A stretch of 53,133 nt of DNA from the IMG/VR virus record IMGVR_UViG_3300032116_000282, positions 1 through 53,133 of that record; one strand, written 5' to 3'. The notes below the pieces were generated by a model. That model saw only the letters and a program-made list of their open reading frames with translations. It did not search any database and was not told where the DNA came from. Positions 1 through 53,133 of the stretch are shown piece by piece (position 1 is the first letter of the stretch; the number at the start of each line of letters is the position of its first letter). Position numbers and translations under genes: made by a program. This DNA comes from a virus. Its lineage: Duplodnaviria; Caudoviricetes.

Positions 1-47
1 TGGTCAGGACAAAAATCATCACCAAGAACCTAACGGTTTTGTAATAC

Positions 48-344
48 TGCCAAAATGGCAGGTCAAAATGGCAGTTACAAACCTGTTAACTGCCAAAATG
101 GCAACATTAGTTGAGCTACTGCCAAAATGGCAATATAAGAGGGAGTGATAGTCTCGGGCTAGCATAAGTCGAGATCATACTGTCAGAATGACAGTGGTGA
201 CTGCCAAAACGGCAGTATAAGAAGGGGTCATAGTGCCAAAACGGCAGTCGAGTTGGACTGCCAAAATGGCATGCCAAAACGGCAGTCTCCTGGGAGGGTG
301 TAGTCAGAGTGACGACACTGTCAGAATGGCATGTCATAATGACA
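48..344. repeat. Array of 12 imperfect 13-bp palindromes, consensus TGYCA-N3-YGRCA
   Basis: Copies start at 48, 61, 91, 120, 181, 202, 234, 259, 272, ~302, 319 and 332, e.g. TGCCAAAATGGCA, TGTCAGAATGACA, TGCCAAAACGGCA; spacing irregular. Confidence 0.92.
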
Positions 345-392
345 GGCCGACCTAGTATTAGGAAACGTGATAGTTTGATATCAAACGACAAA

Positions 393-421
393 AAGGATAG
401 GTGAGATTATCACCTATCCTT
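393..421 (-). terminator. Intrinsic terminator downstream of the ParB-like gene
   Basis: AAGGATAGGTGA-GATTA-TCACCTATCCTT hairpin running into a T-tract on the minus strand, ~50 nt after the stop at 472. Confidence 0.75.
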
Positions 422-471
422 ATAGTTTCAGATTGTGAGAGAATTAGATTCTCTACTTGTTTGATATCAAA

Positions 472-1872
472 CTATTCTGCTTTCGCTTTCGCTTTCGACT
501 GTTTCACAAATCCGATATCGACTCCGCCGAAGCATCGATAGTACGGGCTGACTTCTCCCTTAACCTCCCTATACGTAGTCCATACGCTCGAAGTCATATC
601 TCCCCCAATGTAGTTGGTAACTAGTGCCACCATTGCCGACATTGAAGCGGGGGACGTCTTGGCCCAAAGATATTTCTTCTTGGCTTGTGACTTCTTGTCA
701 TTCTTGATTCGTTCGAATAGATCCGAGAATACCATAGAGAACGGTCCACTGTCCGCTGTAGTTGCTCCGAGTGCTCCGAGGAATCCTTCGACAAGTTCCC
801 AGTCGATTACCAAGGGTTCATCTTGAAGGATTGCGGCTTTCGCTGCGATCTTCCGTTCAGCGTATTCCTCAGGGGTCTCGGAAGGATCTCGGACGATTGA
901 CGCAAGCCGTTCGTTAGTTGCATCCTCTCCGTTGGATGCCAGAACGAGAGCCGTTGCAATGACTGCGGGGGAGAACAATTCCGAAAATTGCCTATCGTAC
1001 TTCCCGGATTGACTTCGTTGCGATTCGAAAACGTAGGTGACGAATCGCGTGACTTCATCCTCTCCACCGAGTCTATCGACCAAGTCGAACCGCTCTTCCT
1101 GGGGGAGTTTGTCGCCAGTGGAACTAACGTCGTTACCCTTCATTCTCTCCGAGATACACCCCGTTAATTTCTTTCGCAAGTCAATCAGAGACTTGTCTCG
1201 GAGTCCCTTCATTACCGCTAACGTATCGTGTTCACCCGATAGCTTGGTTTGAACCGCTTCAACGACTTCCAACGATATGATCGTGTCGTCGGTAGTGTCG
1301 TCGTCGGTCGATTTCCTTGCCCTTGCCTTGTCCGCTAGGTCACGCCATTGCGGGGGCAATCCCAGGTGAATGTAAATCGTTCCGAGTGGTAGCCCGGCGG
1401 CCCGAATAAGCATTAACATTCCGTACCGATGCTGGCCCGAGATGATAGTACCATCCCAACAGTAGGTAATCGGGTCCATTGCAGACAAGCCCCATAAGCC
1501 ACGACTTCGCACGTTGCTATATGTACCGAGTTTGCCGATTGGACCAACACGAGAGGGACTGTAACGCCTATTGTTGGGGTTACGTGTTGCGACAAAGGAT
1601 TCCTTGCCGATGGTAATGAAGGGGAGACTCCCTTCCCCTGCGGCTTCCAAGCCCATAAGAAATTCCAGAACGCCGGGATTGTCCAAGTCTACTTGGTACA
1701 CTTCGGAGAACTCCGAAACGTGTTGATTAAGCGTTGCTATCGCATCGCTAGTGAGTTTGGCGAAACGGTTTGCACTAGATGCCGCAAGTCGGCTTGCTTC
1801 GTTCTGTGGGCCAATGCAATGCTTTGCAAAGGCTGATTGCAATTCGGCTACGGACGACAACTTCTTGACCAT
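472..1872 (-). CDS. ParB/Srx-like (DGQHR-type) N-terminal domain protein
   Basis: Motif series NxxNRR..G-L-W..PI.Y..DG.IISGQHRY..G-L..D..R.R..D resembles phage ParB-like/DGQHR proteins; GGGG upstream of ATG. Confidence 0.65.
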   Translation of the reverse strand: MVKKLSSVAELQSAFAKHCIGPQNEASRLAASSANRFAKLTSDAIATLNQHVSEFSEVYQVDLDNPGVLEFLMGLEAAGEGSLPFITIGKESFVATRNPNNRRYSPSRVGPIGKLGTYSNVRSRGLWGLSAMDPITYCWDGTIISGQHRYGMLMLIRAAGLPLGTIYIHLGLPPQWRDLADKARARKSTDDDTTDDTIISLEVVEAVQTKLSGEHDTLAVMKGLRDKSLIDLRKKLTGCISERMKGNDVSSTGDKLPQEERFDLVDRLGGEDEVTRFVTYVFESQRSQSGKYDRQFSELFSPAVIATALVLASNGEDATNERLASIVRDPSETPEEYAERKIAAKAAILQDEPLVIDWELVEGFLGALGATTADSGPFSMVFSDLFERIKNDKKSQAKKKYLWAKTSPASMSAMVALVTNYIGGDMTSSVWTTYREVKGEVSPYYRCFGGVDIGFVKQSKAKAKAE

Positions 1873-1959
1873 AATAAACCCCCGTAATGGGATAGAGTAA
1901 GCAATTGCGACGGTCTATCGCATTGCCGATAACGTAGTGCGAACTATTCGCACTATCGA

Positions 1960-2002
1960 AAGCCCAGCATGGAATCGAACCATGCTTAAACCGTATGGGC
2001 TT
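1960..2002 (-). ncRNA. tRNA-like minihelix (acceptor stem plus T-arm only)
   Basis: Minus strand AAGCCCA-TACGGTTTAA-GCATGG-TTCGATT-CCATGC-TGGGCTT; canonical GGTTCGATTCC T-loop; no D or anticodon arm and no encoded CCA. Confidence 0.55.
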
Positions 2003-2011
2003 GGTTGGTTG

Positions 2012-2269
2012 TCAGCAGTCTAGGATACCAAGCAAAACGGCTTGTTTTGCTTCCGATAGTTCAGCCCGTAGTTGATTCTGTACGTTAAGCATTCGTGACA
2101 TAGACTCACGCATTTCTATGATTGTCTGTTCTTGTTCCCGAAGTCTCAAAAGTAGAATCTCTTTGTGTCTCTTTTGCTGTTCGACTTCGTCGGCACAAAT
2201 TTGGATCATTTGCCGATAGTTTGCAATTGCTTGCCGATACGTTGCGTCTAGCCGTTCTGAAGATTCCAT
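2012..2269 (-). CDS. Small coiled-coil hypothetical protein (85 aa, from MESSERL)
   Basis: Heptad-rich helical sequence; the upstream extension to 2428 runs through regulatory-looking DNA. Confidence 0.6.
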   Translation of the reverse strand: MESSERLDATYRQAIANYRQMIQICADEVEQQKRHKEILLLRLREQEQTIIEMRESMSRMLNVQNQLRAELSEAKQAVLLGILDC

Positions 2270-2381
2270 TTTGTTTCCCGTTCGTTTGTGTTGCGGTTCG
2301 CGTCGTTGCGTCGTTGCCCCGACACAAACATCATCGGCCCGAGTTTGCAGAAATCTACTGGCAAAGTTATCGGAATTGTCG

Positions 2382-2406
2382 TAAGTCGTTACGTACCAAC
2401 GACTTA
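2382..2406. promoter_or_regulatory. Perfect 9-7-9 inverted repeat TAAGTCGTT-N7-AACGACTTA
   Basis: Read directly; a related site lies at 51682-51706. Confidence 0.55.
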
Positions 2407-2685
2407 AAAAAATAAATTCCTTTCCCATTTTGCTAGTTGGACACTTAGTATTTCAACCACCAAAAGGGGGGTATGGTCTGCAATGGTCGGAATACCGACA
2501 CTAACGACCGATAAGGGAAGTCTAGTTGCCATAAAGAAAATTCGGGCAATTCGACTTTCTATTCTAACGACTTTGTAACCTATACACGTACGCGGAATAT
2601 CGGAGTTGCGTACACACGAGAAAATAGTATGCCAAACTTACGTTACAAACTTGTTAGCTATCCAATTTGTAATGTGGCCCATTCG

Positions 2686-2829
2686 GGTGGGATCGAATTG
2701 ACTACACCCCCAAATAGGTGGGATCGAATTGACTACACCCCCATTCGGGTGTCCTCAAATTGACTACACTGTAGTCAAAGTGATGACACTGTAGTCAAAT
2801 TGACTACACTGTAGTCAAATTGACTACAC
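2686..2829. repeat. Second palindrome array: two 27-bp direct repeats plus four 20-bp tandem units TGTAGTCA-N3-TGACTACAC
   Basis: GGTGGGATCGAATTGACTACACCCCCA at 2686 and 2717; 20-bp units at 2750, 2770, 2790 and 2810. Confidence 0.92.
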
Positions 2830-2931
2830 CGCCCTACATTACAAAATTGTTAGGTAACAAAACCGTTAGGAAAACTCCTAGGCGATCTACTAGGGGGGTG
2901 TCCCAGGGGGGGTGTACGTGTATACATATTT

Positions 2932-3038
2932 CTGGGTTTTTTCTGGGTTTTTTCTCTCACGTATATGTATACGTCTGGGTTTTTCTGGGTTTTTTGTTGG
3001 GGAATCGGTGCACGTATAGAACGATATCTGGGTTTTTT
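2932..3038 (+). repeat. Five phased CTGGGTTTTT repeats next to G-runs (candidate bent packaging or origin site)
   Basis: Copies at 2932, 2943, 2975, 2985 and 3028. Confidence 0.7.
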
Positions 3039-3092
3039 GTGGCAAAGAAAGAGGGATAGTGAGTGTATCGGTTAAGATATACTCAGTATCCC

Positions 3093-3311
3093 TCAGGCCA
3101 GACAAGGATATTCGATACGATATCCTTGGGAAGAATAAGAATCAAGAACGGAGTTCAAGTTATCTCCGGTTACTGTTCGAGGTGGAACTGGAAAGGATGA
3201 ATCAAGATTCTGAATGACAAGTTCAAACAAGTCAATTCCGATTTCGAATACTTCGACGACAACGATCATCGAGGAAGGAACGTACTCGCTGAGAGTTCTG
3301 AGTGCTTGCAT
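3093..3311 (-). CDS. Hypothetical protein
   Basis: 72-aa ORF downstream of the promoter at 3450-3477; AAGG upstream of ATG. Confidence 0.55.
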   Translation of the reverse strand: MQALRTLSEYVPSSMIVVVEVFEIGIDLFELVIQNLDSSFPVPPRTVTGDNLNSVLDSYSSQGYRIEYPCLA

Positions 3312-3398
3312 GATTTACCTTGTGATAGTGAGGATTCGAGTTGCTGAGTTCGACAACGAATAGTAAATTCCATTTAGGGGAATTTAGCTATGAGTTTG

Positions 3399-3739
3399 GT
3401 ATCATCAAAAGATACTAAATCGCGTGGTCGTAGTTTCTTGAGTCAAACCATTATACACAAGGGAGAGAGTAAGGCAAGAATATCACAAAGATTCTAAGAT
3501 GGTATCATATTATGATACTAACCCGCGTTCGGCAACTACTCCCCCTATTTTGGAAAGTCCGGTTTAATATCATATAATGATACCATACCGCCGCGTTATG
3601 GGGAGGGGAGGGAGGGGGTTTATAGGCCCATGAAGGGGGCTAGAATCGCATAAGAAGCGTCGGCGGGTTTAACGGGAATGGAAACCCGCGAGTGTACGAG
3701 AACGATTCTGGAGAGCGGGTTAGTATCACAGGAAGATAC
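3399..3739. promoter_or_regulatory. Cluster of four RTATC-N7-GATAC operator-like palindromes
   Basis: Sites at 3399-3415, 3502-3518, 3567-3583 and 3723-3739. Confidence 0.65.
3450..3477 (-). promoter_or_regulatory. Sigma70-type promoter TTGCCT-N16-TATAAT
   Basis: Same geometry as promoters at 33017 and 52976; flanked by GTATC-N7-GATAC sites at 3399 and 3502. Confidence 0.65.
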
Positions 3740-3801
3740 CACATCGAGTGGTGAGGGAAGAATGTACTCAACTACGAGATACTAATGAGATACTCACCGT
3801 C

Positions 3802-4302
3802 CTACTTTTCACTCAGAGTAGTCTTATCTACGATAATCCTCTCCTCATGCTTTTCCTGGGGAGGATCTGGGAAGGAGAGATAGATGAGGTTCAGTGTGTG
3901 ATTCATGAGGGTACTAGAGAATGGTAGCCCTTGTTGTTGTGCTGAATCTCTGAGCCATGATAGGATTGTTCGTTGGTTACGACGACATCCTTCTACTCCC
4001 CAAGCATCCATGATTGCAGCTCGTTCTTCACAGTTGCAAGTAGGATCTTTAGCTACGAACCATGAGAGGATCGAAGCTAGCTTAGTTCCAGGTCCGGTTC
4101 CCACTTTATGGAGCTTCGGTAGTCCAATGGAGGTTAGCACTCCATCGGCTATAAGCGTGGTCACGTGGTTAATACTTCTGGGTTTTTTACACAGAGAACA
4201 TGCCTTGCAATCTTCCTGGGAGGGGGAGTACTCTGTGTCTGTGAGTAGAGAGATGATGTTGCAGGTTTCATACTCAGTGTAGTATTCACAACGTTCGGTC
4301 AT
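3802..4302 (-). CDS. Cys-motif protein (CxxCxxC and CxC), candidate redox partner
   Basis: CKACSLC and GPGTKL..CNCEER..MD.WG..C motifs; ATGA overlap with the upstream gene. Confidence 0.75.
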   Translation of the reverse strand: MTERCEYYTEYETCNIISLLTDTEYSPSQEDCKACSLCKKPRSINHVTTLIADGVLTSIGLPKLHKVGTGPGTKLASILSWFVAKDPTCNCEERAAIMDAWGVEGCRRNQRTILSWLRDSAQQQGLPFSSTLMNHTLNLIYLSFPDPPQEKHEERIIVDKTTLSEK

Positions 4303-5447
4303 TGACTCTTTCCTCTTGGTCTAGCATTTCTCCATTCTTCCCAGTCGATACCGGTTTTATATTGGTCACTGATCCACTTTCTTCCACGTTCAAGAGTGAC
4401 TAAGTGCCAGTGTACTGGGTGAGCACTATGGAAGAACATTCTCTCTGTGATCCAGTCGAGTTTATAGTTCCTCTCCAAGTCCCAAGGAAGCCAGTAGTCC
4501 CACATGGTTTGTCCGATACCGAACTCCATCTGGGGTAGACTCCTTACGTGTTCTGGGAATAGAAGGAAAGCATCTAGTCCCCAATCTTCTGGTTTGGCTG
4601 TACTGTAATCGTTTTCCCAGTTGTATCGAATACCGGTAGCTATCTCTTTGTTGGCATAGCTTCGTAACAATCGAGCTTGATCTCCATAGATAGCAATATC
4701 TGAATTGATCAGAAGGATTGGATTGTCTATCTTTAGGCTTATGTCCATAAGACTATTGATACGTTGGGTTGGGAACTCATACATTGTAGTAACGTTGGGA
4801 CATTCTACCCAGGTATCAACTTGAGGATACATAGAAGTAAGTCGTTCAATTTCCTCAGCCGTATTAACAGCAATGATTCTCAATCCGAAATACTTCCAAG
4901 AGTTAAGGCATCTTTCTTGTACGTCGAGATGCTTTGGAAGTAGAGAAAGAGAAGTGACTGCTGGAAAAGGTAGGCGAGGTTGTTGAAGTTTTCCCCAAGT
5001 AATGTCAGGACGATAGAGGAGTTTTGCTTCCTCTAATGTGAAGGTTGGTTTACCAAGTTTGATGTTGACTTCATTGTGGATCATCACACCCCATTCAAAG
5101 AATGCTTCTGGGGAGGAGAAGTCTGGTGGATGGATTGTGATAATTGCTTTAAAATCCTCTTGACAAGAACATTGAGCTGGGATAAAGTATTGCCACATCT
5201 CGAAGAATACTGGATCACACCCACGGTATCGGTGTAGAAATAACCATGCTCTCCGTCCTTGATATGCTGTTGTTGCAGCAGTATCCTGGGAGAGTCTTGG
5301 TGTTTCCTGTACCAGCCGTCTTTGTTCGGCAGTACGTGGTTGTGGGACTTTCAAGAGTTCTCTTGTTGGAGAATCTTGTGCATCTGATCTTATGAAAACA
5401 GCTCCACCAAACGGATTGATAATTGTACGTTGTGTTGGTCTGGTCAT
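4299..5447 (-). CDS. Erv1/ALR-family FAD-linked sulfhydryl oxidase domain fused to a putative GT-A glycosyltransferase-like domain
   Basis: aa 64-145: GRRAWLFLH ... IPAQCSCQEDF ... W-x4-HNEVNIKLGKP, matching Erv GxxxWxxLH / Cys pair / HNxVNxxLGKP; C-terminal ILLINSDI, GLDAF and WDYWLP motifs. Confidence 0.8.
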   Translation of the reverse strand: MTRPTQRTIINPFGGAVFIRSDAQDSPTRELLKVPQPRTAEQRRLVQETPRLSQDTAATTAYQGRRAWLFLHRYRGCDPVFFEMWQYFIPAQCSCQEDFKAIITIHPPDFSSPEAFFEWGVMIHNEVNIKLGKPTFTLEEAKLLYRPDITWGKLQQPRLPFPAVTSLSLLPKHLDVQERCLNSWKYFGLRIIAVNTAEEIERLTSMYPQVDTWVECPNVTTMYEFPTQRINSLMDISLKIDNPILLINSDIAIYGDQARLLRSYANKEIATGIRYNWENDYSTAKPEDWGLDAFLLFPEHVRSLPQMEFGIGQTMWDYWLPWDLERNYKLDWITERMFFHSAHPVHWHLVTLERGRKWISDQYKTGIDWEEWRNARPRGKSQ

Positions 5448-6916
5448 TATGGTTTGGTTAGATTAGCAGCCAAGAAGGTGACGTTGAATGTAGCTGTAGC
5501 AGCAGGCATTATGTGATGTCCGGACAATGTAACTGTAATAAGACTGATTGGGAAACAAACTGATTGTGGACTATCAGTACCTTGATCTACATTGATGGTA
5601 GCTGTAGAATCATATCCCAATATACCCCAATACTTAGGATTACATACTTGACACTCAGGTGTACCGCAAGTAGTTATCCAACAGCATGTGCTATTATAAC
5701 ACATATATGGAACACTTGGAGGGACTCCTGCCATACCACATCGTTTAGTTTCAGATGGTTGACCGGTTAAGTAGAAAGGTGTAGTAAAATCTTCTGGGCA
5801 AGCTAGACCACTTATATTACTACATGACACACAACCATTAGATCCTATTAACAAAAGAGTAATACAAGTAGGATATGTCGGTGCTTCACCGATCCATGTT
5901 CTATCACAATTAAATGTTTGGGTTCTATCAGCACACTGAAGTTCACCACATCGTACACAAGCTACTCCATCTTCGCATGTTCCACCAGGACCACAGACGA
6001 ATCCACACTTCCCTGCACAATTGAAGTTCAATACAGTTGCTGTCCAAGTACATGTCTCTATTTCTTCTGGGATAATTTGAATACACTTACTGGTAAAGCA
6101 GATTTCATCCAAGTAGCCATAGATCCAACAACTGGGTACACATCCTCCAGCTCCGGTACAATTAGGTTTACCGTCAATTGTATGTGATGTTAGAGTTGGT
6201 TCATCATCATAAAGATTTAGACGACAGAAGTAATACTTTCTTGACCCTCCATCTAATCCTTCCAGGAGACTTGCAAACCCCCAGGGAGGGCAGTCCCCAT
6301 CACCACAAGTATCACAGTCATTATCTGAAAATGAAGTATCGTCTGGACAATCGATACAATCACTACATGTGAAGTCAACAGTGTAAACATAATTCTGGTA
6401 GATCATTTGATATGGTTCTACCTCGACTTCATACACCGACATTAGATACCATTTACATACTGGTGTCCCATCACAGATGAATTCACCTTTACCATAGAAG
6501 ATGACTAGATTGCCAGTTTTATATCGAATTTCCATTCGAGATCGGTACTCAGCATACCATCGACTATAGCAATTCTTTAGTATCTCTGTCGGAGGATCTG
6601 GAATACAGCATTCTTGCTCTGTGACTGGACAACTAACTGTTCCGGTTGTGAAAGTTCCACTTGGAGCTTTGACCCAATGTTCATCTGTATCGTGTATTGC
6701 TTCGTAAGATAGATTCTGGGTCCAAGCACTACAGTAAGTGTTCCAAACTCCGGCTCCACCTTGTGTGAATTCTTTACTGAAGCAACAACCACCTACAGTA
6801 CCGTTCCATCCATCAGCAACTGGTGTCCATCCTGTTACAGAAATCTTAGGTGGAACTATACCTTCTGCCGGGCAACAAGCATCTACACAGCAATTAAAGA
6901 GGCTCCAACAGGTCAT
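5447..6916 (-). CDS. Cysteine-rich (~47 Cys) putative tail-tip or receptor-binding protein
   Basis: 489 aa, ~10% Cys, no signal peptide, at the distal end of the tail module. Confidence 0.7.
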   Translation of the reverse strand: MTCWSLFNCCVDACCPAEGIVPPKISVTGWTPVADGWNGTVGGCCFSKEFTQGGAGVWNTYCSAWTQNLSYEAIHDTDEHWVKAPSGTFTTGTVSCPVTEQECCIPDPPTEILKNCYSRWYAEYRSRMEIRYKTGNLVIFYGKGEFICDGTPVCKWYLMSVYEVEVEPYQMIYQNYVYTVDFTCSDCIDCPDDTSFSDNDCDTCGDGDCPPWGFASLLEGLDGGSRKYYFCRLNLYDDEPTLTSHTIDGKPNCTGAGGCVPSCWIYGYLDEICFTSKCIQIIPEEIETCTWTATVLNFNCAGKCGFVCGPGGTCEDGVACVRCGELQCADRTQTFNCDRTWIGEAPTYPTCITLLLIGSNGCVSCSNISGLACPEDFTTPFYLTGQPSETKRCGMAGVPPSVPYMCYNSTCCWITTCGTPECQVCNPKYWGILGYDSTATINVDQGTDSPQSVCFPISLITVTLSGHHIMPAATATFNVTFLAANLTKP

Positions 6917-6922
6917 AATAAA

Positions 6923-7708
6923 TTAGCATTCAGTAAAGACGGCCATCCACCTACCAACATACTCACATGCAAATGCTCGTTTCAAAGCATCAATTGGAGT
7001 TGTTCTACTTGGATTCCAAATCATGATATCTAAAGTATCATCAGCCCAAAATGGTGTAGATGTTTGGGGTTTAACAACTGTACACAAAGCACTACCACCA
7101 GCAGCAATTCCACCAGTCTTTGTAACCACATAAAGCCCGGCTCGGTATCTCCTGGCGATGTGGACCATACAGTGGGATTTAGTGTTATTGATGTTACCGA
7201 TGATCTCAGCTCGACCCATGAGATCGTATGTGAATACACCATTTACTATATCTATTCCACGATAACTGGGGAGAGACGAGGATGGTACTGTTCCTTCGAG
7301 GGACAACCAGGACATGCCAGTCATCAATACCTTACCTGCTCGTTCTTGGGTAATAGCTTCTTGTGCAATCCCCCAGGAAGGAAGCCAGCCGTGATCTGTT
7401 TGATTGTAATCAGCTAGCATGTCCACTTCAAAACAGAACTCGTTTGGTACTCTTGTTGCGTTATCTATGGCATTGGTATTGAGTTCAAAGATCGGAGTTC
7501 GAATCAGAACTGGTTGATATGGTTCAATCCTATCTGTGCTAGATGCAGCAGACGAGAGTTGACCTATGATCTCCAGTCTGGGTTCCTGTCGGTCCAGTGC
7601 AAAATCCGTTATCCTGGGGGAGGATTCAGACTTGAAGAGTTGGTTTAGAGTGCGACTCTTAATCGCTTCTCTGACTGGTGTTCCTGGACGAACAGGTTTA
7701 AATGTCAT
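6923..7708 (-). CDS. Putative tail-tip protein
   Basis: Position after tape measure and hub-like gene; beta-rich sequence. Confidence 0.55.
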   Translation of the reverse strand: MTFKPVRPGTPVREAIKSRTLNQLFKSESSPRITDFALDRQEPRLEIIGQLSSAASSTDRIEPYQPVLIRTPIFELNTNAIDNATRVPNEFCFEVDMLADYNQTDHGWLPSWGIAQEAITQERAGKVLMTGMSWLSLEGTVPSSSLPSYRGIDIVNGVFTYDLMGRAEIIGNINNTKSHCMVHIARRYRAGLYVVTKTGGIAAGGSALCTVVKPQTSTPFWADDTLDIMIWNPSRTTPIDALKRAFACEYVGRWMAVFTEC

Positions 7709-8835
7709 AATAGAAACTGATTGAAGTCTTGAGTATCGTAATATCCATACACCGTTCGGTGGCTGGGGATTCTAAGAATACCTCCAGCAGTGTTTGCTAG
7801 GATTTTCTTTTGGTAGATGTACGAGACAATTGACCATCCAGAATAGATGCCGGTTCCCATCAGTGGATTAGCATAAGCTGATGGTGGGAAGGATGAATCA
7901 CCGATAATATCGTACTGTTGAGTGTAGTCAATTACTGGTGGGTTAGAACTAACAAAGTCATCGGATGGATCGGTGGGTATACTGTTTGGTTGTTGGTAGA
8001 AAGCGAAGTTTGTTTTGACTTCGAATTCAAGAGTGAGTGGTACTATTTCATACAGATCACTTTCACCACTGTATCCCATAAACATCACACTCTCAGGAGC
8101 AAACCCGAAGAATGGAAATCTGTTGAGGCAGGTGATCAAACGAGACAACCTACGAACGTAAGCGTAGGTGAATCTATTCGGTGGAAGATATTGTGTGATC
8201 TGAAATTTGAATTCACGAGCATATACTTCTGCTCCAGCGATTTCTTCTTCAGATACACCAATAGGATACCACAATCCAGCAGTAAATGGGATAGCTTCTC
8301 CAGCCGGAAGTGCAAGGGCTTTTTGACATTCCAGAACTTTTGCTTTCTGAATGGTCATCTTGCTTGCACTACCATTGAATGAGACTTGGGTATATCTCTG
8401 GCTGTTCTGTTCACCAGCAGATGGACCTGTTTCTCCACCACCAGTTCCAATGCTAAGATTGCTACCGTTGTCATCTGGGATGGAGTATGTGATAGACACT
8501 CTCCATCGAGCAAAGTTCATTTGTTTGGCTTCCATGCTGTCAGCATATAGCATGACAGCATTATTGTCGTCCAACCAAAAGAGGTATGTCGTTGGGAATT
8601 GACCCCAGAATACACCCATCAATTCTTTTTGAACACTCGTGTCGTCGAAGATGAGTTCGGTGTTAGTTCCTGGGAGGTAGCTGGTAGTTGCATTAGCTAA
8701 GAATGTCTCTGACTGAATAACGAATACGAAAGTCTTTGAGATACTCTTTTTGCTTACAGAGAAATTTCTGGATTCACCTTCAATTTCAATGTAGTCAACT
8801 GAATCAGGACCACCATAGTCATTTACATCAGCCAT
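7705..8835 (-). CDS. Putative distal tail / hub protein
   Basis: 376-aa ORF just downstream of the tape measure gene; synteny. Confidence 0.55.
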   Translation of the reverse strand: MADVNDYGGPDSVDYIEIEGESRNFSVSKKSISKTFVFVIQSETFLANATTSYLPGTNTELIFDDTSVQKELMGVFWGQFPTTYLFWLDDNNAVMLYADSMEAKQMNFARWRVSITYSIPDDNGSNLSIGTGGGETGPSAGEQNSQRYTQVSFNGSASKMTIQKAKVLECQKALALPAGEAIPFTAGLWYPIGVSEEEIAGAEVYAREFKFQITQYLPPNRFTYAYVRRLSRLITCLNRFPFFGFAPESVMFMGYSGESDLYEIVPLTLEFEVKTNFAFYQQPNSIPTDPSDDFVSSNPPVIDYTQQYDIIGDSSFPPSAYANPLMGTGIYSGWSIVSYIYQKKILANTAGGILRIPSHRTVYGYYDTQDFNQFLL

Positions 8836-9118
8836 TATTAAATTCCCTTGCCGCTTCGTTTAGAACAACATTGAGTTCATTACGGTCGTAGAACTGGTAA
8901 ACTTTCTTGAGATACTCGATCGCTTCTAGTCGATTGATTTTAACTAGTTGCGGTTTTCCGTTCATCTCAATAACAGTAAGGGGACGGAGTTTGCTTGGAA
9001 CAAAGAATGCTCTATAGGTTTCATAGAACAGCGGCACGATCTCATTTTTCTGGGAGGAGAGAGACCTTAGTAGCTGGTGTGCTAGTGCTGATTCTTGTTG
9101 TCCTTGGATTATGGTCAT
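8828..9118 (-). CDS. Hypothetical protein
   Basis: 96-aa ORF overlapping both neighbours in operon fashion. Confidence 0.6.
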   Translation of the reverse strand: MTIIQGQQESALAHQLLRSLSSQKNEIVPLFYETYRAFFVPSKLRPLTVIEMNGKPQLVKINRLEAIEYLKKVYQFYDRNELNVVLNEAAREFNNG

Positions 9119-11847
9119 CCTATGCCTCCACCTGTTACTACAGCTCGTTTGATGCCACGGAGTTCTTCAAGTTGCTCCTTCTCGATTTCTTTACCGTCTT
9201 TGAATGACTTGAGGTAAGCTCGTGTGTCACTCACACCACCAGTAACTGCTTTGACAGATTCAATAATTGCTTCACCAACAGCTTGAGCTTCAGCACCACC
9301 CCAGAGTTTCCTGGTGGGATCTTGTCCTGCTGCTTCTTGTTGCATCTCTGCAATCATAGCTTGACGTTCTATCATTTGTTGTTCAAGTTGTTGAGTGAGG
9401 AAAGCTATTTGTTTGCCCATCAATTCTTGCCAACTACCGGAACCAGCGTTAGCAGCATTAACTGTTCCTGCACGGGCAGCAGCCATAGCTCCAGTGTCTT
9501 GGTTCATGATTGCTTCGATTTCTTTAGCTCGCCTCTTACGTTCGATTTCAATTCGAGCTTTTGCCATTGAAGCATTTACTTCATAAATACTCTGATTATT
9601 CCTTGCATTTTGTTGTATTCTAGCTCCTGCTCCACCGAGTCCAGGTAGTTCTGATACTACCTCTCCAATGGCGTTTTGAAACTTTGCTAGGAATTCCATC
9701 AAAATGGAGTTAAGTTCAATGATTGCTTTGAATAGACCGGAGATAAAGAAGTCAATTCCCTGGATAATAGAAGTAACGATACCAGATATACTTCCTCCAG
9801 AGAATGATCCCATGATGTCCCCAAATGCATCCATTACTGGACTGGCTAGCACACTGGCTGCATTGGTGAGTCCATGATAGAGTGATCGAACGATGACTTC
9901 AACACTCTTGTAGATTTGTTGGAAGAATACGACAACGTATTCTACGTTGTACATGAAGACATTCCATGCAGCAATCAGTTGGTTTCGTATGATTGCGATA
10001 ACTCCCTGGAAGGCTGCACCGATAGCATCGAATCCTGTTTGGGAGAATCCTTCTTTAAATGCTGTGAAACCTATTCTCAATAGTTCAAATGCAGGAGAGG
10101 CGTATGTTGCAATTCGGCTGATTTGAGAGATAGCTCCTGCAATTCCACGACCAAGTGCAGCAAAAGCATTAGCGATGACCGGGATCTTGTCTCCAAAGAT
10201 AAGGAGAAAGTTTAGAGCCATCCCAACTGCATTCCAGGAGAATACAAATCTTGCTAGAGTAGTAGAGAATTTAAGAAATCCCATACTCAAGCTCATCAAT
10301 CCAAATCTGGTCGCCTTCATTTTCTGGAGGAGGAGACCTTCATGGATTAGATTAGCCATTCCTTTTGATTTGCCTATGTTTGCAAGATTGGCTCCCTTAG
10401 CAGACATTCTTAGATCCATAGCCTTTTGCATACGAGCAACTTTAGCTGCTTGCATTGCATAAGCTGAGGGTTTATTGAAAGCTACTGCTGCTCCTCCAAT
10501 AGATCCGAGCATAAACTTTCCAACACTAGCTATTCCTTTAAAGCCAGTTTGTAGTCCACCCACTACAACTGAGAGTCGAGCAAGGACGAAGGAAAGTGTT
10601 AGTGATGCTGCACCGATAGCAATGAGAACTGGTGGAATTGCAAACAGTGTTAGGAACAACGCTTTATTTTCCATAACAAACTGGCGACTATATCGTGTTA
10701 CTCCAGCAATGGCGTTTGCTAGAGCACTGATTTCTGGAGTAACTGCTTCACCGATTTCTAAACCAAGAACATGCAATGCACCAAACAATCGACGAGTAGC
10801 ACCACCAAATTTGGATTCCATTTCAATAGCAGCAAGCCGAGATTCTGCTCCTGCTCGTCTGATGCTTTTAGTAAATGCTTCTACTCGGTCAACTTCCATT
10901 GCAGCAGTAAAAGCACGAGCACCACGAATATTGAATACATCTTGAAAGAATTTAACTTTATCGAGTTGATTCATCGAAGAAGTTAATTTGACAATGCTGG
11001 CTGAAGTTGCAGCTAAATCTACGCCCCCACCCTCTTTCATGATGATGTTAAATGATGGGAATTTGGATTTAATTACATCCAAATTGTTAATCATGTTCAA
11101 CATCATAGTGTTCAATGACGTACCAGCAAGAGATCCCTTAAGACCTGCTTCAGACATCTGAACGAAGTAACCCATAAGTTCTTGAACAGAAATACCGAGA
11201 ACTTGGGCGGTACCTCCGGCATATTTAAATGATTCTCGGAGATCGGCAATCTCAATGGTACCGAGTCGAGTTGCTTTCAATAGTTGAGAAGTTAATTCGG
11301 TACTTGTTTTCATCCTACGATCTAGGGAATCTGTAGCACCAAATAATTCAAAGTTTCTAACAAGATTTGCTACTAGATCAGCAGATTCAGTTAAAGAGTA
11401 GTTAGTTCCTTTTGCTAAATCGATTACAGATTGGAGTGATCCTTTAATTTCATCTGCTGAAAATCCAGCTTGTGCAAGAGCAACCGCTGCTTCTCCTACT
11501 TTGTCGGCTGTAAATGAAGTTGTTTGTCCGAGTTCTAGAATTGTATTTTTTAGATCAGTAACAGTTGCTACTTGTTCTTTAGTCTTATTTCCGAAGTATC
11601 CTAGTTTAACTGTAAGGTTAAGAATGATATCTTCGAACTTAGCAAAGTTCTTTAGAACAGCACCACCGGCCATTCCAGTAAGCAATCCACCACCGAAAGC
11701 ATTTGTAGCTGCATCTCGGAATGCCCGAGAAGCTGACATCATTTTCGAACTTAATCCGTTCACAACACCAGCAAATTGCTTGGTTGCTTTATCGGTAAGT
11801 TCAACAACGATGACCGCTTTACCTGCTGTAATGCTTTGACGGGACAT
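9115..11847 (-). CDS. Tail tape measure protein (TP901-like core)
   Basis: 910 aa, helical Ala/Gly-rich; ELGQTTSFTA..ALAQAGF, ESFKYAG and AGLKGSLAGT motifs; hydrophobic middle. Confidence 0.92.
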   Translation of the reverse strand: MSRQSITAGKAVIVVELTDKATKQFAGVVNGLSSKMMSASRAFRDAATNAFGGGLLTGMAGGAVLKNFAKFEDIILNLTVKLGYFGNKTKEQVATVTDLKNTILELGQTTSFTADKVGEAAVALAQAGFSADEIKGSLQSVIDLAKGTNYSLTESADLVANLVRNFELFGATDSLDRRMKTSTELTSQLLKATRLGTIEIADLRESFKYAGGTAQVLGISVQELMGYFVQMSEAGLKGSLAGTSLNTMMLNMINNLDVIKSKFPSFNIIMKEGGGVDLAATSASIVKLTSSMNQLDKVKFFQDVFNIRGARAFTAAMEVDRVEAFTKSIRRAGAESRLAAIEMESKFGGATRRLFGALHVLGLEIGEAVTPEISALANAIAGVTRYSRQFVMENKALFLTLFAIPPVLIAIGAASLTLSFVLARLSVVVGGLQTGFKGIASVGKFMLGSIGGAAVAFNKPSAYAMQAAKVARMQKAMDLRMSAKGANLANIGKSKGMANLIHEGLLLQKMKATRFGLMSLSMGFLKFSTTLARFVFSWNAVGMALNFLLIFGDKIPVIANAFAALGRGIAGAISQISRIATYASPAFELLRIGFTAFKEGFSQTGFDAIGAAFQGVIAIIRNQLIAAWNVFMYNVEYVVVFFQQIYKSVEVIVRSLYHGLTNAASVLASPVMDAFGDIMGSFSGGSISGIVTSIIQGIDFFISGLFKAIIELNSILMEFLAKFQNAIGEVVSELPGLGGAGARIQQNARNNQSIYEVNASMAKARIEIERKRRAKEIEAIMNQDTGAMAAARAGTVNAANAGSGSWQELMGKQIAFLTQQLEQQMIERQAMIAEMQQEAAGQDPTRKLWGGAEAQAVGEAIIESVKAVTGGVSDTRAYLKSFKDGKEIEKEQLEELRGIKRAVVTGGGIG

Positions 11848-11903
11848 GGATTAGTTCCTGGGGACAAGTGCTTCACGAGTCATTATCTAATGATAATTCC
11901 CGC

Positions 11904-12182
11904 TCATTGCCTGGGGGAGTGGAAGTTGTGTACTGCTGCTCTTAGTGCGTCTGGGCCTTTATTAAGGGAGGCACGCTTGCTATTTGGAAGCAGATCAGAT
12001 GATTGTGCAGAACAGGCCCAATAGATTTGATCACGTTCTTGAGCTATCTGCTCGATGTACATGATTTCACCTATGGTTCTGTGATCTATTGAGATTCCTC
12101 TGGACTCGAGTCTGAAGGCAATGTGGATGATTCCGGAGAGTCGATCTTCAGTTGCTTCATTTCTCTTTTCATTTGATCCCAC
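11904..12182 (-). CDS. Tail assembly chaperone, gpT-like second frame
   Basis: Overlaps the upstream chaperone in the -1 frame, immediately before the tape measure gene. Confidence 0.6.
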   Translation of the reverse strand: MGSNEKRNEATEDRLSGIIHIAFRLESRGISIDHRTIGEIMYIEQIAQERDQIYWACSAQSSDLLPNSKRASLNKGPDALRAAVHNFHSPRQ

Positions 12183-12529
12183 AGATCCCGAAGTACCCCC
12201 TTCTTCTGGGGGCTGGAAAAATTTATGACGGCGGCCCAGAATACTTCTCGGAATCCTTCGATGGCATCCGGCTCACTGTCAAGAAGTTCTAGGAATTTCT
12301 CAAAGTCGAATGCGACTTGTGGTTCAAGAAAGAACCAGCAAAGATTGAGAGTTACTTCGTCATCTAGTAACAATCGTCCCGCAGTTGTATTGGTTACTTT
12401 TTCGTCAATGAACAACTTGAGGATTTCAAGATCGAATCTACTGGGGAGAGTACTGTATGCTAGCTTCCATGTGATCTCGATGGGATAGGTTTTACCGTTG
12501 AACAGGAACTTTGCGATTGGTTTGGACAT
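12086..12529 (-). CDS. Tail assembly chaperone, gpG-like
   Basis: Lies between tail tube and tape measure genes. Confidence 0.7.
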   Translation of the reverse strand: MSKPIAKFLFNGKTYPIEITWKLAYSTLPSRFDLEILKLFIDEKVTNTTAGRLLLDDEVTLNLCWFFLEPQVAFDFEKFLELLDSEPDAIEGFREVFWAAVINFSSPQKKGVLRDLWDQMKREMKQLKIDSPESSTLPSDSSPEESQ

Positions 12530-12564
12530 AGTGAGGTTGGTCTTTGGTCAAGAGAAAGGGAAAA

Positions 12565-12636
12565 AGGCCGAAGGTGAAGTTAGTACATCCGCACGACACA
12601 CCAACGTTCTTGCATCATCATGATGCCCTCCGACCT
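12565..12636 (-). ncRNA. Putative structured RNA element (three-way junction followed by a U-tract)
   Basis: Stems AGGTCGGAGG/CCTTCGGCCT, GCATCA/TGATGC and GTTGGTGTGTC/GATGTACTAAC; G-U pairs work only on the minus strand. Confidence 0.5.
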
Positions 12637-12727
12637 ATTTTAAAATTTATACAAGTAAGGTTCCCTCCCAGGAAAAAGGAAGGACCCCAACGAACAGCAG
12701 ATCTTCAATGAAAGATTTGACTGTGAG

Positions 12728-13606
12728 TTACGCTACTGGCTTTCGAATCGGATCTCGGGTTACTTCAGCACCGAGAGCATTTGCAATGATTTCGTTCAGA
12801 GCCACAACAAGTGCGTCTCGATTGAAACCACCCAAACCTACTGCTTTGTACCCACCACGCCGTCCGGTCAGCATCTTGTTTTCTGGGAGGACTCGATCTT
12901 GTTCCACCAGATTCATGAGAAGGCTGTCAACCTTTTCTTCTCCCAACCAGGAGATGATTGGACCGACGTCTGTGAAGATTTCTTCTGCTGTGGTATTGGT
13001 GATACCACGGTAGATGTCATGCTTCAAGATTTCGTTAGCCAAGGCTTCCATGTCATACGTGGCAAACGATCCTGGGTTGTACGTGGCAATCGTACTTGCT
13101 GCTCGGGTAATAACAGGAGCAATGTAGCATCCTGATTTCACACAAGCTGCTGGTTTGAGTTTGTAATTTTGTTTCTGCGATCCGGTTTCTGGACCAGAGA
13201 TCGTAGCTTCAAAGTTACGCCACTTGCCTTTGAACCCAACATTGTCCAAGACCGAAATGTATCCGGTAAGGATAAGTAGGTTACGGGCATAGCTACCAGC
13301 ACGCATGGAGTTGAAGTAGATAAAACCCTCATAGAGAGTATCTACCAGTTGTTCTCCGGAGACTTCCAAGTCTCGTTTGCTTTCGGAGTATTGACGATAG
13401 AGCAAAGATGGATCACGAGAAGAAAGTTCTTCTTCGCTTTCCGTTTCGGTGATTGTTACGTCACCGGTGATTCCTTTGTGGAATACCCACACTGGAGAAG
13501 TACACGTTGAACCTCCAGCAATGGCTGGGTTATCAGCGGTGTCATAATAGATGGATACGTCTGTACCCTTCTTATCACACTGAGTAAGATCAGTGAGCAT
13601 TGGCAT
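12728..13606 (-). CDS. Major tail (tube) protein
   Basis: Synteny after neck genes and before chaperones; beta-rich N-terminal ~170 aa with a C-terminal extension. Confidence 0.7.
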   Translation of the reverse strand: MPMLTDLTQCDKKGTDVSIYYDTADNPAIAGGSTCTSPVWVFHKGITGDVTITETESEEELSSRDPSLLYRQYSESKRDLEVSGEQLVDTLYEGFIYFNSMRAGSYARNLLILTGYISVLDNVGFKGKWRNFEATISGPETGSQKQNYKLKPAACVKSGCYIAPVITRAASTIATYNPGSFATYDMEALANEILKHDIYRGITNTTAEEIFTDVGPIISWLGEEKVDSLLMNLVEQDRVLPENKMLTGRRGGYKAVGLGGFNRDALVVALNEIIANALGAEVTRDPIRKPVA

Positions 13607-13632
13607 TGAATGGTTCCTTGTTGGATAGTTGT

Positions 13633-14076
13633 CTACGGATTCATGTTGAATTGGCGAGCCATGCTCACACTAAATTCTTTGGGGATCTTCCCTCTTGCAA
13701 TAAGTTGTTTAAGGGTGTGATTCATAAATGATCGTTCAGGGTACTGATAGTACGCTTTACGACTAAAGTATGTACCACCAAATTCATGAATGTGAGGAAC
13801 AGGTTCGTTAAAGAAGTTACTCCCAGGAAATTTAACAGGACCAATGATTGCACCATTTCTATAAACGGTGTATTCAATGATCCGCAATCCACCCCTCGTT
13901 TTAGCGAAGGGTGGATGTCCTGCTGGAGCTGTTCTTTTACTTACCCTCAGAGTCCGAATACATGCACCACGGATAAGTGCTGCTACTCCTCTAAGACCCT
14001 TTGTTTTTCCTTTATCAACTGTGTAGTTGAATTTTTGGAGATAGAAGATTCCTCGAAATGTTGCACTGAATGTCAT
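13633..14076 (-). CDS. Neck / tail completion protein (HK97 gp10-like)
   Basis: Basic protein with PGxPP-like, HEFGG and YPERSFM motifs. Confidence 0.7.
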   Translation of the reverse strand: MTFSATFRGIFYLQKFNYTVDKGKTKGLRGVAALIRGACIRTLRVSKRTAPAGHPPFAKTRGGLRIIEYTVYRNGAIIGPVKFPGSNFFNEPVPHIHEFGGTYFSRKAYYQYPERSFMNHTLKQLIARGKIPKEFSVSMARQFNMNP

Positions 14077-14558
14077 CAGGTGTAATCCTGGCTAGTACAA
14101 GCCTGTCGGTTGAAAGTGAAATCTGTTACGGACAGAAAGTTCCGTTGATTTAATTCGATCTCTACTGGGGGTTGTGCTTCCACATTCGTAATCAAATATG
14201 GATTCCAGTTACCAGTCAAAGTATTTAAATCGAGTTTTTCACGCAACTCTAGGACTCGTTTAACCTCGTTCCAATCAGTGACATCGTTTCGACTGAATCC
14301 ACTAAATGGTAACAGAAGTGCAATACTGATTTGGAGATCTACTCCAATGCTACTTCTACTCGCCCGTCCCGTCATTTCCTGGGAGAAGGAAGTTACTAGT
14401 GGCATCACGTAGATCTTTGGTTCCTTTGAACTCACGAGTTGTTCGGGATCGAGACATGCCTCAACAGATATGAAGTCAGGGATTCGATAGTATCCCCAGT
14501 AAGCCATACCAAGACCGTTCAAGTATGTCACTATTTGTTCGGTAAGTTCACCTAACAT
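14076..14558 (-). CDS. Putative tail terminator protein
   Basis: Size and position within the neck cluster. Confidence 0.55.
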   Translation of the reverse strand: MLGELTEQIVTYLNGLGMAYWGYYRIPDFISVEACLDPEQLVSSKEPKIYVMPLVTSFSQEMTGRASRSSIGVDLQISIALLLPFSGFSRNDVTDWNEVKRVLELREKLDLNTLTGNWNPYLITNVEAQPPVEIELNQRNFLSVTDFTFNRQACTSQDYT

Positions 14559-14921
14559 CTAACATCCCTTTTCTGTTGTGATAAGAACTAGTCTTATACG
14601 TTCATGATCGTTGTAGAAGAACGACCCTTTAGGATCTATGACTAGTTCGTACAGCGTGTGGGGATACCCAACAACTTCGATTTCAAGTCCTCGTACCAAA
14701 GGAAGTTCAGTGGCTTCGAAGGCAACTCGATCTATCATGAAGTGAAACCGTTGTCCAATCATCTTGACTCTAGCAGAATCAAAGATTGCTCGGCTTTCAG
14801 GAATCGTAGCTTTCAAGGGATACTTGGGGGTATCTGGAAGTCCAATCAAAATATCGACGTCGGTATGTTGATCGGTTACTTTGTACAGATACTGAAGTCC
14901 CCAAGAAAGCATATTGTTCAT
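14559..14921 (-). CDS. Putative head-closure / head-tail joining protein
   Basis: 120-aa beta-rich ORF after the capsid cement gene. Confidence 0.55.
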   Translation of the reverse strand: MNNMLSWGLQYLYKVTDQHTDVDILIGLPDTPKYPLKATIPESRAIFDSARVKMIGQRFHFMIDRVAFEATELPLVRGLEIEVVGYPHTLYELVIDPKGSFFYNDHERIRLVLITTEKGC

Positions 14922-14954
14922 GATAGATCCTAAAAGATGTGATGAAGAATGATC

Positions 14955-15467
14955 CTAGTGGAAAACTGGGATCGTTCCGATGGCTGGACTTGCGATGCTA
15001 CTGCACATCACTCGTACAAATCCGGCACTTGTCGTACCGTTAGCACAAGCAATTGCTTTGGACGAACCGTTCAAAACAAAGTTTCCTGCTGGAGCAACCG
15101 CTGTACCAAGGATGAAACCGTTGGTTGGAGCAGCACGAACTGCACCGCCGACACCGGCAACAACCGAAGTAACGTCGTAAGACCACCATACGGTGTCGTT
15201 TTGCAGGATGTCGGCACCGAGTGTACCACCGATACGTGCTTCGACGATCCAATCCATAACTACCGATCCCATTCTTCCTGGGTGGATGGCGGATTGTGCG
15301 ATACCGACACGGCCACCGATCAAGACAGGTTCACCCTGTAGGATCGTGCTAGTGAGGCTGTTGTAGTAGTTGACGGAAAGTTCACCAGATTGTTTGATGA
15401 CACATGGTGGGTCATATGATTCCAAGAGAACTGGATCAGCGACCCGATTGGGAGTAGAGACTGGCAT
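14955..15467 (-). CDS. Capsid cement / decoration protein (DUF2190-like)
   Basis: GEPVLIGGRVGIA..I..G..G and V.W motifs; directly after the major capsid gene. Confidence 0.75.
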   Translation of the reverse strand: MPVSTPNRVADPVLLESYDPPCVIKQSGELSVNYYNSLTSTILQGEPVLIGGRVGIAQSAIHPGRMGSVVMDWIVEARIGGTLGADILQNDTVWWSYDVTSVVAGVGGAVRAAPTNGFILGTAVAPAGNFVLNGSSKAIACANGTTSAGFVRVMCSSIASPAIGTIPVFH

Positions 15468-15512
15468 TGTTCAAGATTCCTTATGGAAATGTTCAGAATG
15501 AAGTTGATACAA

Positions 15513-15537
15513 ACAGTAGGTAAACTGTACCTACTGT
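15513..15537 (-). terminator. Hairpin after the major capsid gene (stabiliser or weak terminator)
   Basis: ACAGTAGGTA-AACTG-TACCTACTGT perfect 10-bp stem; short U-tract. Confidence 0.5.
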
Positions 15538-15573
15538 ATGGAAAGTAATAGTAAGTTGAACAGAAACTATCAG

Positions 15574-17739
15574 TTAGCCGTTATTGCAACGGACAACTGC
15601 TTCTCGTTCTCGTTCGTTGATTTCAACGTCCCAATAACCACGGACGCCCATACCAAGCATGTTTTCTGGAAGTTCGACAGCTTCGATGGTTGGTCGCTTC
15701 TGTCCTCGTAGATAGGTGATAGAGTATGGAGCAAAGCGGCTCGACGATGGCCACAGCAACCAGGTGGATTCCGTGCAGAACGTGGATGCAACACCACGGT
15801 TCAACAACGAAATGTTGCTCATTTGTGGGAACACCAACAGGTCCAGCTTACCGAACCAGTAGTTCTTGTCACCGGTCTTGGTGTTGGATGTCGTGTCGTT
15901 GACAATCCGATCTTGCTTCAGGATTTCCCAAGCAGCTTCTTCTCCGGAGATCGAAGTGATGAGAGTCCATCGGTCGTTGATCAGATTGACGTAGTTTGGA
16001 CCACGGTTCTCGTTGTACTGACGAGCTGCGTTGTAACGAGCAGACAGGTTAGCACGGGTGAGTGCAGTGGTGGTGAAGCTGTTGTCCGAGTTGACCCAGA
16101 AGGTTGCGGCGGCAGCAGCTTGAACCAACATCTTACGACCGAGTTTCTGGTCAGGAACAATCAAAGCTCCTTCAACCATTGCTTCGAGCATAGATGCAAT
16201 GACGCCCATGTCATCATTGATGACGTCCTTACGGCTCCAAACAACCAACTGAGCAATCGTATCAAGATCACTGAGGTACCGTTGTTCGTTTCCGAACTCG
16301 GTCATTTCGATCTTACCGGAATCTGGGAGAGTATCCCAGATGGTTCCGCCAGATGCTCGGTAGCGTTCAGTACGACGGAAGTCCTTGTTGGATTCTTCCT
16401 TCAAGTGCTTTGCAGCAAATGGTTCGTTGATGGTCCAACGATCTTCGAGAATCCAATCGGTTGACTTACGCAACAGGTTGGGCATGTCGATGGTGCTGTA
16501 ACTTGCATTCAAGAACAACTGGCGGTTGTGGTTCTTGATGGACTTGCACATCAAATCGATGTCCGAGAATCCAGTGAACCGGCGGTTGCCTTCTTGAGCA
16601 TTGGCAATGTTCAACAAGGTTTCAACCCAACCCCACTTTGGACGACTGTCAGCATTGTCGACAATTTTCTTGTCGATATACTTCGCAACGGTTTCGGGTT
16701 TGACACCGACAGCCAATGCAAAGTGAGCTGCAATCGTATCTTCTTGACTTTGCCCTTGATCAGGTTTGATGTTGGGTACACGTGGCAAACCGTTTTCCCA
16801 CATCTTAACCTTGATGCTGTTCTCGATTTGATCGAGGGATTGACCAGCTTCGTACTGCTGCTCAATGAAGTCACTTTCCTGGGGGAAGGAGTTCAGCAGC
16901 TTGGTGAGCTTAACGAAGTCCTTACGGGATGGTGCTGCATTGTGAATAGCTGGTGCTGCAACAACCGGAGTGGTGTTCTGTACAACTGGTGGTACAACAG
17001 GGGCAGATTGATCAACCGGTGGGGTTGCAGGTGGAACGGCTGAGTTTTTGATGTTCCGAGGAACTGAATTCTTGAGCATTGTAATTGCTTCCTTGTTTAA
17101 GAGATCAAATTGTGTGTCGGAATCACGGCCCGACATGGTGATTGTCATTTCTTTAAGAACAGATCGTTCTGCCACGTACATTGGCCCTTCGATTGCTCTG
17201 TTGTTAATGGTTCGTTTTTCCCCAGATTTGAGGAAAACAATGTCGCTTTCGTTTTGGATTCGAAGTCCCATTGAACCTTCAAAGGGGAATCCGTTCTTGA
17301 GAGCTTCGACTACCATTGCCTTTTCCTGGGAGGGATAGGATGTTACTCCCTTACCTTGTAAGGAATCAGCGTTCTGGGTGATGGACGTCGTATGTCCGAT
17401 TGGTGTCCAATGCTCATGGAGAATTGGAACTGATGCTTTGTGGCTGATCCCGGAGATGTTGTAGATCATTGGGGCATCAAGCCCGTAATCTGACAGATCA
17501 ACTGGAGCACCGGAGTAACCGACGAATGAAAGTTCTTTCAAGTCCGAGGCAGATTCACCAGAAGCATTATTAACTTCAATTGGACTCCTCAGATTGAAAA
17601 TTGCTTCACCGTCTTTGGGGGTAAAAGCCGCAGAAGCCATCTTACGGTTGATTTCAGTAGTGCTACTGTTCTTCAACGTCTGAGGTTTCATCTTCTGAGC
17701 TTGACGGGTCTTGACCATTTGTTTCTTCCTGTGGTTCAA
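15574..17739 (-). CDS. Prohead protease-scaffold-major capsid fusion protein
   Basis: N-terminal PILHEH..IGHT and F.GSMG protease-like motifs, Pro-rich linker, Mu gpT-like capsid domain (DFR..., INDDMG, YLRGQKRPTIE, RGYWD). Confidence 0.85.
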   Translation of the reverse strand: MNHRKKQMVKTRQAQKMKPQTLKNSSTTEINRKMASAAFTPKDGEAIFNLRSPIEVNNASGESASDLKELSFVGYSGAPVDLSDYGLDAPMIYNISGISHKASVPILHEHWTPIGHTTSITQNADSLQGKGVTSYPSQEKAMVVEALKNGFPFEGSMGLRIQNESDIVFLKSGEKRTINNRAIEGPMYVAERSVLKEMTITMSGRDSDTQFDLLNKEAITMLKNSVPRNIKNSAVPPATPPVDQSAPVVPPVVQNTTPVVAAPAIHNAAPSRKDFVKLTKLLNSFPQESDFIEQQYEAGQSLDQIENSIKVKMWENGLPRVPNIKPDQGQSQEDTIAAHFALAVGVKPETVAKYIDKKIVDNADSRPKWGWVETLLNIANAQEGNRRFTGFSDIDLMCKSIKNHNRQLFLNASYSTIDMPNLLRKSTDWILEDRWTINEPFAAKHLKEESNKDFRRTERYRASGGTIWDTLPDSGKIEMTEFGNEQRYLSDLDTIAQLVVWSRKDVINDDMGVIASMLEAMVEGALIVPDQKLGRKMLVQAAAAATFWVNSDNSFTTTALTRANLSARYNAARQYNENRGPNYVNLINDRWTLITSISGEEAAWEILKQDRIVNDTTSNTKTGDKNYWFGKLDLLVFPQMSNISLLNRGVASTFCTESTWLLWPSSSRFAPYSITYLRGQKRPTIEAVELPENMLGMGVRGYWDVEINEREREAVVRCNNG

Positions 17740-19132
17740 GAATGTTTGCTGCTGCTGGTGTTCGACCTGTTAGTAGAATCTGACAGAGATCTGAGTATTC
17801 TATTTCTAACAGTTCTGCTTCACGTTGCAATTCTCGTCGAGGGTTACGTCCTCGTTCAGTATAGTATCTTACGAGAGTCATTGCACCGGTCGAAAGATCA
17901 GTAGCTGTCGAATTACTGATTTTCTGGGGATCGGGATGGTTGAATACTTGAGAATAACTCAAGGAATACAACAATCCTTCTTCATCGATAAATCGCCGAG
18001 TAACAGGAGTTAAGTAACCCTGTTGTTGTTTTGCTCCTTGTAACCACAACCGAATTAGTTGATGGATAGCTGGGGAAAAATCTTCTCGGTCGATCAATAC
18101 CGTGTTCTTCCAAGGACCGAAGTCTACCTGGGAGGATGCCATGTTGTGCTTGCTACTGTTTCCAGTTGCAAGGTTTAGTGGCATGTTTACACATCGTGCG
18201 GCAGCACCTACCATAGCGTCAAGTGCTGATGTGTCATCGGTGGTCAATCCAGAATAGGATAGTGCTTCGAGCGTTGTTCCTGGAGGAAGGGTTGGTACCA
18301 TCCCTGGTTCGTACTCAAAGTTTCCTTCTGGCATACCAACTGCTTCTGCTGCGTCTTTACCCCAGATGTTGGGATCAAGTCTAAGAGCCATTGGTATACT
18401 AGCTCTGAATTCAGCAGAACGGATGATTGCGTCTAGGTATCTCTTTACACTAGGAAAGATACACATTGCCGGAGAACATTCTGGTATACCGCAGATCTGA
18501 TCTTCGTACTTGTTCTTCCACCAAAGGATGATGTCTTTGACTTTGTACTGTTCTTCAGTATCAAAGCAAATCTCCTCGGGTTCCCAGTTCTTGTTGTAGT
18601 AGATACCATCAACCCAATATGGGTCCCCCGCCGCATTCCTGGGGGATTGGAGTTTGATGGAAGATACTACTCTCAGTCCGAGTTTTACTTCATGACTGGT
18701 TGTCGACTTGTACGGGATTCCAATTCCAATCCCTGTTCGTGCGGCCGCTCTTCGTAACAAGCGGATACTTGAACCAATACTATTTTCTTGGCAGAACTTA
18801 ACCCATTTGTCCTCGATGTCGGTATTGACATTAGGATTAGAGGCTCCACCAATGAGCACAGGGCTGGGGCCAACACAATCGTTAGCAAGAGTATTGAGAA
18901 TTCCATGATAGTGACTTCCTTCTGTGTCTTGTTCAACCGAAACTGTGACTAGTTTTCGACGAACCCAAGGATGTCGAATAGCTATATTGAATTTGTCCCT
19001 AGGAATCTCGTTGAATTGTCGTCTATTGCTAGGAAGTGCATTACCAAAGAATCTGTTCCAGAGTTTTTGCAGTCTATTCACAGCAGCCTTCTTCCGGAAA
19101 GATAGGACAATTGCAGTTATGCTTTGGAACAA
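17663..19132 (-). CDS. Portal protein (lambda-type)
   Basis: 489 aa with GIPEC.P, PGMVPTLPPG, N.S..N.AS and DP.K..S motifs; directly upstream of the capsid gene. Confidence 0.85.
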   Translation of the reverse strand: MFQSITAIVLSFRKKAAVNRLQKLWNRFFGNALPSNRRQFNEIPRDKFNIAIRHPWVRRKLVTVSVEQDTEGSHYHGILNTLANDCVGPSPVLIGGASNPNVNTDIEDKWVKFCQENSIGSSIRLLRRAAARTGIGIGIPYKSTTSHEVKLGLRVVSSIKLQSPRNAAGDPYWVDGIYYNKNWEPEEICFDTEEQYKVKDIILWWKNKYEDQICGIPECSPAMCIFPSVKRYLDAIIRSAEFRASIPMALRLDPNIWGKDAAEAVGMPEGNFEYEPGMVPTLPPGTTLEALSYSGLTTDDTSALDAMVGAAARCVNMPLNLATGNSSKHNMASSQVDFGPWKNTVLIDREDFSPAIHQLIRLWLQGAKQQQGYLTPVTRRFIDEEGLLYSLSYSQVFNHPDPQKISNSTATDLSTGAMTLVRYYTERGRNPRRELQREAELLEIEYSDLCQILLTGRTPAAANILEPQEETNGQDPSSSEDETSDVEEQ

Positions 19133-19301
19133 CTCTTGTCCAACCGAAGTTGCTCAAAGATGGTTTCTTTGTGGACTGTTGGTTAGATGCAGCCAACAGA
19201 TCACGGAGTTCAAATTGTTCGACTTCGGTCTGTGGAGTTTTAACTCTCTTAGGACCAAGAGCTTCTTGGATTTCTTGGAGCTTGGTGATATCGATTGTCA
19301 T
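19074..19301 (-). CDS. Small head-completion protein (gpW-like position)
   Basis: 75 aa immediately upstream of the portal; C-terminus is Cys-rich. Confidence 0.55.
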   Translation of the reverse strand: MTIDITKLQEIQEALGPKRVKTPQTEVEQFELRDLLAASNQQSTKKPSLSNFGWTRVVPKHNCNCPIFPEEGCCE

Positions 19302-19303
19302 GA

Positions 19304-19948
19304 TTATGGACCAGGAAATGTAAGGGTTGCTGCGTGTCGTTGGACTGCTGGACCCGATATCCAGACATAACCATCACTAGTACGTCTTAGTGACCATGTA
19401 CCGCACCTTCTTCCCGTCTGGGAGGGGACTGGAGTAAGGATGACAGTTGCGGTGTTGGTAGTGGATGTGATTCCGGTGATTTCTTTGAGTGTAATTCCAT
19501 CTTCGTCGTTTAAGATGAAAGTCATCGGATTGCCGTCGAATACACCCGTAGTCATAGTCAGGGTGTATGTTCTGGTTTCTTCATTGAAGTAAACAAATGT
19601 GTTCTGAGTAACAATCGATGGATCGAGATTCAGGAACGCTTCTGGTGTTAGTAGAATGTTTGCTGCGTTAGTTAAATATCTACGATGTTCAACAGCAATT
19701 ACTTGTGCACCAGAAGTAGTTGACTCAGGGAAGAAATCAGCGGTGTCTCCGTTGTTCTCAGAAGCCAATACATTAAACAGATAGTACCCATCTTCCATTT
19801 CAGTTGGATTCGTGTCTGCTAAAGCTGTACGTGCTCCTCCGTCCAATGACACCTTACAAGTGATGTTTGCAGCATCAGCTAGTACAGGTGCATTGGTAAA
19901 TCTATTGAAAGCAAATACTTTTAATGTACCGGCTTGGTTCTTGTACAT
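19304..19948 (-). CDS. Putative virion structural protein
   Basis: Thr-rich, beta-sandwich-like; in the late operon. Confidence 0.6.
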   Translation of the reverse strand: MYKNQAGTLKVFAFNRFTNAPVLADAANITCKVSLDGGARTALADTNPTEMEDGYYLFNVLASENNGDTADFFPESTTSGAQVIAVEHRRYLTNAANILLTPEAFLNLDPSIVTQNTFVYFNEETRTYTLTMTTGVFDGNPMTFILNDEDGITLKEITGITSTTNTATVILTPVPSQTGRRCGTWSLRRTSDGYVWISGPAVQRHAATLTFPGP

Positions 19949-19966
19949 CGGCTCTACCCACCGTTC

Positions 19967-20380
19967 TTACGTGATTGTCAAGACACCGTTAGCACCGTCG
20001 AAGTCGATGGTGAATGTTTCACTGCTTGCCAGTGAGATACTGGAACCGTAATCATACCAACCGATCAATGGATCTGCTGGGGAGGTTGGCGTGTCATTAT
20101 AGAGGACCACGTAACGGAACGGACCAACAGCACCAGTGGCTGTGAGTACCAAGTCATTACAGGTAAGTTTGTACACACCTGCCGTGTGAGCCGAACTTGC
20201 CGTTGTGACGTTTCGAGACGAAAGGTTCGTGTACGAAATTTGGGAGATGTCGGTGAGAATGGTATTTGTATTCACTGGAACCGTGTTTGTCAAAGCAACG
20301 ACCAATTGGCCCGTTTGGAGGTTGTGAACCCCTTCTGCAATGTGCTCGACGAATACTTGGAATTTGTTGAACGCTGCCAT
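19967..20380 (-). CDS. Putative virion structural protein
   Basis: VALTN..P, FRYVVLYNDT and LIGWYDYGS motifs of a kind I recall from phage virion proteins. Confidence 0.7.
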   Translation of the reverse strand: MAAFNKFQVFVEHIAEGVHNLQTGQLVVALTNTVPVNTNTILTDISQISYTNLSSRNVTTASSAHTAGVYKLTCNDLVLTATGAVGPFRYVVLYNDTPTSPADPLIGWYDYGSSISLASSETFTIDFDGANGVLTIT

Positions 20381-20383
20381 GAA

Positions 20384-22252
20384 TTATGATCCTATGAGAA
20401 ACAGATAATAGTAGGGACTTGGAAAGACTGTTGTTGAAGTGTACAGATACGTTTCTGTACCGTTCAAATTGTAAGTTCGTCGATCACAAACAAGTATCGA
20501 CGTTTTTCGTAACCCAGTTGGTATTCCCGAAACAATGTAACTTACTGTATCGGCAGGAATCAATCGACCACGTAGTAGATTGTTGTTTACTCCATTGACA
20601 GAGTATGTTCCTGTGTCCGCATTCATCCTGGTGGGAGGAATGAAGTCGATTGCTATACCAACTAAACTGTATGTACCTAACTCAGCGGATAACGCACGGG
20701 TTCTATTGAGATTAGCAGCAATACCTGTTAGGGTATATGTTGCTAGATCAGCAATCACAGCTTTATTATCATACAGGTTTGATGCAATACCTGTTAGAAC
20801 AAAGCTACCTACACTTATTGGTAAAGTATAAGCATGAACAAACTGTGTGTCTATTCCAGTTAAGGAATATGTTCCACTATCTGCATCAAGTACACGGTTA
20901 TCAAGTAAGTTAGCTGCAATACCTGTGGAAACAAATGTCCCAAGGTCGGCTGCAATTACTTTGTTGTCAAGTAGATTAGCGGGAATTCCTGATAATGAGT
21001 ACGTGACGGGGTCCGCTGTCATCCTGGAGGGAGCAACTAGGTTGGTGGTGATTCCTGATACAGTGTATGTACCAAGTTCAGCTACCAGTCTGTTGATCTT
21101 ATTCAGTCCAGCAGCATTTCCTGTGAAGGTGTATGCTACTGGATCTCCAGGGATTCCCTTTAGGTACTGGAAGTTTGCTGCTATACCAGTTGTAACAAAA
21201 GTTGCTACTGATATTGGCAGTGGGTGGTCCCAAACAAAGTTAGTAGGAATTCCTGTGAGGGAATAACTACCAACATCAATCGGAATCAATTTGTTATCTA
21301 GTAGATTAGCAGCAACAGTTGTTGTTGTGTAACTGGTTTGGTTTGCTACAAGTAATCTATTAGAACCGACGGTGGTGGCTGGTCCAGTTAGGACATAGAC
21401 ACCTGTTTCTGCTGCTAGACGATTCGGGAATACAAGATTAGTATTTGTTCCTACTAAACTGTACGTCGCTGTGTCTGCTGCTATCTTTGGGATCTTAGTC
21501 AGGTTGGCTGCAATGCCAGTTAAACTAAAGGTTCCCAGATCAGCGGTGATGGCTTTGTTGTCAAGCAGATTTGCAGCAATGCCCGCAAGAGCATATGTTG
21601 TGAAATCAGCAGCAACAAACTTATTGTTTAGTAGGTTTGCATCAACTCCAGTCAATGCAAATGTTACTAGATCAGCAGTGAGTTTAGCTGGTTTGACTAG
21701 GTTAGCTGCAATACCAGTTAACGAGAACGATGCTGTGTCAGCGGTTAATTTACCGGACCCAATTAGGGTAGCATCAATTCCAGTTAAGGAGTATGTTCCT
21801 AGATCAGCCGTAACTACTTTGTTGTCAAGTAGGTTAGCGGCTATTCCAGATAATGCAAATGTTCCTAAGTCAGCAGCTACTCGTCTACCGAACAGGGTGT
21901 TGACGTTTATGCCAGCTAGGACATACGTGGCCGTATCTGCTGTTAATTTACCAGATCCAATTAAGGTAGTGTCGATACCTGTTAAGGAATAGGTAACTAA
22001 ATCAGCGGTTATCTTTCTACCCAATAAAGTGTTAGCATTTATGCCAGCAAGGGCATATGTTGCTAAATCCGCAGGGATTACTTTATTATCAAGTAGATTA
22101 GCATTTTGACCTGTTAATACATAGGTCGCTGTGTCAGCAGTTAATGTATTCCCAGCAGCAGCAAGTCCACCTACTGGGTAGAATCGACCAGGAGTGTAGT
22201 AACTTGCTCCCGCCGAAGCGGTTGTTGATCCGCTTAACAGCGTAAGTAACAT
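20384..22252 (-). CDS. Repeat-rich fibre-like virion protein (~25-aa repeats)
   Basis: More than 20 copies of ADxGTYxLTGIxANL-like units. Confidence 0.8.
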   Translation of the reverse strand: MLLTLLSGSTTASAGASYYTPGRFYPVGGLAAAGNTLTADTATYVLTGQNANLLDNKVIPADLATYALAGINANTLLGRKITADLVTYSLTGIDTTLIGSGKLTADTATYVLAGINVNTLFGRRVAADLGTFALSGIAANLLDNKVVTADLGTYSLTGIDATLIGSGKLTADTASFSLTGIAANLVKPAKLTADLVTFALTGVDANLLNNKFVAADFTTYALAGIAANLLDNKAITADLGTFSLTGIAANLTKIPKIAADTATYSLVGTNTNLVFPNRLAAETGVYVLTGPATTVGSNRLLVANQTSYTTTTVAANLLDNKLIPIDVGSYSLTGIPTNFVWDHPLPISVATFVTTGIAANFQYLKGIPGDPVAYTFTGNAAGLNKINRLVAELGTYTVSGITTNLVAPSRMTADPVTYSLSGIPANLLDNKVIAADLGTFVSTGIAANLLDNRVLDADSGTYSLTGIDTQFVHAYTLPISVGSFVLTGIASNLYDNKAVIADLATYTLTGIAANLNRTRALSAELGTYSLVGIAIDFIPPTRMNADTGTYSVNGVNNNLLRGRLIPADTVSYIVSGIPTGLRKTSILVCDRRTYNLNGTETYLYTSTTVFPSPYYYLFLIGS

Positions 22253-22273
22253 AGCTACCTCGATCCGTGGTTA

Positions 22274-22915
22274 TTAGACTGGTACTTCTTCCCACATGAG
22301 GGAGCCAATCCAAGTTGCTGACGTTAGAGCAGCAGAACCGCCCAATGCAGCGTAACTTCCTGGGGGGATGATGACTGCTCCGTCGAGATCAACCACACCG
22401 TTAGATACAAGTGCTACACCTGCTGCTGTTGCCCAGTAGTATGCTGCAAGAGGAATGACGTTGTTTGCTGCTGATCCTGAAGTCAAAGCGACGTTTCGGA
22501 AGCCGGTCATTACTGAACCGGATTGCAGTTGTGTACCCATGTTCCAAGGTGCAGTTGTGGTTGCTTGGGTAATTGCAGCGGTAGTTCCAAAGTACAACCC
22601 AAAGGTGGCTGTACCAGCAGCAGAAGCTGCAACTACGTTAGCAACCGATACTTTGTTAATGACTGCGTTCTTGCCACTTCCTGAGGGATTGAACAGGCAG
22701 AGCATTGGTGTACCGGCAGCAGCACCAACGTAAGCTGTGACCGCTGCTGCGGTTGAAACGGACAATAAGAAAGCGTTACTACGATACGTGGTTTCGTAGT
22801 AAGTTCCGTGAAGTTGACTGGTGATTGCATCACCGAGTTGTCCGGCACGAGCAGTTACAGGAGCACCAACACCAAGTGAAGGTGTCGGTCCAACAAGGTT
22901 CTGTAGAAAAGCCAT
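22274..22915 (-). CDS. Putative virion structural protein
   Basis: Ala/Gly/Thr-rich, 213 aa; late operon. Confidence 0.6.
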   Translation of the reverse strand: MAFLQNLVGPTPSLGVGAPVTARAGQLGDAITSQLHGTYYETTYRSNAFLLSVSTAAAVTAYVGAAAGTPMLCLFNPSGSGKNAVINKVSVANVVAASAAGTATFGLYFGTTAAITQATTTAPWNMGTQLQSGSVMTGFRNVALTSGSAANNVIPLAAYYWATAAGVALVSNGVVDLDGAVIIPPGSYAALGGSAALTSATWIGSLMWEEVPV

Positions 22916-22924
22916 GATAGTTCC

Positions 22925-24472
22925 TTAGATGAAAGCGAAGTTCAAAATGAGTGTTGGGGCAGAACCAAAAGTGGTGTTGTCGTTATTAGCAGAACCAGCG
23001 GTGAATGCTGCAGCAATACCGGTACTAAAGTACATACCACCATCCGGTAATGGAATCATAAAGTTACCTACCGCCCCAGGAATGGCATAACATTGAACGT
23101 CAGTAGTACCACCTAGTGTGACAGCGGTTGCATTAAAGATGTGGAGAAATGCAGCAACTGTTCCAGCATTGCTAACATTTAGCATTGTCAATCGTCCAGC
23201 TCCAGCTTTGATTGATATAGAAGCTGGTGTTGTTACGTTCTGGTTTCCTCTTCCAAGAGTTTGACCGTTAGTAACAGTGGATGATCCAAGGACTACACCG
23301 CCACTGCTAGCATCGGTTAGGATTCTTCGTGTGTTCGTTCCGTCCCATCCACCTACTGGTACAGGGTGGGCTGTTGGAGCAGCACCGACTGCGATGTTAC
23401 CACCTACAGACTGAACACCGTTGACACCTCCGTTAACCACAGCTTGGCCACCGAACTGTGCCATGTTGATCGCAGCGTTAGTTTGTATAGTCACAACTGG
23501 ATTGCTTGCTGGGAAAAATGCCGAAAAGTTCTTCAGCACTGCAATTGCAATTGGGATGCCTGTTCCAGCAGTAGTAACCTGTGCCCGAAAGTATCTTCCA
23601 GCAGCGGGAATGACCCACTGGCCTACTGCTGTTGCTGTACTAGTTGGACTAGCACCACCCGCAGTAGGCCAAGCGTATGCATTAGTCCAGGATGTCAGGT
23701 CATTGGATACTTGGAACGTGATCGTGCCGGTGAACGTACCTTGAAGTTGGAGCAGGACAGTTCCGTATCCAGTCGTGTCTACAATTAGGATTGGTCCAAC
23801 CGTAGCAGGGTTACGAGATCCTTGGAATACTGTACCATCTGCGGGGACCACCCCTCCTCCTGGGGAGACTGCTATAGGTGTGATATATCCTGCTGGAGAG
23901 GTTCCAGATACAGGCATCTTGAGTCCTGGGTCAGCATCGATCAAGTATGAATCTGTACGGTTGATCGGTGACTTGGAGGACCGTAGTGCGTAGGTTCCAC
24001 TTACTGTTCCTTTGAATGTTGGAGCAGTAACAGCACGAAAGTATCTTGCAACAACTTGAACCACGAATCTATCTGGGGAGAAGATTGTATCGACTAGGGT
24101 GTTGTCAGCATTGGTTGATTGTGCTGCACAAGCAAACCAAGTAGTACCATCCATACTAGCTTCAAGTCCGATACCTCCAGACCATAAGCCAGTCAACTGT
24201 AGTTGTATGGTTTCTTCGTTTGCTGTATCGATTGCTGTGAACAGAACAGTAGATGGAGCAGTGATTGGACCGAATGCGGTTCCTACAGATGGATCGGCAT
24301 GATATGTCGGCAATGGATTGGTAGAAAGTTCACTGAGTGTCTTGCTACCTTCTGCACCGGAGACATGGACCAGTCGAACTAGTTGTACCTTGGTTACGTC
24401 ACCGGAGTATGTTACTTCATCACAAGCAACCGCCGCCCCACTTCCTGGGGTATACCCTACGTTGTCTGGCAT
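22925..24472 (-). CDS. Multi-domain putative virion fibre / adhesin protein
   Basis: Internal duplication (QLQLTGLWSG..EASMDGTTW vs LLQLQGTFTG..QVSNDLTSW); C-terminal domain resembles 29800..30132. Confidence 0.65.
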   Translation of the reverse strand: MPDNVGYTPGSGAAVACDEVTYSGDVTKVQLVRLVHVSGAEGSKTLSELSTNPLPTYHADPSVGTAFGPITAPSTVLFTAIDTANEETIQLQLTGLWSGGIGLEASMDGTTWFACAAQSTNADNTLVDTIFSPDRFVVQVVARYFRAVTAPTFKGTVSGTYALRSSKSPINRTDSYLIDADPGLKMPVSGTSPAGYITPIAVSPGGGVVPADGTVFQGSRNPATVGPILIVDTTGYGTVLLQLQGTFTGTITFQVSNDLTSWTNAYAWPTAGGASPTSTATAVGQWVIPAAGRYFRAQVTTAGTGIPIAIAVLKNFSAFFPASNPVVTIQTNAAINMAQFGGQAVVNGGVNGVQSVGGNIAVGAAPTAHPVPVGGWDGTNTRRILTDASSGGVVLGSSTVTNGQTLGRGNQNVTTPASISIKAGAGRLTMLNVSNAGTVAAFLHIFNATAVTLGGTTDVQCYAIPGAVGNFMIPLPDGGMYFSTGIAAAFTAGSANNDNTTFGSAPTLILNFAFI

Positions 24473-24927
24473 TATTGCATTCCTAATCTGGAATCGTACA
24501 TTGCTTGTGTTACGTCGTCAGCATTGATTATAGGCCGACGAAGTGACAGTGATTTGAGTGCAGTGTTTTCTTCTGTGGTGAATAGACCACCAACCGTAAG
24601 TCCATCAATGAGAGTCAACACGCCAGGATCACCAAAGTCAACACCACCATTGTTTGGTTCAAGCCATTTCAAGAATCGTTTGATGATTGTTGAATGTGTT
24701 TGTCCTGCAACAGCATATCCTTCTAGTTTTTGCAAGATTGTTTCGGCAACTAAAGGACCAAGAGATTTGTACAATCCTCGGTCAGTGAGTTGTTCAATGT
24801 TCATGTTGACTAGATCAGCGATCTCCATGCATCTAACTGCACAGTTTGCATCGTCTCCTACGCTTGCTAACTGTGTTGCATGCTCGTCAGAATCAATCAG
24901 TGCTTTTAGTGCTTCTGGTGTCATCAT
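24472..24927 (-). CDS. Hypothetical protein (possible fibre chaperone)
   Basis: 151 aa, translationally coupled to neighbours. Confidence 0.55.
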   Translation of the reverse strand: MMTPEALKALIDSDEHATQLASVGDDANCAVRCMEIADLVNMNIEQLTDRGLYKSLGPLVAETILQKLEGYAVAGQTHSTIIKRFLKWLEPNNGGVDFGDPGVLTLIDGLTVGGLFTTEENTALKSLSLRRPIINADDVTQAMYDSRLGMQ

Positions 24928-25655
24928 TGAACTCCAATAATTGGTATTGCTGCTGCGTCAGTTGTTAGCGTCTTGGTAAAGTGAGTTGTTGATCCGTTGG
25001 TTCGTTTGATGGTTAGTGTTCCACCAGAGATTGACCATTCTAACAGAGCTAGGATAGCTGTCGCTAACGTGTGTTCTCCTGTTGTCGCTTCTACGTTAGA
25101 TACGTTGCGGGTAAGGATTCCGTCAGCAATTTCATTGATAGCGGTTAATGCTAAAGCTGTACTATCAATAGCATTAGGGGCAAATTTAGATGAAGTAAAA
25201 CTACCGTCAGCAATAGTAGTCAACGGATAATCAGAAGGATCTGCTTGTACGGCTTTATCGAGCCATCTTTGAACATCAACTGGCTGAGTTGCAGTTTGAT
25301 AGTCAAATGCGTCTAGTTCGAATTCTAGTAGAACTGGAAGCATATTTGTAACACCTCGTAGTCGGACTTGTGCCCAGGTTTTGCCTACCGCAATTGCGGT
25401 GTTAGGAATACCGATCTCAATTGCCCCAGTTACAGAACCATCAGCCACAATGCCACCGGAAGTAAATGTTCCTAGAGTTCCGGCAACCGGTGTCACCGTG
25501 GTCCATGTCGATTGATTTTCACGCCGATACTCGAATACAAGACCAGACGATGCGTGAGTGATTGCAAGACCACCACCAGTTGTGCTGGAAGTGTCCTGAA
25601 CAAATACTGGGAGCGTCAAGGATGTTGTACCGGCTTTGATTTTTCTACGTGCCAT
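24924..25655 (-). CDS. Putative virion structural protein
   Basis: Thr/Gly-rich, 243 aa; coupled to neighbours. Confidence 0.6.
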   Translation of the reverse strand: MARRKIKAGTTSLTLPVFVQDTSSTTGGGLAITHASSGLVFEYRRENQSTWTTVTPVAGTLGTFTSGGIVADGSVTGAIEIGIPNTAIAVGKTWAQVRLRGVTNMLPVLLEFELDAFDYQTATQPVDVQRWLDKAVQADPSDYPLTTIADGSFTSSKFAPNAIDSTALALTAINEIADGILTRNVSNVEATTGEHTLATAILALLEWSISGGTLTIKRTNGSTTHFTKTLTTDAAAIPIIGVQ

Positions 25656-26749
25656 TATCCTAGACCTCCGTTAAAACCACGTGGGAAAAGCAAGCCGCCA
25701 CCTGCGGGAGCGGTATAGTTTCCAGCAAATAGAAGAAGACCGTTAATGTAATTTTTGAAATAATTCCATCCACCAGCACCATCATCTTGAACACCATGAA
25801 CAAAGTTGATTCCATCAGCAAACTTGTCGAACATAGTCGAGTAACTTGAATAGTCATAAATGAAACCACCAGTTGGACCTTGGCTATTAACGGTTGTTGC
25901 AAATACAACCTTCCAAGGAGGTGTTCCGCCTAAAGAATTCAAGGTGAACGATGAATCAAACCAATGTCGAGTGTGCTGAGTACCAGTTCCAGTCAGAGAC
26001 GGGAATGTGTAAAGAGCCGTGCCTCCTGGGGCAACACCATCTGAGTAGATTTTCCCAGGAAGCACATTACTAAGTATATTCCATCCCTCAAGCGGAATGT
26101 CACCTACTTCTGCTGGAAGTACAAAACCACGCTCAAGGGTGTTGTTCGTGTAGACGGTAGATACTCTACCTCCGATAGGCTGACCGTATGGCTCCGTACC
26201 CTGGACAACCACAAACGGCATTTCAGTAACACTCCCACCGGCAACAGAAAATCCAACCGTTGATGTAGCAGGAGCGGAATTACATCCATATCGAAACGAC
26301 GTATCCGTACCGACTACAATCGCAGGATAGTCTACCGTTGGCGAAGCAGATGTGTTGTATATAACAAACCAAACAAGATCGTTCAGTGCAGGAGTGTGTG
26401 GGGTAGCAAAATCAAACTTAATCCAACATATATCAGACGATGGGTAGGTCATTGATGTAGATGAATCGAGCAATCCCGTTCCTGGTCGTGCGACCGCTGC
26501 ACCAGTTGAATCATAAATGTCACATTGCAACGTAATACTTGCACGTGTTCCAGTGGTCACATCGACCATACAATAAAATTCATTTATCGGATCTGTGTTA
26601 CGAGCACGATAACCAACAGTTATAGCTTGACCGGATGTTCGGTGAACGTATGCACTATTCAACGTGAAGCCGACTTTCGATCCAGAAGAAGCGTGTCCGC
26701 TTGCATTGATAGCCTGAAGATTTGCTGTTATGTATCCGGTAGATGCCAT
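25655..26749 (-). CDS. Putative virion adhesin-like protein, paralog A
   Basis: Shares LNSAYVHxTSGQ, ITLQCDIYD, TLNSLGGTPPW and GGGLLxPRxFxGG with the next gene. Confidence 0.7.
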   Translation of the reverse strand: MASTGYITANLQAINASGHASSGSKVGFTLNSAYVHRTSGQAITVGYRARNTDPINEFYCMVDVTTGTRASITLQCDIYDSTGAAVARPGTGLLDSSTSMTYPSSDICWIKFDFATPHTPALNDLVWFVIYNTSASPTVDYPAIVVGTDTSFRYGCNSAPATSTVGFSVAGGSVTEMPFVVVQGTEPYGQPIGGRVSTVYTNNTLERGFVLPAEVGDIPLEGWNILSNVLPGKIYSDGVAPGGTALYTFPSLTGTGTQHTRHWFDSSFTLNSLGGTPPWKVVFATTVNSQGPTGGFIYDYSSYSTMFDKFADGINFVHGVQDDGAGGWNYFKNYINGLLLFAGNYTAPAGGGLLFPRGFNGGLG

Positions 26750-27831
26750 TATATACCTCCATCAAAGCTTCTAGGATACAACAACCCTCCACCACCAGCT
26801 TGCGGGTATCCAATCAAAAAGGATCCAATTGGACAAAACCCAGGATACTCCACCCATACACCTCCGCTTTCTTGGAAACCATTACACCAGTTCACACCGT
26901 CGATTGCGGTCTCGAAAATCGTTGAGTAGCTTGAATAATCATCGATAAATCCACCTCCTGGAGTTGATGTGGTGCTACCCATATTGTAGACAAGCCGCCA
27001 AGGAGGAGTACCACCTAGTGAATTCAATGTGAACGGAGTATCGAAAAAGAATATGCCGTGAGCACTACTGGCTAAACTTGGCCACGTAAATGACCACAAG
27101 TTAGCACCACCAGGAGCAACACCATCTGACTGTATCTCAAAACTTGTTACGCTGGTTGAAGGAGCATTGAATCCAACCAACAACAAATCACCAGCCGCAG
27201 CGTCAATTCGAATTCCACGACGAAGCGAATTGCTCGTAAATGGGCTTGCTGATCGAGTAGTCAATTGCCCATAACATTGACCATCAATAACATACCCCAC
27301 TGGAGTTTCACTACCACCACCCGAACCAGTAGAGGAAAAACCATTAGATGTTTGCATTGCTGTCGGATCCCCACCGTAAGGAAAACCACCGGCAATAGCA
27401 TTTCGGATGCCTGGGTAGTCAACAGTTGGGGAACTCGACGTGTTGTGAATAATAAAATATATTTCCTGCCTTACCGACACTGTTATTGGGGTTGCAAATT
27501 GAAATCGAATCCACTGTGTATCAGCCGCTGGGTACGTTGTTGTCGTTGAGCTATCAAGAAGTGTTGAACCTGGCATCCAATTGGTCGATGATGTGTCATC
27601 GTAAATATCACATTGAAGGGTAATGTTCCCGCGTGTTCCATACGTTGTATTCAAAAACACAAAGAAATCAGTGATTTCTCCGGCTACCGGACAGATAAGC
27701 GCAAACGCAAGACCCTGTCCAGAAGTCTTGTGGACATAAGCTGAGTTAAGCAGGAACTCTGTCGCAGATCCCGATGTGCCTACCCCGCACGTAGGAAACC
27801 GATAAGGATAATAGGTTGAATACAAAGCCAT
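26749..27831 (-). CDS. Putative virion adhesin-like protein, paralog B
   Basis: Tandem paralog of 25655..26749. Confidence 0.7.
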   Translation of the reverse strand: MALYSTYYPYRFPTCGVGTSGSATEFLLNSAYVHKTSGQGLAFALICPVAGEITDFFVFLNTTYGTRGNITLQCDIYDDTSSTNWMPGSTLLDSSTTTTYPAADTQWIRFQFATPITVSVRQEIYFIIHNTSSSPTVDYPGIRNAIAGGFPYGGDPTAMQTSNGFSSTGSGGGSETPVGYVIDGQCYGQLTTRSASPFTSNSLRRGIRIDAAAGDLLLVGFNAPSTSVTSFEIQSDGVAPGGANLWSFTWPSLASSAHGIFFFDTPFTLNSLGGTPPWRLVYNMGSTTSTPGGGFIDDYSSYSTIFETAIDGVNWCNGFQESGGVWVEYPGFCPIGSFLIGYPQAGGGGLLYPRSFDGGI

Positions 27832-28376
27832 TACAGTTCAGGTGGTTGCCCGCTCCCATCCCATGCATCAAGTGCAGCAACAAATGTGTTGTAGCGATCA
27901 GCCGCAGCCGTCCGAAGTGGTCCCTTGCTAGCTTCGAGTGCTAATTCAGCATTGTAAGCTGTTCGTTGTGCATCGAATTCAATTTCGGTTAATGCTGCAA
28001 ATGGTCGTCCACCACCTAGAGCATAGAACGAGTTTCGGATTGTAGAGTTCACTCCAGGAATCTGACTGATCAAAAACCAAAAGCGACCTGCATGCAATGC
28101 CTGTGTTGTAAAAAGCATCGAAGCCTTGGCACTATAGAGTAAAACCCATGCGTCATCGAACCGCTTGCGTGTATTTCCTGAGGAGGCTTCGTATGGGGTG
28201 ACAAGTGATCCAGTCATGCCATTCGGTCCCTCTTGCCAGTACGCACCTTCAAGCAACCAATCAACTGCATCGGATGCACGAATGTTTGATGCCGAAAGAG
28301 TTTGCAGAGTATTGACAATTTGTGTGTCGGTGCCGGTTAGACCGAGTTCTAATGACTTCAGATATGCTACGGTCAT
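27831..28376 (-). CDS. Hypothetical protein
   Basis: 181 aa, coupled ORF. Confidence 0.6.
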   Translation of the reverse strand: MTVAYLKSLELGLTGTDTQIVNTLQTLSASNIRASDAVDWLLEGAYWQEGPNGMTGSLVTPYEASSGNTRKRFDDAWVLLYSAKASMLFTTQALHAGRFWFLISQIPGVNSTIRNSFYALGGGRPFAALTEIEFDAQRTAYNAELALEASKGPLRTAAADRYNTFVAALDAWDGSGQPPEL

Positions 28377-28378
28377 TA

Positions 28379-28954
28379 CTAAATCTCCATAACTTGCGTT
28401 GGGGTCATATATGAGCGAATGCGATCAAACCATGAAGCATGACCGCAGACAAGCGGATGATCCGACAGCCACATGGCGTCCCATAGTTCGGAAGGTTCCA
28501 TGCTTGCTGGTCGCCAGAAATCCGGCTCGTTCCAAGCCTTAATCGCTTTCTGGGGAAGTGAGTTAAACCAACGGTAATCGTTCTGGGTGAAGTTGAGATA
28601 AATATCTCGGATTGTTGGACCCATAACGTCCTTAGCAGTGCCGTGAGTCCTACCCCCAAGTACGTGACCTATTTCGTGAACATACACATAAGCAGCTTGA
28701 GCTACCGATTGCCACTTGAACATTCCGTGAGCGTAGATCGTCCACCCACTAGTCCATGCTGCCCAAGGCTGGCCGTTCGTTGCTTTACCGTTCTTAGTGA
28801 GAACAAAGTTTATCTGTGCTCGGTTAATGTTCTGAACGAAGTTAACGTTGAAGTATCGACCAAATCTTCCGAATGCAGTAGGAAGAATATTGCGATTCCA
28901 GTACGGTGTACTAGCCCCTTTCTCAATCAATACTCTCCAAGTAATTGTTCTCAT
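28379..28954 (-). CDS. Zinc metalloprotease (metzincin/matrixin-like)
   Basis: HEIGHVLGGRTH (HExxHxxGxxxH, one residue longer than the canonical metzincin motif) followed by a Met-turn-like VMGP. Confidence 0.75.
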   Translation of the reverse strand: MRTITWRVLIEKGASTPYWNRNILPTAFGRFGRYFNVNFVQNINRAQINFVLTKNGKATNGQPWAAWTSGWTIYAHGMFKWQSVAQAAYVYVHEIGHVLGGRTHGTAKDVMGPTIRDIYLNFTQNDYRWFNSLPQKAIKAWNEPDFWRPASMEPSELWDAMWLSDHPLVCGHASWFDRIRSYMTPTQVMEI

Positions 28955-29790
28955 GGAGACAAGACCTCGTTGTCTTGGACTATTGCACCTACTGGGAGAC
29001 GCAATGGAGATCGTCTACCGGTCATTTGACGGGTACGATTTCCGATCACACTAATGTTGGTGGAATTTGGTCCAATCGTGATTGAGTGAAAACCAGTGAC
29101 TTCGACTTCATTGCCGATGATTTGGATGTCATCAAGTGGAGCATCAGTAACTGAATCCATCTGCCCGATTCCCTGGGAGATGGATTCTATCTTGTTGTAG
29201 GCAATCAGGAAGTTCTTGCATCCGTTTCGGAGTTGGATTGCATCGGAGTGATCACCGTCTCTCCATACTCCACCGAGTGATACACAGGACTTGCTTCCGA
29301 GACCATACTGGATGTCTCCATTAGGTAGTGTGCAAGTGGTTGGTTTTGGTGTGAAGTCGTGGAATCGATTACCTACGATTTGGAATCCTTCACCACCGGC
29401 AATGATCAGTCCGTCTTGTCGTACTGCAAAGTCACAGTCGATCCATGATAATCGTAGGCCACCACCACCAGCTACACCACGATTTGCATTACGGAGTTTA
29501 CATCCAATCCATCGAACGTCTCTTGCTGTGGCTCCGTATGCAATACCGTATCCACCCGCTGCTGTTCCGTCATTACCATTGGGTGCTTCAATTTGGCCAC
29601 CGAACCAATCGATGTTAGATCCACTGACTGAAACACCACGTACAGTTGCTCGATGAGCAATGATTGTAATTCGATTCGTGTAATTAGTTGGGATCTTAAT
29701 AAGTGGAAATATCCCACTCAGTTCTACGGTAAATCCACCGGTAGCTGCTGCTAGGATTCCACTGATTGTGTCTGGTGTAGCTTGAAGCAT
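28951..29790 (-). CDS. Right-handed parallel beta-helix protein (pectate-lyase-like, candidate depolymerase)
   Basis: Repeated I.GN.F / I.YN.I turns; DG.I and H.DAIQ motifs. Confidence 0.7.
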   Translation of the reverse strand: MLQATPDTISGILAAATGGFTVELSGIFPLIKIPTNYTNRITIIAHRATVRGVSVSGSNIDWFGGQIEAPNGNDGTAAGGYGIAYGATARDVRWIGCKLRNANRGVAGGGGLRLSWIDCDFAVRQDGLIIAGGEGFQIVGNRFHDFTPKPTTCTLPNGDIQYGLGSKSCVSLGGVWRDGDHSDAIQLRNGCKNFLIAYNKIESISQGIGQMDSVTDAPLDDIQIIGNEVEVTGFHSITIGPNSTNISVIGNRTRQMTGRRSPLRLPVGAIVQDNEVLSP

Positions 29791-29799
29791 GATCGTTCC

Positions 29800-30132
29800 T
29801 TATCGGTAAATGTTGATAATAACGGTATCTACTACAACTGCAACGTCATGGGAATCAGCAATACCGGCAGTGATCCGATAGCTTATACCCTGGGTGAAAC
29901 CACCGACTATTCCTGGGGAGACTACTAACATGCCATTCGGTGGGATGGCATATCGTAGTATTGGTGTATCACCTGGTACTGGAGTGGTAGCTTTGTTGTA
30001 GAGCTTAATGAAAGCTGCTGCTGCCCCAACATTAAAACACTCAAGTTTAACAAGTTGGTCATTCGGGTTTGAAGAAACAACGACACCAGTTGTTGTTGCT
30101 GGTTGAATAGCTGAGAACGGTGTTAATGTCAT
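29800..30132 (-). CDS. Small beta-sandwich protein, paralogous to the C-terminus of 22925..24472
   Basis: FNVGAAAAFIKLYN..P..YAIP vs SNAGTVAAFLHIFN..YAIP. Confidence 0.65.
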   Translation of the reverse strand: MTLTPFSAIQPATTTGVVVSSNPNDQLVKLECFNVGAAAAFIKLYNKATTPVPGDTPILRYAIPPNGMLVVSPGIVGGFTQGISYRITAGIADSHDVAVVVDTVIINIYR

Positions 30133-30413
30133 TGTTGTTTTTCCTTGAGTATTGCAACTTCTTCTTGAAGGTTTATGATTTTATTTTGCATCTCACCTTT
30201 GTGCTCATACATACTGAGCCGTTCGGTTTCGATGATTTCGATTCTGGCTTTATTGGTGGCTACTTCTTTTTTAAGTTCGTCGATGGTCGTTCGATTGTTA
30301 GATTCGAGTTGACGATAGAAGTATGCGATGACTGACGTGAGGGCGGCAATGATAGCCAGAATTCCTTTTTGTACCCAATCCGGTATAGTCTGAAATTCTG
30401 GTGCATCTGACAT
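30129..30413 (-). CDS. Single-TM plus coiled-coil protein (holin/spanin-like candidate)
   Basis: GILAIIAALTSVIAYFY hydrophobic helix followed by heptads. Confidence 0.5.
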   Translation of the reverse strand: MSDAPEFQTIPDWVQKGILAIIAALTSVIAYFYRQLESNNRTTIDELKKEVATNKARIEIIETERLSMYEHKGEMQNKIINLQEEVAILKEKQQ

Positions 30414-30733
30414 TAAGCTGAGATCCTTTCAAAGCAAAGAATAAATACTTTGGCGTTTTCTGTCGTAGCTGCGGTCAGTTGTACTTGTGATGCACCAATT
30501 GTGTATTTGGGATCAATGTAGTACGATTTGTTTTGAGTGGCTGATAAGGAAAAATCACCAGCGGCATTGGATGCCTTTAGTGCTCCGTCAGGACGAGTAT
30601 TAACGAACATCGTTAATGAATTAGGACTGGTTGTCATAGTCGCTGGAGTATCCAAACGAACTAAAGCATAACCGGCGGGAATGGCTACTGGTCCGATTGC
30701 GGTTGCAACTGCGGTTACTTGTCGTTCAATCAT
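30413..30733 (-). CDS. Hypothetical protein
   Basis: 106 aa, coupled ORF. Confidence 0.6.
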   Translation of the reverse strand: MIERQVTAVATAIGPVAIPAGYALVRLDTPATMTTSPNSLTMFVNTRPDGALKASNAAGDFSLSATQNKSYYIDPKYTIGASQVQLTAATTENAKVFILCFERISA

Positions 30734-31545
30734 GTTTTTAATCCAGAGATGATGGCTTGAACAATCTTTCGATACTCGTCGGTATCCTGGGGAGGAGCAG
30801 CGTTGATGGCATTCTGGATTGGAATACGCCAGAGGTTAATCCAATCTTTTGATCTACTAGCTGGTCCCCGAAAGAGTAAAGTGGTTTCGATTGTTGTACT
30901 TACTTGCCGCTTTGCTTCTGGGAGGGAAGATGATAGCTTGGGGAGTACATCTTCTAAAGCAGTGATCAATGCAACGGTCGTTGTTGGATCAGTAAGTTTA
31001 GCGACTCCTTCTCGAGAAATCTTCGTGATTTCCTGGAGGGGGAGAGGTGTGGTGGTTGGTGGAGGATCTGTTGGGTCTGGGTCGGTGGTCGGTGGTGTAC
31101 CGGGATATGCCTTAACAAGTACGGTGTGATATGTGTATGCAATTTGTGCTTCTTTGTTAGCAACAATTAAACCAAAACGGTACTTGCCGGGTTTGGGAAT
31201 TGCAAAGAAGATGCTGGAACCGCATGTTGCTGATGATTGTTTGAGTTCATCATCAATCAACCAGACCTTATTGTCTCCCACTGAATCTTCGTAGGACAAG
31301 AACAGAAGTGTTCCCGCAAGGACTTCTGTCGGTCCTTTGATTACTGCTACTAGAGGGGCTGATTCGGGTGTAGACTGGAGAACATCGTCTCCACAACCAC
31401 AAGGATTGTTTGGAGTTGCCAAACAATTGAACCATGAAGCAGAAAGAAGAAGCAGAATCAGTGGGAGACTAAGGTTTTTCATGATGAAGTCCGATATGAG
31501 GGTAGAACAGAACGACGCATAGTGGACCTTTGTTAAAAGGGACAA
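30730..31545 (-). CDS. Exported protein with Ig-like region, Pro/Thr linker and helical domain
   Basis: Signal-like MKNLSLPLILLLLSASW (true start probably this internal Met); PPTTDPDPTDPPP linker. Confidence 0.65.
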   Translation of the reverse strand: MSLLTKVHYASFCSTLISDFIMKNLSLPLILLLLSASWFNCLATPNNPCGCGDDVLQSTPESAPLVAVIKGPTEVLAGTLLFLSYEDSVGDNKVWLIDDELKQSSATCGSSIFFAIPKPGKYRFGLIVANKEAQIAYTYHTVLVKAYPGTPPTTDPDPTDPPPTTTPLPLQEITKISREGVAKLTDPTTTVALITALEDVLPKLSSSLPEAKRQVSTTIETTLLFRGPASRSKDWINLWRIPIQNAINAAPPQDTDEYRKIVQAIISGLKT

Positions 31546-31550
31546 CTATA

Positions 31551-31955
31551 CTAGGGCTTGGGTTTGGTCATTGGAATGGTAGCAGGAGCAGGGGCAGGGG
31601 CAGGTGTTGGGTTGAGTTGCTTCTTCAACAGCATTTCAAGAAGTTTGAGTGCAAGAGGAAGAAGAATTGCCCAATTGATTCCCAATGGAACAATACCTGC
31701 TGTGTCCAGGTTTTGTTTCACTGTCATAGCCAGTTCTTCGATTTCCACGGTCAAGGATTCGATTGAAAGTTCATCAAAGGCTTGGACCTCTGAGGTCGGT
31801 GGCAGATCTGGTGGCGAAAATTTTTCCATGAGTGCACCACACGTCCACAACCATTCTTTGATGATTGGGAGGCTGATACCTTCTCGGGTTTTGATTGCCA
31901 AGGCAATGATGCAGGATAGATTGATGTCTGCGGGGAATTGGCTTTCACAGGCCAT
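31551..31955 (-). CDS. Membrane-associated hypothetical protein
   Basis: INWAILLPLALKLLEMLL hydrophobic helix; PAPAPA tail. Confidence 0.6.
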   Translation of the reverse strand: MACESQFPADINLSCIIALAIKTREGISLPIIKEWLWTCGALMEKFSPPDLPPTSEVQAFDELSIESLTVEIEELAMTVKQNLDTAGIVPLGINWAILLPLALKLLEMLLKKQLNPTPAPAPAPATIPMTKPKP

Positions 31956-32014
31956 GAGGGAACTCCTAAAAGGTTAGAAAACAGTTTGCTCAATTTCATA
32001 GTGAAAAAGAGAGG

Positions 32015-32941
32015 TTAGAGCCAAACAATCGATTCGTTGATAAGACTCGAGATTATTCTGGGGGAGTCAGGGACTCCGTATCCCCAAAAAGGGTCACGAC
32101 CGGGTTCTCCTTTATCGGTCGTGTTAGCTGCGAGGAAGGTTCGGACAGCTTCTACACCAGAGAATGATGCGTAGCCTTCTCGTCTCATTAGCTCAATAAT
32201 CAGACAGAATAGGCCAGCAGCAAACGGAGTCGCCATGCTCGTTCCGGACATGGAGCGATACCCGTTGGTAGTAGAACAGGAAATGATATCTTGTCCTGGA
32301 CAAACAATATCCATTTCCCGACCTCCAGAAGAAAAGGAGGCTCTCTGCCCGTCAGCACGGTATGCTCCGATGCAAAGGCTTGCTGGGTACTTGGCGGGAT
32401 ATCCGATAGTGTTTCGAGAACCAGAGAATCCGGAATTCCCTGCGGCTGAAACAATTACCGAACCTTTTGACCAAGCATAGTTAAGAGCTTCTTCCATTGG
32501 ACCGTAAGGACTCGATGATCCAAGAGACATGCTAATAACATCAGCACCATTGTCGGCAGCCCAACGAATACCCTGAGCGATTCCCTCAGAAGATCCTGAC
32601 CCGCTATTTGATAAAACCTTCCCCACAAGTAGAGAGGCAGCCGGTGCTAGTCCTATACCCTCACGCCCTAAGACCGTTCCAGCACAATGAGTCCCGTGAC
32701 CATTGCCGTCCCTCCAGTTTTGACCAGAAACAAAGGAACGTGCCTCTACTGGTTCTGGGAGAACATCATGACTATTCATCCCAGTATCAAGGATAGCAGC
32801 ACGGATATTACGACCTGTGACTCGTTCCCAGATAGGTTTGAAAGTGTTAGCCGGTAGATGCCACAAGTTTGTTGGGGCAGCTAGAATCTCCACTTCCGAA
32901 ACTAGGTCTGGCGGTAGATATACTGGTGGTGATGTGTCCAT
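32015..32941 (-). CDS. Subtilisin-like S8 serine protease
   Basis: Catalytic triad motifs ILDTG, HGTHCAG and SGTSMATP; oxyanion AAGN; start placed at MDTSPP because the TTG at 32995 lies at the operator. Confidence 0.95.
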   Translation of the reverse strand: MDTSPPVYLPPDLVSEVEILAAPTNLWHLPANTFKPIWERVTGRNIRAAILDTGMNSHDVLPEPVEARSFVSGQNWRDGNGHGTHCAGTVLGREGIGLAPAASLLVGKVLSNSGSGSSEGIAQGIRWAADNGADVISMSLGSSSPYGPMEEALNYAWSKGSVIVSAAGNSGFSGSRNTIGYPAKYPASLCIGAYRADGQRASFSSGGREMDIVCPGQDIISCSTTNGYRSMSGTSMATPFAAGLFCLIIELMRREGYASFSGVEAVRTFLAANTTDKGEPGRDPFWGYGVPDSPRIISSLINESIVWL

Positions 32942-33016
32942 GATAATCCATATGATGGTCAAGAGAATTACAGTAGTATCATCTGATGATACCAACGAAC
33001 CGCGTTCCTCTATATT

Positions 33017-33044
33017 ATTATACGAAAAAGGCCCGGAAAGTCAA
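33017..33044 (-). promoter_or_regulatory. Putative late-operon promoter TTGACT-N16-TATAAT
   Basis: Intergenic, upstream of the S8 gene; flanked by GTATC-N7-GATAC at 32976-32992 and 33070-33086. Confidence 0.75.
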
Positions 33045-33091
33045 GAAAAACCTTCCAGGCCGCGAGTTGGTATCATGGGGTGATACGAAAT

Positions 33092-33382
33092 TTATGGTTT
33101 GTGGTGTTCTAGTTGTTCTTCTGTTTCTCTTTCGTATACAACAAGTTCATTGGTTAGCCAAGAAATCATTACACCCATATTAGGATCGTTCTTTGGAATT
33201 CCAGCTAGTGTGTGGATTTCATGCCATGTGCGAATTTTTTCAAGTTCGGCTCTTTTGATTAGTTCCGTTACCATACTTGCTAATAGGCGACCATCATCAA
33301 GACCACAAATTACAGCTTCCATTCTGTGTGCTTGGTTCTCTGTGATTTGAATTCTACGGATTTCTTTTCTTTGAGTGTTCAT
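33092..33382 (-). CDS. Hypothetical protein
   Basis: Coupled small ORF. Confidence 0.6.
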   Translation of the reverse strand: MNTQRKEIRRIQITENQAHRMEAVICGLDDGRLLASMVTELIKRAELEKIRTWHEIHTLAGIPKNDPNMGVMISWLTNELVVYERETEEQLEHHKP

Positions 33383-33693
33383 TCACATACCTCTCTAATT
33401 GCGGCAGCTTCTAAATAATCACGAATAGCAAACATGAGTTGTTCTGTTGCGAAGTAGCAATCCCCGTCTGGATGGGCAGGGACACTCTTTGGCATTGGGT
33501 CTTTGTTCTTGAACACCTTATCCTCACATGCGAACTTTCGCATCTTCAAATCGAACTTGTCGTGGTTGTAGCCTTTAACCATGACATCCATATTGTCAGC
33601 ACTGTAGAGCACGCGATTGAGCAATGTCGCTAGCTTACCAACTTCAGTTTTGGATGCTCGTTCAATTGTCTTTGGTCCCACAGGGTATTTCAT
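33379..33693 (-). CDS. Hypothetical protein
   Basis: ATGA-coupled small ORF. Confidence 0.6.
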   Translation of the reverse strand: MKYPVGPKTIERASKTEVGKLATLLNRVLYSADNMDVMVKGYNHDKFDLKMRKFACEDKVFKNKDPMPKSVPAHPDGDCYFATEQLMFAIRDYLEAAAIREVCE

Positions 33694-34040
33694 TCTTCAC
33701 CTTCTGCTTCTGGGGGAGGATTGTTGTTGAGGAATGTAATGAGGTCAGCAAGCCATCCGTCGTATCTGTAGTTGTCTACATCTTGATGACATTCTGGTTC
33801 AGAAGTAACCCATGTTTCGTTTTCGAACCACAGATCTCCTCCGATGTGTGTATCTTCGTGTCCGTTCCTTTCAGTTTCGGACCATTCCAGATATTTTCCA
33901 CCATCTGGTTGAAGAATCCATCCGTCGGTTTCTAGAATCTCGTTTTCGAATTCGAACTCAAAAGTTATCTTGCGTTTGTAAATGTCACTCATTTTTGTAC
34001 TCCTGCTATACAACCAAAATCTGGGGAAGTGCATAACCAA
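33690..34040 (-). CDS. Acidic hypothetical protein
   Basis: Coupled ORF; true start probably internal MSDIYK. Confidence 0.55.
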   Translation of the reverse strand: MVMHFPRFWLYSRSTKMSDIYKRKITFEFEFENEILETDGWILQPDGGKYLEWSETERNGHEDTHIGGDLWFENETWVTSEPECHQDVDNYRYDGWLADLITFLNNNPPPEAEGEE

Positions 34041-34201
34041 GCGTGGTATCCTTCGGAGTCGTTTACTGTAGCTAATGAAGTAAAGTCCTTTTCAGGATAT
34101 TCCTTGATTTCTTCTGGGTGAGGAATATGACAGCAGATTCTATGCTGTGGGTTGGTGGAATCTGTATATGTCCAAAATTTACAGTCTTTGCAGTGTATCA
34201 T
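33989..34201 (-). CDS. Small Cys-rich (Zn-binding-like) phage protein
   Basis: CKDCKFW..C..C..DFGC pattern. Confidence 0.6.
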   Translation of the reverse strand: MIHCKDCKFWTYTDSTNPQHRICCHIPHPEEIKEYPEKDFTSLATVNDSEGYHAWLCTSPDFGCIAGVQK

Positions 34202-36375
34202 CGTTTGTAGTGGGTTGTCATGTTAAGTCGTTTGAACTCTTTGGTGGTACGGAGGGTACAACCACATTTAAATAAGAGTGCCAAACAACCTACCATGTTG
34301 TCAAAGTATTCGTTGTCGTGTACGTTACGGGTTTTAGCCCATTCGGTTACTACACGGTTGTCTTTGATATTGATTTTCTGTTCTGGATCTTCGGAAATCA
34401 AATGATCTACGAGGAGACTGTGCTCCCCCTGATTTTCTGGGAGGAACAGTTTGATGCTACCGATGGTTCCTGGTCTTGCAATGAATCCTCTGTGGCATAG
34501 GGTTTTAAGATTGTTTGTGTCCATCTTGAGTGTTGGGATAACTCGGTCAGCAGATGGAGTTGTAAAACAGTGAAAGTGAAGTTCACGGTCGGAGTTGGTT
34601 TGTTCCATCATTGGTCGGTCTTTAACTCCATAGAACAAACCTTGTGCAGCTATTGTGAGTGATCTTTGGGAACATTCACGAATAGCTCGGATTACGTGGT
34701 CTGTTTGCCAGTTAGAGTCAAATGCAATCCAACGATGAAGAAGTTCAGCTCCATCTTCACGGACATACTTTGTATGACCGAGAGCATCTGCTAGTTCGAT
34801 AACTGCTTGGTATACTTGTTCACTAATATCCTCGGGTGGAATATCGTGATAGTATTTCCACATGGGGTTGTACAGGTCTTTCTTTTTCCACGTTGTTCCA
34901 GGTTGTTGAGGGAATGTTCCGTAGTCAATGATATATGGTCGCAGAACTGTATCTGAGGCCATTGTCATATATGTGAGGATTTCTTGGTTACAGTCAACGT
35001 GAGTTACAATGTACTTACAATCGGCTGGCACCTTTCTCCTGGGGAGATGGGACTTACGGGATAGGATCATTTCAGGTGTTGCTTTGAGGATCTCATCTTC
35101 TTCTCGGAGTATGTCAATCTTACATTGGCATTCATAGTTGAAGGCTTCCTCACCTTCTTCGTAGTAGAACACCATTGCGTGGTGGACTGCCGAGAGTTCG
35201 ATTGGATCATCTGTGTCCCATTCGTATGCCCATTCCCATGTTGCGTGAGCACCTTCATGGAGAGCATCATAGTTAGCTCTCACAAATGCTGCTGCACGAC
35301 GTTGTGCTTTGTCTCGATCTCCTTCTTTGTGCTTGTCGAAGTTTAATAGGATACCTGCAAATTCATCCCAAAGATCCATGTTCTTAGGCATAGATTTCAT
35401 CATAGGGTAGCTAGCTACTTCCCACGATGGTTCGTTGAGCATGAAGTGTGTGGCTACGTCACCTAGACGGTTAGGTGTAATAGTCATAACTGCTCGGATT
35501 TTCTTGGCGTGGCTACCACCAAACATAGCTCCACGTTTTACTGTTCGGATGATCTTCTGACAAACTGTTGGGCTTTCAGCATCTCGGTCGGTCTGGAGAT
35601 CGTCAAGAAGAATAAAGTCAGGACGCATGACTTTACCGGCTTCTTCACCATACCGAATTCGTTTAGAAATACCGCGAAGATTGTCTTTGGTACGAACAAG
35701 AATAATAGCTCCTGACGACGGTTCTCCTGGGAGAGAGGGGAACGTGATGGAGTCATTATTCCAAGCAATACCAGATGGTTCTCCGTTGACTGTTTGTCTT
35801 GCTGCTTTGTGAGGTTTTCCTTCCGTGTGTTCAAAGCATGCGAATACGTTAGGGTAGTAAGTGTGGAGATGGCTGTTGGAGATCAGTTCTGTTTTAAGTT
35901 GATCCATGATGTCTTGTGATTTGTCTAGAGCAGACGAAACTACAAGAGCAAAACGGATACGACCTTCGAGAATTCCGAGTAGTAGTTGGTTGATTGCTCG
36001 GCTTGTTTTAGCAAATCCTCGTGGTTCTGCTTGAACAAGTTTACCTCGACCCTGAACGATGGACTGGAATCGACGAATTGCCATCTGTTGTTCTGGACCA
36101 AAGTCTTTTTGCCCGGTACTAGCAGGAAAGACAAGTTTGTGGGCATCAACATAATCTTCCATCAATTCTCTACGAAGTTCAACTAGTTCTGGTGTGATTT
36201 CCAGATCTAGTTTCAGATCGTATATCAGAGATGTATATTTATTTGTTTGTTGGTTAACTTGTCTATCCCGATTAGCTCTTAGTTTTATTGCTAGAGCTAC
36301 TTCATCGGGAGACATTCGTGTTGGTATATCCGAATCGTCATCGAATTCACCAAACAGATCAATCTTTTTAGCCAT
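34198..36375 (-). CDS. terL: Terminase large subunit
   Basis: Walker A-like EPRGFAKTS, Walker B ILLDDLQ, C-terminal nuclease acidic residues (THVD, DNEYFD). Confidence 0.85.
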   Translation of the reverse strand: MAKKIDLFGEFDDDSDIPTRMSPDEVALAIKLRANRDRQVNQQTNKYTSLIYDLKLDLEITPELVELRRELMEDYVDAHKLVFPASTGQKDFGPEQQMAIRRFQSIVQGRGKLVQAEPRGFAKTSRAINQLLLGILEGRIRFALVVSSALDKSQDIMDQLKTELISNSHLHTYYPNVFACFEHTEGKPHKAARQTVNGEPSGIAWNNDSITFPSLPGEPSSGAIILVRTKDNLRGISKRIRYGEEAGKVMRPDFILLDDLQTDRDAESPTVCQKIIRTVKRGAMFGGSHAKKIRAVMTITPNRLGDVATHFMLNEPSWEVASYPMMKSMPKNMDLWDEFAGILLNFDKHKEGDRDKAQRRAAAFVRANYDALHEGAHATWEWAYEWDTDDPIELSAVHHAMVFYYEEGEEAFNYECQCKIDILREEDEILKATPEMILSRKSHLPRRKVPADCKYIVTHVDCNQEILTYMTMASDTVLRPYIIDYGTFPQQPGTTWKKKDLYNPMWKYYHDIPPEDISEQVYQAVIELADALGHTKYVREDGAELLHRWIAFDSNWQTDHVIRAIRECSQRSLTIAAQGLFYGVKDRPMMEQTNSDRELHFHCFTTPSADRVIPTLKMDTNNLKTLCHRGFIARPGTIGSIKLFLPENQGEHSLLVDHLISEDPEQKINIKDNRVVTEWAKTRNVHDNEYFDNMVGCLALLFKCGCTLRTTKEFKRLNMTTHYKR

Positions 36376-36378
36376 CGA

Positions 36379-38406
36379 CTACGCAAATCCTATGTGTTCG
36401 AGACCTTCTCGGAGTGAGTCGATTAGTTGGAACTTGAGTACATGTCTACCAACACCAGTCGAGGATTGTTTGTATCCGTTGACAAGTTGGAGGGCAATCA
36501 AGTCTTGTAGTTCTCGGTTGACTCGTTCCATTGATTGTTCTGTAGCTGTTACTATTTCATCTCGGGAATGAGGTTCATTCATAATAACTCTACAGATTTT
36601 CATTCTAGGAGAATGGTAGTCAATGATGTCCCGAACTACTTTAGCAACAAGTTGGTGTACAAGTTCGTTGGGTCTATCGATCCCGAGTACAACTGGAGCA
36701 CACATATAGAGCTTTGTGAGTTGTCCAATCAAACGAGCTGGTACTTCGATAACTGGTTCGAATGTAATTTCTCGTTGACCAAACTTCTCACGGTCTACTT
36801 TAGTACGAAGTGTTGCTGCAAGTCTAGCCCAGGTTCGAATGTTGGTTTGTTCTCGAAGTCCTAGTTGGATGTTGTTAGGTCGTTGCATCAAGTGTTCGAT
36901 AAAACCTTTGGCTGCTGATACGACCGGCATTTCTGGGGGGAGAGTTGATGGGTTGATAGCTACCATCATAGATCGTTGTAACATACGTTCTTCGATACAC
37001 TCTCGGTCACGTTCGGAGATGTCCAATTCAAAGTCCAGGTATCGTTCACCAAGGAATGACTGATCGGATCTACGGAGGACTTGGGTTCCGCAGAGGATCA
37101 TAGTTGATCGGATGTTCTTGTAATCGAAGGCAACCATGTTCTTGAAGAACGTAGAACTGTCTTTATCGTAGAAATCTCGGAGTTCTGAGAAGATCTTTTC
37201 GATGTTAGGTTGACGAAGCAAAGCATCGGCGTCTTTAACAATCAGAGTCTTTCCAGCAATGAGTGGAATGAGAGATGCGTCTTGACCAGCATCATCTTTC
37301 CATCCAGAGAATAGACCAGTGAAGGTTGACTTGACGACTACTTGATCTGAACCTGATACACATTTGGCAATGGTGGTTTTTCCTGAGGAGGGAGCACCGA
37401 TGAGGCGTACCCAAATCTGTTCACCTTCTATTCGTACTGAATAGATGGAAGAGAGAACGAGGAGTAGTCCCATCTTCATTGGGGTAGTCGTGTGATAGAC
37501 TTGTTCGTATCTGGACATCAGATCTTCGAAAGTAGTACAAGTCTTGTCAGCAGGAATTGTGTCTACGGTCGTCTTGACGACCACCGTATTTTCTGGGGAT
37601 GTATATGGTTGTATCCAGTCTTTGATACGACCGTATGCTGCCCTACCGTATTCCCTGTAACAATCGTTGAGATCGTATCCCTCGTCTTTCTGTTCAGGCC
37701 AACGAAGAATGGAGATCGATTTGGGTTTGTACTGTGATTTAGCAATGTGCTTCAGAATCACATTCTCATAACCAGCACGACCGGAATTGTCATTGTCGTA
37801 TGCAAAGATGATGTTCTTTTCGGATAGAAGTTCACACCATGTGTCTTTCCATACTCCAGCTCCAGGTACAGCGATTGGGGTTATGGGTTGACTACCGATG
37901 ATAGCCCTAGCAGCAAGACGGTCCCAGTGTCCTTCTGCAATGAGGATCGTATCTTCGGTAGTTTCATCCCAGTTCATGAGGGTGTGTTCCATCGTGGGGG
38001 AAGCCATGATGATCCACTTGTCGTGCCATTCGTGGGTGGTCTTGTCTTGCTTCTTTGTTTGCACAACTTTATAGATGTTCTGCAAACGGTTGTGTTTGAA
38101 AGTGGGGATCAAGTATGTGCCGTTGAGAGGGTTGTACTTGAGTCCACATTCTTGTACACAAGAAAGTGGGAGGTCACGTAGATTGGATATGAACTTGCTG
38201 GTTTGTGTTACGTTATCGAATTGTTCGTAGAGCATTCGAAGGAACATAACAGGATTACCGCTTTTCATGCAGACCTTGCAGTCCCACATGAAGTTCTCTG
38301 CGTTATAGAAAAAGTGTTTCTCCTTTTCACAGAATGGGCAATCTGTGATATACTGGTTTCCGTGCTGTTGAGGGTGGACTCCAGTATGAAATTCGAATAT
38401 GTGCAT
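36379..38406 (-). CDS. Primase-helicase (Zn finger, Toprim, AAA+ ATPase)
   Basis: CPFC..CKVC; IAEGHWD; AYDND; GAPSSGKT. Confidence 0.88.
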   Translation of the reverse strand: MHIFEFHTGVHPQQHGNQYITDCPFCEKEKHFFYNAENFMWDCKVCMKSGNPVMFLRMLYEQFDNVTQTSKFISNLRDLPLSCVQECGLKYNPLNGTYLIPTFKHNRLQNIYKVVQTKKQDKTTHEWHDKWIIMASPTMEHTLMNWDETTEDTILIAEGHWDRLAARAIIGSQPITPIAVPGAGVWKDTWCELLSEKNIIFAYDNDNSGRAGYENVILKHIAKSQYKPKSISILRWPEQKDEGYDLNDCYREYGRAAYGRIKDWIQPYTSPENTVVVKTTVDTIPADKTCTTFEDLMSRYEQVYHTTTPMKMGLLLVLSSIYSVRIEGEQIWVRLIGAPSSGKTTIAKCVSGSDQVVVKSTFTGLFSGWKDDAGQDASLIPLIAGKTLIVKDADALLRQPNIEKIFSELRDFYDKDSSTFFKNMVAFDYKNIRSTMILCGTQVLRRSDQSFLGERYLDFELDISERDRECIEERMLQRSMMVAINPSTLPPEMPVVSAAKGFIEHLMQRPNNIQLGLREQTNIRTWARLAATLRTKVDREKFGQREITFEPVIEVPARLIGQLTKLYMCAPVVLGIDRPNELVHQLVAKVVRDIIDYHSPRMKICRVIMNEPHSRDEIVTATEQSMERVNRELQDLIALQLVNGYKQSSTGVGRHVLKFQLIDSLREGLEHIGFA

Positions 38407-38660
38407 CAGTACAGGTCTTTCTTTCGAATGATATTACTAGCATAGTTCATGATCGTCGCCACATCTTCCTGGGTGGGATGGTTCATGATTTCATCGATAA
38501 AGTCTATTACTCCCAATATTACTTCTACGTCCGGTGATGGAGGAAAGTTAGGGTCAAGGTTGGGATAAACTTTAAGGTAGTGCTTGAGATTATTGGATAT
38601 TTCGAGAAGGTTTGCTTTGAGCAAAATAACCTTCTCTTTAAGTGTAACAGGTTGTGGCAT
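38406..38660 (-). CDS. Hypothetical protein
   Basis: 84 aa; stop overlaps the primase start. Confidence 0.6.
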   Translation of the reverse strand: MPQPVTLKEKVILLKANLLEISNNLKHYLKVYPNLDPNFPPSPDVEVILGVIDFIDEIMNHPTQEDVATIMNYASNIIRKKDLY

Positions 38661-38757
38661 TATACTAGTTTTTGTCCTCGTTTACCATGTAGGTATCCAA
38701 TAAGATACATACAGAGATGAGTAAGTAAAAGTCCTGCAATAAATAAAAAGAAGTCGT

Positions 38758-40653
38758 TCATTTTGATGCCAGTATATCTTGGATGATCCAGTTGGTTTCG
38801 TCGGAGGGGTGATAGAGGAGTTCCCAGGTAACATCACAGGATGGGATGAATCGTTTACAAGCTCGAATAATAGCTGCACACTTGGCGTCGATTATCCTGG
38901 GGAGTGATGTTGTGAGTGGTACTTCGGTGTCAAGACTGTCATGGACTTGTGAGTTCATCTGACAGTTGAACTTGATGTAGTTTGGGTCGTGTTTCCATTC
39001 GATCATAGAAACTGTCATAAGCCATCCAGCACTACCTTGAACGAAGTAGTTACATGCTTTGAATGGTTCGTCTGCTGGAACGTCGAGACGATAACCTCCA
39101 AGAGTATGAACAGCGTATACGTTGTAGCGTTTGTATACTTCGTTAGCAAGTTGGACCCGAGAAGTCATGAACTCTTTGATTCCCGGAAATCGACGGTCAA
39201 TGAGTGCACAATAATTCTTGGTAGGGTTCTTTCCCCCGTGGTAGGTTTCGTTGGTCTTATGATCTGTAGCACCATAGATGCGTGCAAAGTTACCGTTTTT
39301 GACGTGTCCGTATTTGACGAGTGCTTTTTGTTCAAGTTCCGAATGTAATCGTTTGGACTTAGATTTAGCGGTAACATAGTGTGGATAGAGTTGGGGGAAA
39401 ATGGTTTCCATGATCATTGCGTGAACGGACTTGCCGGATTCAAATGCCGCAATAAGTTCGGGATTGTTGACTGAGTATGCCCAGATACGCAGTTCTATAT
39501 TGACCATGTCGGTGGAAATCCACACCATTCCTGGTGGGGGACCGAATAGAGTCTTGAGTAACTTGTCAACGTTCTGGTCGTTGGGGTTGGAGGAGGACTG
39601 TCTGGTTTCTCGTGTACCTGTAATGTTGAGGAAGGAATGGGTTCGATGGTTTTCGTCAATCCAGTTGAGGTATCCTGTAATGTCAGATACATGCTTCATC
39701 TTCTTCTTGTACTGGGAGAGTTCGATGAGTGCTGGGTTCTTGGATTCATCGGAGTATGCAGCAATGGCGTGTTTGTCCATTGCTGGCGTAGTTTTGTCAA
39801 CGGTTGTATGAAACTGTACGGGAATCTTACAACGATTGTGGATGAGATCGATAAGATGAGCACGGTTGTTGGGGTCGAAGCGGTAGGTAATACCTGCATA
39901 TGTTTTCATCTGTTGTCGATGAATTTCCATTTCTTCTGTGTATTGCTGGACTAACTTCTTAGCATCTTCTACATAGAAGTTCTTTCCGGTGGTTTGAATG
40001 TCGTATGCAATCTTTAGAAGTTCTTTGCGTACTCGATAAGGTTCCAGAAGATTATCGTATAGCAGTGAATGCTTGAATACTTCCCATAATAGAAAAGTAC
40101 GACGAGCATCATGAGCACCGTAATCTTCACACTCATCTGGAGCAAGCCAGTAATCCATCTTCCAAAACTCAGTACCATTCTTACGGATTCCTGGGAAGTG
40201 GGGATGTCCTGCTTTGGCTACAGCATATCCTTTGGCACGTCCTTCTCGTACACGTTCTTTGACAATGGCTGCAAGACGGTGTTCATCGTCATCCCAGTAG
40301 TCAAGGTATTTGATTGCTAGATCTTTAAGACCGTGAACATCTCCAGAACAAATACAGTGGGACGCTAGGAGAGTATCTTCTAGTTTATCCCAGAAAAGTT
40401 CTGTTGGAATTCCGATAGTGGATAATGCACGAATGTCGAAGTTGGCATTGTGCATTACAATCTTCTGGGCTGATTTGATGGTAGATATGAATAAATCAAT
40501 CTCATCATCATCCCAGTAAACTTCTCTGGTATGTGGATTAACTTCCCCACGCCAAGAGTAGTCGTACTTACCGTCACAAGCTGTAATGAGGAATGGTTTA
40601 CAACCGTGAAAGAAGTCGATGCCTGTGGTCTCAGTATCAACTGCTAGGATCAT
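38758..40653 (-). CDS. polA: Family A DNA polymerase with 3'-5' exonuclease domain
   Basis: ExoI DTETTG, ExoII HNANFD, motif A DMVNIELR, motif B K.GNFARIYG, VQGSA, motif C QVHDS. Confidence 0.95.
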   Translation of the reverse strand: MILAVDTETTGIDFFHGCKPFLITACDGKYDYSWRGEVNPHTREVYWDDDEIDLFISTIKSAQKIVMHNANFDIRALSTIGIPTELFWDKLEDTLLASHCICSGDVHGLKDLAIKYLDYWDDDEHRLAAIVKERVREGRAKGYAVAKAGHPHFPGIRKNGTEFWKMDYWLAPDECEDYGAHDARRTFLLWEVFKHSLLYDNLLEPYRVRKELLKIAYDIQTTGKNFYVEDAKKLVQQYTEEMEIHRQQMKTYAGITYRFDPNNRAHLIDLIHNRCKIPVQFHTTVDKTTPAMDKHAIAAYSDESKNPALIELSQYKKKMKHVSDITGYLNWIDENHRTHSFLNITGTRETRQSSSNPNDQNVDKLLKTLFGPPPGMVWISTDMVNIELRIWAYSVNNPELIAAFESGKSVHAMIMETIFPQLYPHYVTAKSKSKRLHSELEQKALVKYGHVKNGNFARIYGATDHKTNETYHGGKNPTKNYCALIDRRFPGIKEFMTSRVQLANEVYKRYNVYAVHTLGGYRLDVPADEPFKACNYFVQGSAGWLMTVSMIEWKHDPNYIKFNCQMNSQVHDSLDTEVPLTTSLPRIIDAKCAAIIRACKRFIPSCDVTWELLYHPSDETNWIIQDILASK

Positions 40654-40655
40654 AA

Positions 40656-40838
40656 TTATATAAGCTCAAGGAGTTTTTGAATGAAACTGTCAGGATCAAT
40701 GACAGAGTAAGTGATTGGAGTATAATCATCTTCATCCATAGGTACAGCAATTTCCATAGTGGATGCTTTGACACATTCGATGATTTCTCGAATGAGTTCT
40801 TGTTTTTCTTCAGCACTCATTTTTCTGTTTCCCTGCAT
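40656..40838 (-). CDS. Hypothetical protein
   Basis: Small ORF in the operon. Confidence 0.5.
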   Translation of the reverse strand: MQGNRKMSAEEKQELIREIIECVKASTMEIAVPMDEDDYTPITYSVIDPDSFIQKLLELI

Positions 40839-41188
40839 GCGGCTTTACATGCAGCTTTCCATTCTTCTAGGTTCTTACGTTGTTTCGGTCGAAAATCTGG
40901 GTCCATAAGTTTGAATTTAACGCTAATGGGCCTTTCAAATCGGTTGTTGATTTTTTTGGTAAGTCCGGTTGGTTTCCTGGGGAAGGTGCGTTTGGCTGTG
41001 GTTTCATTTGAGTAGATGAAGATTGCTGTGACAGAGAATAGTCCTGTGTCGTTGTCATGTTCAGATGGGAGTACTTTATGATAGGTTTGCTTCTTTGATC
41101 CAAGTGCAATGTCAATGAGTCTAGACAGTGGGTCCATGATCGGGAGTTGCTTCCGGTGCATAGTAGGGGTTAAAGATGTTGTCATCAC
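40817..41188 (-). CDS. Hypothetical basic protein
   Basis: ORF in the operon; start uncertain. Confidence 0.5.
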   Translation of the reverse strand: MMTTSLTPTMHRKQLPIMDPLSRLIDIALGSKKQTYHKVLPSEHDNDTGLFSVTAIFIYSNETTAKRTFPRKPTGLTKKINNRFERPISVKFKLMDPDFRPKQRKNLEEWKAACKAACRETEK

Positions 41189-41708
41189 AAAATTCGTTAA
41201 GTTTAGTGACTAAGTAACTAAAGCACTTGGGTGCTGTTAGATACAGTTTTGCTAATCCAGTACCATAACCATTGGCTGAAAGAGCAATTGGATGTTCTTT
41301 ATTGAGTTCATAAAGATTTTGCATATCGTGATTGACTAGATTACGATAGTGAATATAGTCTCTGTCGGTAAAGAACGAACTTGGGATGTTCTTGGGTCGT
41401 TTCTTTGTTCTGATACCGAAACTGTTTTCACAGTTACGGATGATTGCTTGACCACCGGTCCCTTCTCGTTCAATGTTGTCACTGAATACAAACACTCGTT
41501 CTGGAAATCTGTTACAGAGAACTATGGAAAAGTCTACTGTAACTAGATAGATTTGTGAATTACGTTTGTATTCTGAACTGGTTCGGAACAGTAAGTTAAA
41601 CTGTTCCTGGGGAGGAGGAATTAGTAGTATCTGGTTCTTGGGATATGTCATGTAAGTATGATGGGATTCCTTAAACTGGTTGTGACGACTTGTCAAAGTA
41701 TAATACAA
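41121..41708 (-). CDS. Phage protein with FVFxDN..GxGGQA..GIxTK motif (possibly macrodomain-like)
   Basis: VFVFSDN..GTGGQA.IR..NSFGIRTK..P and GYGTGLA motifs. Confidence 0.55.
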   Translation of the reverse strand: MYYTLTSRHNQFKESHHTYMTYPKNQILLIPPPQEQFNLLFRTSSEYKRNSQIYLVTVDFSIVLCNRFPERVFVFSDNIEREGTGGQAIIRNCENSFGIRTKKRPKNIPSSFFTDRDYIHYRNLVNHDMQNLYELNKEHPIALSANGYGTGLAKLYLTAPKCFSYLVTKLNEFCDDNIFNPYYAPEATPDHGPTV

Positions 41709-41833
41709 TAAAGGATCGGGCAGGAATTACACCTGCTAGCCCACGGTATAGAGCACCATACCCGCTATGTACCCTTGATAAGAGGGCCGTTGGTTATGTG
41801 TCGTTGTCCACATCGCCGATCCTGTAACAAACG

Positions 41834-42184
41834 TTACCGACAACAGCCGAGTCGACGAACCAACGAACGAACTGGACGTACTACGAAAGTACGAACAGGT
41901 GTTCGACGGACGGAGACAACAGGTGATGCTGCTGCCGTGGAAGATCCACAAGTGCAATTTGCACAAGTGCAGTCTGCTGCGGTTGCAACCATCGCCATAC
42001 GAACTGGTGCAGTAGCTACACGTGCTACGGCAACCGCTGCTGAACGGAGTGGTGTACATACTCCGTTAGCACAAGCTGGAGATTGATCCGAAACAAGAAT
42101 CCCTTGTTCGGACATATAAACTCCAGCCGACAAATTGGCTGCAAACAATGCAACCATGCACAAACTAAACACAAAACCCTTCAT
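41834..42184 (-). CDS. Small secreted Cys/Arg-rich protein
   Basis: Sec signal peptide; CANGVC, CTCANCTC, repeated PVR, terminal GCCR; GGAG RBS. Confidence 0.75.
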   Translation of the reverse strand: MKGFVFSLCMVALFAANLSAGVYMSEQGILVSDQSPACANGVCTPLRSAAVAVARVATAPVRMAMVATAADCTCANCTCGSSTAAASPVVSVRRTPVRTFVVRPVRSLVRRLGCCR

Positions 42185-42252
42185 AGCATATACTCCTTGC
42201 TACGAGAAACGAAACAAACAACTAGCCGGTGGAATACCGTTAGGTGTTACAA

Positions 42253-43038
42253 CTATGAATCAAGGTTGGATGCCAGCGTGATCTTTTCCATCCCTGGGTT
42301 GTCGATACCCTTGAGATGAACCTTACCGGAGTCTGGGTAGACTTCCAGTACCTTGCACTTCTGTTCGAGGTAAAATACCTCGTCGCCTACCTTTGGCAAT
42401 CCTGGGGAGGATGCTACAGGTGCAGCTACTGGTGCTGGTGCTGGAGTCATGTCAACCGGTGCTGGTTTGGAAGTCACCGGTTTGTGGTGGGATGTGGAAG
42501 GTGGGTTCACATCGTCAGTCGCAGCAATGTGCGATTGGATTGGTGTGAGCTTGACTTCCTTCTGATCGTCCAGGGTGTTGTACTGGTTGTGTACAATCCC
42601 GAAGTGGAACGTCAGATCCTCTTTCGAGAGGAAATAGTCCCCAATCTCTGCTGGGCTTTCATGGTTCATTCGAACTTCCCGAGGGAGTCCGAGCTTTTCC
42701 ATGTCATCCAAGAAGATCTGGAACCGACCAGCCGCATCCATCTTGGCTGAATCCATGAACCACCACTGCTTCTTCACAGTCTTACCGGCGTGTTCCGAAT
42801 TGTCAATGACCTTGAGTTCCATCTCAATGAAGGGTGTACCTTCTTTGGTTGAACCGTCAGTCTGAACCTTGTCTTTCGACTTCGACAACTTGAATCCGGT
42901 CATGATGCAAGTCCCAGCAGCTCCGATTGGCAATGGAACGTTGTTGCCACGAGCTTCTGCTCGTTTCGCATCCTCAATCTTGGAATGGTTCTTACCGAGG
43001 AACGAAATGAACTCTGGTGAAACTTCTGACTTCTTCAT
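42253..43038 (-). CDS. Putative single-stranded DNA-binding protein
   Basis: Follows the Sak4-like ATPase; OB-like beta pattern, Pro/Ala linker, small C-terminal domain. Confidence 0.55.
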   Translation of the reverse strand: MKKSEVSPEFISFLGKNHSKIEDAKRAEARGNNVPLPIGAAGTCIMTGFKLSKSKDKVQTDGSTKEGTPFIEMELKVIDNSEHAGKTVKKQWWFMDSAKMDAAGRFQIFLDDMEKLGLPREVRMNHESPAEIGDYFLSKEDLTFHFGIVHNQYNTLDDQKEVKLTPIQSHIAATDDVNPPSTSHHKPVTSKPAPVDMTPAPAPVAAPVASSPGLPKVGDEVFYLEQKCKVLEVYPDSGKVHLKGIDNPGMEKITLASNLDS

Positions 43039-43183
43039 AACTAAATACCTAATAAAAAGAGGTTCCGGTGTTGATTAAATTATTAACCGGATATTCTCAA
43101 AACACAAACAGTGAGGGACTAACTATGTAACAAACAGAGTTAGACGGGAAATAGTAAAGTTGAGTAACAACTTTAGCTATGAG

Positions 43184-44017
43184 TTACACGCCAGCAGACT
43201 TTGTCACCTCCTTTCGATAGCCTTCTGGGAGAGCTTTGAATAAGTTGTTCCATGCTTCTTCTGGGTTTTTACCCATAGGAATAACTGGTGGCATGTTCCA
43301 ACGATTTTTGGCTTGATGTGCTGTGGAACTGGTGGTATAAAGAATCCTCTCTGAGAATTCTTTGGCTTTTCCTTCCATAGCTAAACGAGTTGAACGGTCT
43401 GCTTCTGTGACACGGGTAATGTCAACAGAAAGGTTGAGGAAGAATATGAACCCTGCCCAAGCTGTGAGTGTGGTTCTCATTCCTAGACCTTTTTCTCCGT
43501 CATCCAAATTGATAACGTGGCATAAATAATCTGGACCCATTGTATTTGGGAGACTAATTGTGCCGACATGACCAATAAAGATGACGTTAATCCCTTGGTC
43601 TGTTTTATAGGAACACAGATCAAGGTAATCTTGCAATACCGCTGGTGATTCCCTACGAGCACCGGCTGAGTAAGAATTGAAAGCGACTCGATCATTCTTG
43701 TAATAGGTCTGGCAGACGTAATCGAATATCTTGGACTGGAGACCCTTGGAACTGTCGATGAGCAGAGTACCAGATTGTACTTTCTTCGTTTCATCAACAA
43801 GTTGCTCAAAGGTCTTAATTCGCACATTCGTGCTATTCTCCGGAACTCCACCAACCATTTCGAGGTCATCGTACCCGGACTCCAGAATCGATTTACAATG
43901 AACCGGTCCCGGAAATCTAAGCCCCAAAGAGGTCTTACCCATACCTTCACGACCATAAATCACTCCACTTAAACCACGCATATTATTCTCTTCCAAAAAG
44001 GGCACAAGATAATTCAT
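43184..44017 (-). CDS. AAA_24 / Sak4-like recombination ATPase
   Basis: IYGREGMGKTS, LLIDS, FIGH and AKNR motifs. Confidence 0.85.
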   Translation of the reverse strand: MNYLVPFLEENNMRGLSGVIYGREGMGKTSLGLRFPGPVHCKSILESGYDDLEMVGGVPENSTNVRIKTFEQLVDETKKVQSGTLLIDSSKGLQSKIFDYVCQTYYKNDRVAFNSYSAGARRESPAVLQDYLDLCSYKTDQGINVIFIGHVGTISLPNTMGPDYLCHVINLDDGEKGLGMRTTLTAWAGFIFFLNLSVDITRVTEADRSTRLAMEGKAKEFSERILYTTSSTAHQAKNRWNMPPVIPMGKNPEEAWNNLFKALPEGYRKEVTKSAGV

Positions 44018-44071
44018 ATAAAGCTAATATGAATATCACTGAAAAAAGGGCATTGGGCCAAAAGTCTGGGT

Positions 44072-44716
44072 TCAGGATGTCACCGCATCTTTCTTTGCTG
44101 CTGAGTCTGCTGTATCGAAGGTTCCCTTTGGATAACGCTTCTTGAGTTTTTCGATGTTTTGTTGGATAACCAACATCAATGGTGAAGTCATGGGTTGGTC
44201 GTAGTAGATTACCGCAAGTTCTTTGAGAGCATGAACCATTTGTTCTACGGCTACGACCATCTTGTCTTGGCTGTATTCTTGTCGGTAGATCTCGAATCGT
44301 TTGATTTGATCAACCAGTGCTTCTGCTTTGACAGAAACGTTGCTCAAAACAGAATAGTTGGGATACTTCTTAGGTTCCTCGTATGCACCCTCAAGTGTAA
44401 TTCCTGGGAGGTCGTACAGGTTGATGATCATTTGCAGATAGTAGCAGAGATCACCTACTTCTTTCATTTCTGCTGATGTGTCTTGGAAAGGAGCAGATGA
44501 TTTTACTCCTTCAAGTTCGATTTGGTATTCAAGCATCTCTCCGGCAAATGCCATACCAACGTGGAGACGGTCAAGACGAAGGTTGAGTTCATCAACGAGT
44601 GAAACGTAATGATTGCCTAAGTCGTGAAGGTTCTGGAATGATGGAAGGGACTTGGTGTGATGAGCTGCTGATGCAAAAGTGGTGGTTACGAAATCGGAGT
44701 AGTTGAGAATGGCCAT
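44072..44716 (-). CDS. MazG-like nucleotide pyrophosphohydrolase
   Basis: AGEMLE..KEVGDLCYY and N.EKLKKRYP motifs. Confidence 0.75.
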   Translation of the reverse strand: MAILNYSDFVTTTFASAAHHTKSLPSFQNLHDLGNHYVSLVDELNLRLDRLHVGMAFAGEMLEYQIELEGVKSSAPFQDTSAEMKEVGDLCYYLQMIINLYDLPGITLEGAYEEPKKYPNYSVLSNVSVKAEALVDQIKRFEIYRQEYSQDKMVVAVEQMVHALKELAVIYYDQPMTSPLMLVIQQNIEKLKKRYPKGTFDTADSAAKKDAVTS

Positions 44717-45771
44717 TATTGGTAGTCCTGTGAGAGTTCTTTGAAGAATTGGTCAACTGGGATTAAGTCGGAGAAATTGGTGTTACCGACGAGGTAGCTC
44801 CAATAGTCCTTCTTGAATTTGCTAGTTCGAGCAGGGTCGAATACTCGAAGCGGCTTTTTGTGAAACATATGATTGTAACAATCTGGGTTCATTGGATCGA
44901 ATGAATCAGAGAGTGTGTATTCATACATATAACAAATTGCGTCAATGATGGGGTTGATTGTTTCAGCAAACATCAGTTGGATTTTTTCCATTGAATGTTT
45001 GAATATGTACTGGTCAACCCACAAAAACGATTTCTGGGAGACTGGATAGTCTCCGTAATGATGCTTGAGATAAAGTCTTTCTATATATGCTTTGTTTCTT
45101 TCTCCAGCTTGTCTTGCTGGACAGTTCCATTGAAGTTCAGGGATTTTGATGTTATCGTATACGACCGTATCACAAGATACAGATTGGTTAAGTGCGTATA
45201 GATAAATGTTGAGTTGTAAATCAAGATGAATCTCGGATCGAAATAGGTGTCGATCGTAAGATTCTTTTGATTTGTGTTCTATCATGATTGTAGCAGCATC
45301 ATGAAGATAATTTGTATCTGTCAAATGAGATGATACTCTAGTACCAACTCCGTCCATCTTACCTTTCAATTTGATTAGATGGTTCTTGGTTCTGTGATCA
45401 ACAGCAAATTCTTGTTCTGTTGCAATCGAGTAGTTAGTTTTGTATTTGTCGGGATACAAGTCTAACATCAATCGGACAGAATGTAAAGTTGTTGCATCAA
45501 TATTAAGGTATCGACGTTCTTCTTCAGCTAGAACATCAAGGAGCCTCGCCCGCTTTATTTCTGGGAGGGAGGTTACACGTTCTGGTTCAGGGAGTACATG
45601 CTCTAGTCCTTTATGGAACATATTACCCCAAAGGAGGTTCTGATTTAGAACGGTTTGTTCTTCAAGTCCCAGTCCGTAGTATAGGACAAAACAGAATGGA
45701 TCTTGAAGATACTTTCCGATCATTGATTGAGTAATACCACTCTTATAGGGACCAGCCCATTTCCATTTCAT
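44716..45771 (-). CDS. PD-(D/E)XK exonuclease (RecB/Cas4-like)
   Basis: G..FH, GKMDG, IEHKS and QLNIY motifs. Confidence 0.8.
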   Translation of the reverse strand: MKWKWAGPYKSGITQSMIGKYLQDPFCFVLYYGLGLEEQTVLNQNLLWGNMFHKGLEHVLPEPERVTSLPEIKRARLLDVLAEEERRYLNIDATTLHSVRLMLDLYPDKYKTNYSIATEQEFAVDHRTKNHLIKLKGKMDGVGTRVSSHLTDTNYLHDAATIMIEHKSKESYDRHLFRSEIHLDLQLNIYLYALNQSVSCDTVVYDNIKIPELQWNCPARQAGERNKAYIERLYLKHHYGDYPVSQKSFLWVDQYIFKHSMEKIQLMFAETINPIIDAICYMYEYTLSDSFDPMNPDCYNHMFHKKPLRVFDPARTSKFKKDYWSYLVGNTNFSDLIPVDQFFKELSQDYQ

Positions 45772-45776
45772 GATGG

Positions 45777-46139
45777 TTAGTTGTACGGTCCAAGGTAATT
45801 GGGTTTATCGGGATTGGTGGTTTCAAGAGGAACTTCAATTGGTTGTTTACCATAAAACTGGTCGAGTAGATCCCGTATTGTGTTTGTTACGAGGGTTGAA
45901 GTCATGATCTCTGGAGTTAGTCGGATGGTTATGCTAGATCCGCAATGTTCTACACCATTCTTCATAAAAACACATTCATCGATTATAGCTATTGTGTTTT
46001 TATGTATCAGGGATTTTGTTAACTTTTGTCCTTCAACTCTAACAACTTGAAGAAAGTCTCGTTCAGTTGTTTGGTGGAGTGTATACGGAGTATATATAAA
46101 TTGGTTTGGTGTGGGTGGGTCTTTGTCGTTGGGAATCAT
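45777..46139 (-). CDS. Hypothetical protein
   Basis: Coupled ORF. Confidence 0.6.
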   Translation of the reverse strand: MIPNDKDPPTPNQFIYTPYTLHQTTERDFLQVVRVEGQKLTKSLIHKNTIAIIDECVFMKNGVEHCGSSITIRLTPEIMTSTLVTNTIRDLLDQFYGKQPIEVPLETTNPDKPNYLGPYN

Positions 46140-46444
46140 GATTTCTTTAGGTACTCGGTTTCTTCTTTTTTAATGAAGAACGTGGTGTTGGAGGGTTCTT
46201 GGGAAAGAGATTGTGTGAGGAATTTGAGTGCTGCAATGTATGTGTCAGATTCTACGTTGGATAACTCGTAGTCTTGAGCAAACTGTTGGTTGTTGGTGAG
46301 AACTGCTGCTCGAAGATTGATAAAGGCATATATCACATCAATTGCTGTGTCGAGGAGATGATGATGGTTTGTTGGAATGTAATCTTGTTCAATACATTCC
46401 TTGGCTACTTCCTGGGGAGGAGTAATCGGTTCTGGGTCCGTCAT
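46136..46444 (-). CDS. Hypothetical protein
   Basis: Coupled ORF. Confidence 0.6.
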   Translation of the reverse strand: MTDPEPITPPQEVAKECIEQDYIPTNHHHLLDTAIDVIYAFINLRAAVLTNNQQFAQDYELSNVESDTYIAALKFLTQSLSQEPSNTTFFIKKEETEYLKKS

Positions 46445-46447
46445 AGG

Positions 46448-47149
46448 TCAGTTGTCTTTCTGTAGTTCGAGCAGGAAGGTTTCTAGGAGACGAGCTTGGC
46501 GTTTGATTGTGAGGAGTTTGTATTCGAGTCTAGCTATTGCGGCTGGATGAGTTAAGGAGATGGAAGGGAGTTGTGTATGAAAATTGTCTCTGGCAAGAGC
46601 ACCCAAGTGTACGACAGCTTGGGGTCGATATGAGGATAGTAGTTCGGTAATGTGTGGACGACAAAGTTCCATTTCTTTTCGAGTGGGTTGTCGGTTGTGG
46701 TCGATAGCGTCGAAGTGAACACCTGGTTCTCTAAGGGCTGTAGTTGCTTCGTCGTCGGTAAATGTGTCAATTGGATCTCCGTTTTTATCGTAGAGTTGAA
46801 CGATAGTCATTGGTTGACAACAAACGAGGTTTGTTATGCAATAATTGAATGATGCTCGAACGAATGAAAAGAGGAGGTCTAGGATTCTTCCGGAAGTTCC
46901 AGTAAAGGGAATTCCAGTAGCATTTTCTGTAACTCCTGGGGCTTCACCAATAAAGAGGATTCTACTGGGGGTGGTTCCGGCAAAGGTGTGGGTTCCGTCT
47001 CTTCTAACACAGGTTCTTCGTCGTCCAACACATAATCCGCAGTTGGTACAATTTCGCCAGTCGGCATGGCCTGTATAACTATTGTAGACGAGATTTGTGC
47101 CTCGTATCGGATTCCCGATAGGATCTTGTTTAACATTTCCATCGAGCAT
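46448..47149 (-). CDS. Uracil-DNA glycosylase, family 4-like
   Basis: CTNCGLC, FIGEAPG..E..G.PF.G.SG, TNLV.C.P and HPAA motifs. Confidence 0.9.
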   Translation of the reverse strand: MLDGNVKQDPIGNPIRGTNLVYNSYTGHADWRNCTNCGLCVGRRRTCVRRDGTHTFAGTTPSRILFIGEAPGVTENATGIPFTGTSGRILDLLFSFVRASFNYCITNLVCCQPMTIVQLYDKNGDPIDTFTDDEATTALREPGVHFDAIDHNRQPTRKEMELCRPHITELLSSYRPQAVVHLGALARDNFHTQLPSISLTHPAAIARLEYKLLTIKRQARLLETFLLELQKDN

Positions 47150-47397
47150 CGTCTGTCTCCGTTGAGAATTGCGTGAAAGTTTGGAGTTGACATTCCGATT
47201 CGTTCACAGTATTGTCGGTAGTTACCTGGAGCGAGTCTGTCAATTAAGTCTTTTATGGCGTAACCTTCTCGCTGCTTCAGCAAGAGTATCTGGTCTTGTC
47301 TCGAAGGATCGTTCAGGACGATAGTTAGAGTGTCTAAACTCCGGATTGCGTCTCTCGAGAACTCGACAGATCGTTTCAATGGTGGTGGTTGGTCCAT
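46879..47397 (-). CDS. XRE-family HTH protein overlapping both neighbours
   Basis: YRQYCERIGMSTPNFHAILNGDRRCSMEMLNKI is a typical Cro/CI-type HTH; start uncertain. Confidence 0.6.
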   Translation of the reverse strand: MDQPPPLKRSVEFSRDAIRSLDTLTIVLNDPSRQDQILLLKQREGYAIKDLIDRLAPGNYRQYCERIGMSTPNFHAILNGDRRCSMEMLNKILSGIRYEAQISSTIVIQAMPTGEIVPTADYVLDDEEPVLEETEPTPLPEPPPVESSLLVKPQELQKMLLEFPLLELPEES

Positions 47398-47761
47398 CTT
47401 TTATATCCGTTGACATGAAATAAAGTATGACCCAGTTGGCGAGAATGAGATCATTGTGTTTGGTGTAGTCTCGTTTCATTCCGTGGTAGCTAGTGTGTCC
47501 AGTTCCGTATCCTTGGAGTTCGATTGCAACCTTTTCCTGGGGGAAGCAGAAGTCTATTTCCCATTTACGGATTGGTTTAGCTGGATCAATGGTTGGAAGG
47601 TGGACTGTATGATGGAATACGATTGGGTATGTGCTGTGGTTTCTCCAAAGATTATGGAAATGTTCTTCAAAGTTGCTGTCGTATAGACCCTGGCTGGATC
47701 GGAACTTCTTTTTCATTGGGTTGTACTTCCTGTTTTGATTCAAAGAACTCGTTCTGGACAC
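47240..47761 (-). CDS. Vsr/DUF559-like endonuclease
   Basis: E..F, IDFC.P..KVAIELQG...H, D..K.N and W.ILYF motifs. Confidence 0.8.
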   Translation of the reverse strand: MSRTSSLNQNRKYNPMKKKFRSSQGLYDSNFEEHFHNLWRNHSTYPIVFHHTVHLPTIDPAKPIRKWEIDFCFPQEKVAIELQGYGTGHTSYHGMKRDYTKHNDLILANWVILYFMSTDIKDGPTTTIETICRVLERRNPEFRHSNYRPERSFETRPDTLAEAARRLRHKRLN

Positions 47762-48143
47762 CCAGAAGTAAAAGTTCTTTACGTGCTTCCATTAGGCAAA
47801 ACAAGCATTTCTGGAATGCTGAGGTTATCAATACGAATGAATCAAGGCGTTGGTCATCTTCTCTTATTTCTGGGGAGACCGGGAATCCAGGGTTGGATGA
47901 GATTTGGTCTACTTTGGGGTGTGTGTATTCCATCTGAGTGAGAGTAGCACAAAGACGGATGCTGTTCTGAATGTTGGTGTAGAGTTGGCCTTCATGACTC
48001 ATATGTGAAATCCTGTCAGAAAATGAATGATGTCGTGAACGAGAGAACCGATTCCGTAGATGACGAGAAAGAGTACAATAGCAATAAGTGCTTTTGATGG
48101 TGGTGGATTTGAAGTAAAATATCTCATGAGGATTCTCTATCAC
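47667..48143 (-). CDS. Hypothetical protein
   Basis: ORF in the operon; start uncertain. Confidence 0.45.
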   Translation of the reverse strand: MIENPHEIFYFKSTTIKSTYCYCTLSRHLRNRFSRSRHHSFSDRISHMSHEGQLYTNIQNSIRLCATLTQMEYTHPKVDQISSNPGFPVSPEIREDDQRLDSFVLITSAFQKCLFCLMEARKELLLLGVQNEFFESKQEVQPNEKEVPIQPGSIRQQL

Positions 48144-49281
48144 TATTCTCTAAGTCAAAGTAATGAATACCAACTGGACAACGTGGGATACCGGATGGGA
48201 AGAATCCCTCGAATTCAATCTTGAGGAACTTCCCGATGTAGTTTTCTTTGAAACGAAGAATGTTCTGTCGTTTCTGTTTGGTTCCCTTGAAGGAACAATT
48301 GAATTCTTCTCCGTGGCTGGTCTTACAAACAAAGATTCCTTGTTGTTCAGAACCAGCAACTACGTCAATGATTTCGAATTCACTATCGATGAATTTCTTC
48401 ATCTTGAGTAGATTCTTAGATCGTTTGTTTACTTCATACGGAGCATGAAGATTACGAATAATCATCCCCTCGTATTTTTGAGAGAGGTATAATTGGAATT
48501 GGTCACTGATGATTTCATCGGTGATGTTGGCTGGATCTGGGACTATGGTCGTCTGTACGAGCTTGAACGGACACTTGTGTGAGAAGAAACGGTTCTTTTG
48601 GTACGGGTGGTTGGGTGAGGTCTTGAAGTAGATATAGGCTTCCTCCATTTCCATAACGATCCTATGTGCTTCTTCAATTCGTGCTTCGAACGGTGCTTCT
48701 GTGTCGACGACATCAAATACGTGATACTCAATTTCGAGAGATACTCGTGGGTCGGGTGTGCTACGCAGAGTGTAACTCTCAATGACATTGAAGTCTGTGT
48801 TGGGGATATAAAGCTCACCATCGAGCTTGATTCCTTCTGGAATCCGTTGGAGGTACATCTCCAAGTGAGGGCATGAGGTAATAAGTCGATTCTTGCGAGA
48901 AAGTAACCCGTCTCTTGAGAGGATACACCGTACTCCATCCAACTTAGGTTGAAAGGCATATCCCGGAAAATCTGGATTACCTTTGTACTCATGTGCGAGC
49001 ATAGGAAGCGACGGAGGGGCCGTTGGAATCGTAGAGGTATATCCCTTGCGATCTTCCTGATAACGAACTCGACTATGGAATTCTGCGATAGCTGCGTCGA
49101 TTGAGTCACAAGGTATGTCCTGATTTGCGAGAAGGGTTTCCTGGGGAGGAGATGCTGCGGATGCCATAGTCATACGCCCCCACATGATACGGACGGATGT
49201 TGGTTCTTCAATGACTTCGGCTTTCCACCAAGAGATATCATTGAAGTTGTTCAGGACATAGAGGGTCTGTTTTAACGACAT
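48124..49281 (-). CDS. ATP-dependent DNA ligase with N-terminal WGR-like segment
   Basis: KLDGVR, LDGELY, YHVFD, EGMIIR and LLKMK motifs. Confidence 0.93.
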   Translation of the reverse strand: MSLKQTLYVLNNFNDISWWKAEVIEEPTSVRIMWGRMTMASAASPPQETLLANQDIPCDSIDAAIAEFHSRVRYQEDRKGYTSTIPTAPPSLPMLAHEYKGNPDFPGYAFQPKLDGVRCILSRDGLLSRKNRLITSCPHLEMYLQRIPEGIKLDGELYIPNTDFNVIESYTLRSTPDPRVSLEIEYHVFDVVDTEAPFEARIEEAHRIVMEMEEAYIYFKTSPNHPYQKNRFFSHKCPFKLVQTTIVPDPANITDEIISDQFQLYLSQKYEGMIIRNLHAPYEVNKRSKNLLKMKKFIDSEFEIIDVVAGSEQQGIFVCKTSHGEEFNCSFKGTKQKRQNILRFKENYIGKFLKIEFEGFFPSGIPRCPVGIHYFDLENSDRESS

Positions 49282-49282
49282 G

Positions 49283-49558
49283 TTAATTGCCTTTTACTTT
49301 TTGGTTGAGATGATAGTCTACACGACTTCGGAGGACTTCGCAGAGCATTGAATCGAGCATGTGTTTGACAACAGGATCTACTCGAATGTGCTTATATCGG
49401 GCTGCTTCTTCCAATGTGAATTGGAGAGCATAGATAAGAATAGTTAGGGCTTCTGGTCCGGTAGAACCTGTGAGGGTATCGTACAGTTTTTCACATTTCT
49501 TGTTGTCGGATTCGAATAGTTGATCGAAAATTTCACCACGAATTTGTTCTGGTGTCAT
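49283..49558 (-). CDS. Hypothetical protein
   Basis: 91-aa ORF tightly packed in the operon. Confidence 0.6.
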   Translation of the reverse strand: MTPEQIRGEIFDQLFESDNKKCEKLYDTLTGSTGPEALTILIYALQFTLEEAARYKHIRVDPVVKHMLDSMLCEVLRSRVDYHLNQKVKGN

Positions 49559-49560
49559 TT

Positions 49561-51048
49561 TTACTCCGAATAAAGGTAGTACATGTCTTGTTTTGAACGT
49601 GTTTGTGCTACGAAATCCACGTTAATTTCTTGTTCTCGTTGGATTTCAGTCTTAGCTTTATTGGACGGAACGGGTGGATTTAGGATACCTACGATCTTAG
49701 ATTCGAGTCCTTTTGCCTTGTGAACGGTCGATAAACGGAGAAAATTGGTGCCTTTTGGGGGTGAAAGTAGGTCATTTATGACACTTTCGAAGTCAGAAAG
49801 TACCGTACAAGACTTCAAAACGTGTCGAATACAGTCAATTTTGTCAGAAGTTGCCTGTTGAGCCATAGCATCTCCCGATTGAAGGCATCGAGTCTCGTAT
49901 TGATCGAGTTTGTACGATAAATCGTCCAAATCTCTAGCATTTCGGTTCTTTACGGTCGAAATGAGGGATTTAGCCAAAGTATCACCTAAGGTCTTGCATG
50001 GAATGCCGTGTTTGATCAAATCTAGGGCAGTTTTGACCAAAGGAGCGTTATATCGACATACAATCAAAGGATTATGCTGTAACATCTCCTTTGCCCAAGC
50101 TGTTCTGTCAGTATAATTGATTCTTTCGATCAATCCTGGGAGTTTTCCTGGGAGGGGTCGTACCTGAGCTGTGGGTCTGATACGATTAGCGTTGTCAGCG
50201 TGGTTTGGTGGGAGTCTGAAAGAGGTTTTAAGGGTAAACTCTGCTGAGATGATCTCCCTAATGCGGTCGATGGAATACGGGTCTGCACCTGAAAAGGCGT
50301 TAATTGCTTGGTTTTCATCTCCACAAAATACCAAGTGTTCGCAGAGTTTGAGTGACAAAGCGAGTCTGGCCGGGGACAAATCTTGACATTCATCTACGAA
50401 TCCTATTGGATAGAGTGGGGTATTGAGTAGCCAAAGAGCTAGCCAAACTTGATCGATGTATGGAATACCAATACGACGGTCAACTTGTTTGGATGCTCGG
50501 ATGATTTGAGCACACTGAGACACCATTTCAGAGTGAGGCTTGAATGGTGCTAGCTCACTGTACTTCATTTGAAGAATGTAGATGTTCTCGTCCGATGCTT
50601 CAAGAAGTTCTTCCTTGAGTTTCTCTACGTATCGGAGTGAGGACAGCCAAGCAAACTTGTTCTTGTTCTGAGACATGGACTGTCCAGTGATCTTTTCAAC
50701 AAGAATTTCTCCAGCTTTCTCATTGATCGGAATAAACCCGTAGTGCTTCTTGAGAACAGTTGCTCCCCAACCGTGATGAGTTCGTACTTCACAGTCTTTA
50801 TGGATTCTTTTCTCAAGTTCTTTAACGATAGTACGGTTGTAAGCCATATAGATAGCTGGTACTGCCGTTTCTCCTTCTTTCCTGGGGAAGTTGGTTCGGC
50901 ACCAGTCATATATGATGGCTTGTTCTTCGGTGTTTTGGAATCGTTCTAACCACATGGTCGGGTTGACAGAACGGTAGTAGAGGTAAGCATCGACCAAGGT
51001 GTGGGTCTTTCCACACCCTGGTCCGGCAGATATCAGTGCATTGGTCAT
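49561..51048 (-). CDS. UvrD/Rep-like superfamily 1 helicase
   Basis: AGPGCGKT, VDECQD, GDENQAI, STVHKAKGLE and VAQTR motifs. Confidence 0.92.
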   Translation of the reverse strand: MTNALISAGPGCGKTHTLVDAYLYYRSVNPTMWLERFQNTEEQAIIYDWCRTNFPRKEGETAVPAIYMAYNRTIVKELEKRIHKDCEVRTHHGWGATVLKKHYGFIPINEKAGEILVEKITGQSMSQNKNKFAWLSSLRYVEKLKEELLEASDENIYILQMKYSELAPFKPHSEMVSQCAQIIRASKQVDRRIGIPYIDQVWLALWLLNTPLYPIGFVDECQDLSPARLALSLKLCEHLVFCGDENQAINAFSGADPYSIDRIREIISAEFTLKTSFRLPPNHADNANRIRPTAQVRPLPGKLPGLIERINYTDRTAWAKEMLQHNPLIVCRYNAPLVKTALDLIKHGIPCKTLGDTLAKSLISTVKNRNARDLDDLSYKLDQYETRCLQSGDAMAQQATSDKIDCIRHVLKSCTVLSDFESVINDLLSPPKGTNFLRLSTVHKAKGLESKIVGILNPPVPSNKAKTEIQREQEINVDFVAQTRSKQDMYYLYSE

Positions 51049-51446
51049 GAGTGGTTGAATCCTGGGACGTCTCTGTATCGATCTACTACTAGATCGAGTT
51101 TATGGAGATTGTAGAGGGCTTGGAGTCGTATTGCTGATTCTTCGGACCAGTGTTCTAGTCCTTCTTCAGCTACAATGGCTTGGTCTACGGAAATTTGGTC
51201 GGAGGGATCGTAGTAAACTGCAACTTCATGGTATGAACCAAAGTCATGAGGGAATGATTTGATTCGAAAAACCACAGATAGGTCTTGAGTGTCGGTGAGG
51301 GAGAATCTATTTCGGAGATTGTGTGTTAGATCCTGAATGTAATAACTACATTCGGTTCTTGCTATTTCACTGTACTTGGGGTGTCCGACTTGGATACAGG
51401 GTTCGTCTCCTGGAGTGCAGCCAATTGTGAAGTAATCTGTCGACAT
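51045..51446 (-). CDS. Phage hypothetical protein
   Basis: G.TP.DEPC.QVG and PHDFGSY.EV motifs; ATGA overlap with the helicase gene. Confidence 0.7.
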   Translation of the reverse strand: MSTDYFTIGCTPGDEPCIQVGHPKYSEIARTECSYYIQDLTHNLRNRFSLTDTQDLSVVFRIKSFPHDFGSYHEVAVYYDPSDQISVDQAIVAEEGLEHWSEESAIRLQALYNLHKLDLVVDRYRDVPGFNHS

Positions 51447-51640
51447 GACATTAAATCTTTCTGTATTCTGTTTGAGAGTTCATCGAATTTGTACTCATAC
51501 GTATGAGTAAACCAAAGTTCTTTGACTAGATCGAGGCAGAGTTGTGCTTCTCTGAATCTGCGATGGTTGATGAGAGACAGAATTTTATCTTTCTGTCTTA
51601 CAAGTAGAAAATCCATTTCTTCTTCAGTTAGAGTGGTCAC
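51362..51640 (-). CDS. Hypothetical protein
   Basis: AGGAG RBS before GTG start. Confidence 0.55.
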   Translation of the reverse strand: MTTLTEEEMDFLLVRQKDKILSLINHRRFREAQLCLDLVKELWFTHTYEYKFDELSNRIQKDLMSCRQITSQLAALQETNPVSKSDTPSTVK

Positions 51641-51681
51641 AGTATCTCCTTATGATATCTGTTGGTCGCGGAAAAATGTTG

Positions 51682-51706
51682 TAAGTTCTTGGGAAATAAG
51701 AACTTA
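51682..51706. promoter_or_regulatory. Perfect 9-7-9 inverted repeat TAAGTTCTT-N7-AAGAACTTA
   Basis: Read directly; related to the site at 2382. Confidence 0.55.
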
Positions 51707-51857
51707 GGAATTAGTATCATGGTGGTGATATTAAGTCGGGTTTCTAAAAAATGGGGTGGTGACTTTCACGAAGCGGAAAAGGATCATACCATGATACCAT
51801 CAAGCATAAAATATGCTATAAATCCGATACAGACACAAAATAGAATATCTATAAAAA

Positions 51858-52202
51858 TCATGGACATCCCCATTCTTTATCCAAACGGAGAATGGTGTCG
51901 AGTCTCACAAGAGGTACAGAAAGGAAGCACTTAAAGATACGATCAAACATATCTGGGAATTTACAGATAATTTCACAGAGACGGATCAGCTTCCGCAGCT
52001 TTTCTGGGTGGAGAGTGTAGAGAGTGTCCCTGTTGGGTGTAAGAGTGAATCTCTTAAACTTAGGGAGCTTAACACGGAGATACCGATAGAGGAAGGCGAG
52101 TATTCTCTCTTCGGTTCTGGCTGACCAGTTGTATACAATAGAGAAGATGGTAAGCCTGCAAGATACATAGGACCACGAACGATTGACTAAAACTTTCATC
52201 AT
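51858..52202 (-). CDS. Hypothetical basic protein
   Basis: AAGGA RBS; 114 aa. Confidence 0.55.
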   Translation of the reverse strand: MMKVLVNRSWSYVSCRLTIFSIVYNWSARTEERILAFLYRYLRVKLPKFKRFTLTPNRDTLYTLHPEKLRKLIRLCEIICKFPDMFDRIFKCFLSVPLVRLDTILRLDKEWGCP

Positions 52203-52260
52203 ACAATCCTTGAAATGAACGTCAGAACTCGTACGGAATAAATTGTAAGAACAACACGAA

Positions 52261-52539
52261 CTATGTTGTATGGTTTTTGAGAGCTTCTGCCATCTTCTTG
52301 GTTAGCTTCTCATGTTTCTTCTTTGACTTCATGAGTTTCTTTACCATAGACTTCATGGTAGCATCTTCTCTGGCCTGGATGGCCTTTTTCCTGGGGGACC
52401 AGGGATTTGGTCCTACTGTGAATGCTTTGGGTAGTCCTACTCCATCTCCATCGTACTTGGTTGGTTGATGACCTGGATCGGAATTTTGATTATCCATAAT
52501 GTTCTTTCCGTAATTCGATGTCTTGATGATCTTGACCAT
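52261..52539 (-). CDS. Hypothetical Lys-rich protein
   Basis: 92-aa ORF. Confidence 0.55.
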   Translation of the reverse strand: MVKIIKTSNYGKNIMDNQNSDPGHQPTKYDGDGVGLPKAFTVGPNPWSPRKKAIQAREDATMKSMVKKLMKSKKKHEKLTKKMAEALKNHTT

Positions 52540-52576
52540 GATACTTTCTTTCTTGATGAAAACAAAAGTTAATAAA

Positions 52577-52891
52577 TTATCTGTGACCGACTGTTTTGAT
52601 TTGAAGCATAATTGGCTCTAACAACTTGTTAGCTCGGGCCACCGCTTCTTTCTGGGGGAGGAAATCTAGCTGGAGCATAGAGAGAGTGAGAGGGGAATCG
52701 AAGAATGCCTTTCTGTAGTTGAGGGTGAAGTTGGGGATAAGTAGCTTTAGGTCTGCTGGTGACTTCATTTTGGGTCTGATAGTGTATCCCTTGTGAAATA
52801 GAATACATCCAAGAATATCGTACTGTTCACCGTCAAATAAATAAATTGAGGGGTGACGAAGTAGAATCAAGGGAATTTCGATTGTAGTCAT
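52577..52891 (-). CDS. Hypothetical protein
   Basis: First ORF after the promoter at 52976. Confidence 0.6.
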   Translation of the reverse strand: MTTIEIPLILLRHPSIYLFDGEQYDILGCILFHKGYTIRPKMKSPADLKLLIPNFTLNYRKAFFDSPLTLSMLQLDFLPQKEAVARANKLLEPIMLQIKTVGHR

Positions 52892-52975
52892 TATGAATAC
52901 ACTGTCGCAAAATGAGACGCGGCGGATCTAATGATATCACAACGCGATACCAAGATAGAACGCTCCGCCAATGTA

Positions 52976-53003
52976 ATTATATGCAAGGCAAGTAGAAAGT
53001 CAA
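52976..53003 (-). promoter_or_regulatory. Putative early promoter TTGACT-N16-TATAAT
   Basis: Near-consensus; operator-like ATATC-N7-GATAC at 52934-52950. Confidence 0.7.
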
Positions 53004-53133
53004 ACGGAATTTTTAAAATAATTTTAGGGCGGATTTAAGTGGATGAAATGCGGACCTGTGGAAGTACCGAAATTTTATAAAAAAATTTATGGGAAAGGAT
53101 GTGAATATAAAAATTAAAAATTTGAGGAAGACA

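What the first reader, a model, noticed from the sequence alone, without database searches (positions are those of the whole stretch)
290..52660. Genome-wide, strand-polarised motif CT-G(3-6)-AG (often TCCTGGGGAGG)
By eye I count about 47 copies on + (e.g. 290, 1099, 3856, 4216, 5108, 7614, 9050, 12441, 17326, 23860, 30787, 35039, 41607, 46412, 49141, 50136, 50148, 52652) and only 2 in reverse (~12665, 13820). Base composition predicts roughly 2-3 per strand. It falls inside genes in all three frames (read as SQE, PPQE, LP, SPR) and G-run length varies, so it is a nucleic-acid-level signal. Mean spacing is ~1.1 kb. Inference: an oriented signal such as a lagging-strand priming site for the phage primase, a KOPS/Chi-like translocase or recombination signal, or a packaging/ejection cue.
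Basis: partly seen in the sequence, partly recalled or inferred. Interest (0 to 1): 0.85.

Follow-up and report, generated by a model that had tools for sequence, protein, structure and literature searches.

The report
One-strand G-run motif across a phage genome
A short G-rich word (TTYCTGGG(G)AG) sits about once per kilobase on the non-coding strand of this freshwater phage and its relatives, far more often than codon usage allows, so it is a selected DNA signal whose reader is still unknown.

Summary
CTG(3-6)AG occurs 48 times on + and 2 on -. All genes lie on the - strand. Sites fall in all three frames.

Enrichment survives the controls:
- Synonymous-codon shuffles: 45 observed vs 6.2±2.3.
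- Dinucleotide-preserving synonymous shuffles: 37 vs 11.6±2.6.

The core is TYCTGGG, 72:11 in the window. It is equally polar in nine fully fetched related contigs and in all 24 loci whose primase is at least 38% identical. It is absent from 7 loci at 29% or less. Sites turn over, yet density is kept.

The function is unresolved. My best guess (0.35) is a single-strand signal read by the phage's own DnaG-type primase fused to an AAA+ helicase. Five core copies stand beside iterons in a conserved non-coding region.

The main rival (0.2) is a Chi-like site for a host helicase-nuclease, as in Chi-rich lambdoid phages. Its orientation fits the inferred cos ends. However, density shows no gradient towards the end, Rec-type genes are present, and no sampled bacterial genome is enriched.

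It is not a codon artefact.

The parts
290..52660 (+). Family of 48 CT-G(3-6)-AG sites on the + strand, which is antisense to all genes. Starts: 290, 1099, 3856, 4216, 5108, 5286, 7266, 7614, 8670, 9050, 11911, 12441, 12883, 14379, 16323, 17326, 18128, 19418, 20077, 23860, 24073, 25607, 28992, 29173, 29913, 30787, 30918, 32058, 32755, 33710, 34437, 35039, 35727, 36933, 38897, 39712, 41607, 42402, 43225, 44404, 45034, 45561, 46412, 47870, 49141, 50136, 50148, 52652. They belong to a wider set of 72 TYCTGGG and 119 CTGGG on +.
   Evidence: Shuffle controls are.
12665..12671 (-). One of the two reverse-oriented copies (CTGGGAG read on the - strand). It lies in the gap between genes 12086-12529 and 12728-13606.
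   Evidence: The reverse orientation occurs at the rate the shuffles give.
13820..13826 (-). The second reverse-oriented copy, inside gene 13633-14076.
2932..3038 (+). Cluster of five core copies, each CTGGG followed by a run of 5-6 T, at 2932, 2943, 2975, 2985 and 3028. They share the orientation of the genome-wide motif and lie in the 1.4-kb non-coding stretch 2430-3800. Each stands next to short ACGT-rich palindromes.
   Evidence: Like clusters occur in G001 (4725, 4752, 4872), G004 (1895, 1923, 4051, 4076, 4104, 4222) and G002 (464). None occurs in G007-G009; G010 and G011 hold one copy each.
2686..2838 (.). Iteron-like repeats: two 31-nt direct repeats plus three to four 20-nt palindromic units. 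They lie 90-200 nt left of the CTGGG-T cluster. Possible origin of replication (inferred).
   Evidence: (families D9, D12).
3600..3618 (+). G-tract element made of overlapping GGGGAG/GGGAG units (four G-runs with 1-nt spacers) on the motif strand, in the same non-coding region.
   Evidence: G001 has a like element at 1920.
36379..38406 (-). Candidate reader: a 675-aa protein with a DnaG-type CHC2 zinc ribbon, a Toprim domain, an AAA+ ATPase (MCM / Orc1-Cdc6 / poxvirus D5-like) and a C-terminal winged helix.
   Evidence: PHROG primase families. Weak Pfam hits to Zn_ribbon_DnaG and Toprim_2. AAA Pfam marks on relatives. PDB profile hits to the DnaG zinc domains 2au3 and 1d0q and to winged-helix regulators. 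Model with pLDDT 87. Foldseek hits to Twinkle, MCM, Orc1/Cdc6, D5/E5 and NrS-1. Conserved in all 8 compared genomes.
47240..47761 (-). Second candidate reader: a conserved 173-aa nuclease with a Vsr/DUF559-like (EDxHD-type) fold.
   Evidence: Pfam DUF559 at E 7e-4, below the curated cut-off. Invariant D..E.QG.G.GH block in 10 sequences. Model with pLDDT 80. Weak Foldseek matches to I-Bth0305I catalytic domain 3r3p (TM 0.79 by target) and to 3hrl. Present in 7 of the 8 compared genomes; the eighth contig is cut short there.
46..346 (.). Six or more palindromic repeats of about 17 nt (ACTGCCAAAATGGCAGT type) just inside the left end. Possible terminase-binding (cosB-like) sites; this is used only to infer the packaging direction.
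   Evidence: (D6, D8, D17).

Best explanation
The motif is a selected, strand-specific DNA signal, 5'-T-T-Y-C-T-G-G-G-(G)-W-G-3', kept at roughly one copy per 0.4-1.1 kb on one strand of the whole genome. I think it most likely acts on single-stranded DNA during replication. It would be the preferred recognition or start site of the phage's own DnaG-type primase, which is fused to an AAA+ helicase and a winged helix (36379-38406).

In this reading the + strand is the lagging-strand template. Synthesis would start opposite the T of the C-T-G core, as recalled for E. coli DnaG. The T-rich tract on the 5' side would be copied into a purine-rich primer, and the G-run would be the uncopied part of the site. 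A primase that needs 7 or more bases would find too few sites by chance (about 3 per strand). Selection would then seed the lagging-strand template at about Okazaki-fragment spacing.

Shown: the motif, its polarity, its enrichment beyond codon usage, its sharing across the clade, and the domain make-up of the primase.

For: 1. The signal is real and acts at nucleic-acid level.
- 48:2; 45 vs 6.2±2.3 and 37 vs 11.6±2.6 under two synonymous shuffles; all three frames.
- The top over-represented 7-mers of the window, G001 and G002 are all pieces of this one word, with z of 9-14. The strongest word of phage T7 under the same test reaches z 6.4.

2. The motif tracks a phage clade.
- TYCTGGG counts: 90:16, 55:8, 24:5, 36:7 and 34:3, 34:3, 33:3, 24:4, 31:4.
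- It is polar in all 24 loci with primase identity of 38% or more, at G+C 0.34-0.46. It is not polar in 6 of the 7 loci at 29% or less; the seventh, L053, counts 12:2, but its top shuffle words are other words.
- Of 80 viral stretches holding one 14-nt instance, the 6 clade members have the highest densities. Of the 17 non-clade loci tested, 15 show no excess on either strand over codon shuffles. The other two are L231 (antisense z 2.6) and L164 (sense z 3.5).

3. Density is selected, not place. Of 40 aligned window sites, 28% (G001) and 38% (G002) are kept, against 7-10% for random 7-mers. In G003 and G004, 0 of 25 and 1 of 30 are kept, yet the density stays.

4. A fitting reader is encoded and conserved: DnaG-type zinc ribbon plus Toprim plus AAA+ plus winged helix. 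A phage ATP-dependent ligase is also present.

5. Five core copies in the same orientation lie next to iterons in a non-coding region, and the arrangement recurs in G001, G002 and G004.

6. Conservation decays stepwise on the 5' side (T at -2 in 71-85%, at -3 in 45-62%, at -4 in 39-57%), as expected for a copied template.

7. The + strand is G>C and T>A overall, and G is much rarer than C at four-fold sites of the coding strand. This sign is the one usually linked with the lagging-strand template.

8. Density is even along the genome. Spacing is slightly more regular than random (CV 0.76-0.91 vs 0.97-0.99; P from 0.003 to 0.34).
Against: - There is no direct evidence that the primase reads the motif.
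- No precedent was found. In T7 the recalled primase pentamers are neither polar nor enriched (39:55, 79:62, 43:42). Two literature searches found no report of selected, polar primase sites.
- If + is the lagging template, forks would run head-on against all transcription.
- The polarity does not flip to the left of the putative origin: sites at 290 and 1099 in the window, and 12 + vs 2 - in G001 1-4500. Replication would therefore have to be one-directional.
- The G/C skew is absent or reversed in more distant members that still carry the motif.
- The variable G-run (3-6) with both flanks kept is odd for a rigid site.
- The regular-spacing signal is weak.
- The CTGGG-T clusters are missing from G007-G009, and G010 and G011 hold only one copy each.
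- All genes are co-oriented in every genome examined. A transcription-linked cause therefore cannot be excluded.
Confidence: 0.35

Rival explanations
1. Chi-like site. The word would be recognised by the host's RecBCD- or AddAB-type helicase-nuclease. The enzyme would enter the linear genome at the right (early-gene, probably first-injected) end and meet the motif from its 3' side. The motif would switch it from degradation to recombination. The phage would thus protect itself or use host recombination, as Chi-rich lambdoid phages do.
For: Precedent (PMC12315714; outline and passages read):
- Phage LLS has 23 Chi sites, 20:3 in orientation, one per 1.86 kb.
- Phage MD8 has 32:0, and Chi is its commonest octamer.
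- In both, the sites face an enzyme entering from the right end.

Here the geometry fits:
- The window's two ends join in one run's contig with about 12 extra bases between them.
- The contigs of the window, G001 and G002 all stop 240-300 nt beyond the same gene.
- Palindromic repeats lie just inside the left end, and TerL and the portal are lambda-type.
- Together these suggest cos ends with packaging from the left. The + strand then has its 3' end at the open right end, which is the active Chi orientation.

Other points in favour:
- The word is G-rich with a CTGG core, like the Chi sequences listed in PMC8022716 (passages read).
- The 5' core is constant while the 3' part varies between relatives (AG, TG, GG), as among the proteobacterial Chi variants.
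- Turnover with kept density fits.
Against: - There is no concentration towards the right end; 5-kb bins are flat and slightly higher at the left. LLS and MD8 cluster their sites at the entry end.
- The phage encodes recombination-type proteins: AAA_24, a PD-(D/E)XK nuclease and a UvrD-like helicase. In that paper, phages with Rec modules mostly lack Chi.
- The core is constant over a deep clade with G+C 0.34-0.46, so hosts probably differ.
- The G-run length varies.
- Site density is 2-4 times that of LLS.
- No dispersed enrichment of YCTGGGGAG appeared in 201 Planctomycetota and 151 Actinomycetota genomes. The one outlier, G058, holds tandem arrays. The host is unknown, so this is weak evidence.
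- Of the 17 unrelated viral loci tested, none reaches the clade's excess.
- The five clustered copies lie about 3 kb from the left end, not at the entry end.
Confidence: 0.2
2. Transcription- or RNA-linked signal. All genes share one strand, so the motif is always on the template strand and every mRNA carries 5'-CWCCC(C)AGRAA-3'. The word could be read by RNA polymerase or a factor on the non-template strand, or by an RNA-binding protein or nuclease.
For: - Polarity coincides perfectly with gene direction in all 10 full genomes and all 24 loci.
- The sense form ends in AGGA(A), which is also the commonest ribosome-binding word upstream of this phage's starts (22 of 67). Three start regions contain the full word.
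- The mRNA form is C-rich.
Against: - Sites fall in all frames and throughout genes. They show no excess near starts: 3 of 72 within 20 nt upstream, against my own estimate of about 1.8 (starts).
- 17 of 48 sites have T rather than C at -1, and so read AGAA in the mRNA, without the GGA core.
- No structure context: pairing probability 0.48 vs 0.47 in DNA folds. No flank covariation. No Rfam match.
- No phage RNA polymerase or antiterminator was recognised among the 45 proteins scanned.
- Known signals of this sort occur once or twice per operon, not 50-130 times.
Confidence: 0.12
3. Site of the conserved Vsr/DUF559-like nuclease (47240-47761). Two versions are possible. One is strand-specific nicks at YCTGGG, like the one-strand nicks of phage T5. 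The other is biased short-patch repair that drives and preserves the word without any further function.
For: - A nuclease with a Vsr/EDxHD-like fold is a core gene of the replication module.
- The recalled target of E. coli Vsr (C-T-W-G-G) resembles the core C-T-G-G-G.
- Biased repair would explain both the enrichment and the above-background retention of sites.
Against: - The family assignment is weak: Pfam E 7e-4, below the cut-off, and Foldseek E of 0.01 or worse.
- No single-transition neighbour of the core is selectively depleted; apart from CpG words, the neighbours run at 0.46-1.8 of expectation.
- Repair bias alone does not explain 96% strand polarity.
- Only assembled contigs were available, so nicks could not be looked for.
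Confidence: 0.08
4. Oriented loading signal for the AAA+ helicase through its C-terminal winged helix. By analogy, the winged-helix gamma domain of FtsK reads polar G-rich 8-mers (KOPS, recalled).
For: - The primase carries an AAA+ motor followed by a winged helix.
- The word is a polar G-rich 8-9-mer.
- Core copies cluster beside iterons.
Against: - Winged helices are ubiquitous, and no specific likeness to FtsK gamma was shown.
- The ATPase resembles MCM, Orc1/Cdc6 and D5, not FtsK.
- No polarity switch exists anywhere.
- No such loading role is known for replicative helicases.
Confidence: 0.07
5. By-product of codon, dicodon or peptide usage in a genome that codes on one strand.
For: One-strand phages do show many polar words from codon usage. 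In T7, for example, GCTGGTG counts 21:0. T7 words also reach z about 6 under the same shuffle.
Against: - Enrichment is 3-8 fold under three shuffles that keep proteins, codon usage and junction dinucleotides.
- Pooled over nine genomes, CTGGGG is 222 vs 65 (z 21).
- Sites fall in three frames and encode different peptides.
- Copies also occur in non-coding DNA.
Confidence: 0.02

Closest known systems
Chi sites accumulated in lambdoid phages that lack Rec modules (LLS, MD8; PMC12315714)
   Same: A G-rich word of 8-9 nt is among the commonest in the genome. It occurs about once per 1-2 kb, 87-100% in one orientation, and that orientation faces the open right cos end. The phage has a lambda-type terminase and portal.
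   Different: Here the density is even rather than piled up at the entry end. Recombination-type genes are present. The G-run length varies. The core is shared by a deep clade of differing G+C. The host and its Chi are unknown.
Template recognition sites of DnaG-type primases (E. coli CTG, T7 GTC-based pentamers; recalled)
   Same: A DnaG-type zinc-ribbon/Toprim primase is encoded. The core contains C-T-G with a pyrimidine-rich 5' side that could be copied and a 3' part that would not be copied.
   Different: Known sites are 3-5 nt, frequent by chance, and not selected or polar (T7 checked). Here the word is 9-12 nt, enriched 3-8 fold and 96% polar. The primase is fused to an AAA+/MCM-like ATPase rather than a DnaB-like one.
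FtsK/SpoIIIE orienting sequences (KOPS, SRS; recalled)
   Same: Polar G-rich octamers are read by a winged-helix domain attached to a hexameric motor.
   Different: No FtsK-like protein is present. There is no polarity switch at a terminus. Density is about ten times higher.
Stoperators of cluster A mycobacteriophages (recalled)
   Same: Dozens of asymmetric sites across the genome share one orientation relative to transcription.
   Different: Stoperators are 13-14 bp, lie mostly between genes and bind the immunity repressor of temperate phages. Here 45 of 48 sites are inside genes, the word is short and variable, and no repressor or integrase was seen.
Strand bias of Type III restriction sites in T7/T3 (recalled)
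   Same: An asymmetric word lies nearly all in one orientation in a one-strand phage.
   Different: That case is avoidance of one orientation. Here the rare orientation is at chance level and the common one is strongly enriched.

Membership tests
Chi (crossover hotspot instigator) sites | Recognised by the host RecBCD/AddAB-type enzyme, which changes its nuclease activity | not testable with these tools
   The host is unknown and no biochemistry is possible.
Chi (crossover hotspot instigator) sites | The same word is over-represented and polarised by replichore in the host chromosome | tested here: inconclusive
   YCTGGGGAG was counted in 201 Planctomycetota and 151 Actinomycetota genomes. None is enriched in a dispersed way. 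G058 (792 copies) holds tandem arrays at contig ends. G146 and G084 sit at about the composition expectation. The host link rests only on a two-gene match to a Pirellulaceae MAG. Seven genomes are flagged as unpublished.
Chi (crossover hotspot instigator) sites | Orientation that faces the DNA end open to the enzyme | tested here: met
   The motif is on the strand whose 3' end is at the right end. The ends are inferred. The packaging direction is inferred, not shown.
Chi (crossover hotspot instigator) sites | Fixed word of 5-8 nt | tested here: not met
   G-run of 3, 4, 5 or 6 (25, 16, 6 and 1 sites) with both flanks kept. A fixed 6-7-nt core, YCTGGG, could still qualify.
Chi-rich phage class of PMC12315714 | No phage recombination module | tested here: not met
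   AAA_24 (43184-44017), PD-(D/E)XK nuclease (44716-45771) and UvrD-like helicase (49561-51048) are present and conserved.
Chi-rich phage class of PMC12315714 | Sites concentrated near the entry end | tested here: not met
   Counts per 5 kb are flat.
DnaG-type primase recognition sites | A DnaG-type primase with a zinc-binding domain is encoded | tested here: met
   The cysteines at 23, 26 and 43 are invariant in 24 homologues.
DnaG-type primase recognition sites | Primer synthesis starts at the site | not testable with these tools
   This needs a priming assay or RNA-DNA junction mapping.
DnaG-type primase recognition sites | Sites lie on the lagging-strand template | tested here: inconclusive
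   The sign of the G/C and A/T skew fits in the window, G001 and G002. It is absent or reversed in distant members. The origin and fork direction are unknown.
KOPS/SRS | FtsK/SpoIIIE translocase with a gamma domain, and polarity that flips at the terminus | tested here: not met
   The ATPase is MCM/Orc1/D5-like. No polarity flip occurs in any genome.
Stoperators | 13-14-bp sites, mostly intergenic, bound by an immunity repressor | tested here: not met
   45 of 48 sites are inside genes. No repressor or integrase appeared among the 45 proteins scanned.
T5-type strand-specific nick sites | Physical single-strand breaks at the word in virion DNA | not testable with these tools
   All 21 listed runs are kept as assembled contigs. 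The laid contigs show no read ends.

The most novel reading that the evidence does not exclude
A whole clade of freshwater siphophages would have evolved a long (7-12 nt) strand-specific 'address' for its own replication machinery. The primase-AAA+ helicase-winged-helix protein would need this word to prime, or to load in one direction. The genome would therefore be under selection to carry it about once per kilobase on the lagging-strand template, inside genes in any frame. This would be the first case of genome-wide, selected, polar primase or helicase sites. It would be a phage-encoded counterpart of host signals such as Chi and KOPS.
Probability: 0.3. Interest if true: 0.85.

Novelty: new variant of a known kind. 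Interest (0 to 1): 0.62.

Why it matters
Polar, over-represented words are rare and informative. Chi, KOPS and SRS each revealed a motor that reads DNA directionally. Here a word constrains codon choice at 70-130 places in a 53-kb genome, and it persists across a large uncultured clade found in freshwater metagenomes of 12 studies.

It would then also serve as a host-prediction marker for the clade.

In either case the motif is a simple diagnostic for this phage group.

Tried and rejected
- Hairpin idea: flanks at ±1 to ±6 pair no more often than their base make-up predicts. DNA folding shows the word neither more nor less paired than controls.
- Second upstream element: C at -12 occurs in 28 of 48 sites in the window. 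In relatives the C-rich patch wanders between -8 and -21 and partly follows a period of 3. It stays unexplained and is not counted as part of the motif.
- T7-like promoter: the 3-G form equals a recalled T7 start sequence. There is no upstream conservation, and no RNA polymerase was seen among the 45 proteins scanned.
- Natural experiment: I looked for clade members with an oppositely oriented gene block. None was found in 24 loci and 10 genomes.
- Host search: no tRNA. No nucleotide match and only remote protein matches among isolated phages. No primase relative in 185,579 species genomes. The subtilase search gave no organism names. The best cellular hit is a two-gene cassette in a Pirellulaceae MAG, not a prophage.
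- Runs: no RNA holder is listed and all holders are kept as contigs. Expression, read ends and nicks therefore could not be examined.
- Neighbour-word test for biased repair: no specific signature.
- Not used: complex prediction, the search of protein representatives, the protein-atlas search.
- Supplementary files of the two papers were not opened. The Chi tables of PMC12315714 and the de novo motif lists of PMC8022716 may bear on the Chi rival.

Full report
**What the window is.** The window is a whole IMG/VR virus record of 53,133 bases. All long ORFs lie on the - strand and cover about 91% of it.

Recognisable genes:
- tape measure protein, 9115-11847
- capsid/protease, 15574-17739
- lambda-family portal, 17663-19132
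- subtilase, 32015-32995
- gpA-type large terminase, 34198-36375
- primase, 36379-38406
- family A DNA polymerase, 38758-40653
- AAA_24 protein, 43184-44017
- PD-(D/E)XK nuclease, 44716-45771
- family-4 UDG-like protein, 46448-47149
- small DUF559-like protein, 47240-47761
- ATP-dependent ligase, 48124-49281
- UvrD-like helicase, 49561-51048

No isolated phage is close. The same DNA is held by freshwater metagenome runs of 12 studies, all kept as contigs.

CheckV calls the record 50% complete, but it looks nearly whole. Relatives of its proteins sit on contigs of 50-57 kb. In one run a contig runs off the right end and, after about 12 further bases, reads the first bases of the window.

**The observation.** CTG{3,6}AG occurs 48 times on + and twice on -, against about 3.5 and 2.2 expected from base composition. 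The sites fall in all three codon phases and encode LP(G/E), SQE, PPQE, SP(G/R) and others.

Three nulls that keep the proteins were run:
- Synonymous shuffle within genes: 45 observed vs 6.2±2.3, maximum 15 of 300.
- Codon permutation: 4.7±2.2.
- Synonymous swaps that also keep the dinucleotides at codon junctions: 37 vs 11.6±2.6, and for CCCAGRA 54 vs 20.3±3.7.

The reverse orientation is at the shuffle level in each case.

**What the motif really is.** Of 474 G-runs of 3 or more on +, 119 follow CT and 82 precede AG. The combination occurs 48 times against 20.6 expected if the flanks were independent.

Upstream, T stands at -2 in 41 of 48 sites and a pyrimidine at -1 in 42 of 48. A purine follows AG in 42 of 48.

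A blind scan of all 7-mers against synonymous shuffles puts pieces of one word, TTCCTGGGG(W), at the top in the window, G001 and G002 (z 9.3, 13.7, 9.4). Phage T7 under the same test tops out at z 6.4.

Pooled over nine genomes, CTGGGG is 222 vs 65 expected and CCTGGG is 198 vs 60.

The 3' end differs between relatives. The window has AG (48) over TG (9). G001 has AG 39 and TG 41. G008 favours a fifth G.

The working consensus is 5'-TTYCTGGG(G)WG-3' on the strand antisense to the genes.

**Relatives.** Four, then nine, related IMG/VR contigs were fetched whole. All code on one strand, and all carry TYCTGGG on the antisense strand:

| Genome | + | - |
|---|---|---|
| Window | 72 | 11 |
| G001 | 90 | 16 |
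| G002 | 55 | 8 |
| G003 | 24 | 5 |
| G004 | 36 | 7 |
| G007 | 34 | 3 |
| G008 | 34 | 3 |
| G009 | 33 | 3 |
| G010 | 24 | 4 |
| G011 | 31 | 4 |

Among 31 loci found with a primase profile, all 24 with primase identity of 38% or more show the polarity, at G+C 0.34 to 0.46. Six of the seven at 29% or less do not; L053 counts 12:2, but its top shuffle words are other words.

Of 40 window sites that lie in ungapped aligned codons, 11 (G001) and 15 (G002) are kept. That is 28-38%, against 7-10% for random 7-mers. At greater distance, 0 of 25 and 1 of 30 are kept. Selection thus maintains number and orientation, and only weakly the place.

Spacing is near random and slightly even. Density is flat along the genome.

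Six belong to the clade and have the highest motif densities, for example 35:2 in 14.5 kb. The other 74 do not reach them. Of the 17 non-clade loci tested, 15 show no excess on either strand over codon shuffles. L231 reaches z 2.6 antisense (6 vs 1.7) and L164 z 3.5 on the sense strand. The two clade controls give z 6.8 and 3.6.

**Surroundings that bear on function.** A 1.4-kb non-coding stretch (2430-3800) holds three features:
- iteron-like repeats at 2686-2838;
- five copies of CTGGG followed by a T-run at 2932-3038, in the genome-wide orientation;
- a G-tract made of GGGGAG units at 3600.

Like CTGGG-T clusters occur in G001, G002 and G004. They do not occur in G007-G009, and G010 and G011 hold one copy each.

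The primase has several parts:
- an N-terminal DnaG-type zinc ribbon and Toprim domain;
- an AAA+ ATPase whose model (pLDDT 87) resembles Twinkle at the N-terminus and MCM, Orc1/Cdc6, poxvirus D5/E5 and NrS-1 in the ATPase part;
- a C-terminal winged helix.

It is conserved in all eight compared genomes. So are the polymerase, terminase, portal and capsid genes. The ligase, UvrD-like helicase, both nucleases and the UDG-like protein are found in seven of the eight; the eighth contig (G004) is cut short there.

**Reading 1: priming signal (0.35).** The core holds C-T-G, the template triplet recalled for E. coli DnaG. The 5' flank is a decaying T-tract that could be copied, and the G-run would be the uncopied part. 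A long site would be too rare by chance, which would explain the enrichment, the total polarity, the even density and the turnover.

In favour: the clade-wide constancy, the encoded reader, the copies beside iterons and the sign of the base skew in the closest genomes.

Against: no precedent. The recalled T7 primase pentamers are not polar, and two literature searches found nothing similar. Further points against are the head-on geometry with transcription, the lack of a flip left of the putative origin, the loss of skew in distant members and the variable G-run.

**Reading 2: Chi-like (0.2).** Zheng et al. 2025 (PMC12315714; abstract, outline and passages read) describe lambdoid phages without Rec modules that carry 8-32 Chi sites nearly all in the orientation active for RecBCD entering the right cos end.

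The geometry fits here. The ends appear to be cos-like: the gap of about 12 bases, the shared right-hand contig ends in three assemblies, palindromic repeats just inside the left end, and a lambda-type terminase. The motif strand has its 3' end at the right, early-gene end. The word also resembles known Chi sequences (PMC8022716, passages read).

Against:
- density is flat rather than piled up at the end;
- recombination-type genes are present;
- the clade is deep;
- the word length varies;
- no sampled genome of two phyla is enriched.

The last point is weak because the host is unknown. The only hint is a subtilase-plus-neighbour cassette at 58% and 35% identity in a Pirellulaceae MAG.

**Other readings.**
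- A transcription- or RNA-level signal cannot be excluded, because gene direction and motif direction never separate. Frames, positions, the AGAA variants, the lack of structure and the sheer number of sites argue against it.
- The conserved Vsr/DUF559-like nuclease suggests strand-specific nicking or biased repair. The family call is weak and the neighbour words carry no repair signature.
- A KOPS-like loading role for the winged helix is an analogy only.
- A codon artefact is excluded by the shuffles.

**Verdict.** It marks a large uncultured phage clade. The mechanism is open between a phage-read replication signal and a host-read Chi-like signal, and I lean to the former. As a kind of thing (a polar, over-represented genomic word) it is known. 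In its length variability, antisense position, density and clade-wide constancy it is a new variant.

Noticed in passing
window 1-20 and 53100-53133: One run's contig (X7) runs past the right end. After about 12 further bases it reads the first bases of the window. The record is therefore a nearly complete genome, either cos-ended or circularly joined, not the 50% fragment that CheckV estimates. The contigs of the window, G001 and G002 all stop 240-300 nt beyond the same gene.
   Followed up: partly
window 46-346: Six or more copies of a 17-nt palindrome (ACTGCCAAAATGGCAGT type) lie just inside the left end. They may be terminase-binding sites.
   Followed up: no
window 3396-3417, 3500-3526, 3560-3585, 3715-3741, 32976-32996, 33066-33086: Operator-like palindromes of the form GGTATCA..TGATACC are repeated in two non-coding places. 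They are probably binding sites of one regulator.
   Followed up: no
window 20671-22140 (gene 20384-22252): About 18 tandem 66-nt (22-residue) repeats fill a 622-aa protein with no family match. Its only relatives among deposited phages are four Manatee Spring metagenome phage records.
   Followed up: no
window and eight related contigs, whole length: The palindrome CCCGGG is absent from the genes of all nine genomes (0 vs 14.7 expected from synonymous shuffles). Other CpG-containing neighbours are also low. This may reflect restriction avoidance.
   Followed up: no
window 30730-32995; L056 10001-11485: The subtilase and the gene next to it have 58% and 35% identical homologues side by side in a 484-kb contig of a Pirellulaceae MAG that is otherwise unrelated. 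This is a gene exchange and a faint host hint.
   Followed up: partly
G058 (a Planctomycetota genome), many contig ends, e.g. C1:13-224, C2:31-316: 792 copies of TCTGGGGAG arise from tandem arrays with a period of about 19 nt at contig ends. This is an unrelated repeat that happens to contain the same word.
   Followed up: partly
window, positions -8 to -21 upstream of the sites: A C-rich patch lies upstream of the motif: C at -12 in 28 of 48 sites here. In relatives it sits at -9, -10 or -15, partly with a period of 3. It is unexplained.
   Followed up: partly
window 47240-47761: A small nuclease with a Vsr/DUF559 (EDxHD-type) fold is a core gene of the replication module rather than a sporadic homing endonuclease.
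   Followed up: partly
L047 (a distant primase relative, 15 kb): Another set of words (GTCTGTC, CGGCTGTC) is over-represented on the coding strand, 10-11 vs about 2 expected. It may be a different repeated signal or a repeated peptide.
   Followed up: no

Follow-up and report, generated by a model that had tools for sequence, protein, structure and literature searches.

The DNA examined here, hereafter called the window, is a 53,133-nucleotide stretch from an uncultured freshwater tailed phage (Caudoviricetes; IMG/VR record IMGVR_UViG_3300032116_000282), and genome matches point to Planctomycetota as its putative host phylum. Its minus strand carries three overlapping ORFs that code for proteins of 489, 382, and 166 amino acids (Table 1). 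The gene overlaps described in an initial annotation of this DNA can be read directly from the sequence, where TAATG combines the stop of the 489-aa gene with the start of the 382-aa gene, and ATGA forms the stop/start overlap of the 382-aa and 166-aa genes.

That annotation also held that the three genes close the tail operon, which is consistent with their position. They come after a tape measure gene and three small or medium ORFs, and thus the end of the tail module fits as their location. The name 'tail length tape measure protein' is carried by 13 of the 18 PHROG matches of the tape measure protein. The 376-aa and 261-aa proteins that follow it have no family or structure match of their own in Pfam, PHROG, or the PDB. 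A terminator-like site about 100 nucleotides downstream of the three genes does not stand out from chance (2 such sites versus 2.8 expected).

Table 1. Features of the tail-module region, with positions in the window.
Feature	Position	Strand	Basis or remark
Tape measure gene	9115-11847	-	PF10145, E=9e-27; 18 PHROG families matched
96-aa protein gene	8828-9118	-	Between tape measure and 376-aa gene
376-aa protein gene	7705-8835	-	43-59% conserved in sister phages L082-L088
261-aa protein gene	6923-7708	-	33-43% conserved in sister phages L082-L088
Upstream tail genes as a block	6923..11847	-	Place the Cys-rich gene in the last tail slot
Cys-rich protein gene, 489 aa	5447..6916	-	ORF and Cys count
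Two-domain enzyme gene, 382 aa (Erv/ALR-like and GT-A fold)	4299..5447	-	ORF, Pfam, alignment, model
Erv/ALR-like FAD sulfhydryl-oxidase domain, aa ~58-150	4998..5276	-	PF04777, profile, Foldseek
Codons of C93-S94-C95, CxC at the Erv redox CxxC position	5163..5171	-	Direct reading and profile alignment
GT-A-fold (nucleotide-sugar transferase-like) domain, aa ~158-378	4314..4976	-	Foldseek and invariant columns
Putative accessory protein gene, 166 aa	3802..4302	-	ORF; homologue alignment
Conserved C-terminal module of the 166-aa protein, aa ~65-140	3883..4110	-	Homologue alignment

The middle gene had been proposed to encode an Erv/ALR oxidase, and both profile and structure searches of this region against Erv1/ALR proteins are positive. 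The Pfam family PF04777 matches residues 81-142 of the 382-aa protein (E=1e-10, 42.2 bits versus a curated cut-off of 27.6). A six-frame PF04777 search of the whole record gives one match (E=8e-13, 44.4 bits), and the same search of control genomes gives none in 14. A family profile of the domain finds ALR, Erv1, and Erv2 structures in the PDB at E=1e-13 to 1e-8, with ALR/Erv1 at about 1e-13, and of 21 matched PDB sequences, 20 belong to Erv, ALR, or QSOX oxidases; 3gwl (ASFV pB119L) and mimivirus R596 entries are among the matches. In an AlphaFold2 model of the full protein (mean pLDDT 86.1, pTM 0.78), helices at residues 56-73, 79-86, 95-105, 113-131, and 138-145 form the compact helical bundle expected of an Erv FAD domain, with block pLDDT values of 86-96 over residues 61-150. 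A Foldseek search of BFVD matches the domain to a giant-virus sulfhydryl oxidase (33% identity over 114 columns, TM by target 0.73). The Erv/ALR assignment is thus sound.

Residues 64-72, the C93-S-C95 pair, and the W119-x4-H124-N-E-V-N...GKP signature are all present. The W-x3-H motif of the first helix and the H-N-x-V-N motif of the fourth align to the same motifs in ALR and Erv1. Among 16 phage and prophage Erv copies, W68, P90, C93, C95, H124, N125, and V127 are invariant. Across this alignment and a second one with 25 sequences, W68, H72, C93, C95, H124, and N125 show no or almost no variation. We take positions W68, H72, H124, N125, and V127 to be FAD-contact residues in the Erv family, and the phage domain might likewise bind FAD and act as an oxidase.

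The phage domain therefore shares with the Erv/ALR oxidases (yeast Erv1 and Erv2, mammalian ALR; PF04777) its family match, its helical architecture, both histidine motifs, and an active-site cysteine pair. However, the pair is spaced CxC rather than CxxC, with C93-S-C95 falling on the CxxC of ALR with a one-residue gap, and the 382-aa protein carries neither the C-x16-C structural disulfide nor a shuttle cysteine pair. The unusual spacing is common in this group: among 36 Erv-bearing homologues, 20 have CxC, 9 CxxC, one CC, and one no pair, while 5 could not be parsed. The phage domain also differs from these yeast and mammalian oxidases in being fused to a GT-A fold and encoded by a tailed phage. 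To our knowledge, Erv-type flavin oxidases have so far been described in eukaryotes and giant viruses, and our literature search found no paper on a phage Erv.

The initial reading of this gene as an Erv oxidase gene stands for the Erv part but left out the fused domain of the same protein. Foldseek indicates that this second domain has a Rossmann-like alpha/beta/alpha nucleotide-sugar-binding fold. Its PDB matches (E=1e-7 to 1e-5, probability 1.0) are chondroitin synthases, a Leptospira GT, WrtF, and RmlA, with TM by target reaching 0.62, and its BFVD matches are phage and giant-virus GT-A glycosyltransferases, including that of Mycobacterium phage Che8. No Pfam glycosyltransferase family matches the domain at E up to 1. 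Its invariant residues are N248, D250, D292, W316-D-Y-W319, H340, and H343, wherein N248-S-D250 stands at the usual DxD position of GT-A enzymes. The 382-aa enzyme is bifunctional by architecture, and thus glycosylation is probably part of what the three genes accomplish.

The presence of this second domain invites a different view of the first. The Erv-like domain might be dead or repurposed, for example as a docking or chaperone element for a Cys-rich N-terminus, in which case glycosylation would be the real chemistry and the cysteines of the neighboring protein would either remain reduced or become oxidized on their own once lysis releases them into oxic water. The CxC spacing and the missing shuttle disulfide agree with this idea, as do the extra GT8 or sulfotransferase domains that some homologues bear. 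Nevertheless, we consider it unlikely, given that the flavin-contact residues and both cysteines are unchanged, or almost so, in highly diverged copies, a pattern not easily accounted for if the domain had no catalytic role.

The 166-aa protein has 8 cysteines, including the CxxCxxC (C32, C35, C38) and CxC (C89, C91) motifs that had been reported for it. It consists of an N-terminal 4-Cys segment (C5, C14, C32, C35) and a conserved C-terminal module, in which G70, G72, W81, C89-x-C91, E92, R94, and C106, among others, are invariant. There are nine homologues, and the C-terminal module alone is matched by HMM in L050, L004, and L089-L092. The suggestion that this CxC protein serves as a redox partner of the oxidase was not borne out. 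It has no significant match in Pfam, PHROG, NCBIfam, or the PDB, and neither these family searches nor the fusions of its relatives support a redox role. Rather, three kinds of fusion tie the module to glycosyltransferases: it is joined to a GT8-like domain in L083-L088 and to a GT domain of the type found in the window in L050, and it lies within an L004 protein that has a sub-threshold GT2 match. The module is joined to glycosyltransferase domains in relatives and never to Erv alone. Erv, for its part, has two unrelated GT-type fusion partners, namely that of the window and a GT8-like one in L082.

The initial estimate of about 47 cysteines in the 489-aa protein agrees with an exact count of 47. 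This amounts to 9.6% of its residues, whereas 14 other long ORFs of the window average 1.3%; the tape measure protein has none. The protein carries an N-terminal CC...CC motif and six CxxC motifs, and its hydrophobicity stays below transmembrane level throughout (19-residue Kyte-Doolittle means of at most 1.32). It matches no known tail family and has no hit in Pfam, PHROG, NCBIfam, or the PDB, and its predicted model is unusable (pLDDT 39.9). Only four relatives were found among 1.84 billion representative proteins. No other residue type is nearly as well conserved as cysteine among these few sequences, with 84, 70, and 55% of cysteines retained where identity at other residues is 35, 24, and 19%.

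In sister phages (L082-L088), where the gene order is conserved and the flanking genes are 33-59% identical, this slot is taken by a Cys-rich gene that cannot be aligned, and the proteins encoded in the slot have no BLAST match to one another. The 489-aa gene thus behaves as a receptor-binding type of gene would: it closes the series of structural genes, behind the tape measure and distal tail genes, and it is hypervariable among close relatives. Judging its tail role by gene position alone, and presuming that it resides in the virion, we propose that the protein is probably a receptor-binding or tail-tip component.

Could the cysteines mainly hold zinc or iron-sulfur clusters, leaving Erv to oxidize, for example, host thiol pools or another phage protein? 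The six CxxC motifs and the N-terminal CC...CC cluster speak for this view, and tail-tip proteins of the lambda type have been reported to contain iron-sulfur clusters. We find this quite improbable. The invariant cysteines lie mostly outside the CxxC knuckles, and 47 cysteines far exceed the needs of known metal sites. Because no knuckle is invariant as a pair whereas 14 of the 25 invariant columns of the family are Cys, disulfides fit the protein better than zinc sites do. Moreover, the recurrent overlap or adjacency of such genes with an Erv gene points to thiol oxidation of the 489-aa protein.

This recurrence was examined in 74 related loci, which collapse to 56 clusters. A gene counted as a Cys-rich neighbor if it lay directly upstream on the same strand, encoded 200 aa or more, and had a Cys content of 4% or higher. 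With this Cys threshold, which was set after the data were seen, such a neighbor is present in 11 of 15 Erv-bearing clusters versus 1 of 25 Erv-less clusters (Fisher p=6e-6, raw counts). A twelfth Erv-bearing cluster, L034, has a Cys-rich gene 3 kb away, and L005, L009, and L015 have no Cys-rich neighbor. The representative loci contain 324 ORFs of 200 aa or longer, and in 14 of them a Cys content of 4% or more coincides with a CC among the first 25 residues; 11 of the 14 lie directly upstream of an Erv-bearing homologue and another is the nearby gene of L034. In addition, a separate, independent search uncovered a stand-alone 137-aa Erv in a complete Pirellulaceae genome (G001). Its gene overlaps the end of one for a 411-aa protein that has 4.4% Cys and a CC motif, and the surrounding 3.2-kb stretch contains no GT domain.

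The co-occurrence anticipated by the initial annotation is therefore evident in raw counts, but not in independent contrasts. Erv-bearing members are clustered on the GT-domain tree, which yields only 4-6 such contrasts (about 2 in the expected direction, 0 opposite, and about 2 equal); with a median sign-test p of 0.5, these are too few for significance. The Cys-rich and Erv-GT genes might simply have descended together within one phage lineage, and their synteny would then imply no functional coupling. Several observations make this very unlikely in our opinion. The partner proteins fall into at least seven groups unlinked by BLAST, yet all start with a CC/CCC motif and hold 4.4-9.6% Cys. 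The structural genes around the pair also vary: 4 further loci have it behind tape measure genes, and another has it close to a portal-like gene. A Cys-rich gene is likewise paired with the stand-alone Erv. Finally, fusion partners have been shuffled around the same Cys-rich slot.

The same loci bear on whether the Erv domain is catalytically active. L009, whose Erv copy has lost its Cys pair, is also one of those without a Cys-rich neighbor, and the Pirellulaceae Erv is paired with a Cys-rich gene in a 3.2-kb stretch that contains no GT domain. Both observations speak against a domain that has been retained merely as an appendage of sugar chemistry. However, sister phages without Erv always retain a GT-type domain and the 166-aa module beside the Cys-rich gene, and related loci include sugar-modifying neighbors (FkbM and class I methyltransferases, and the sub-threshold GT2 match). 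Five sister phages with homologous tail genes keep the Cys-rich gene and have no PF04777 match in records that are 27-50% complete by CheckV. Thus, as far as these partial records indicate, Erv does not appear to be obligatory for a Cys-rich gene in the tail slot.

We favor a model, which we regard as fairly probable, where the three genes constitute a maturation cassette whose enzyme both oxidizes and glycosylates the last protein of the tail module. The Erv/ALR-type domain would bind FAD and use O2 to form disulfides in the neighboring 489-aa protein within the host cytoplasm, with the CxC redox pair beside the flavin as the route of disulfide formation. The GT-A-fold domain would transfer a sugar, most likely onto the same hypervariable, cysteine-packed substrate. 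The 166-aa protein would be an accessory tied to the glycosyltransferase part, and could function as an adaptor or a thiol-active helper. By this model, the phage probably matures its Cys-rich tail protein itself, inside the cell. The initial annotation had proposed an oxidative-folding system for a disulfide-rich tail protein. Erv identity, the tail slot, and the raw co-occurrence agree with that proposal, whereas the postulated relay, the omitted glycosyltransferase part, the CxC pair, and the Erv-less sister phages do not.

The relay in question was modeled on vaccinia virus, where E10R acts with A2.5L and G4L. Roles of viral Erv-type oxidases in large eukaryotic DNA viruses are among the topics described in PMC3509050 and PMC10598087. 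The phage system has in common with vaccinia, ASFV (pB119L, 3gwl), mimivirus (R596, 3gwn and 3td7), and baculovirus (Ac92) a virus-encoded Erv-type oxidase proposed to oxidize virion proteins in a reducing cytoplasm. The phage differs in that its host is bacterial, its oxidase is fused to a glycosyltransferase-like domain, and its oxidase gene is joined by a stop/start overlap to that of a presumed single substrate. A poxvirus-type three-protein relay is not supported, since no A2.5L-like partner and no G4L-like partner with a thioredoxin or glutaredoxin fold was found next to the oxidase, and the 166-aa protein lacks a significant family match and has a module that is fused to glycosyltransferase-type domains in relatives.

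Two other systems resemble the glycosylation component. Virion glycosylation of the Che8 type has reportedly been studied by experiment, and in mycobacteriophages, as here, a GT-A-fold transferase is encoded beside structural genes. In our phage, the presumed target is a Cys-rich tail protein, and the transferase is fused to an oxidase and falls outside the Pfam GT families. The sublancin glycocin operon of the SPbeta prophage includes an S-glycosyltransferase and thiol-disulfide oxidoreductases, and thus likewise unites a GT-A-type glycosyltransferase and disulfide-forming enzymes in one cluster for one Cys-containing product. However, the operon yields a small bacteriocin that is secreted, and the oxidoreductases are DsbB/thioredoxin types that act outside the cytoplasm. 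In one genome note (PMC11256854), capsid glycosylation is deduced from two phage glycosyltransferases.

The bacterial cytoplasm is generally considered to exclude most disulfide bonds, and cysteine is usually scarce in phage virions. If our model is correct, the oxidative-folding strategy of poxviruses, ASFV, and mimivirus extends to tailed phages, and the origin of viral Erv genes becomes a question. The phage enzyme would also be a natural, compact catalyst for making disulfide-rich proteins in bacterial cytoplasm, and its CxC active site constitutes a testable prediction on Erv chemistry. The fusion to a glycosyltransferase, together with the way in which oxidase, transferase, and accessory modules have been exchanged around a hypervariable gene, suggests an undescribed route to build and diversify receptor-binding proteins in phages of Planctomycetota, a phylum with few known phages. 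A broader scheme is possible, although we hold it to be doubtful. Phages of this phylum might employ modular, thiol-directed maturation of hypervariable, cysteine-packed receptor-binding proteins marked by an N-terminal CC/CCC, with CxC Erv as a new catalytic variant working in cis with the GT domain and with the 166-aa-type module, whose CxC and one additional Cys are invariant. Such a system would install both disulfides and sugars within a bacterial cytoplasm, the sugars possibly on cysteine, and the CC/CCC motif would be a recognition tag for the enzyme or an interchain knot. Erv is scarce among sampled genomes of the putative host phylum (1 of 301 and 4 of 251), and this rarity fits a phage-borne gene.

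The viral record of 53,133 bases carries nearly all of its long ORFs on the minus strand. It encodes a family A DNA polymerase, a primase-like protein, a UvrD-type helicase, and a ligase for replication, along with a terminase large subunit, a portal protein, and a major capsid protein. In the tail part of the structural block, the tape measure gene is followed by ORFs of 96, 376, and 261 amino acids and then by three cassette genes, which are joined by the TAATG and ATGA stop/start overlaps described in the initial annotation. The most economical account, which we regard as moderately probable, is that these genes form a cassette that matures a distal tail protein, one that is hypervariable and packed with cysteines. 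One polypeptide would hold the predicted activities of an Erv-type oxidase (Erv1/Alr family, PF04777) and a sugar transferase, and the accessory 166-aa protein would work alongside it. No PHROGs or NCBIfam match was found for the 96-aa, 376-aa, and 261-aa tail ORFs or for the three cassette proteins, and a PDB sequence search gave no match for the 376-aa, 261-aa, Cys-rich, or 166-aa proteins. The 466-aa protein encoded downstream of the cassette has no Pfam match at E values up to 0.001. A terminator scan gave a result at chance level.

Positions and supporting matches of window features
Feature	Positions	Strand	Evidence
Tape measure	9115-11847	-	PF10145, E=9e-27; matches 18 PHROG families, 13 named tape measure
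Cys-rich protein, 489 aa	5447-6916	-	
Enzyme, 382 aa	4299-5447	-	
Accessory protein, 166 aa	3802-4302	-	
466-aa protein, downstream of cassette	472-1872	-	35-40% identity in sister phages L083-L088, there too directly past the cassette
Small Cys-rich ORF	41834-42184	-	116 aa, 9 Cys; hydrophobic, signal-like N-terminus
Small Cys-rich ORF	33989-34201	-	70 aa, 6 Cys, zinc-ribbon-like spacing; directly upstream of terminase gene
Block separating terminase and portal genes, ~15 kb	22925-33000	-	Subtilase, PF00082, E=2e-47

The assignment of an Erv/ALR domain to the 382-aa enzyme is borne out by a match to Pfam Erv1/Alr at residues 81-142, scoring 42.2 bits where the cut-off is 27.6. In addition, a profile of 25 homologues matches 21 PDB sequences, 20 of which are Erv, ALR, or QSOX oxidases (best E=1.4e-13). 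The AlphaFold2 model, which is confident (pLDDT 86.1, pTM 0.78), has an N-domain made of helices and an alpha/beta C-domain. When these were compared by Foldseek, the N-domain matched a giant-virus sulfhydryl oxidase in BFVD (33% identity, TM by target 0.73). The C-domain, which has no Pfam family match, resembles GT-A-fold enzymes in the PDB (E=1e-7 to 1e-5), among them chondroitin synthases, a Leptospira glycosyltransferase, the WrtF fucosyltransferase, and RmlA, and it also matches glycosyltransferases (GTs) of phages and giant viruses in BFVD. Its invariant residues are N248, D250, D292, W316-D-Y-W319, H340, and H343.

The redox cysteine pair claimed for the Erv domain is present and is aligned by profile onto the CxxC of ALR, but its C-S-C spacing is one residue short. 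Among 36 Erv-bearing homologues, the pair is CxC in 20, CxxC in nine, CC in one, and absent from one, whereas five were left unparsed by the pattern. A rival explanation holds that Erv is a dead domain that has been reused as a docking module. In 16 phage and prophage copies, both cysteines belong to the set of invariant residues (W68, P90, C93, C95, H124, N125, and V127), and H72 is nearly invariant. Many Erv-GT homologues (P0002-P0019 and others in A1, the alignment of enzyme homologues) carry a zinc-ribbon-like segment with two Cys pairs in their first 40-60 residues, which is absent from the window enzyme. At the related loci L016 and L026, the Erv domain gives way to a longer extension rich in CxxC, with a CC motif still present in the gene upstream.

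The 489-aa protein is as rich in cysteine as was claimed, with 47 Cys residues (9.6%) compared to a mean of 1.3% in 14 other long ORFs and none in the tape measure. No membrane-type hydrophobic stretch was seen. A word-indexed search uncovered one relative (94%), four were recovered when 1.84 billion representatives were searched exhaustively with HMMER, and the protein atlas gave no match. When the protein is aligned with its relatives, Cys accounts for 14 of the 25 invariant columns, and cysteines are kept at 84, 70, and 55% where other residues are 35, 24, and 19% identical. These cysteines might instead bind metal. The invariant ones lie mostly outside CxxC knuckles, and the conservation pattern, as judged from sequence, is more consistent with a disulfide scaffold than with zinc sites while being proof of neither. 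An AlphaFold2 model from five sequences (mean pLDDT 39.9) was too poor for use.

Contigs of four DNA sequencing runs contain a variant strain whose Cys-rich gene has 3-nt indels that stay in frame. As a weak hint, this strain diverges more over 4723-7708 (about 5.5% of sites) than over 7707-8835 (2.3%). In contigs from three public runs, some 62 additional letters stand at the junction of the 376-aa and 261-aa genes (7707-7708), and the in-frame indels of the Cys-rich gene lie near 5652-5662 and 5944, which points to a co-circulating variant strain. There is no RNA run among the sequencing runs listed for the window sequence.

To evaluate the proposed co-occurrence of Erv and Cys-rich genes, 74 related loci (L-numbers) were grouped into 56 clusters at 80% identity, and HMMs of both enzyme domains, made from alignment A1, were applied to all ORFs. 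Pairing was defined, by a criterion chosen after seeing the data, as an adjacent upstream ORF on the same strand with at least 200 aa and at least 4% Cys. Clusters with no upstream sequence or with a GT domain shorter than 170 aa were left out of the count. A Cys-rich neighbor is found in 11 of 15 Erv-bearing versus 1 of 25 Erv-less clusters (Fisher p=6e-6), and thus the claim holds in counts, but a sign test on the tree is not significant. Because the Erv-bearing members cluster on the GT-domain tree and offer only 4-6 independent contrasts, the association is strong in counts whereas its independence from descent is not established. That same clustering favors the alternative that the adjacency is pure synteny.

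However, BLAST aligns none of the upstream Cys-rich proteins to another except within close lineages, and these otherwise unalignable partners still share a motif. All begin with a CC or CCC cluster, mostly within about the first 25 residues (L002-L025, L045, L082-L088, and L094; 6872-6916 in the window), and this is often followed by a further Cys one to three residues on. Also counting against synteny, the pair recurs at other loci, either following tape measure genes (L004, L011, L025, and L045) or lying close to a portal-like gene (L024). The N-terminal cluster might knot chains together, bind metal, or tag the protein for recognition by the enzyme. Among the 324 ORFs in representative loci that reach 200 aa, only 14 have both a CC motif within the first 25 residues or so and at least 4% Cys, and 12 of these are the partners described here.

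There are four Erv-bearing exceptions to the pairing. In L034, the gene with a CC motif (301 aa, 5.6% Cys) lies 3 kb off on the opposite strand, L005 and L015 are CxxC types, and L009 has lost the Cys pair. The sole Erv-less cluster with a Cys-rich neighbor is L026, where a CxxC-rich N-terminal extension replaces Erv. We considered CxC as a mark of paired copies, which holds among Erv-GT fusions (11 of 12 CxC copies are paired, versus 0 of 3 with CxxC or none). This rule was dropped because the stand-alone Erv of G001, a complete Pirellulaceae genome, is of the CxxC type yet is paired. G001 was part of an independent sample in which PF04777 was searched in the genomes behind three loci. The reading frame of its 137-aa Erv shares an overlap with the end of the one for a 411-aa protein, which has a CC motif and is 4.4% Cys. 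In samples of the phylum and the family around G001, few genomes carry PF04777 (1 of 301 and 4 of 251, two of the latter above the cut-off). G002, a Pirellula-type assembly behind L024, has six PF04777 matches on six contigs (L093 and L096-L100). Three of these proteins are near-identical, of 426-489 aa and CxxC type, and their short flanks hold no Cys-rich neighbor.

A scan with the 166-aa protein alignment added loci L082-L092, of which L082-L088 are sister phages of the window whose tape measure, 96-aa, 376-aa (43-59% identity), and 261-aa (33-43%) proteins all match. The window Cys-rich protein has no match in these seven phages. All seven carry a Cys-rich gene (5.0-9.2% Cys) in the slot past the 261-aa gene, and six have a CC motif inside the first 25 residues. 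The next gene varies. In L082 it encodes a CxC Erv fused to a different, GT8-like domain, with a 166-aa homologue three genes further on. In L083-L088 it encodes this GT8-like domain joined to a complete 166-aa module, with no detected Erv. A search of the full records of five of these phages, which are 27-50% complete by CheckV, did not find PF04777. This variation indicates that the Cys-rich gene is the constant element, around which Erv, the 166-aa module, and two unrelated GT-type domains are exchanged.

The 166-aa protein has nine homologues, in which C89-x-C91 and C106 are invariant and C5, C14, C32, and C35 are nearly so. The protein atlas places it in unnamed viral clusters only. Its module, the conserved C-terminal part, is a separate gene past Erv-GT genes in L037 and L042, forms a C-terminal extension of a window-type GT domain in L050, and lies inside a 641-aa L004 protein with a sub-threshold GT2 match. 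The module is thus one that tracks glycosyltransferases, not Erv. A complex prediction for the enzyme and the 166-aa protein (score 0.02, mark 0.32) speaks neither for nor against binding.

The word-indexed search yielded 64 homologues of the enzyme, none of them named, and scans for relatives gave 19 viral, nine genomic, and 52 metagenomic loci. All nine genomic loci are in Planctomycetota assemblies. No phage among 50,697 GenBank phage records matched the 382-aa protein, the sole match being a giant virus filed there. Sections of two publications (PMC3509050, PMC10598087) discuss Erv as belonging to eukaryotes and large DNA viruses. Our full-text searches, with subscription journals and supplements outside their reach, found no paper that describes an Erv oxidase in a tailed phage.

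Genes adjoining or fused to the Erv-GT family code for FkbM-type and class I methyltransferases, a sulfotransferase, and GT8 domains, with one sub-threshold GT2 match (read at L002:9050-9610, L008:9033-9854, and L004:10912-12837, and in homologues P0013 and P0037). This range of types suggests that a glycan is built and decorated, beyond the addition of one sugar. Elsewhere in the window, the block separating the terminase and portal genes contains one match to a right-handed beta-helix and one to an F5/8 type C domain, both of them sub-threshold, and its products may be further proteins directed at the host surface.
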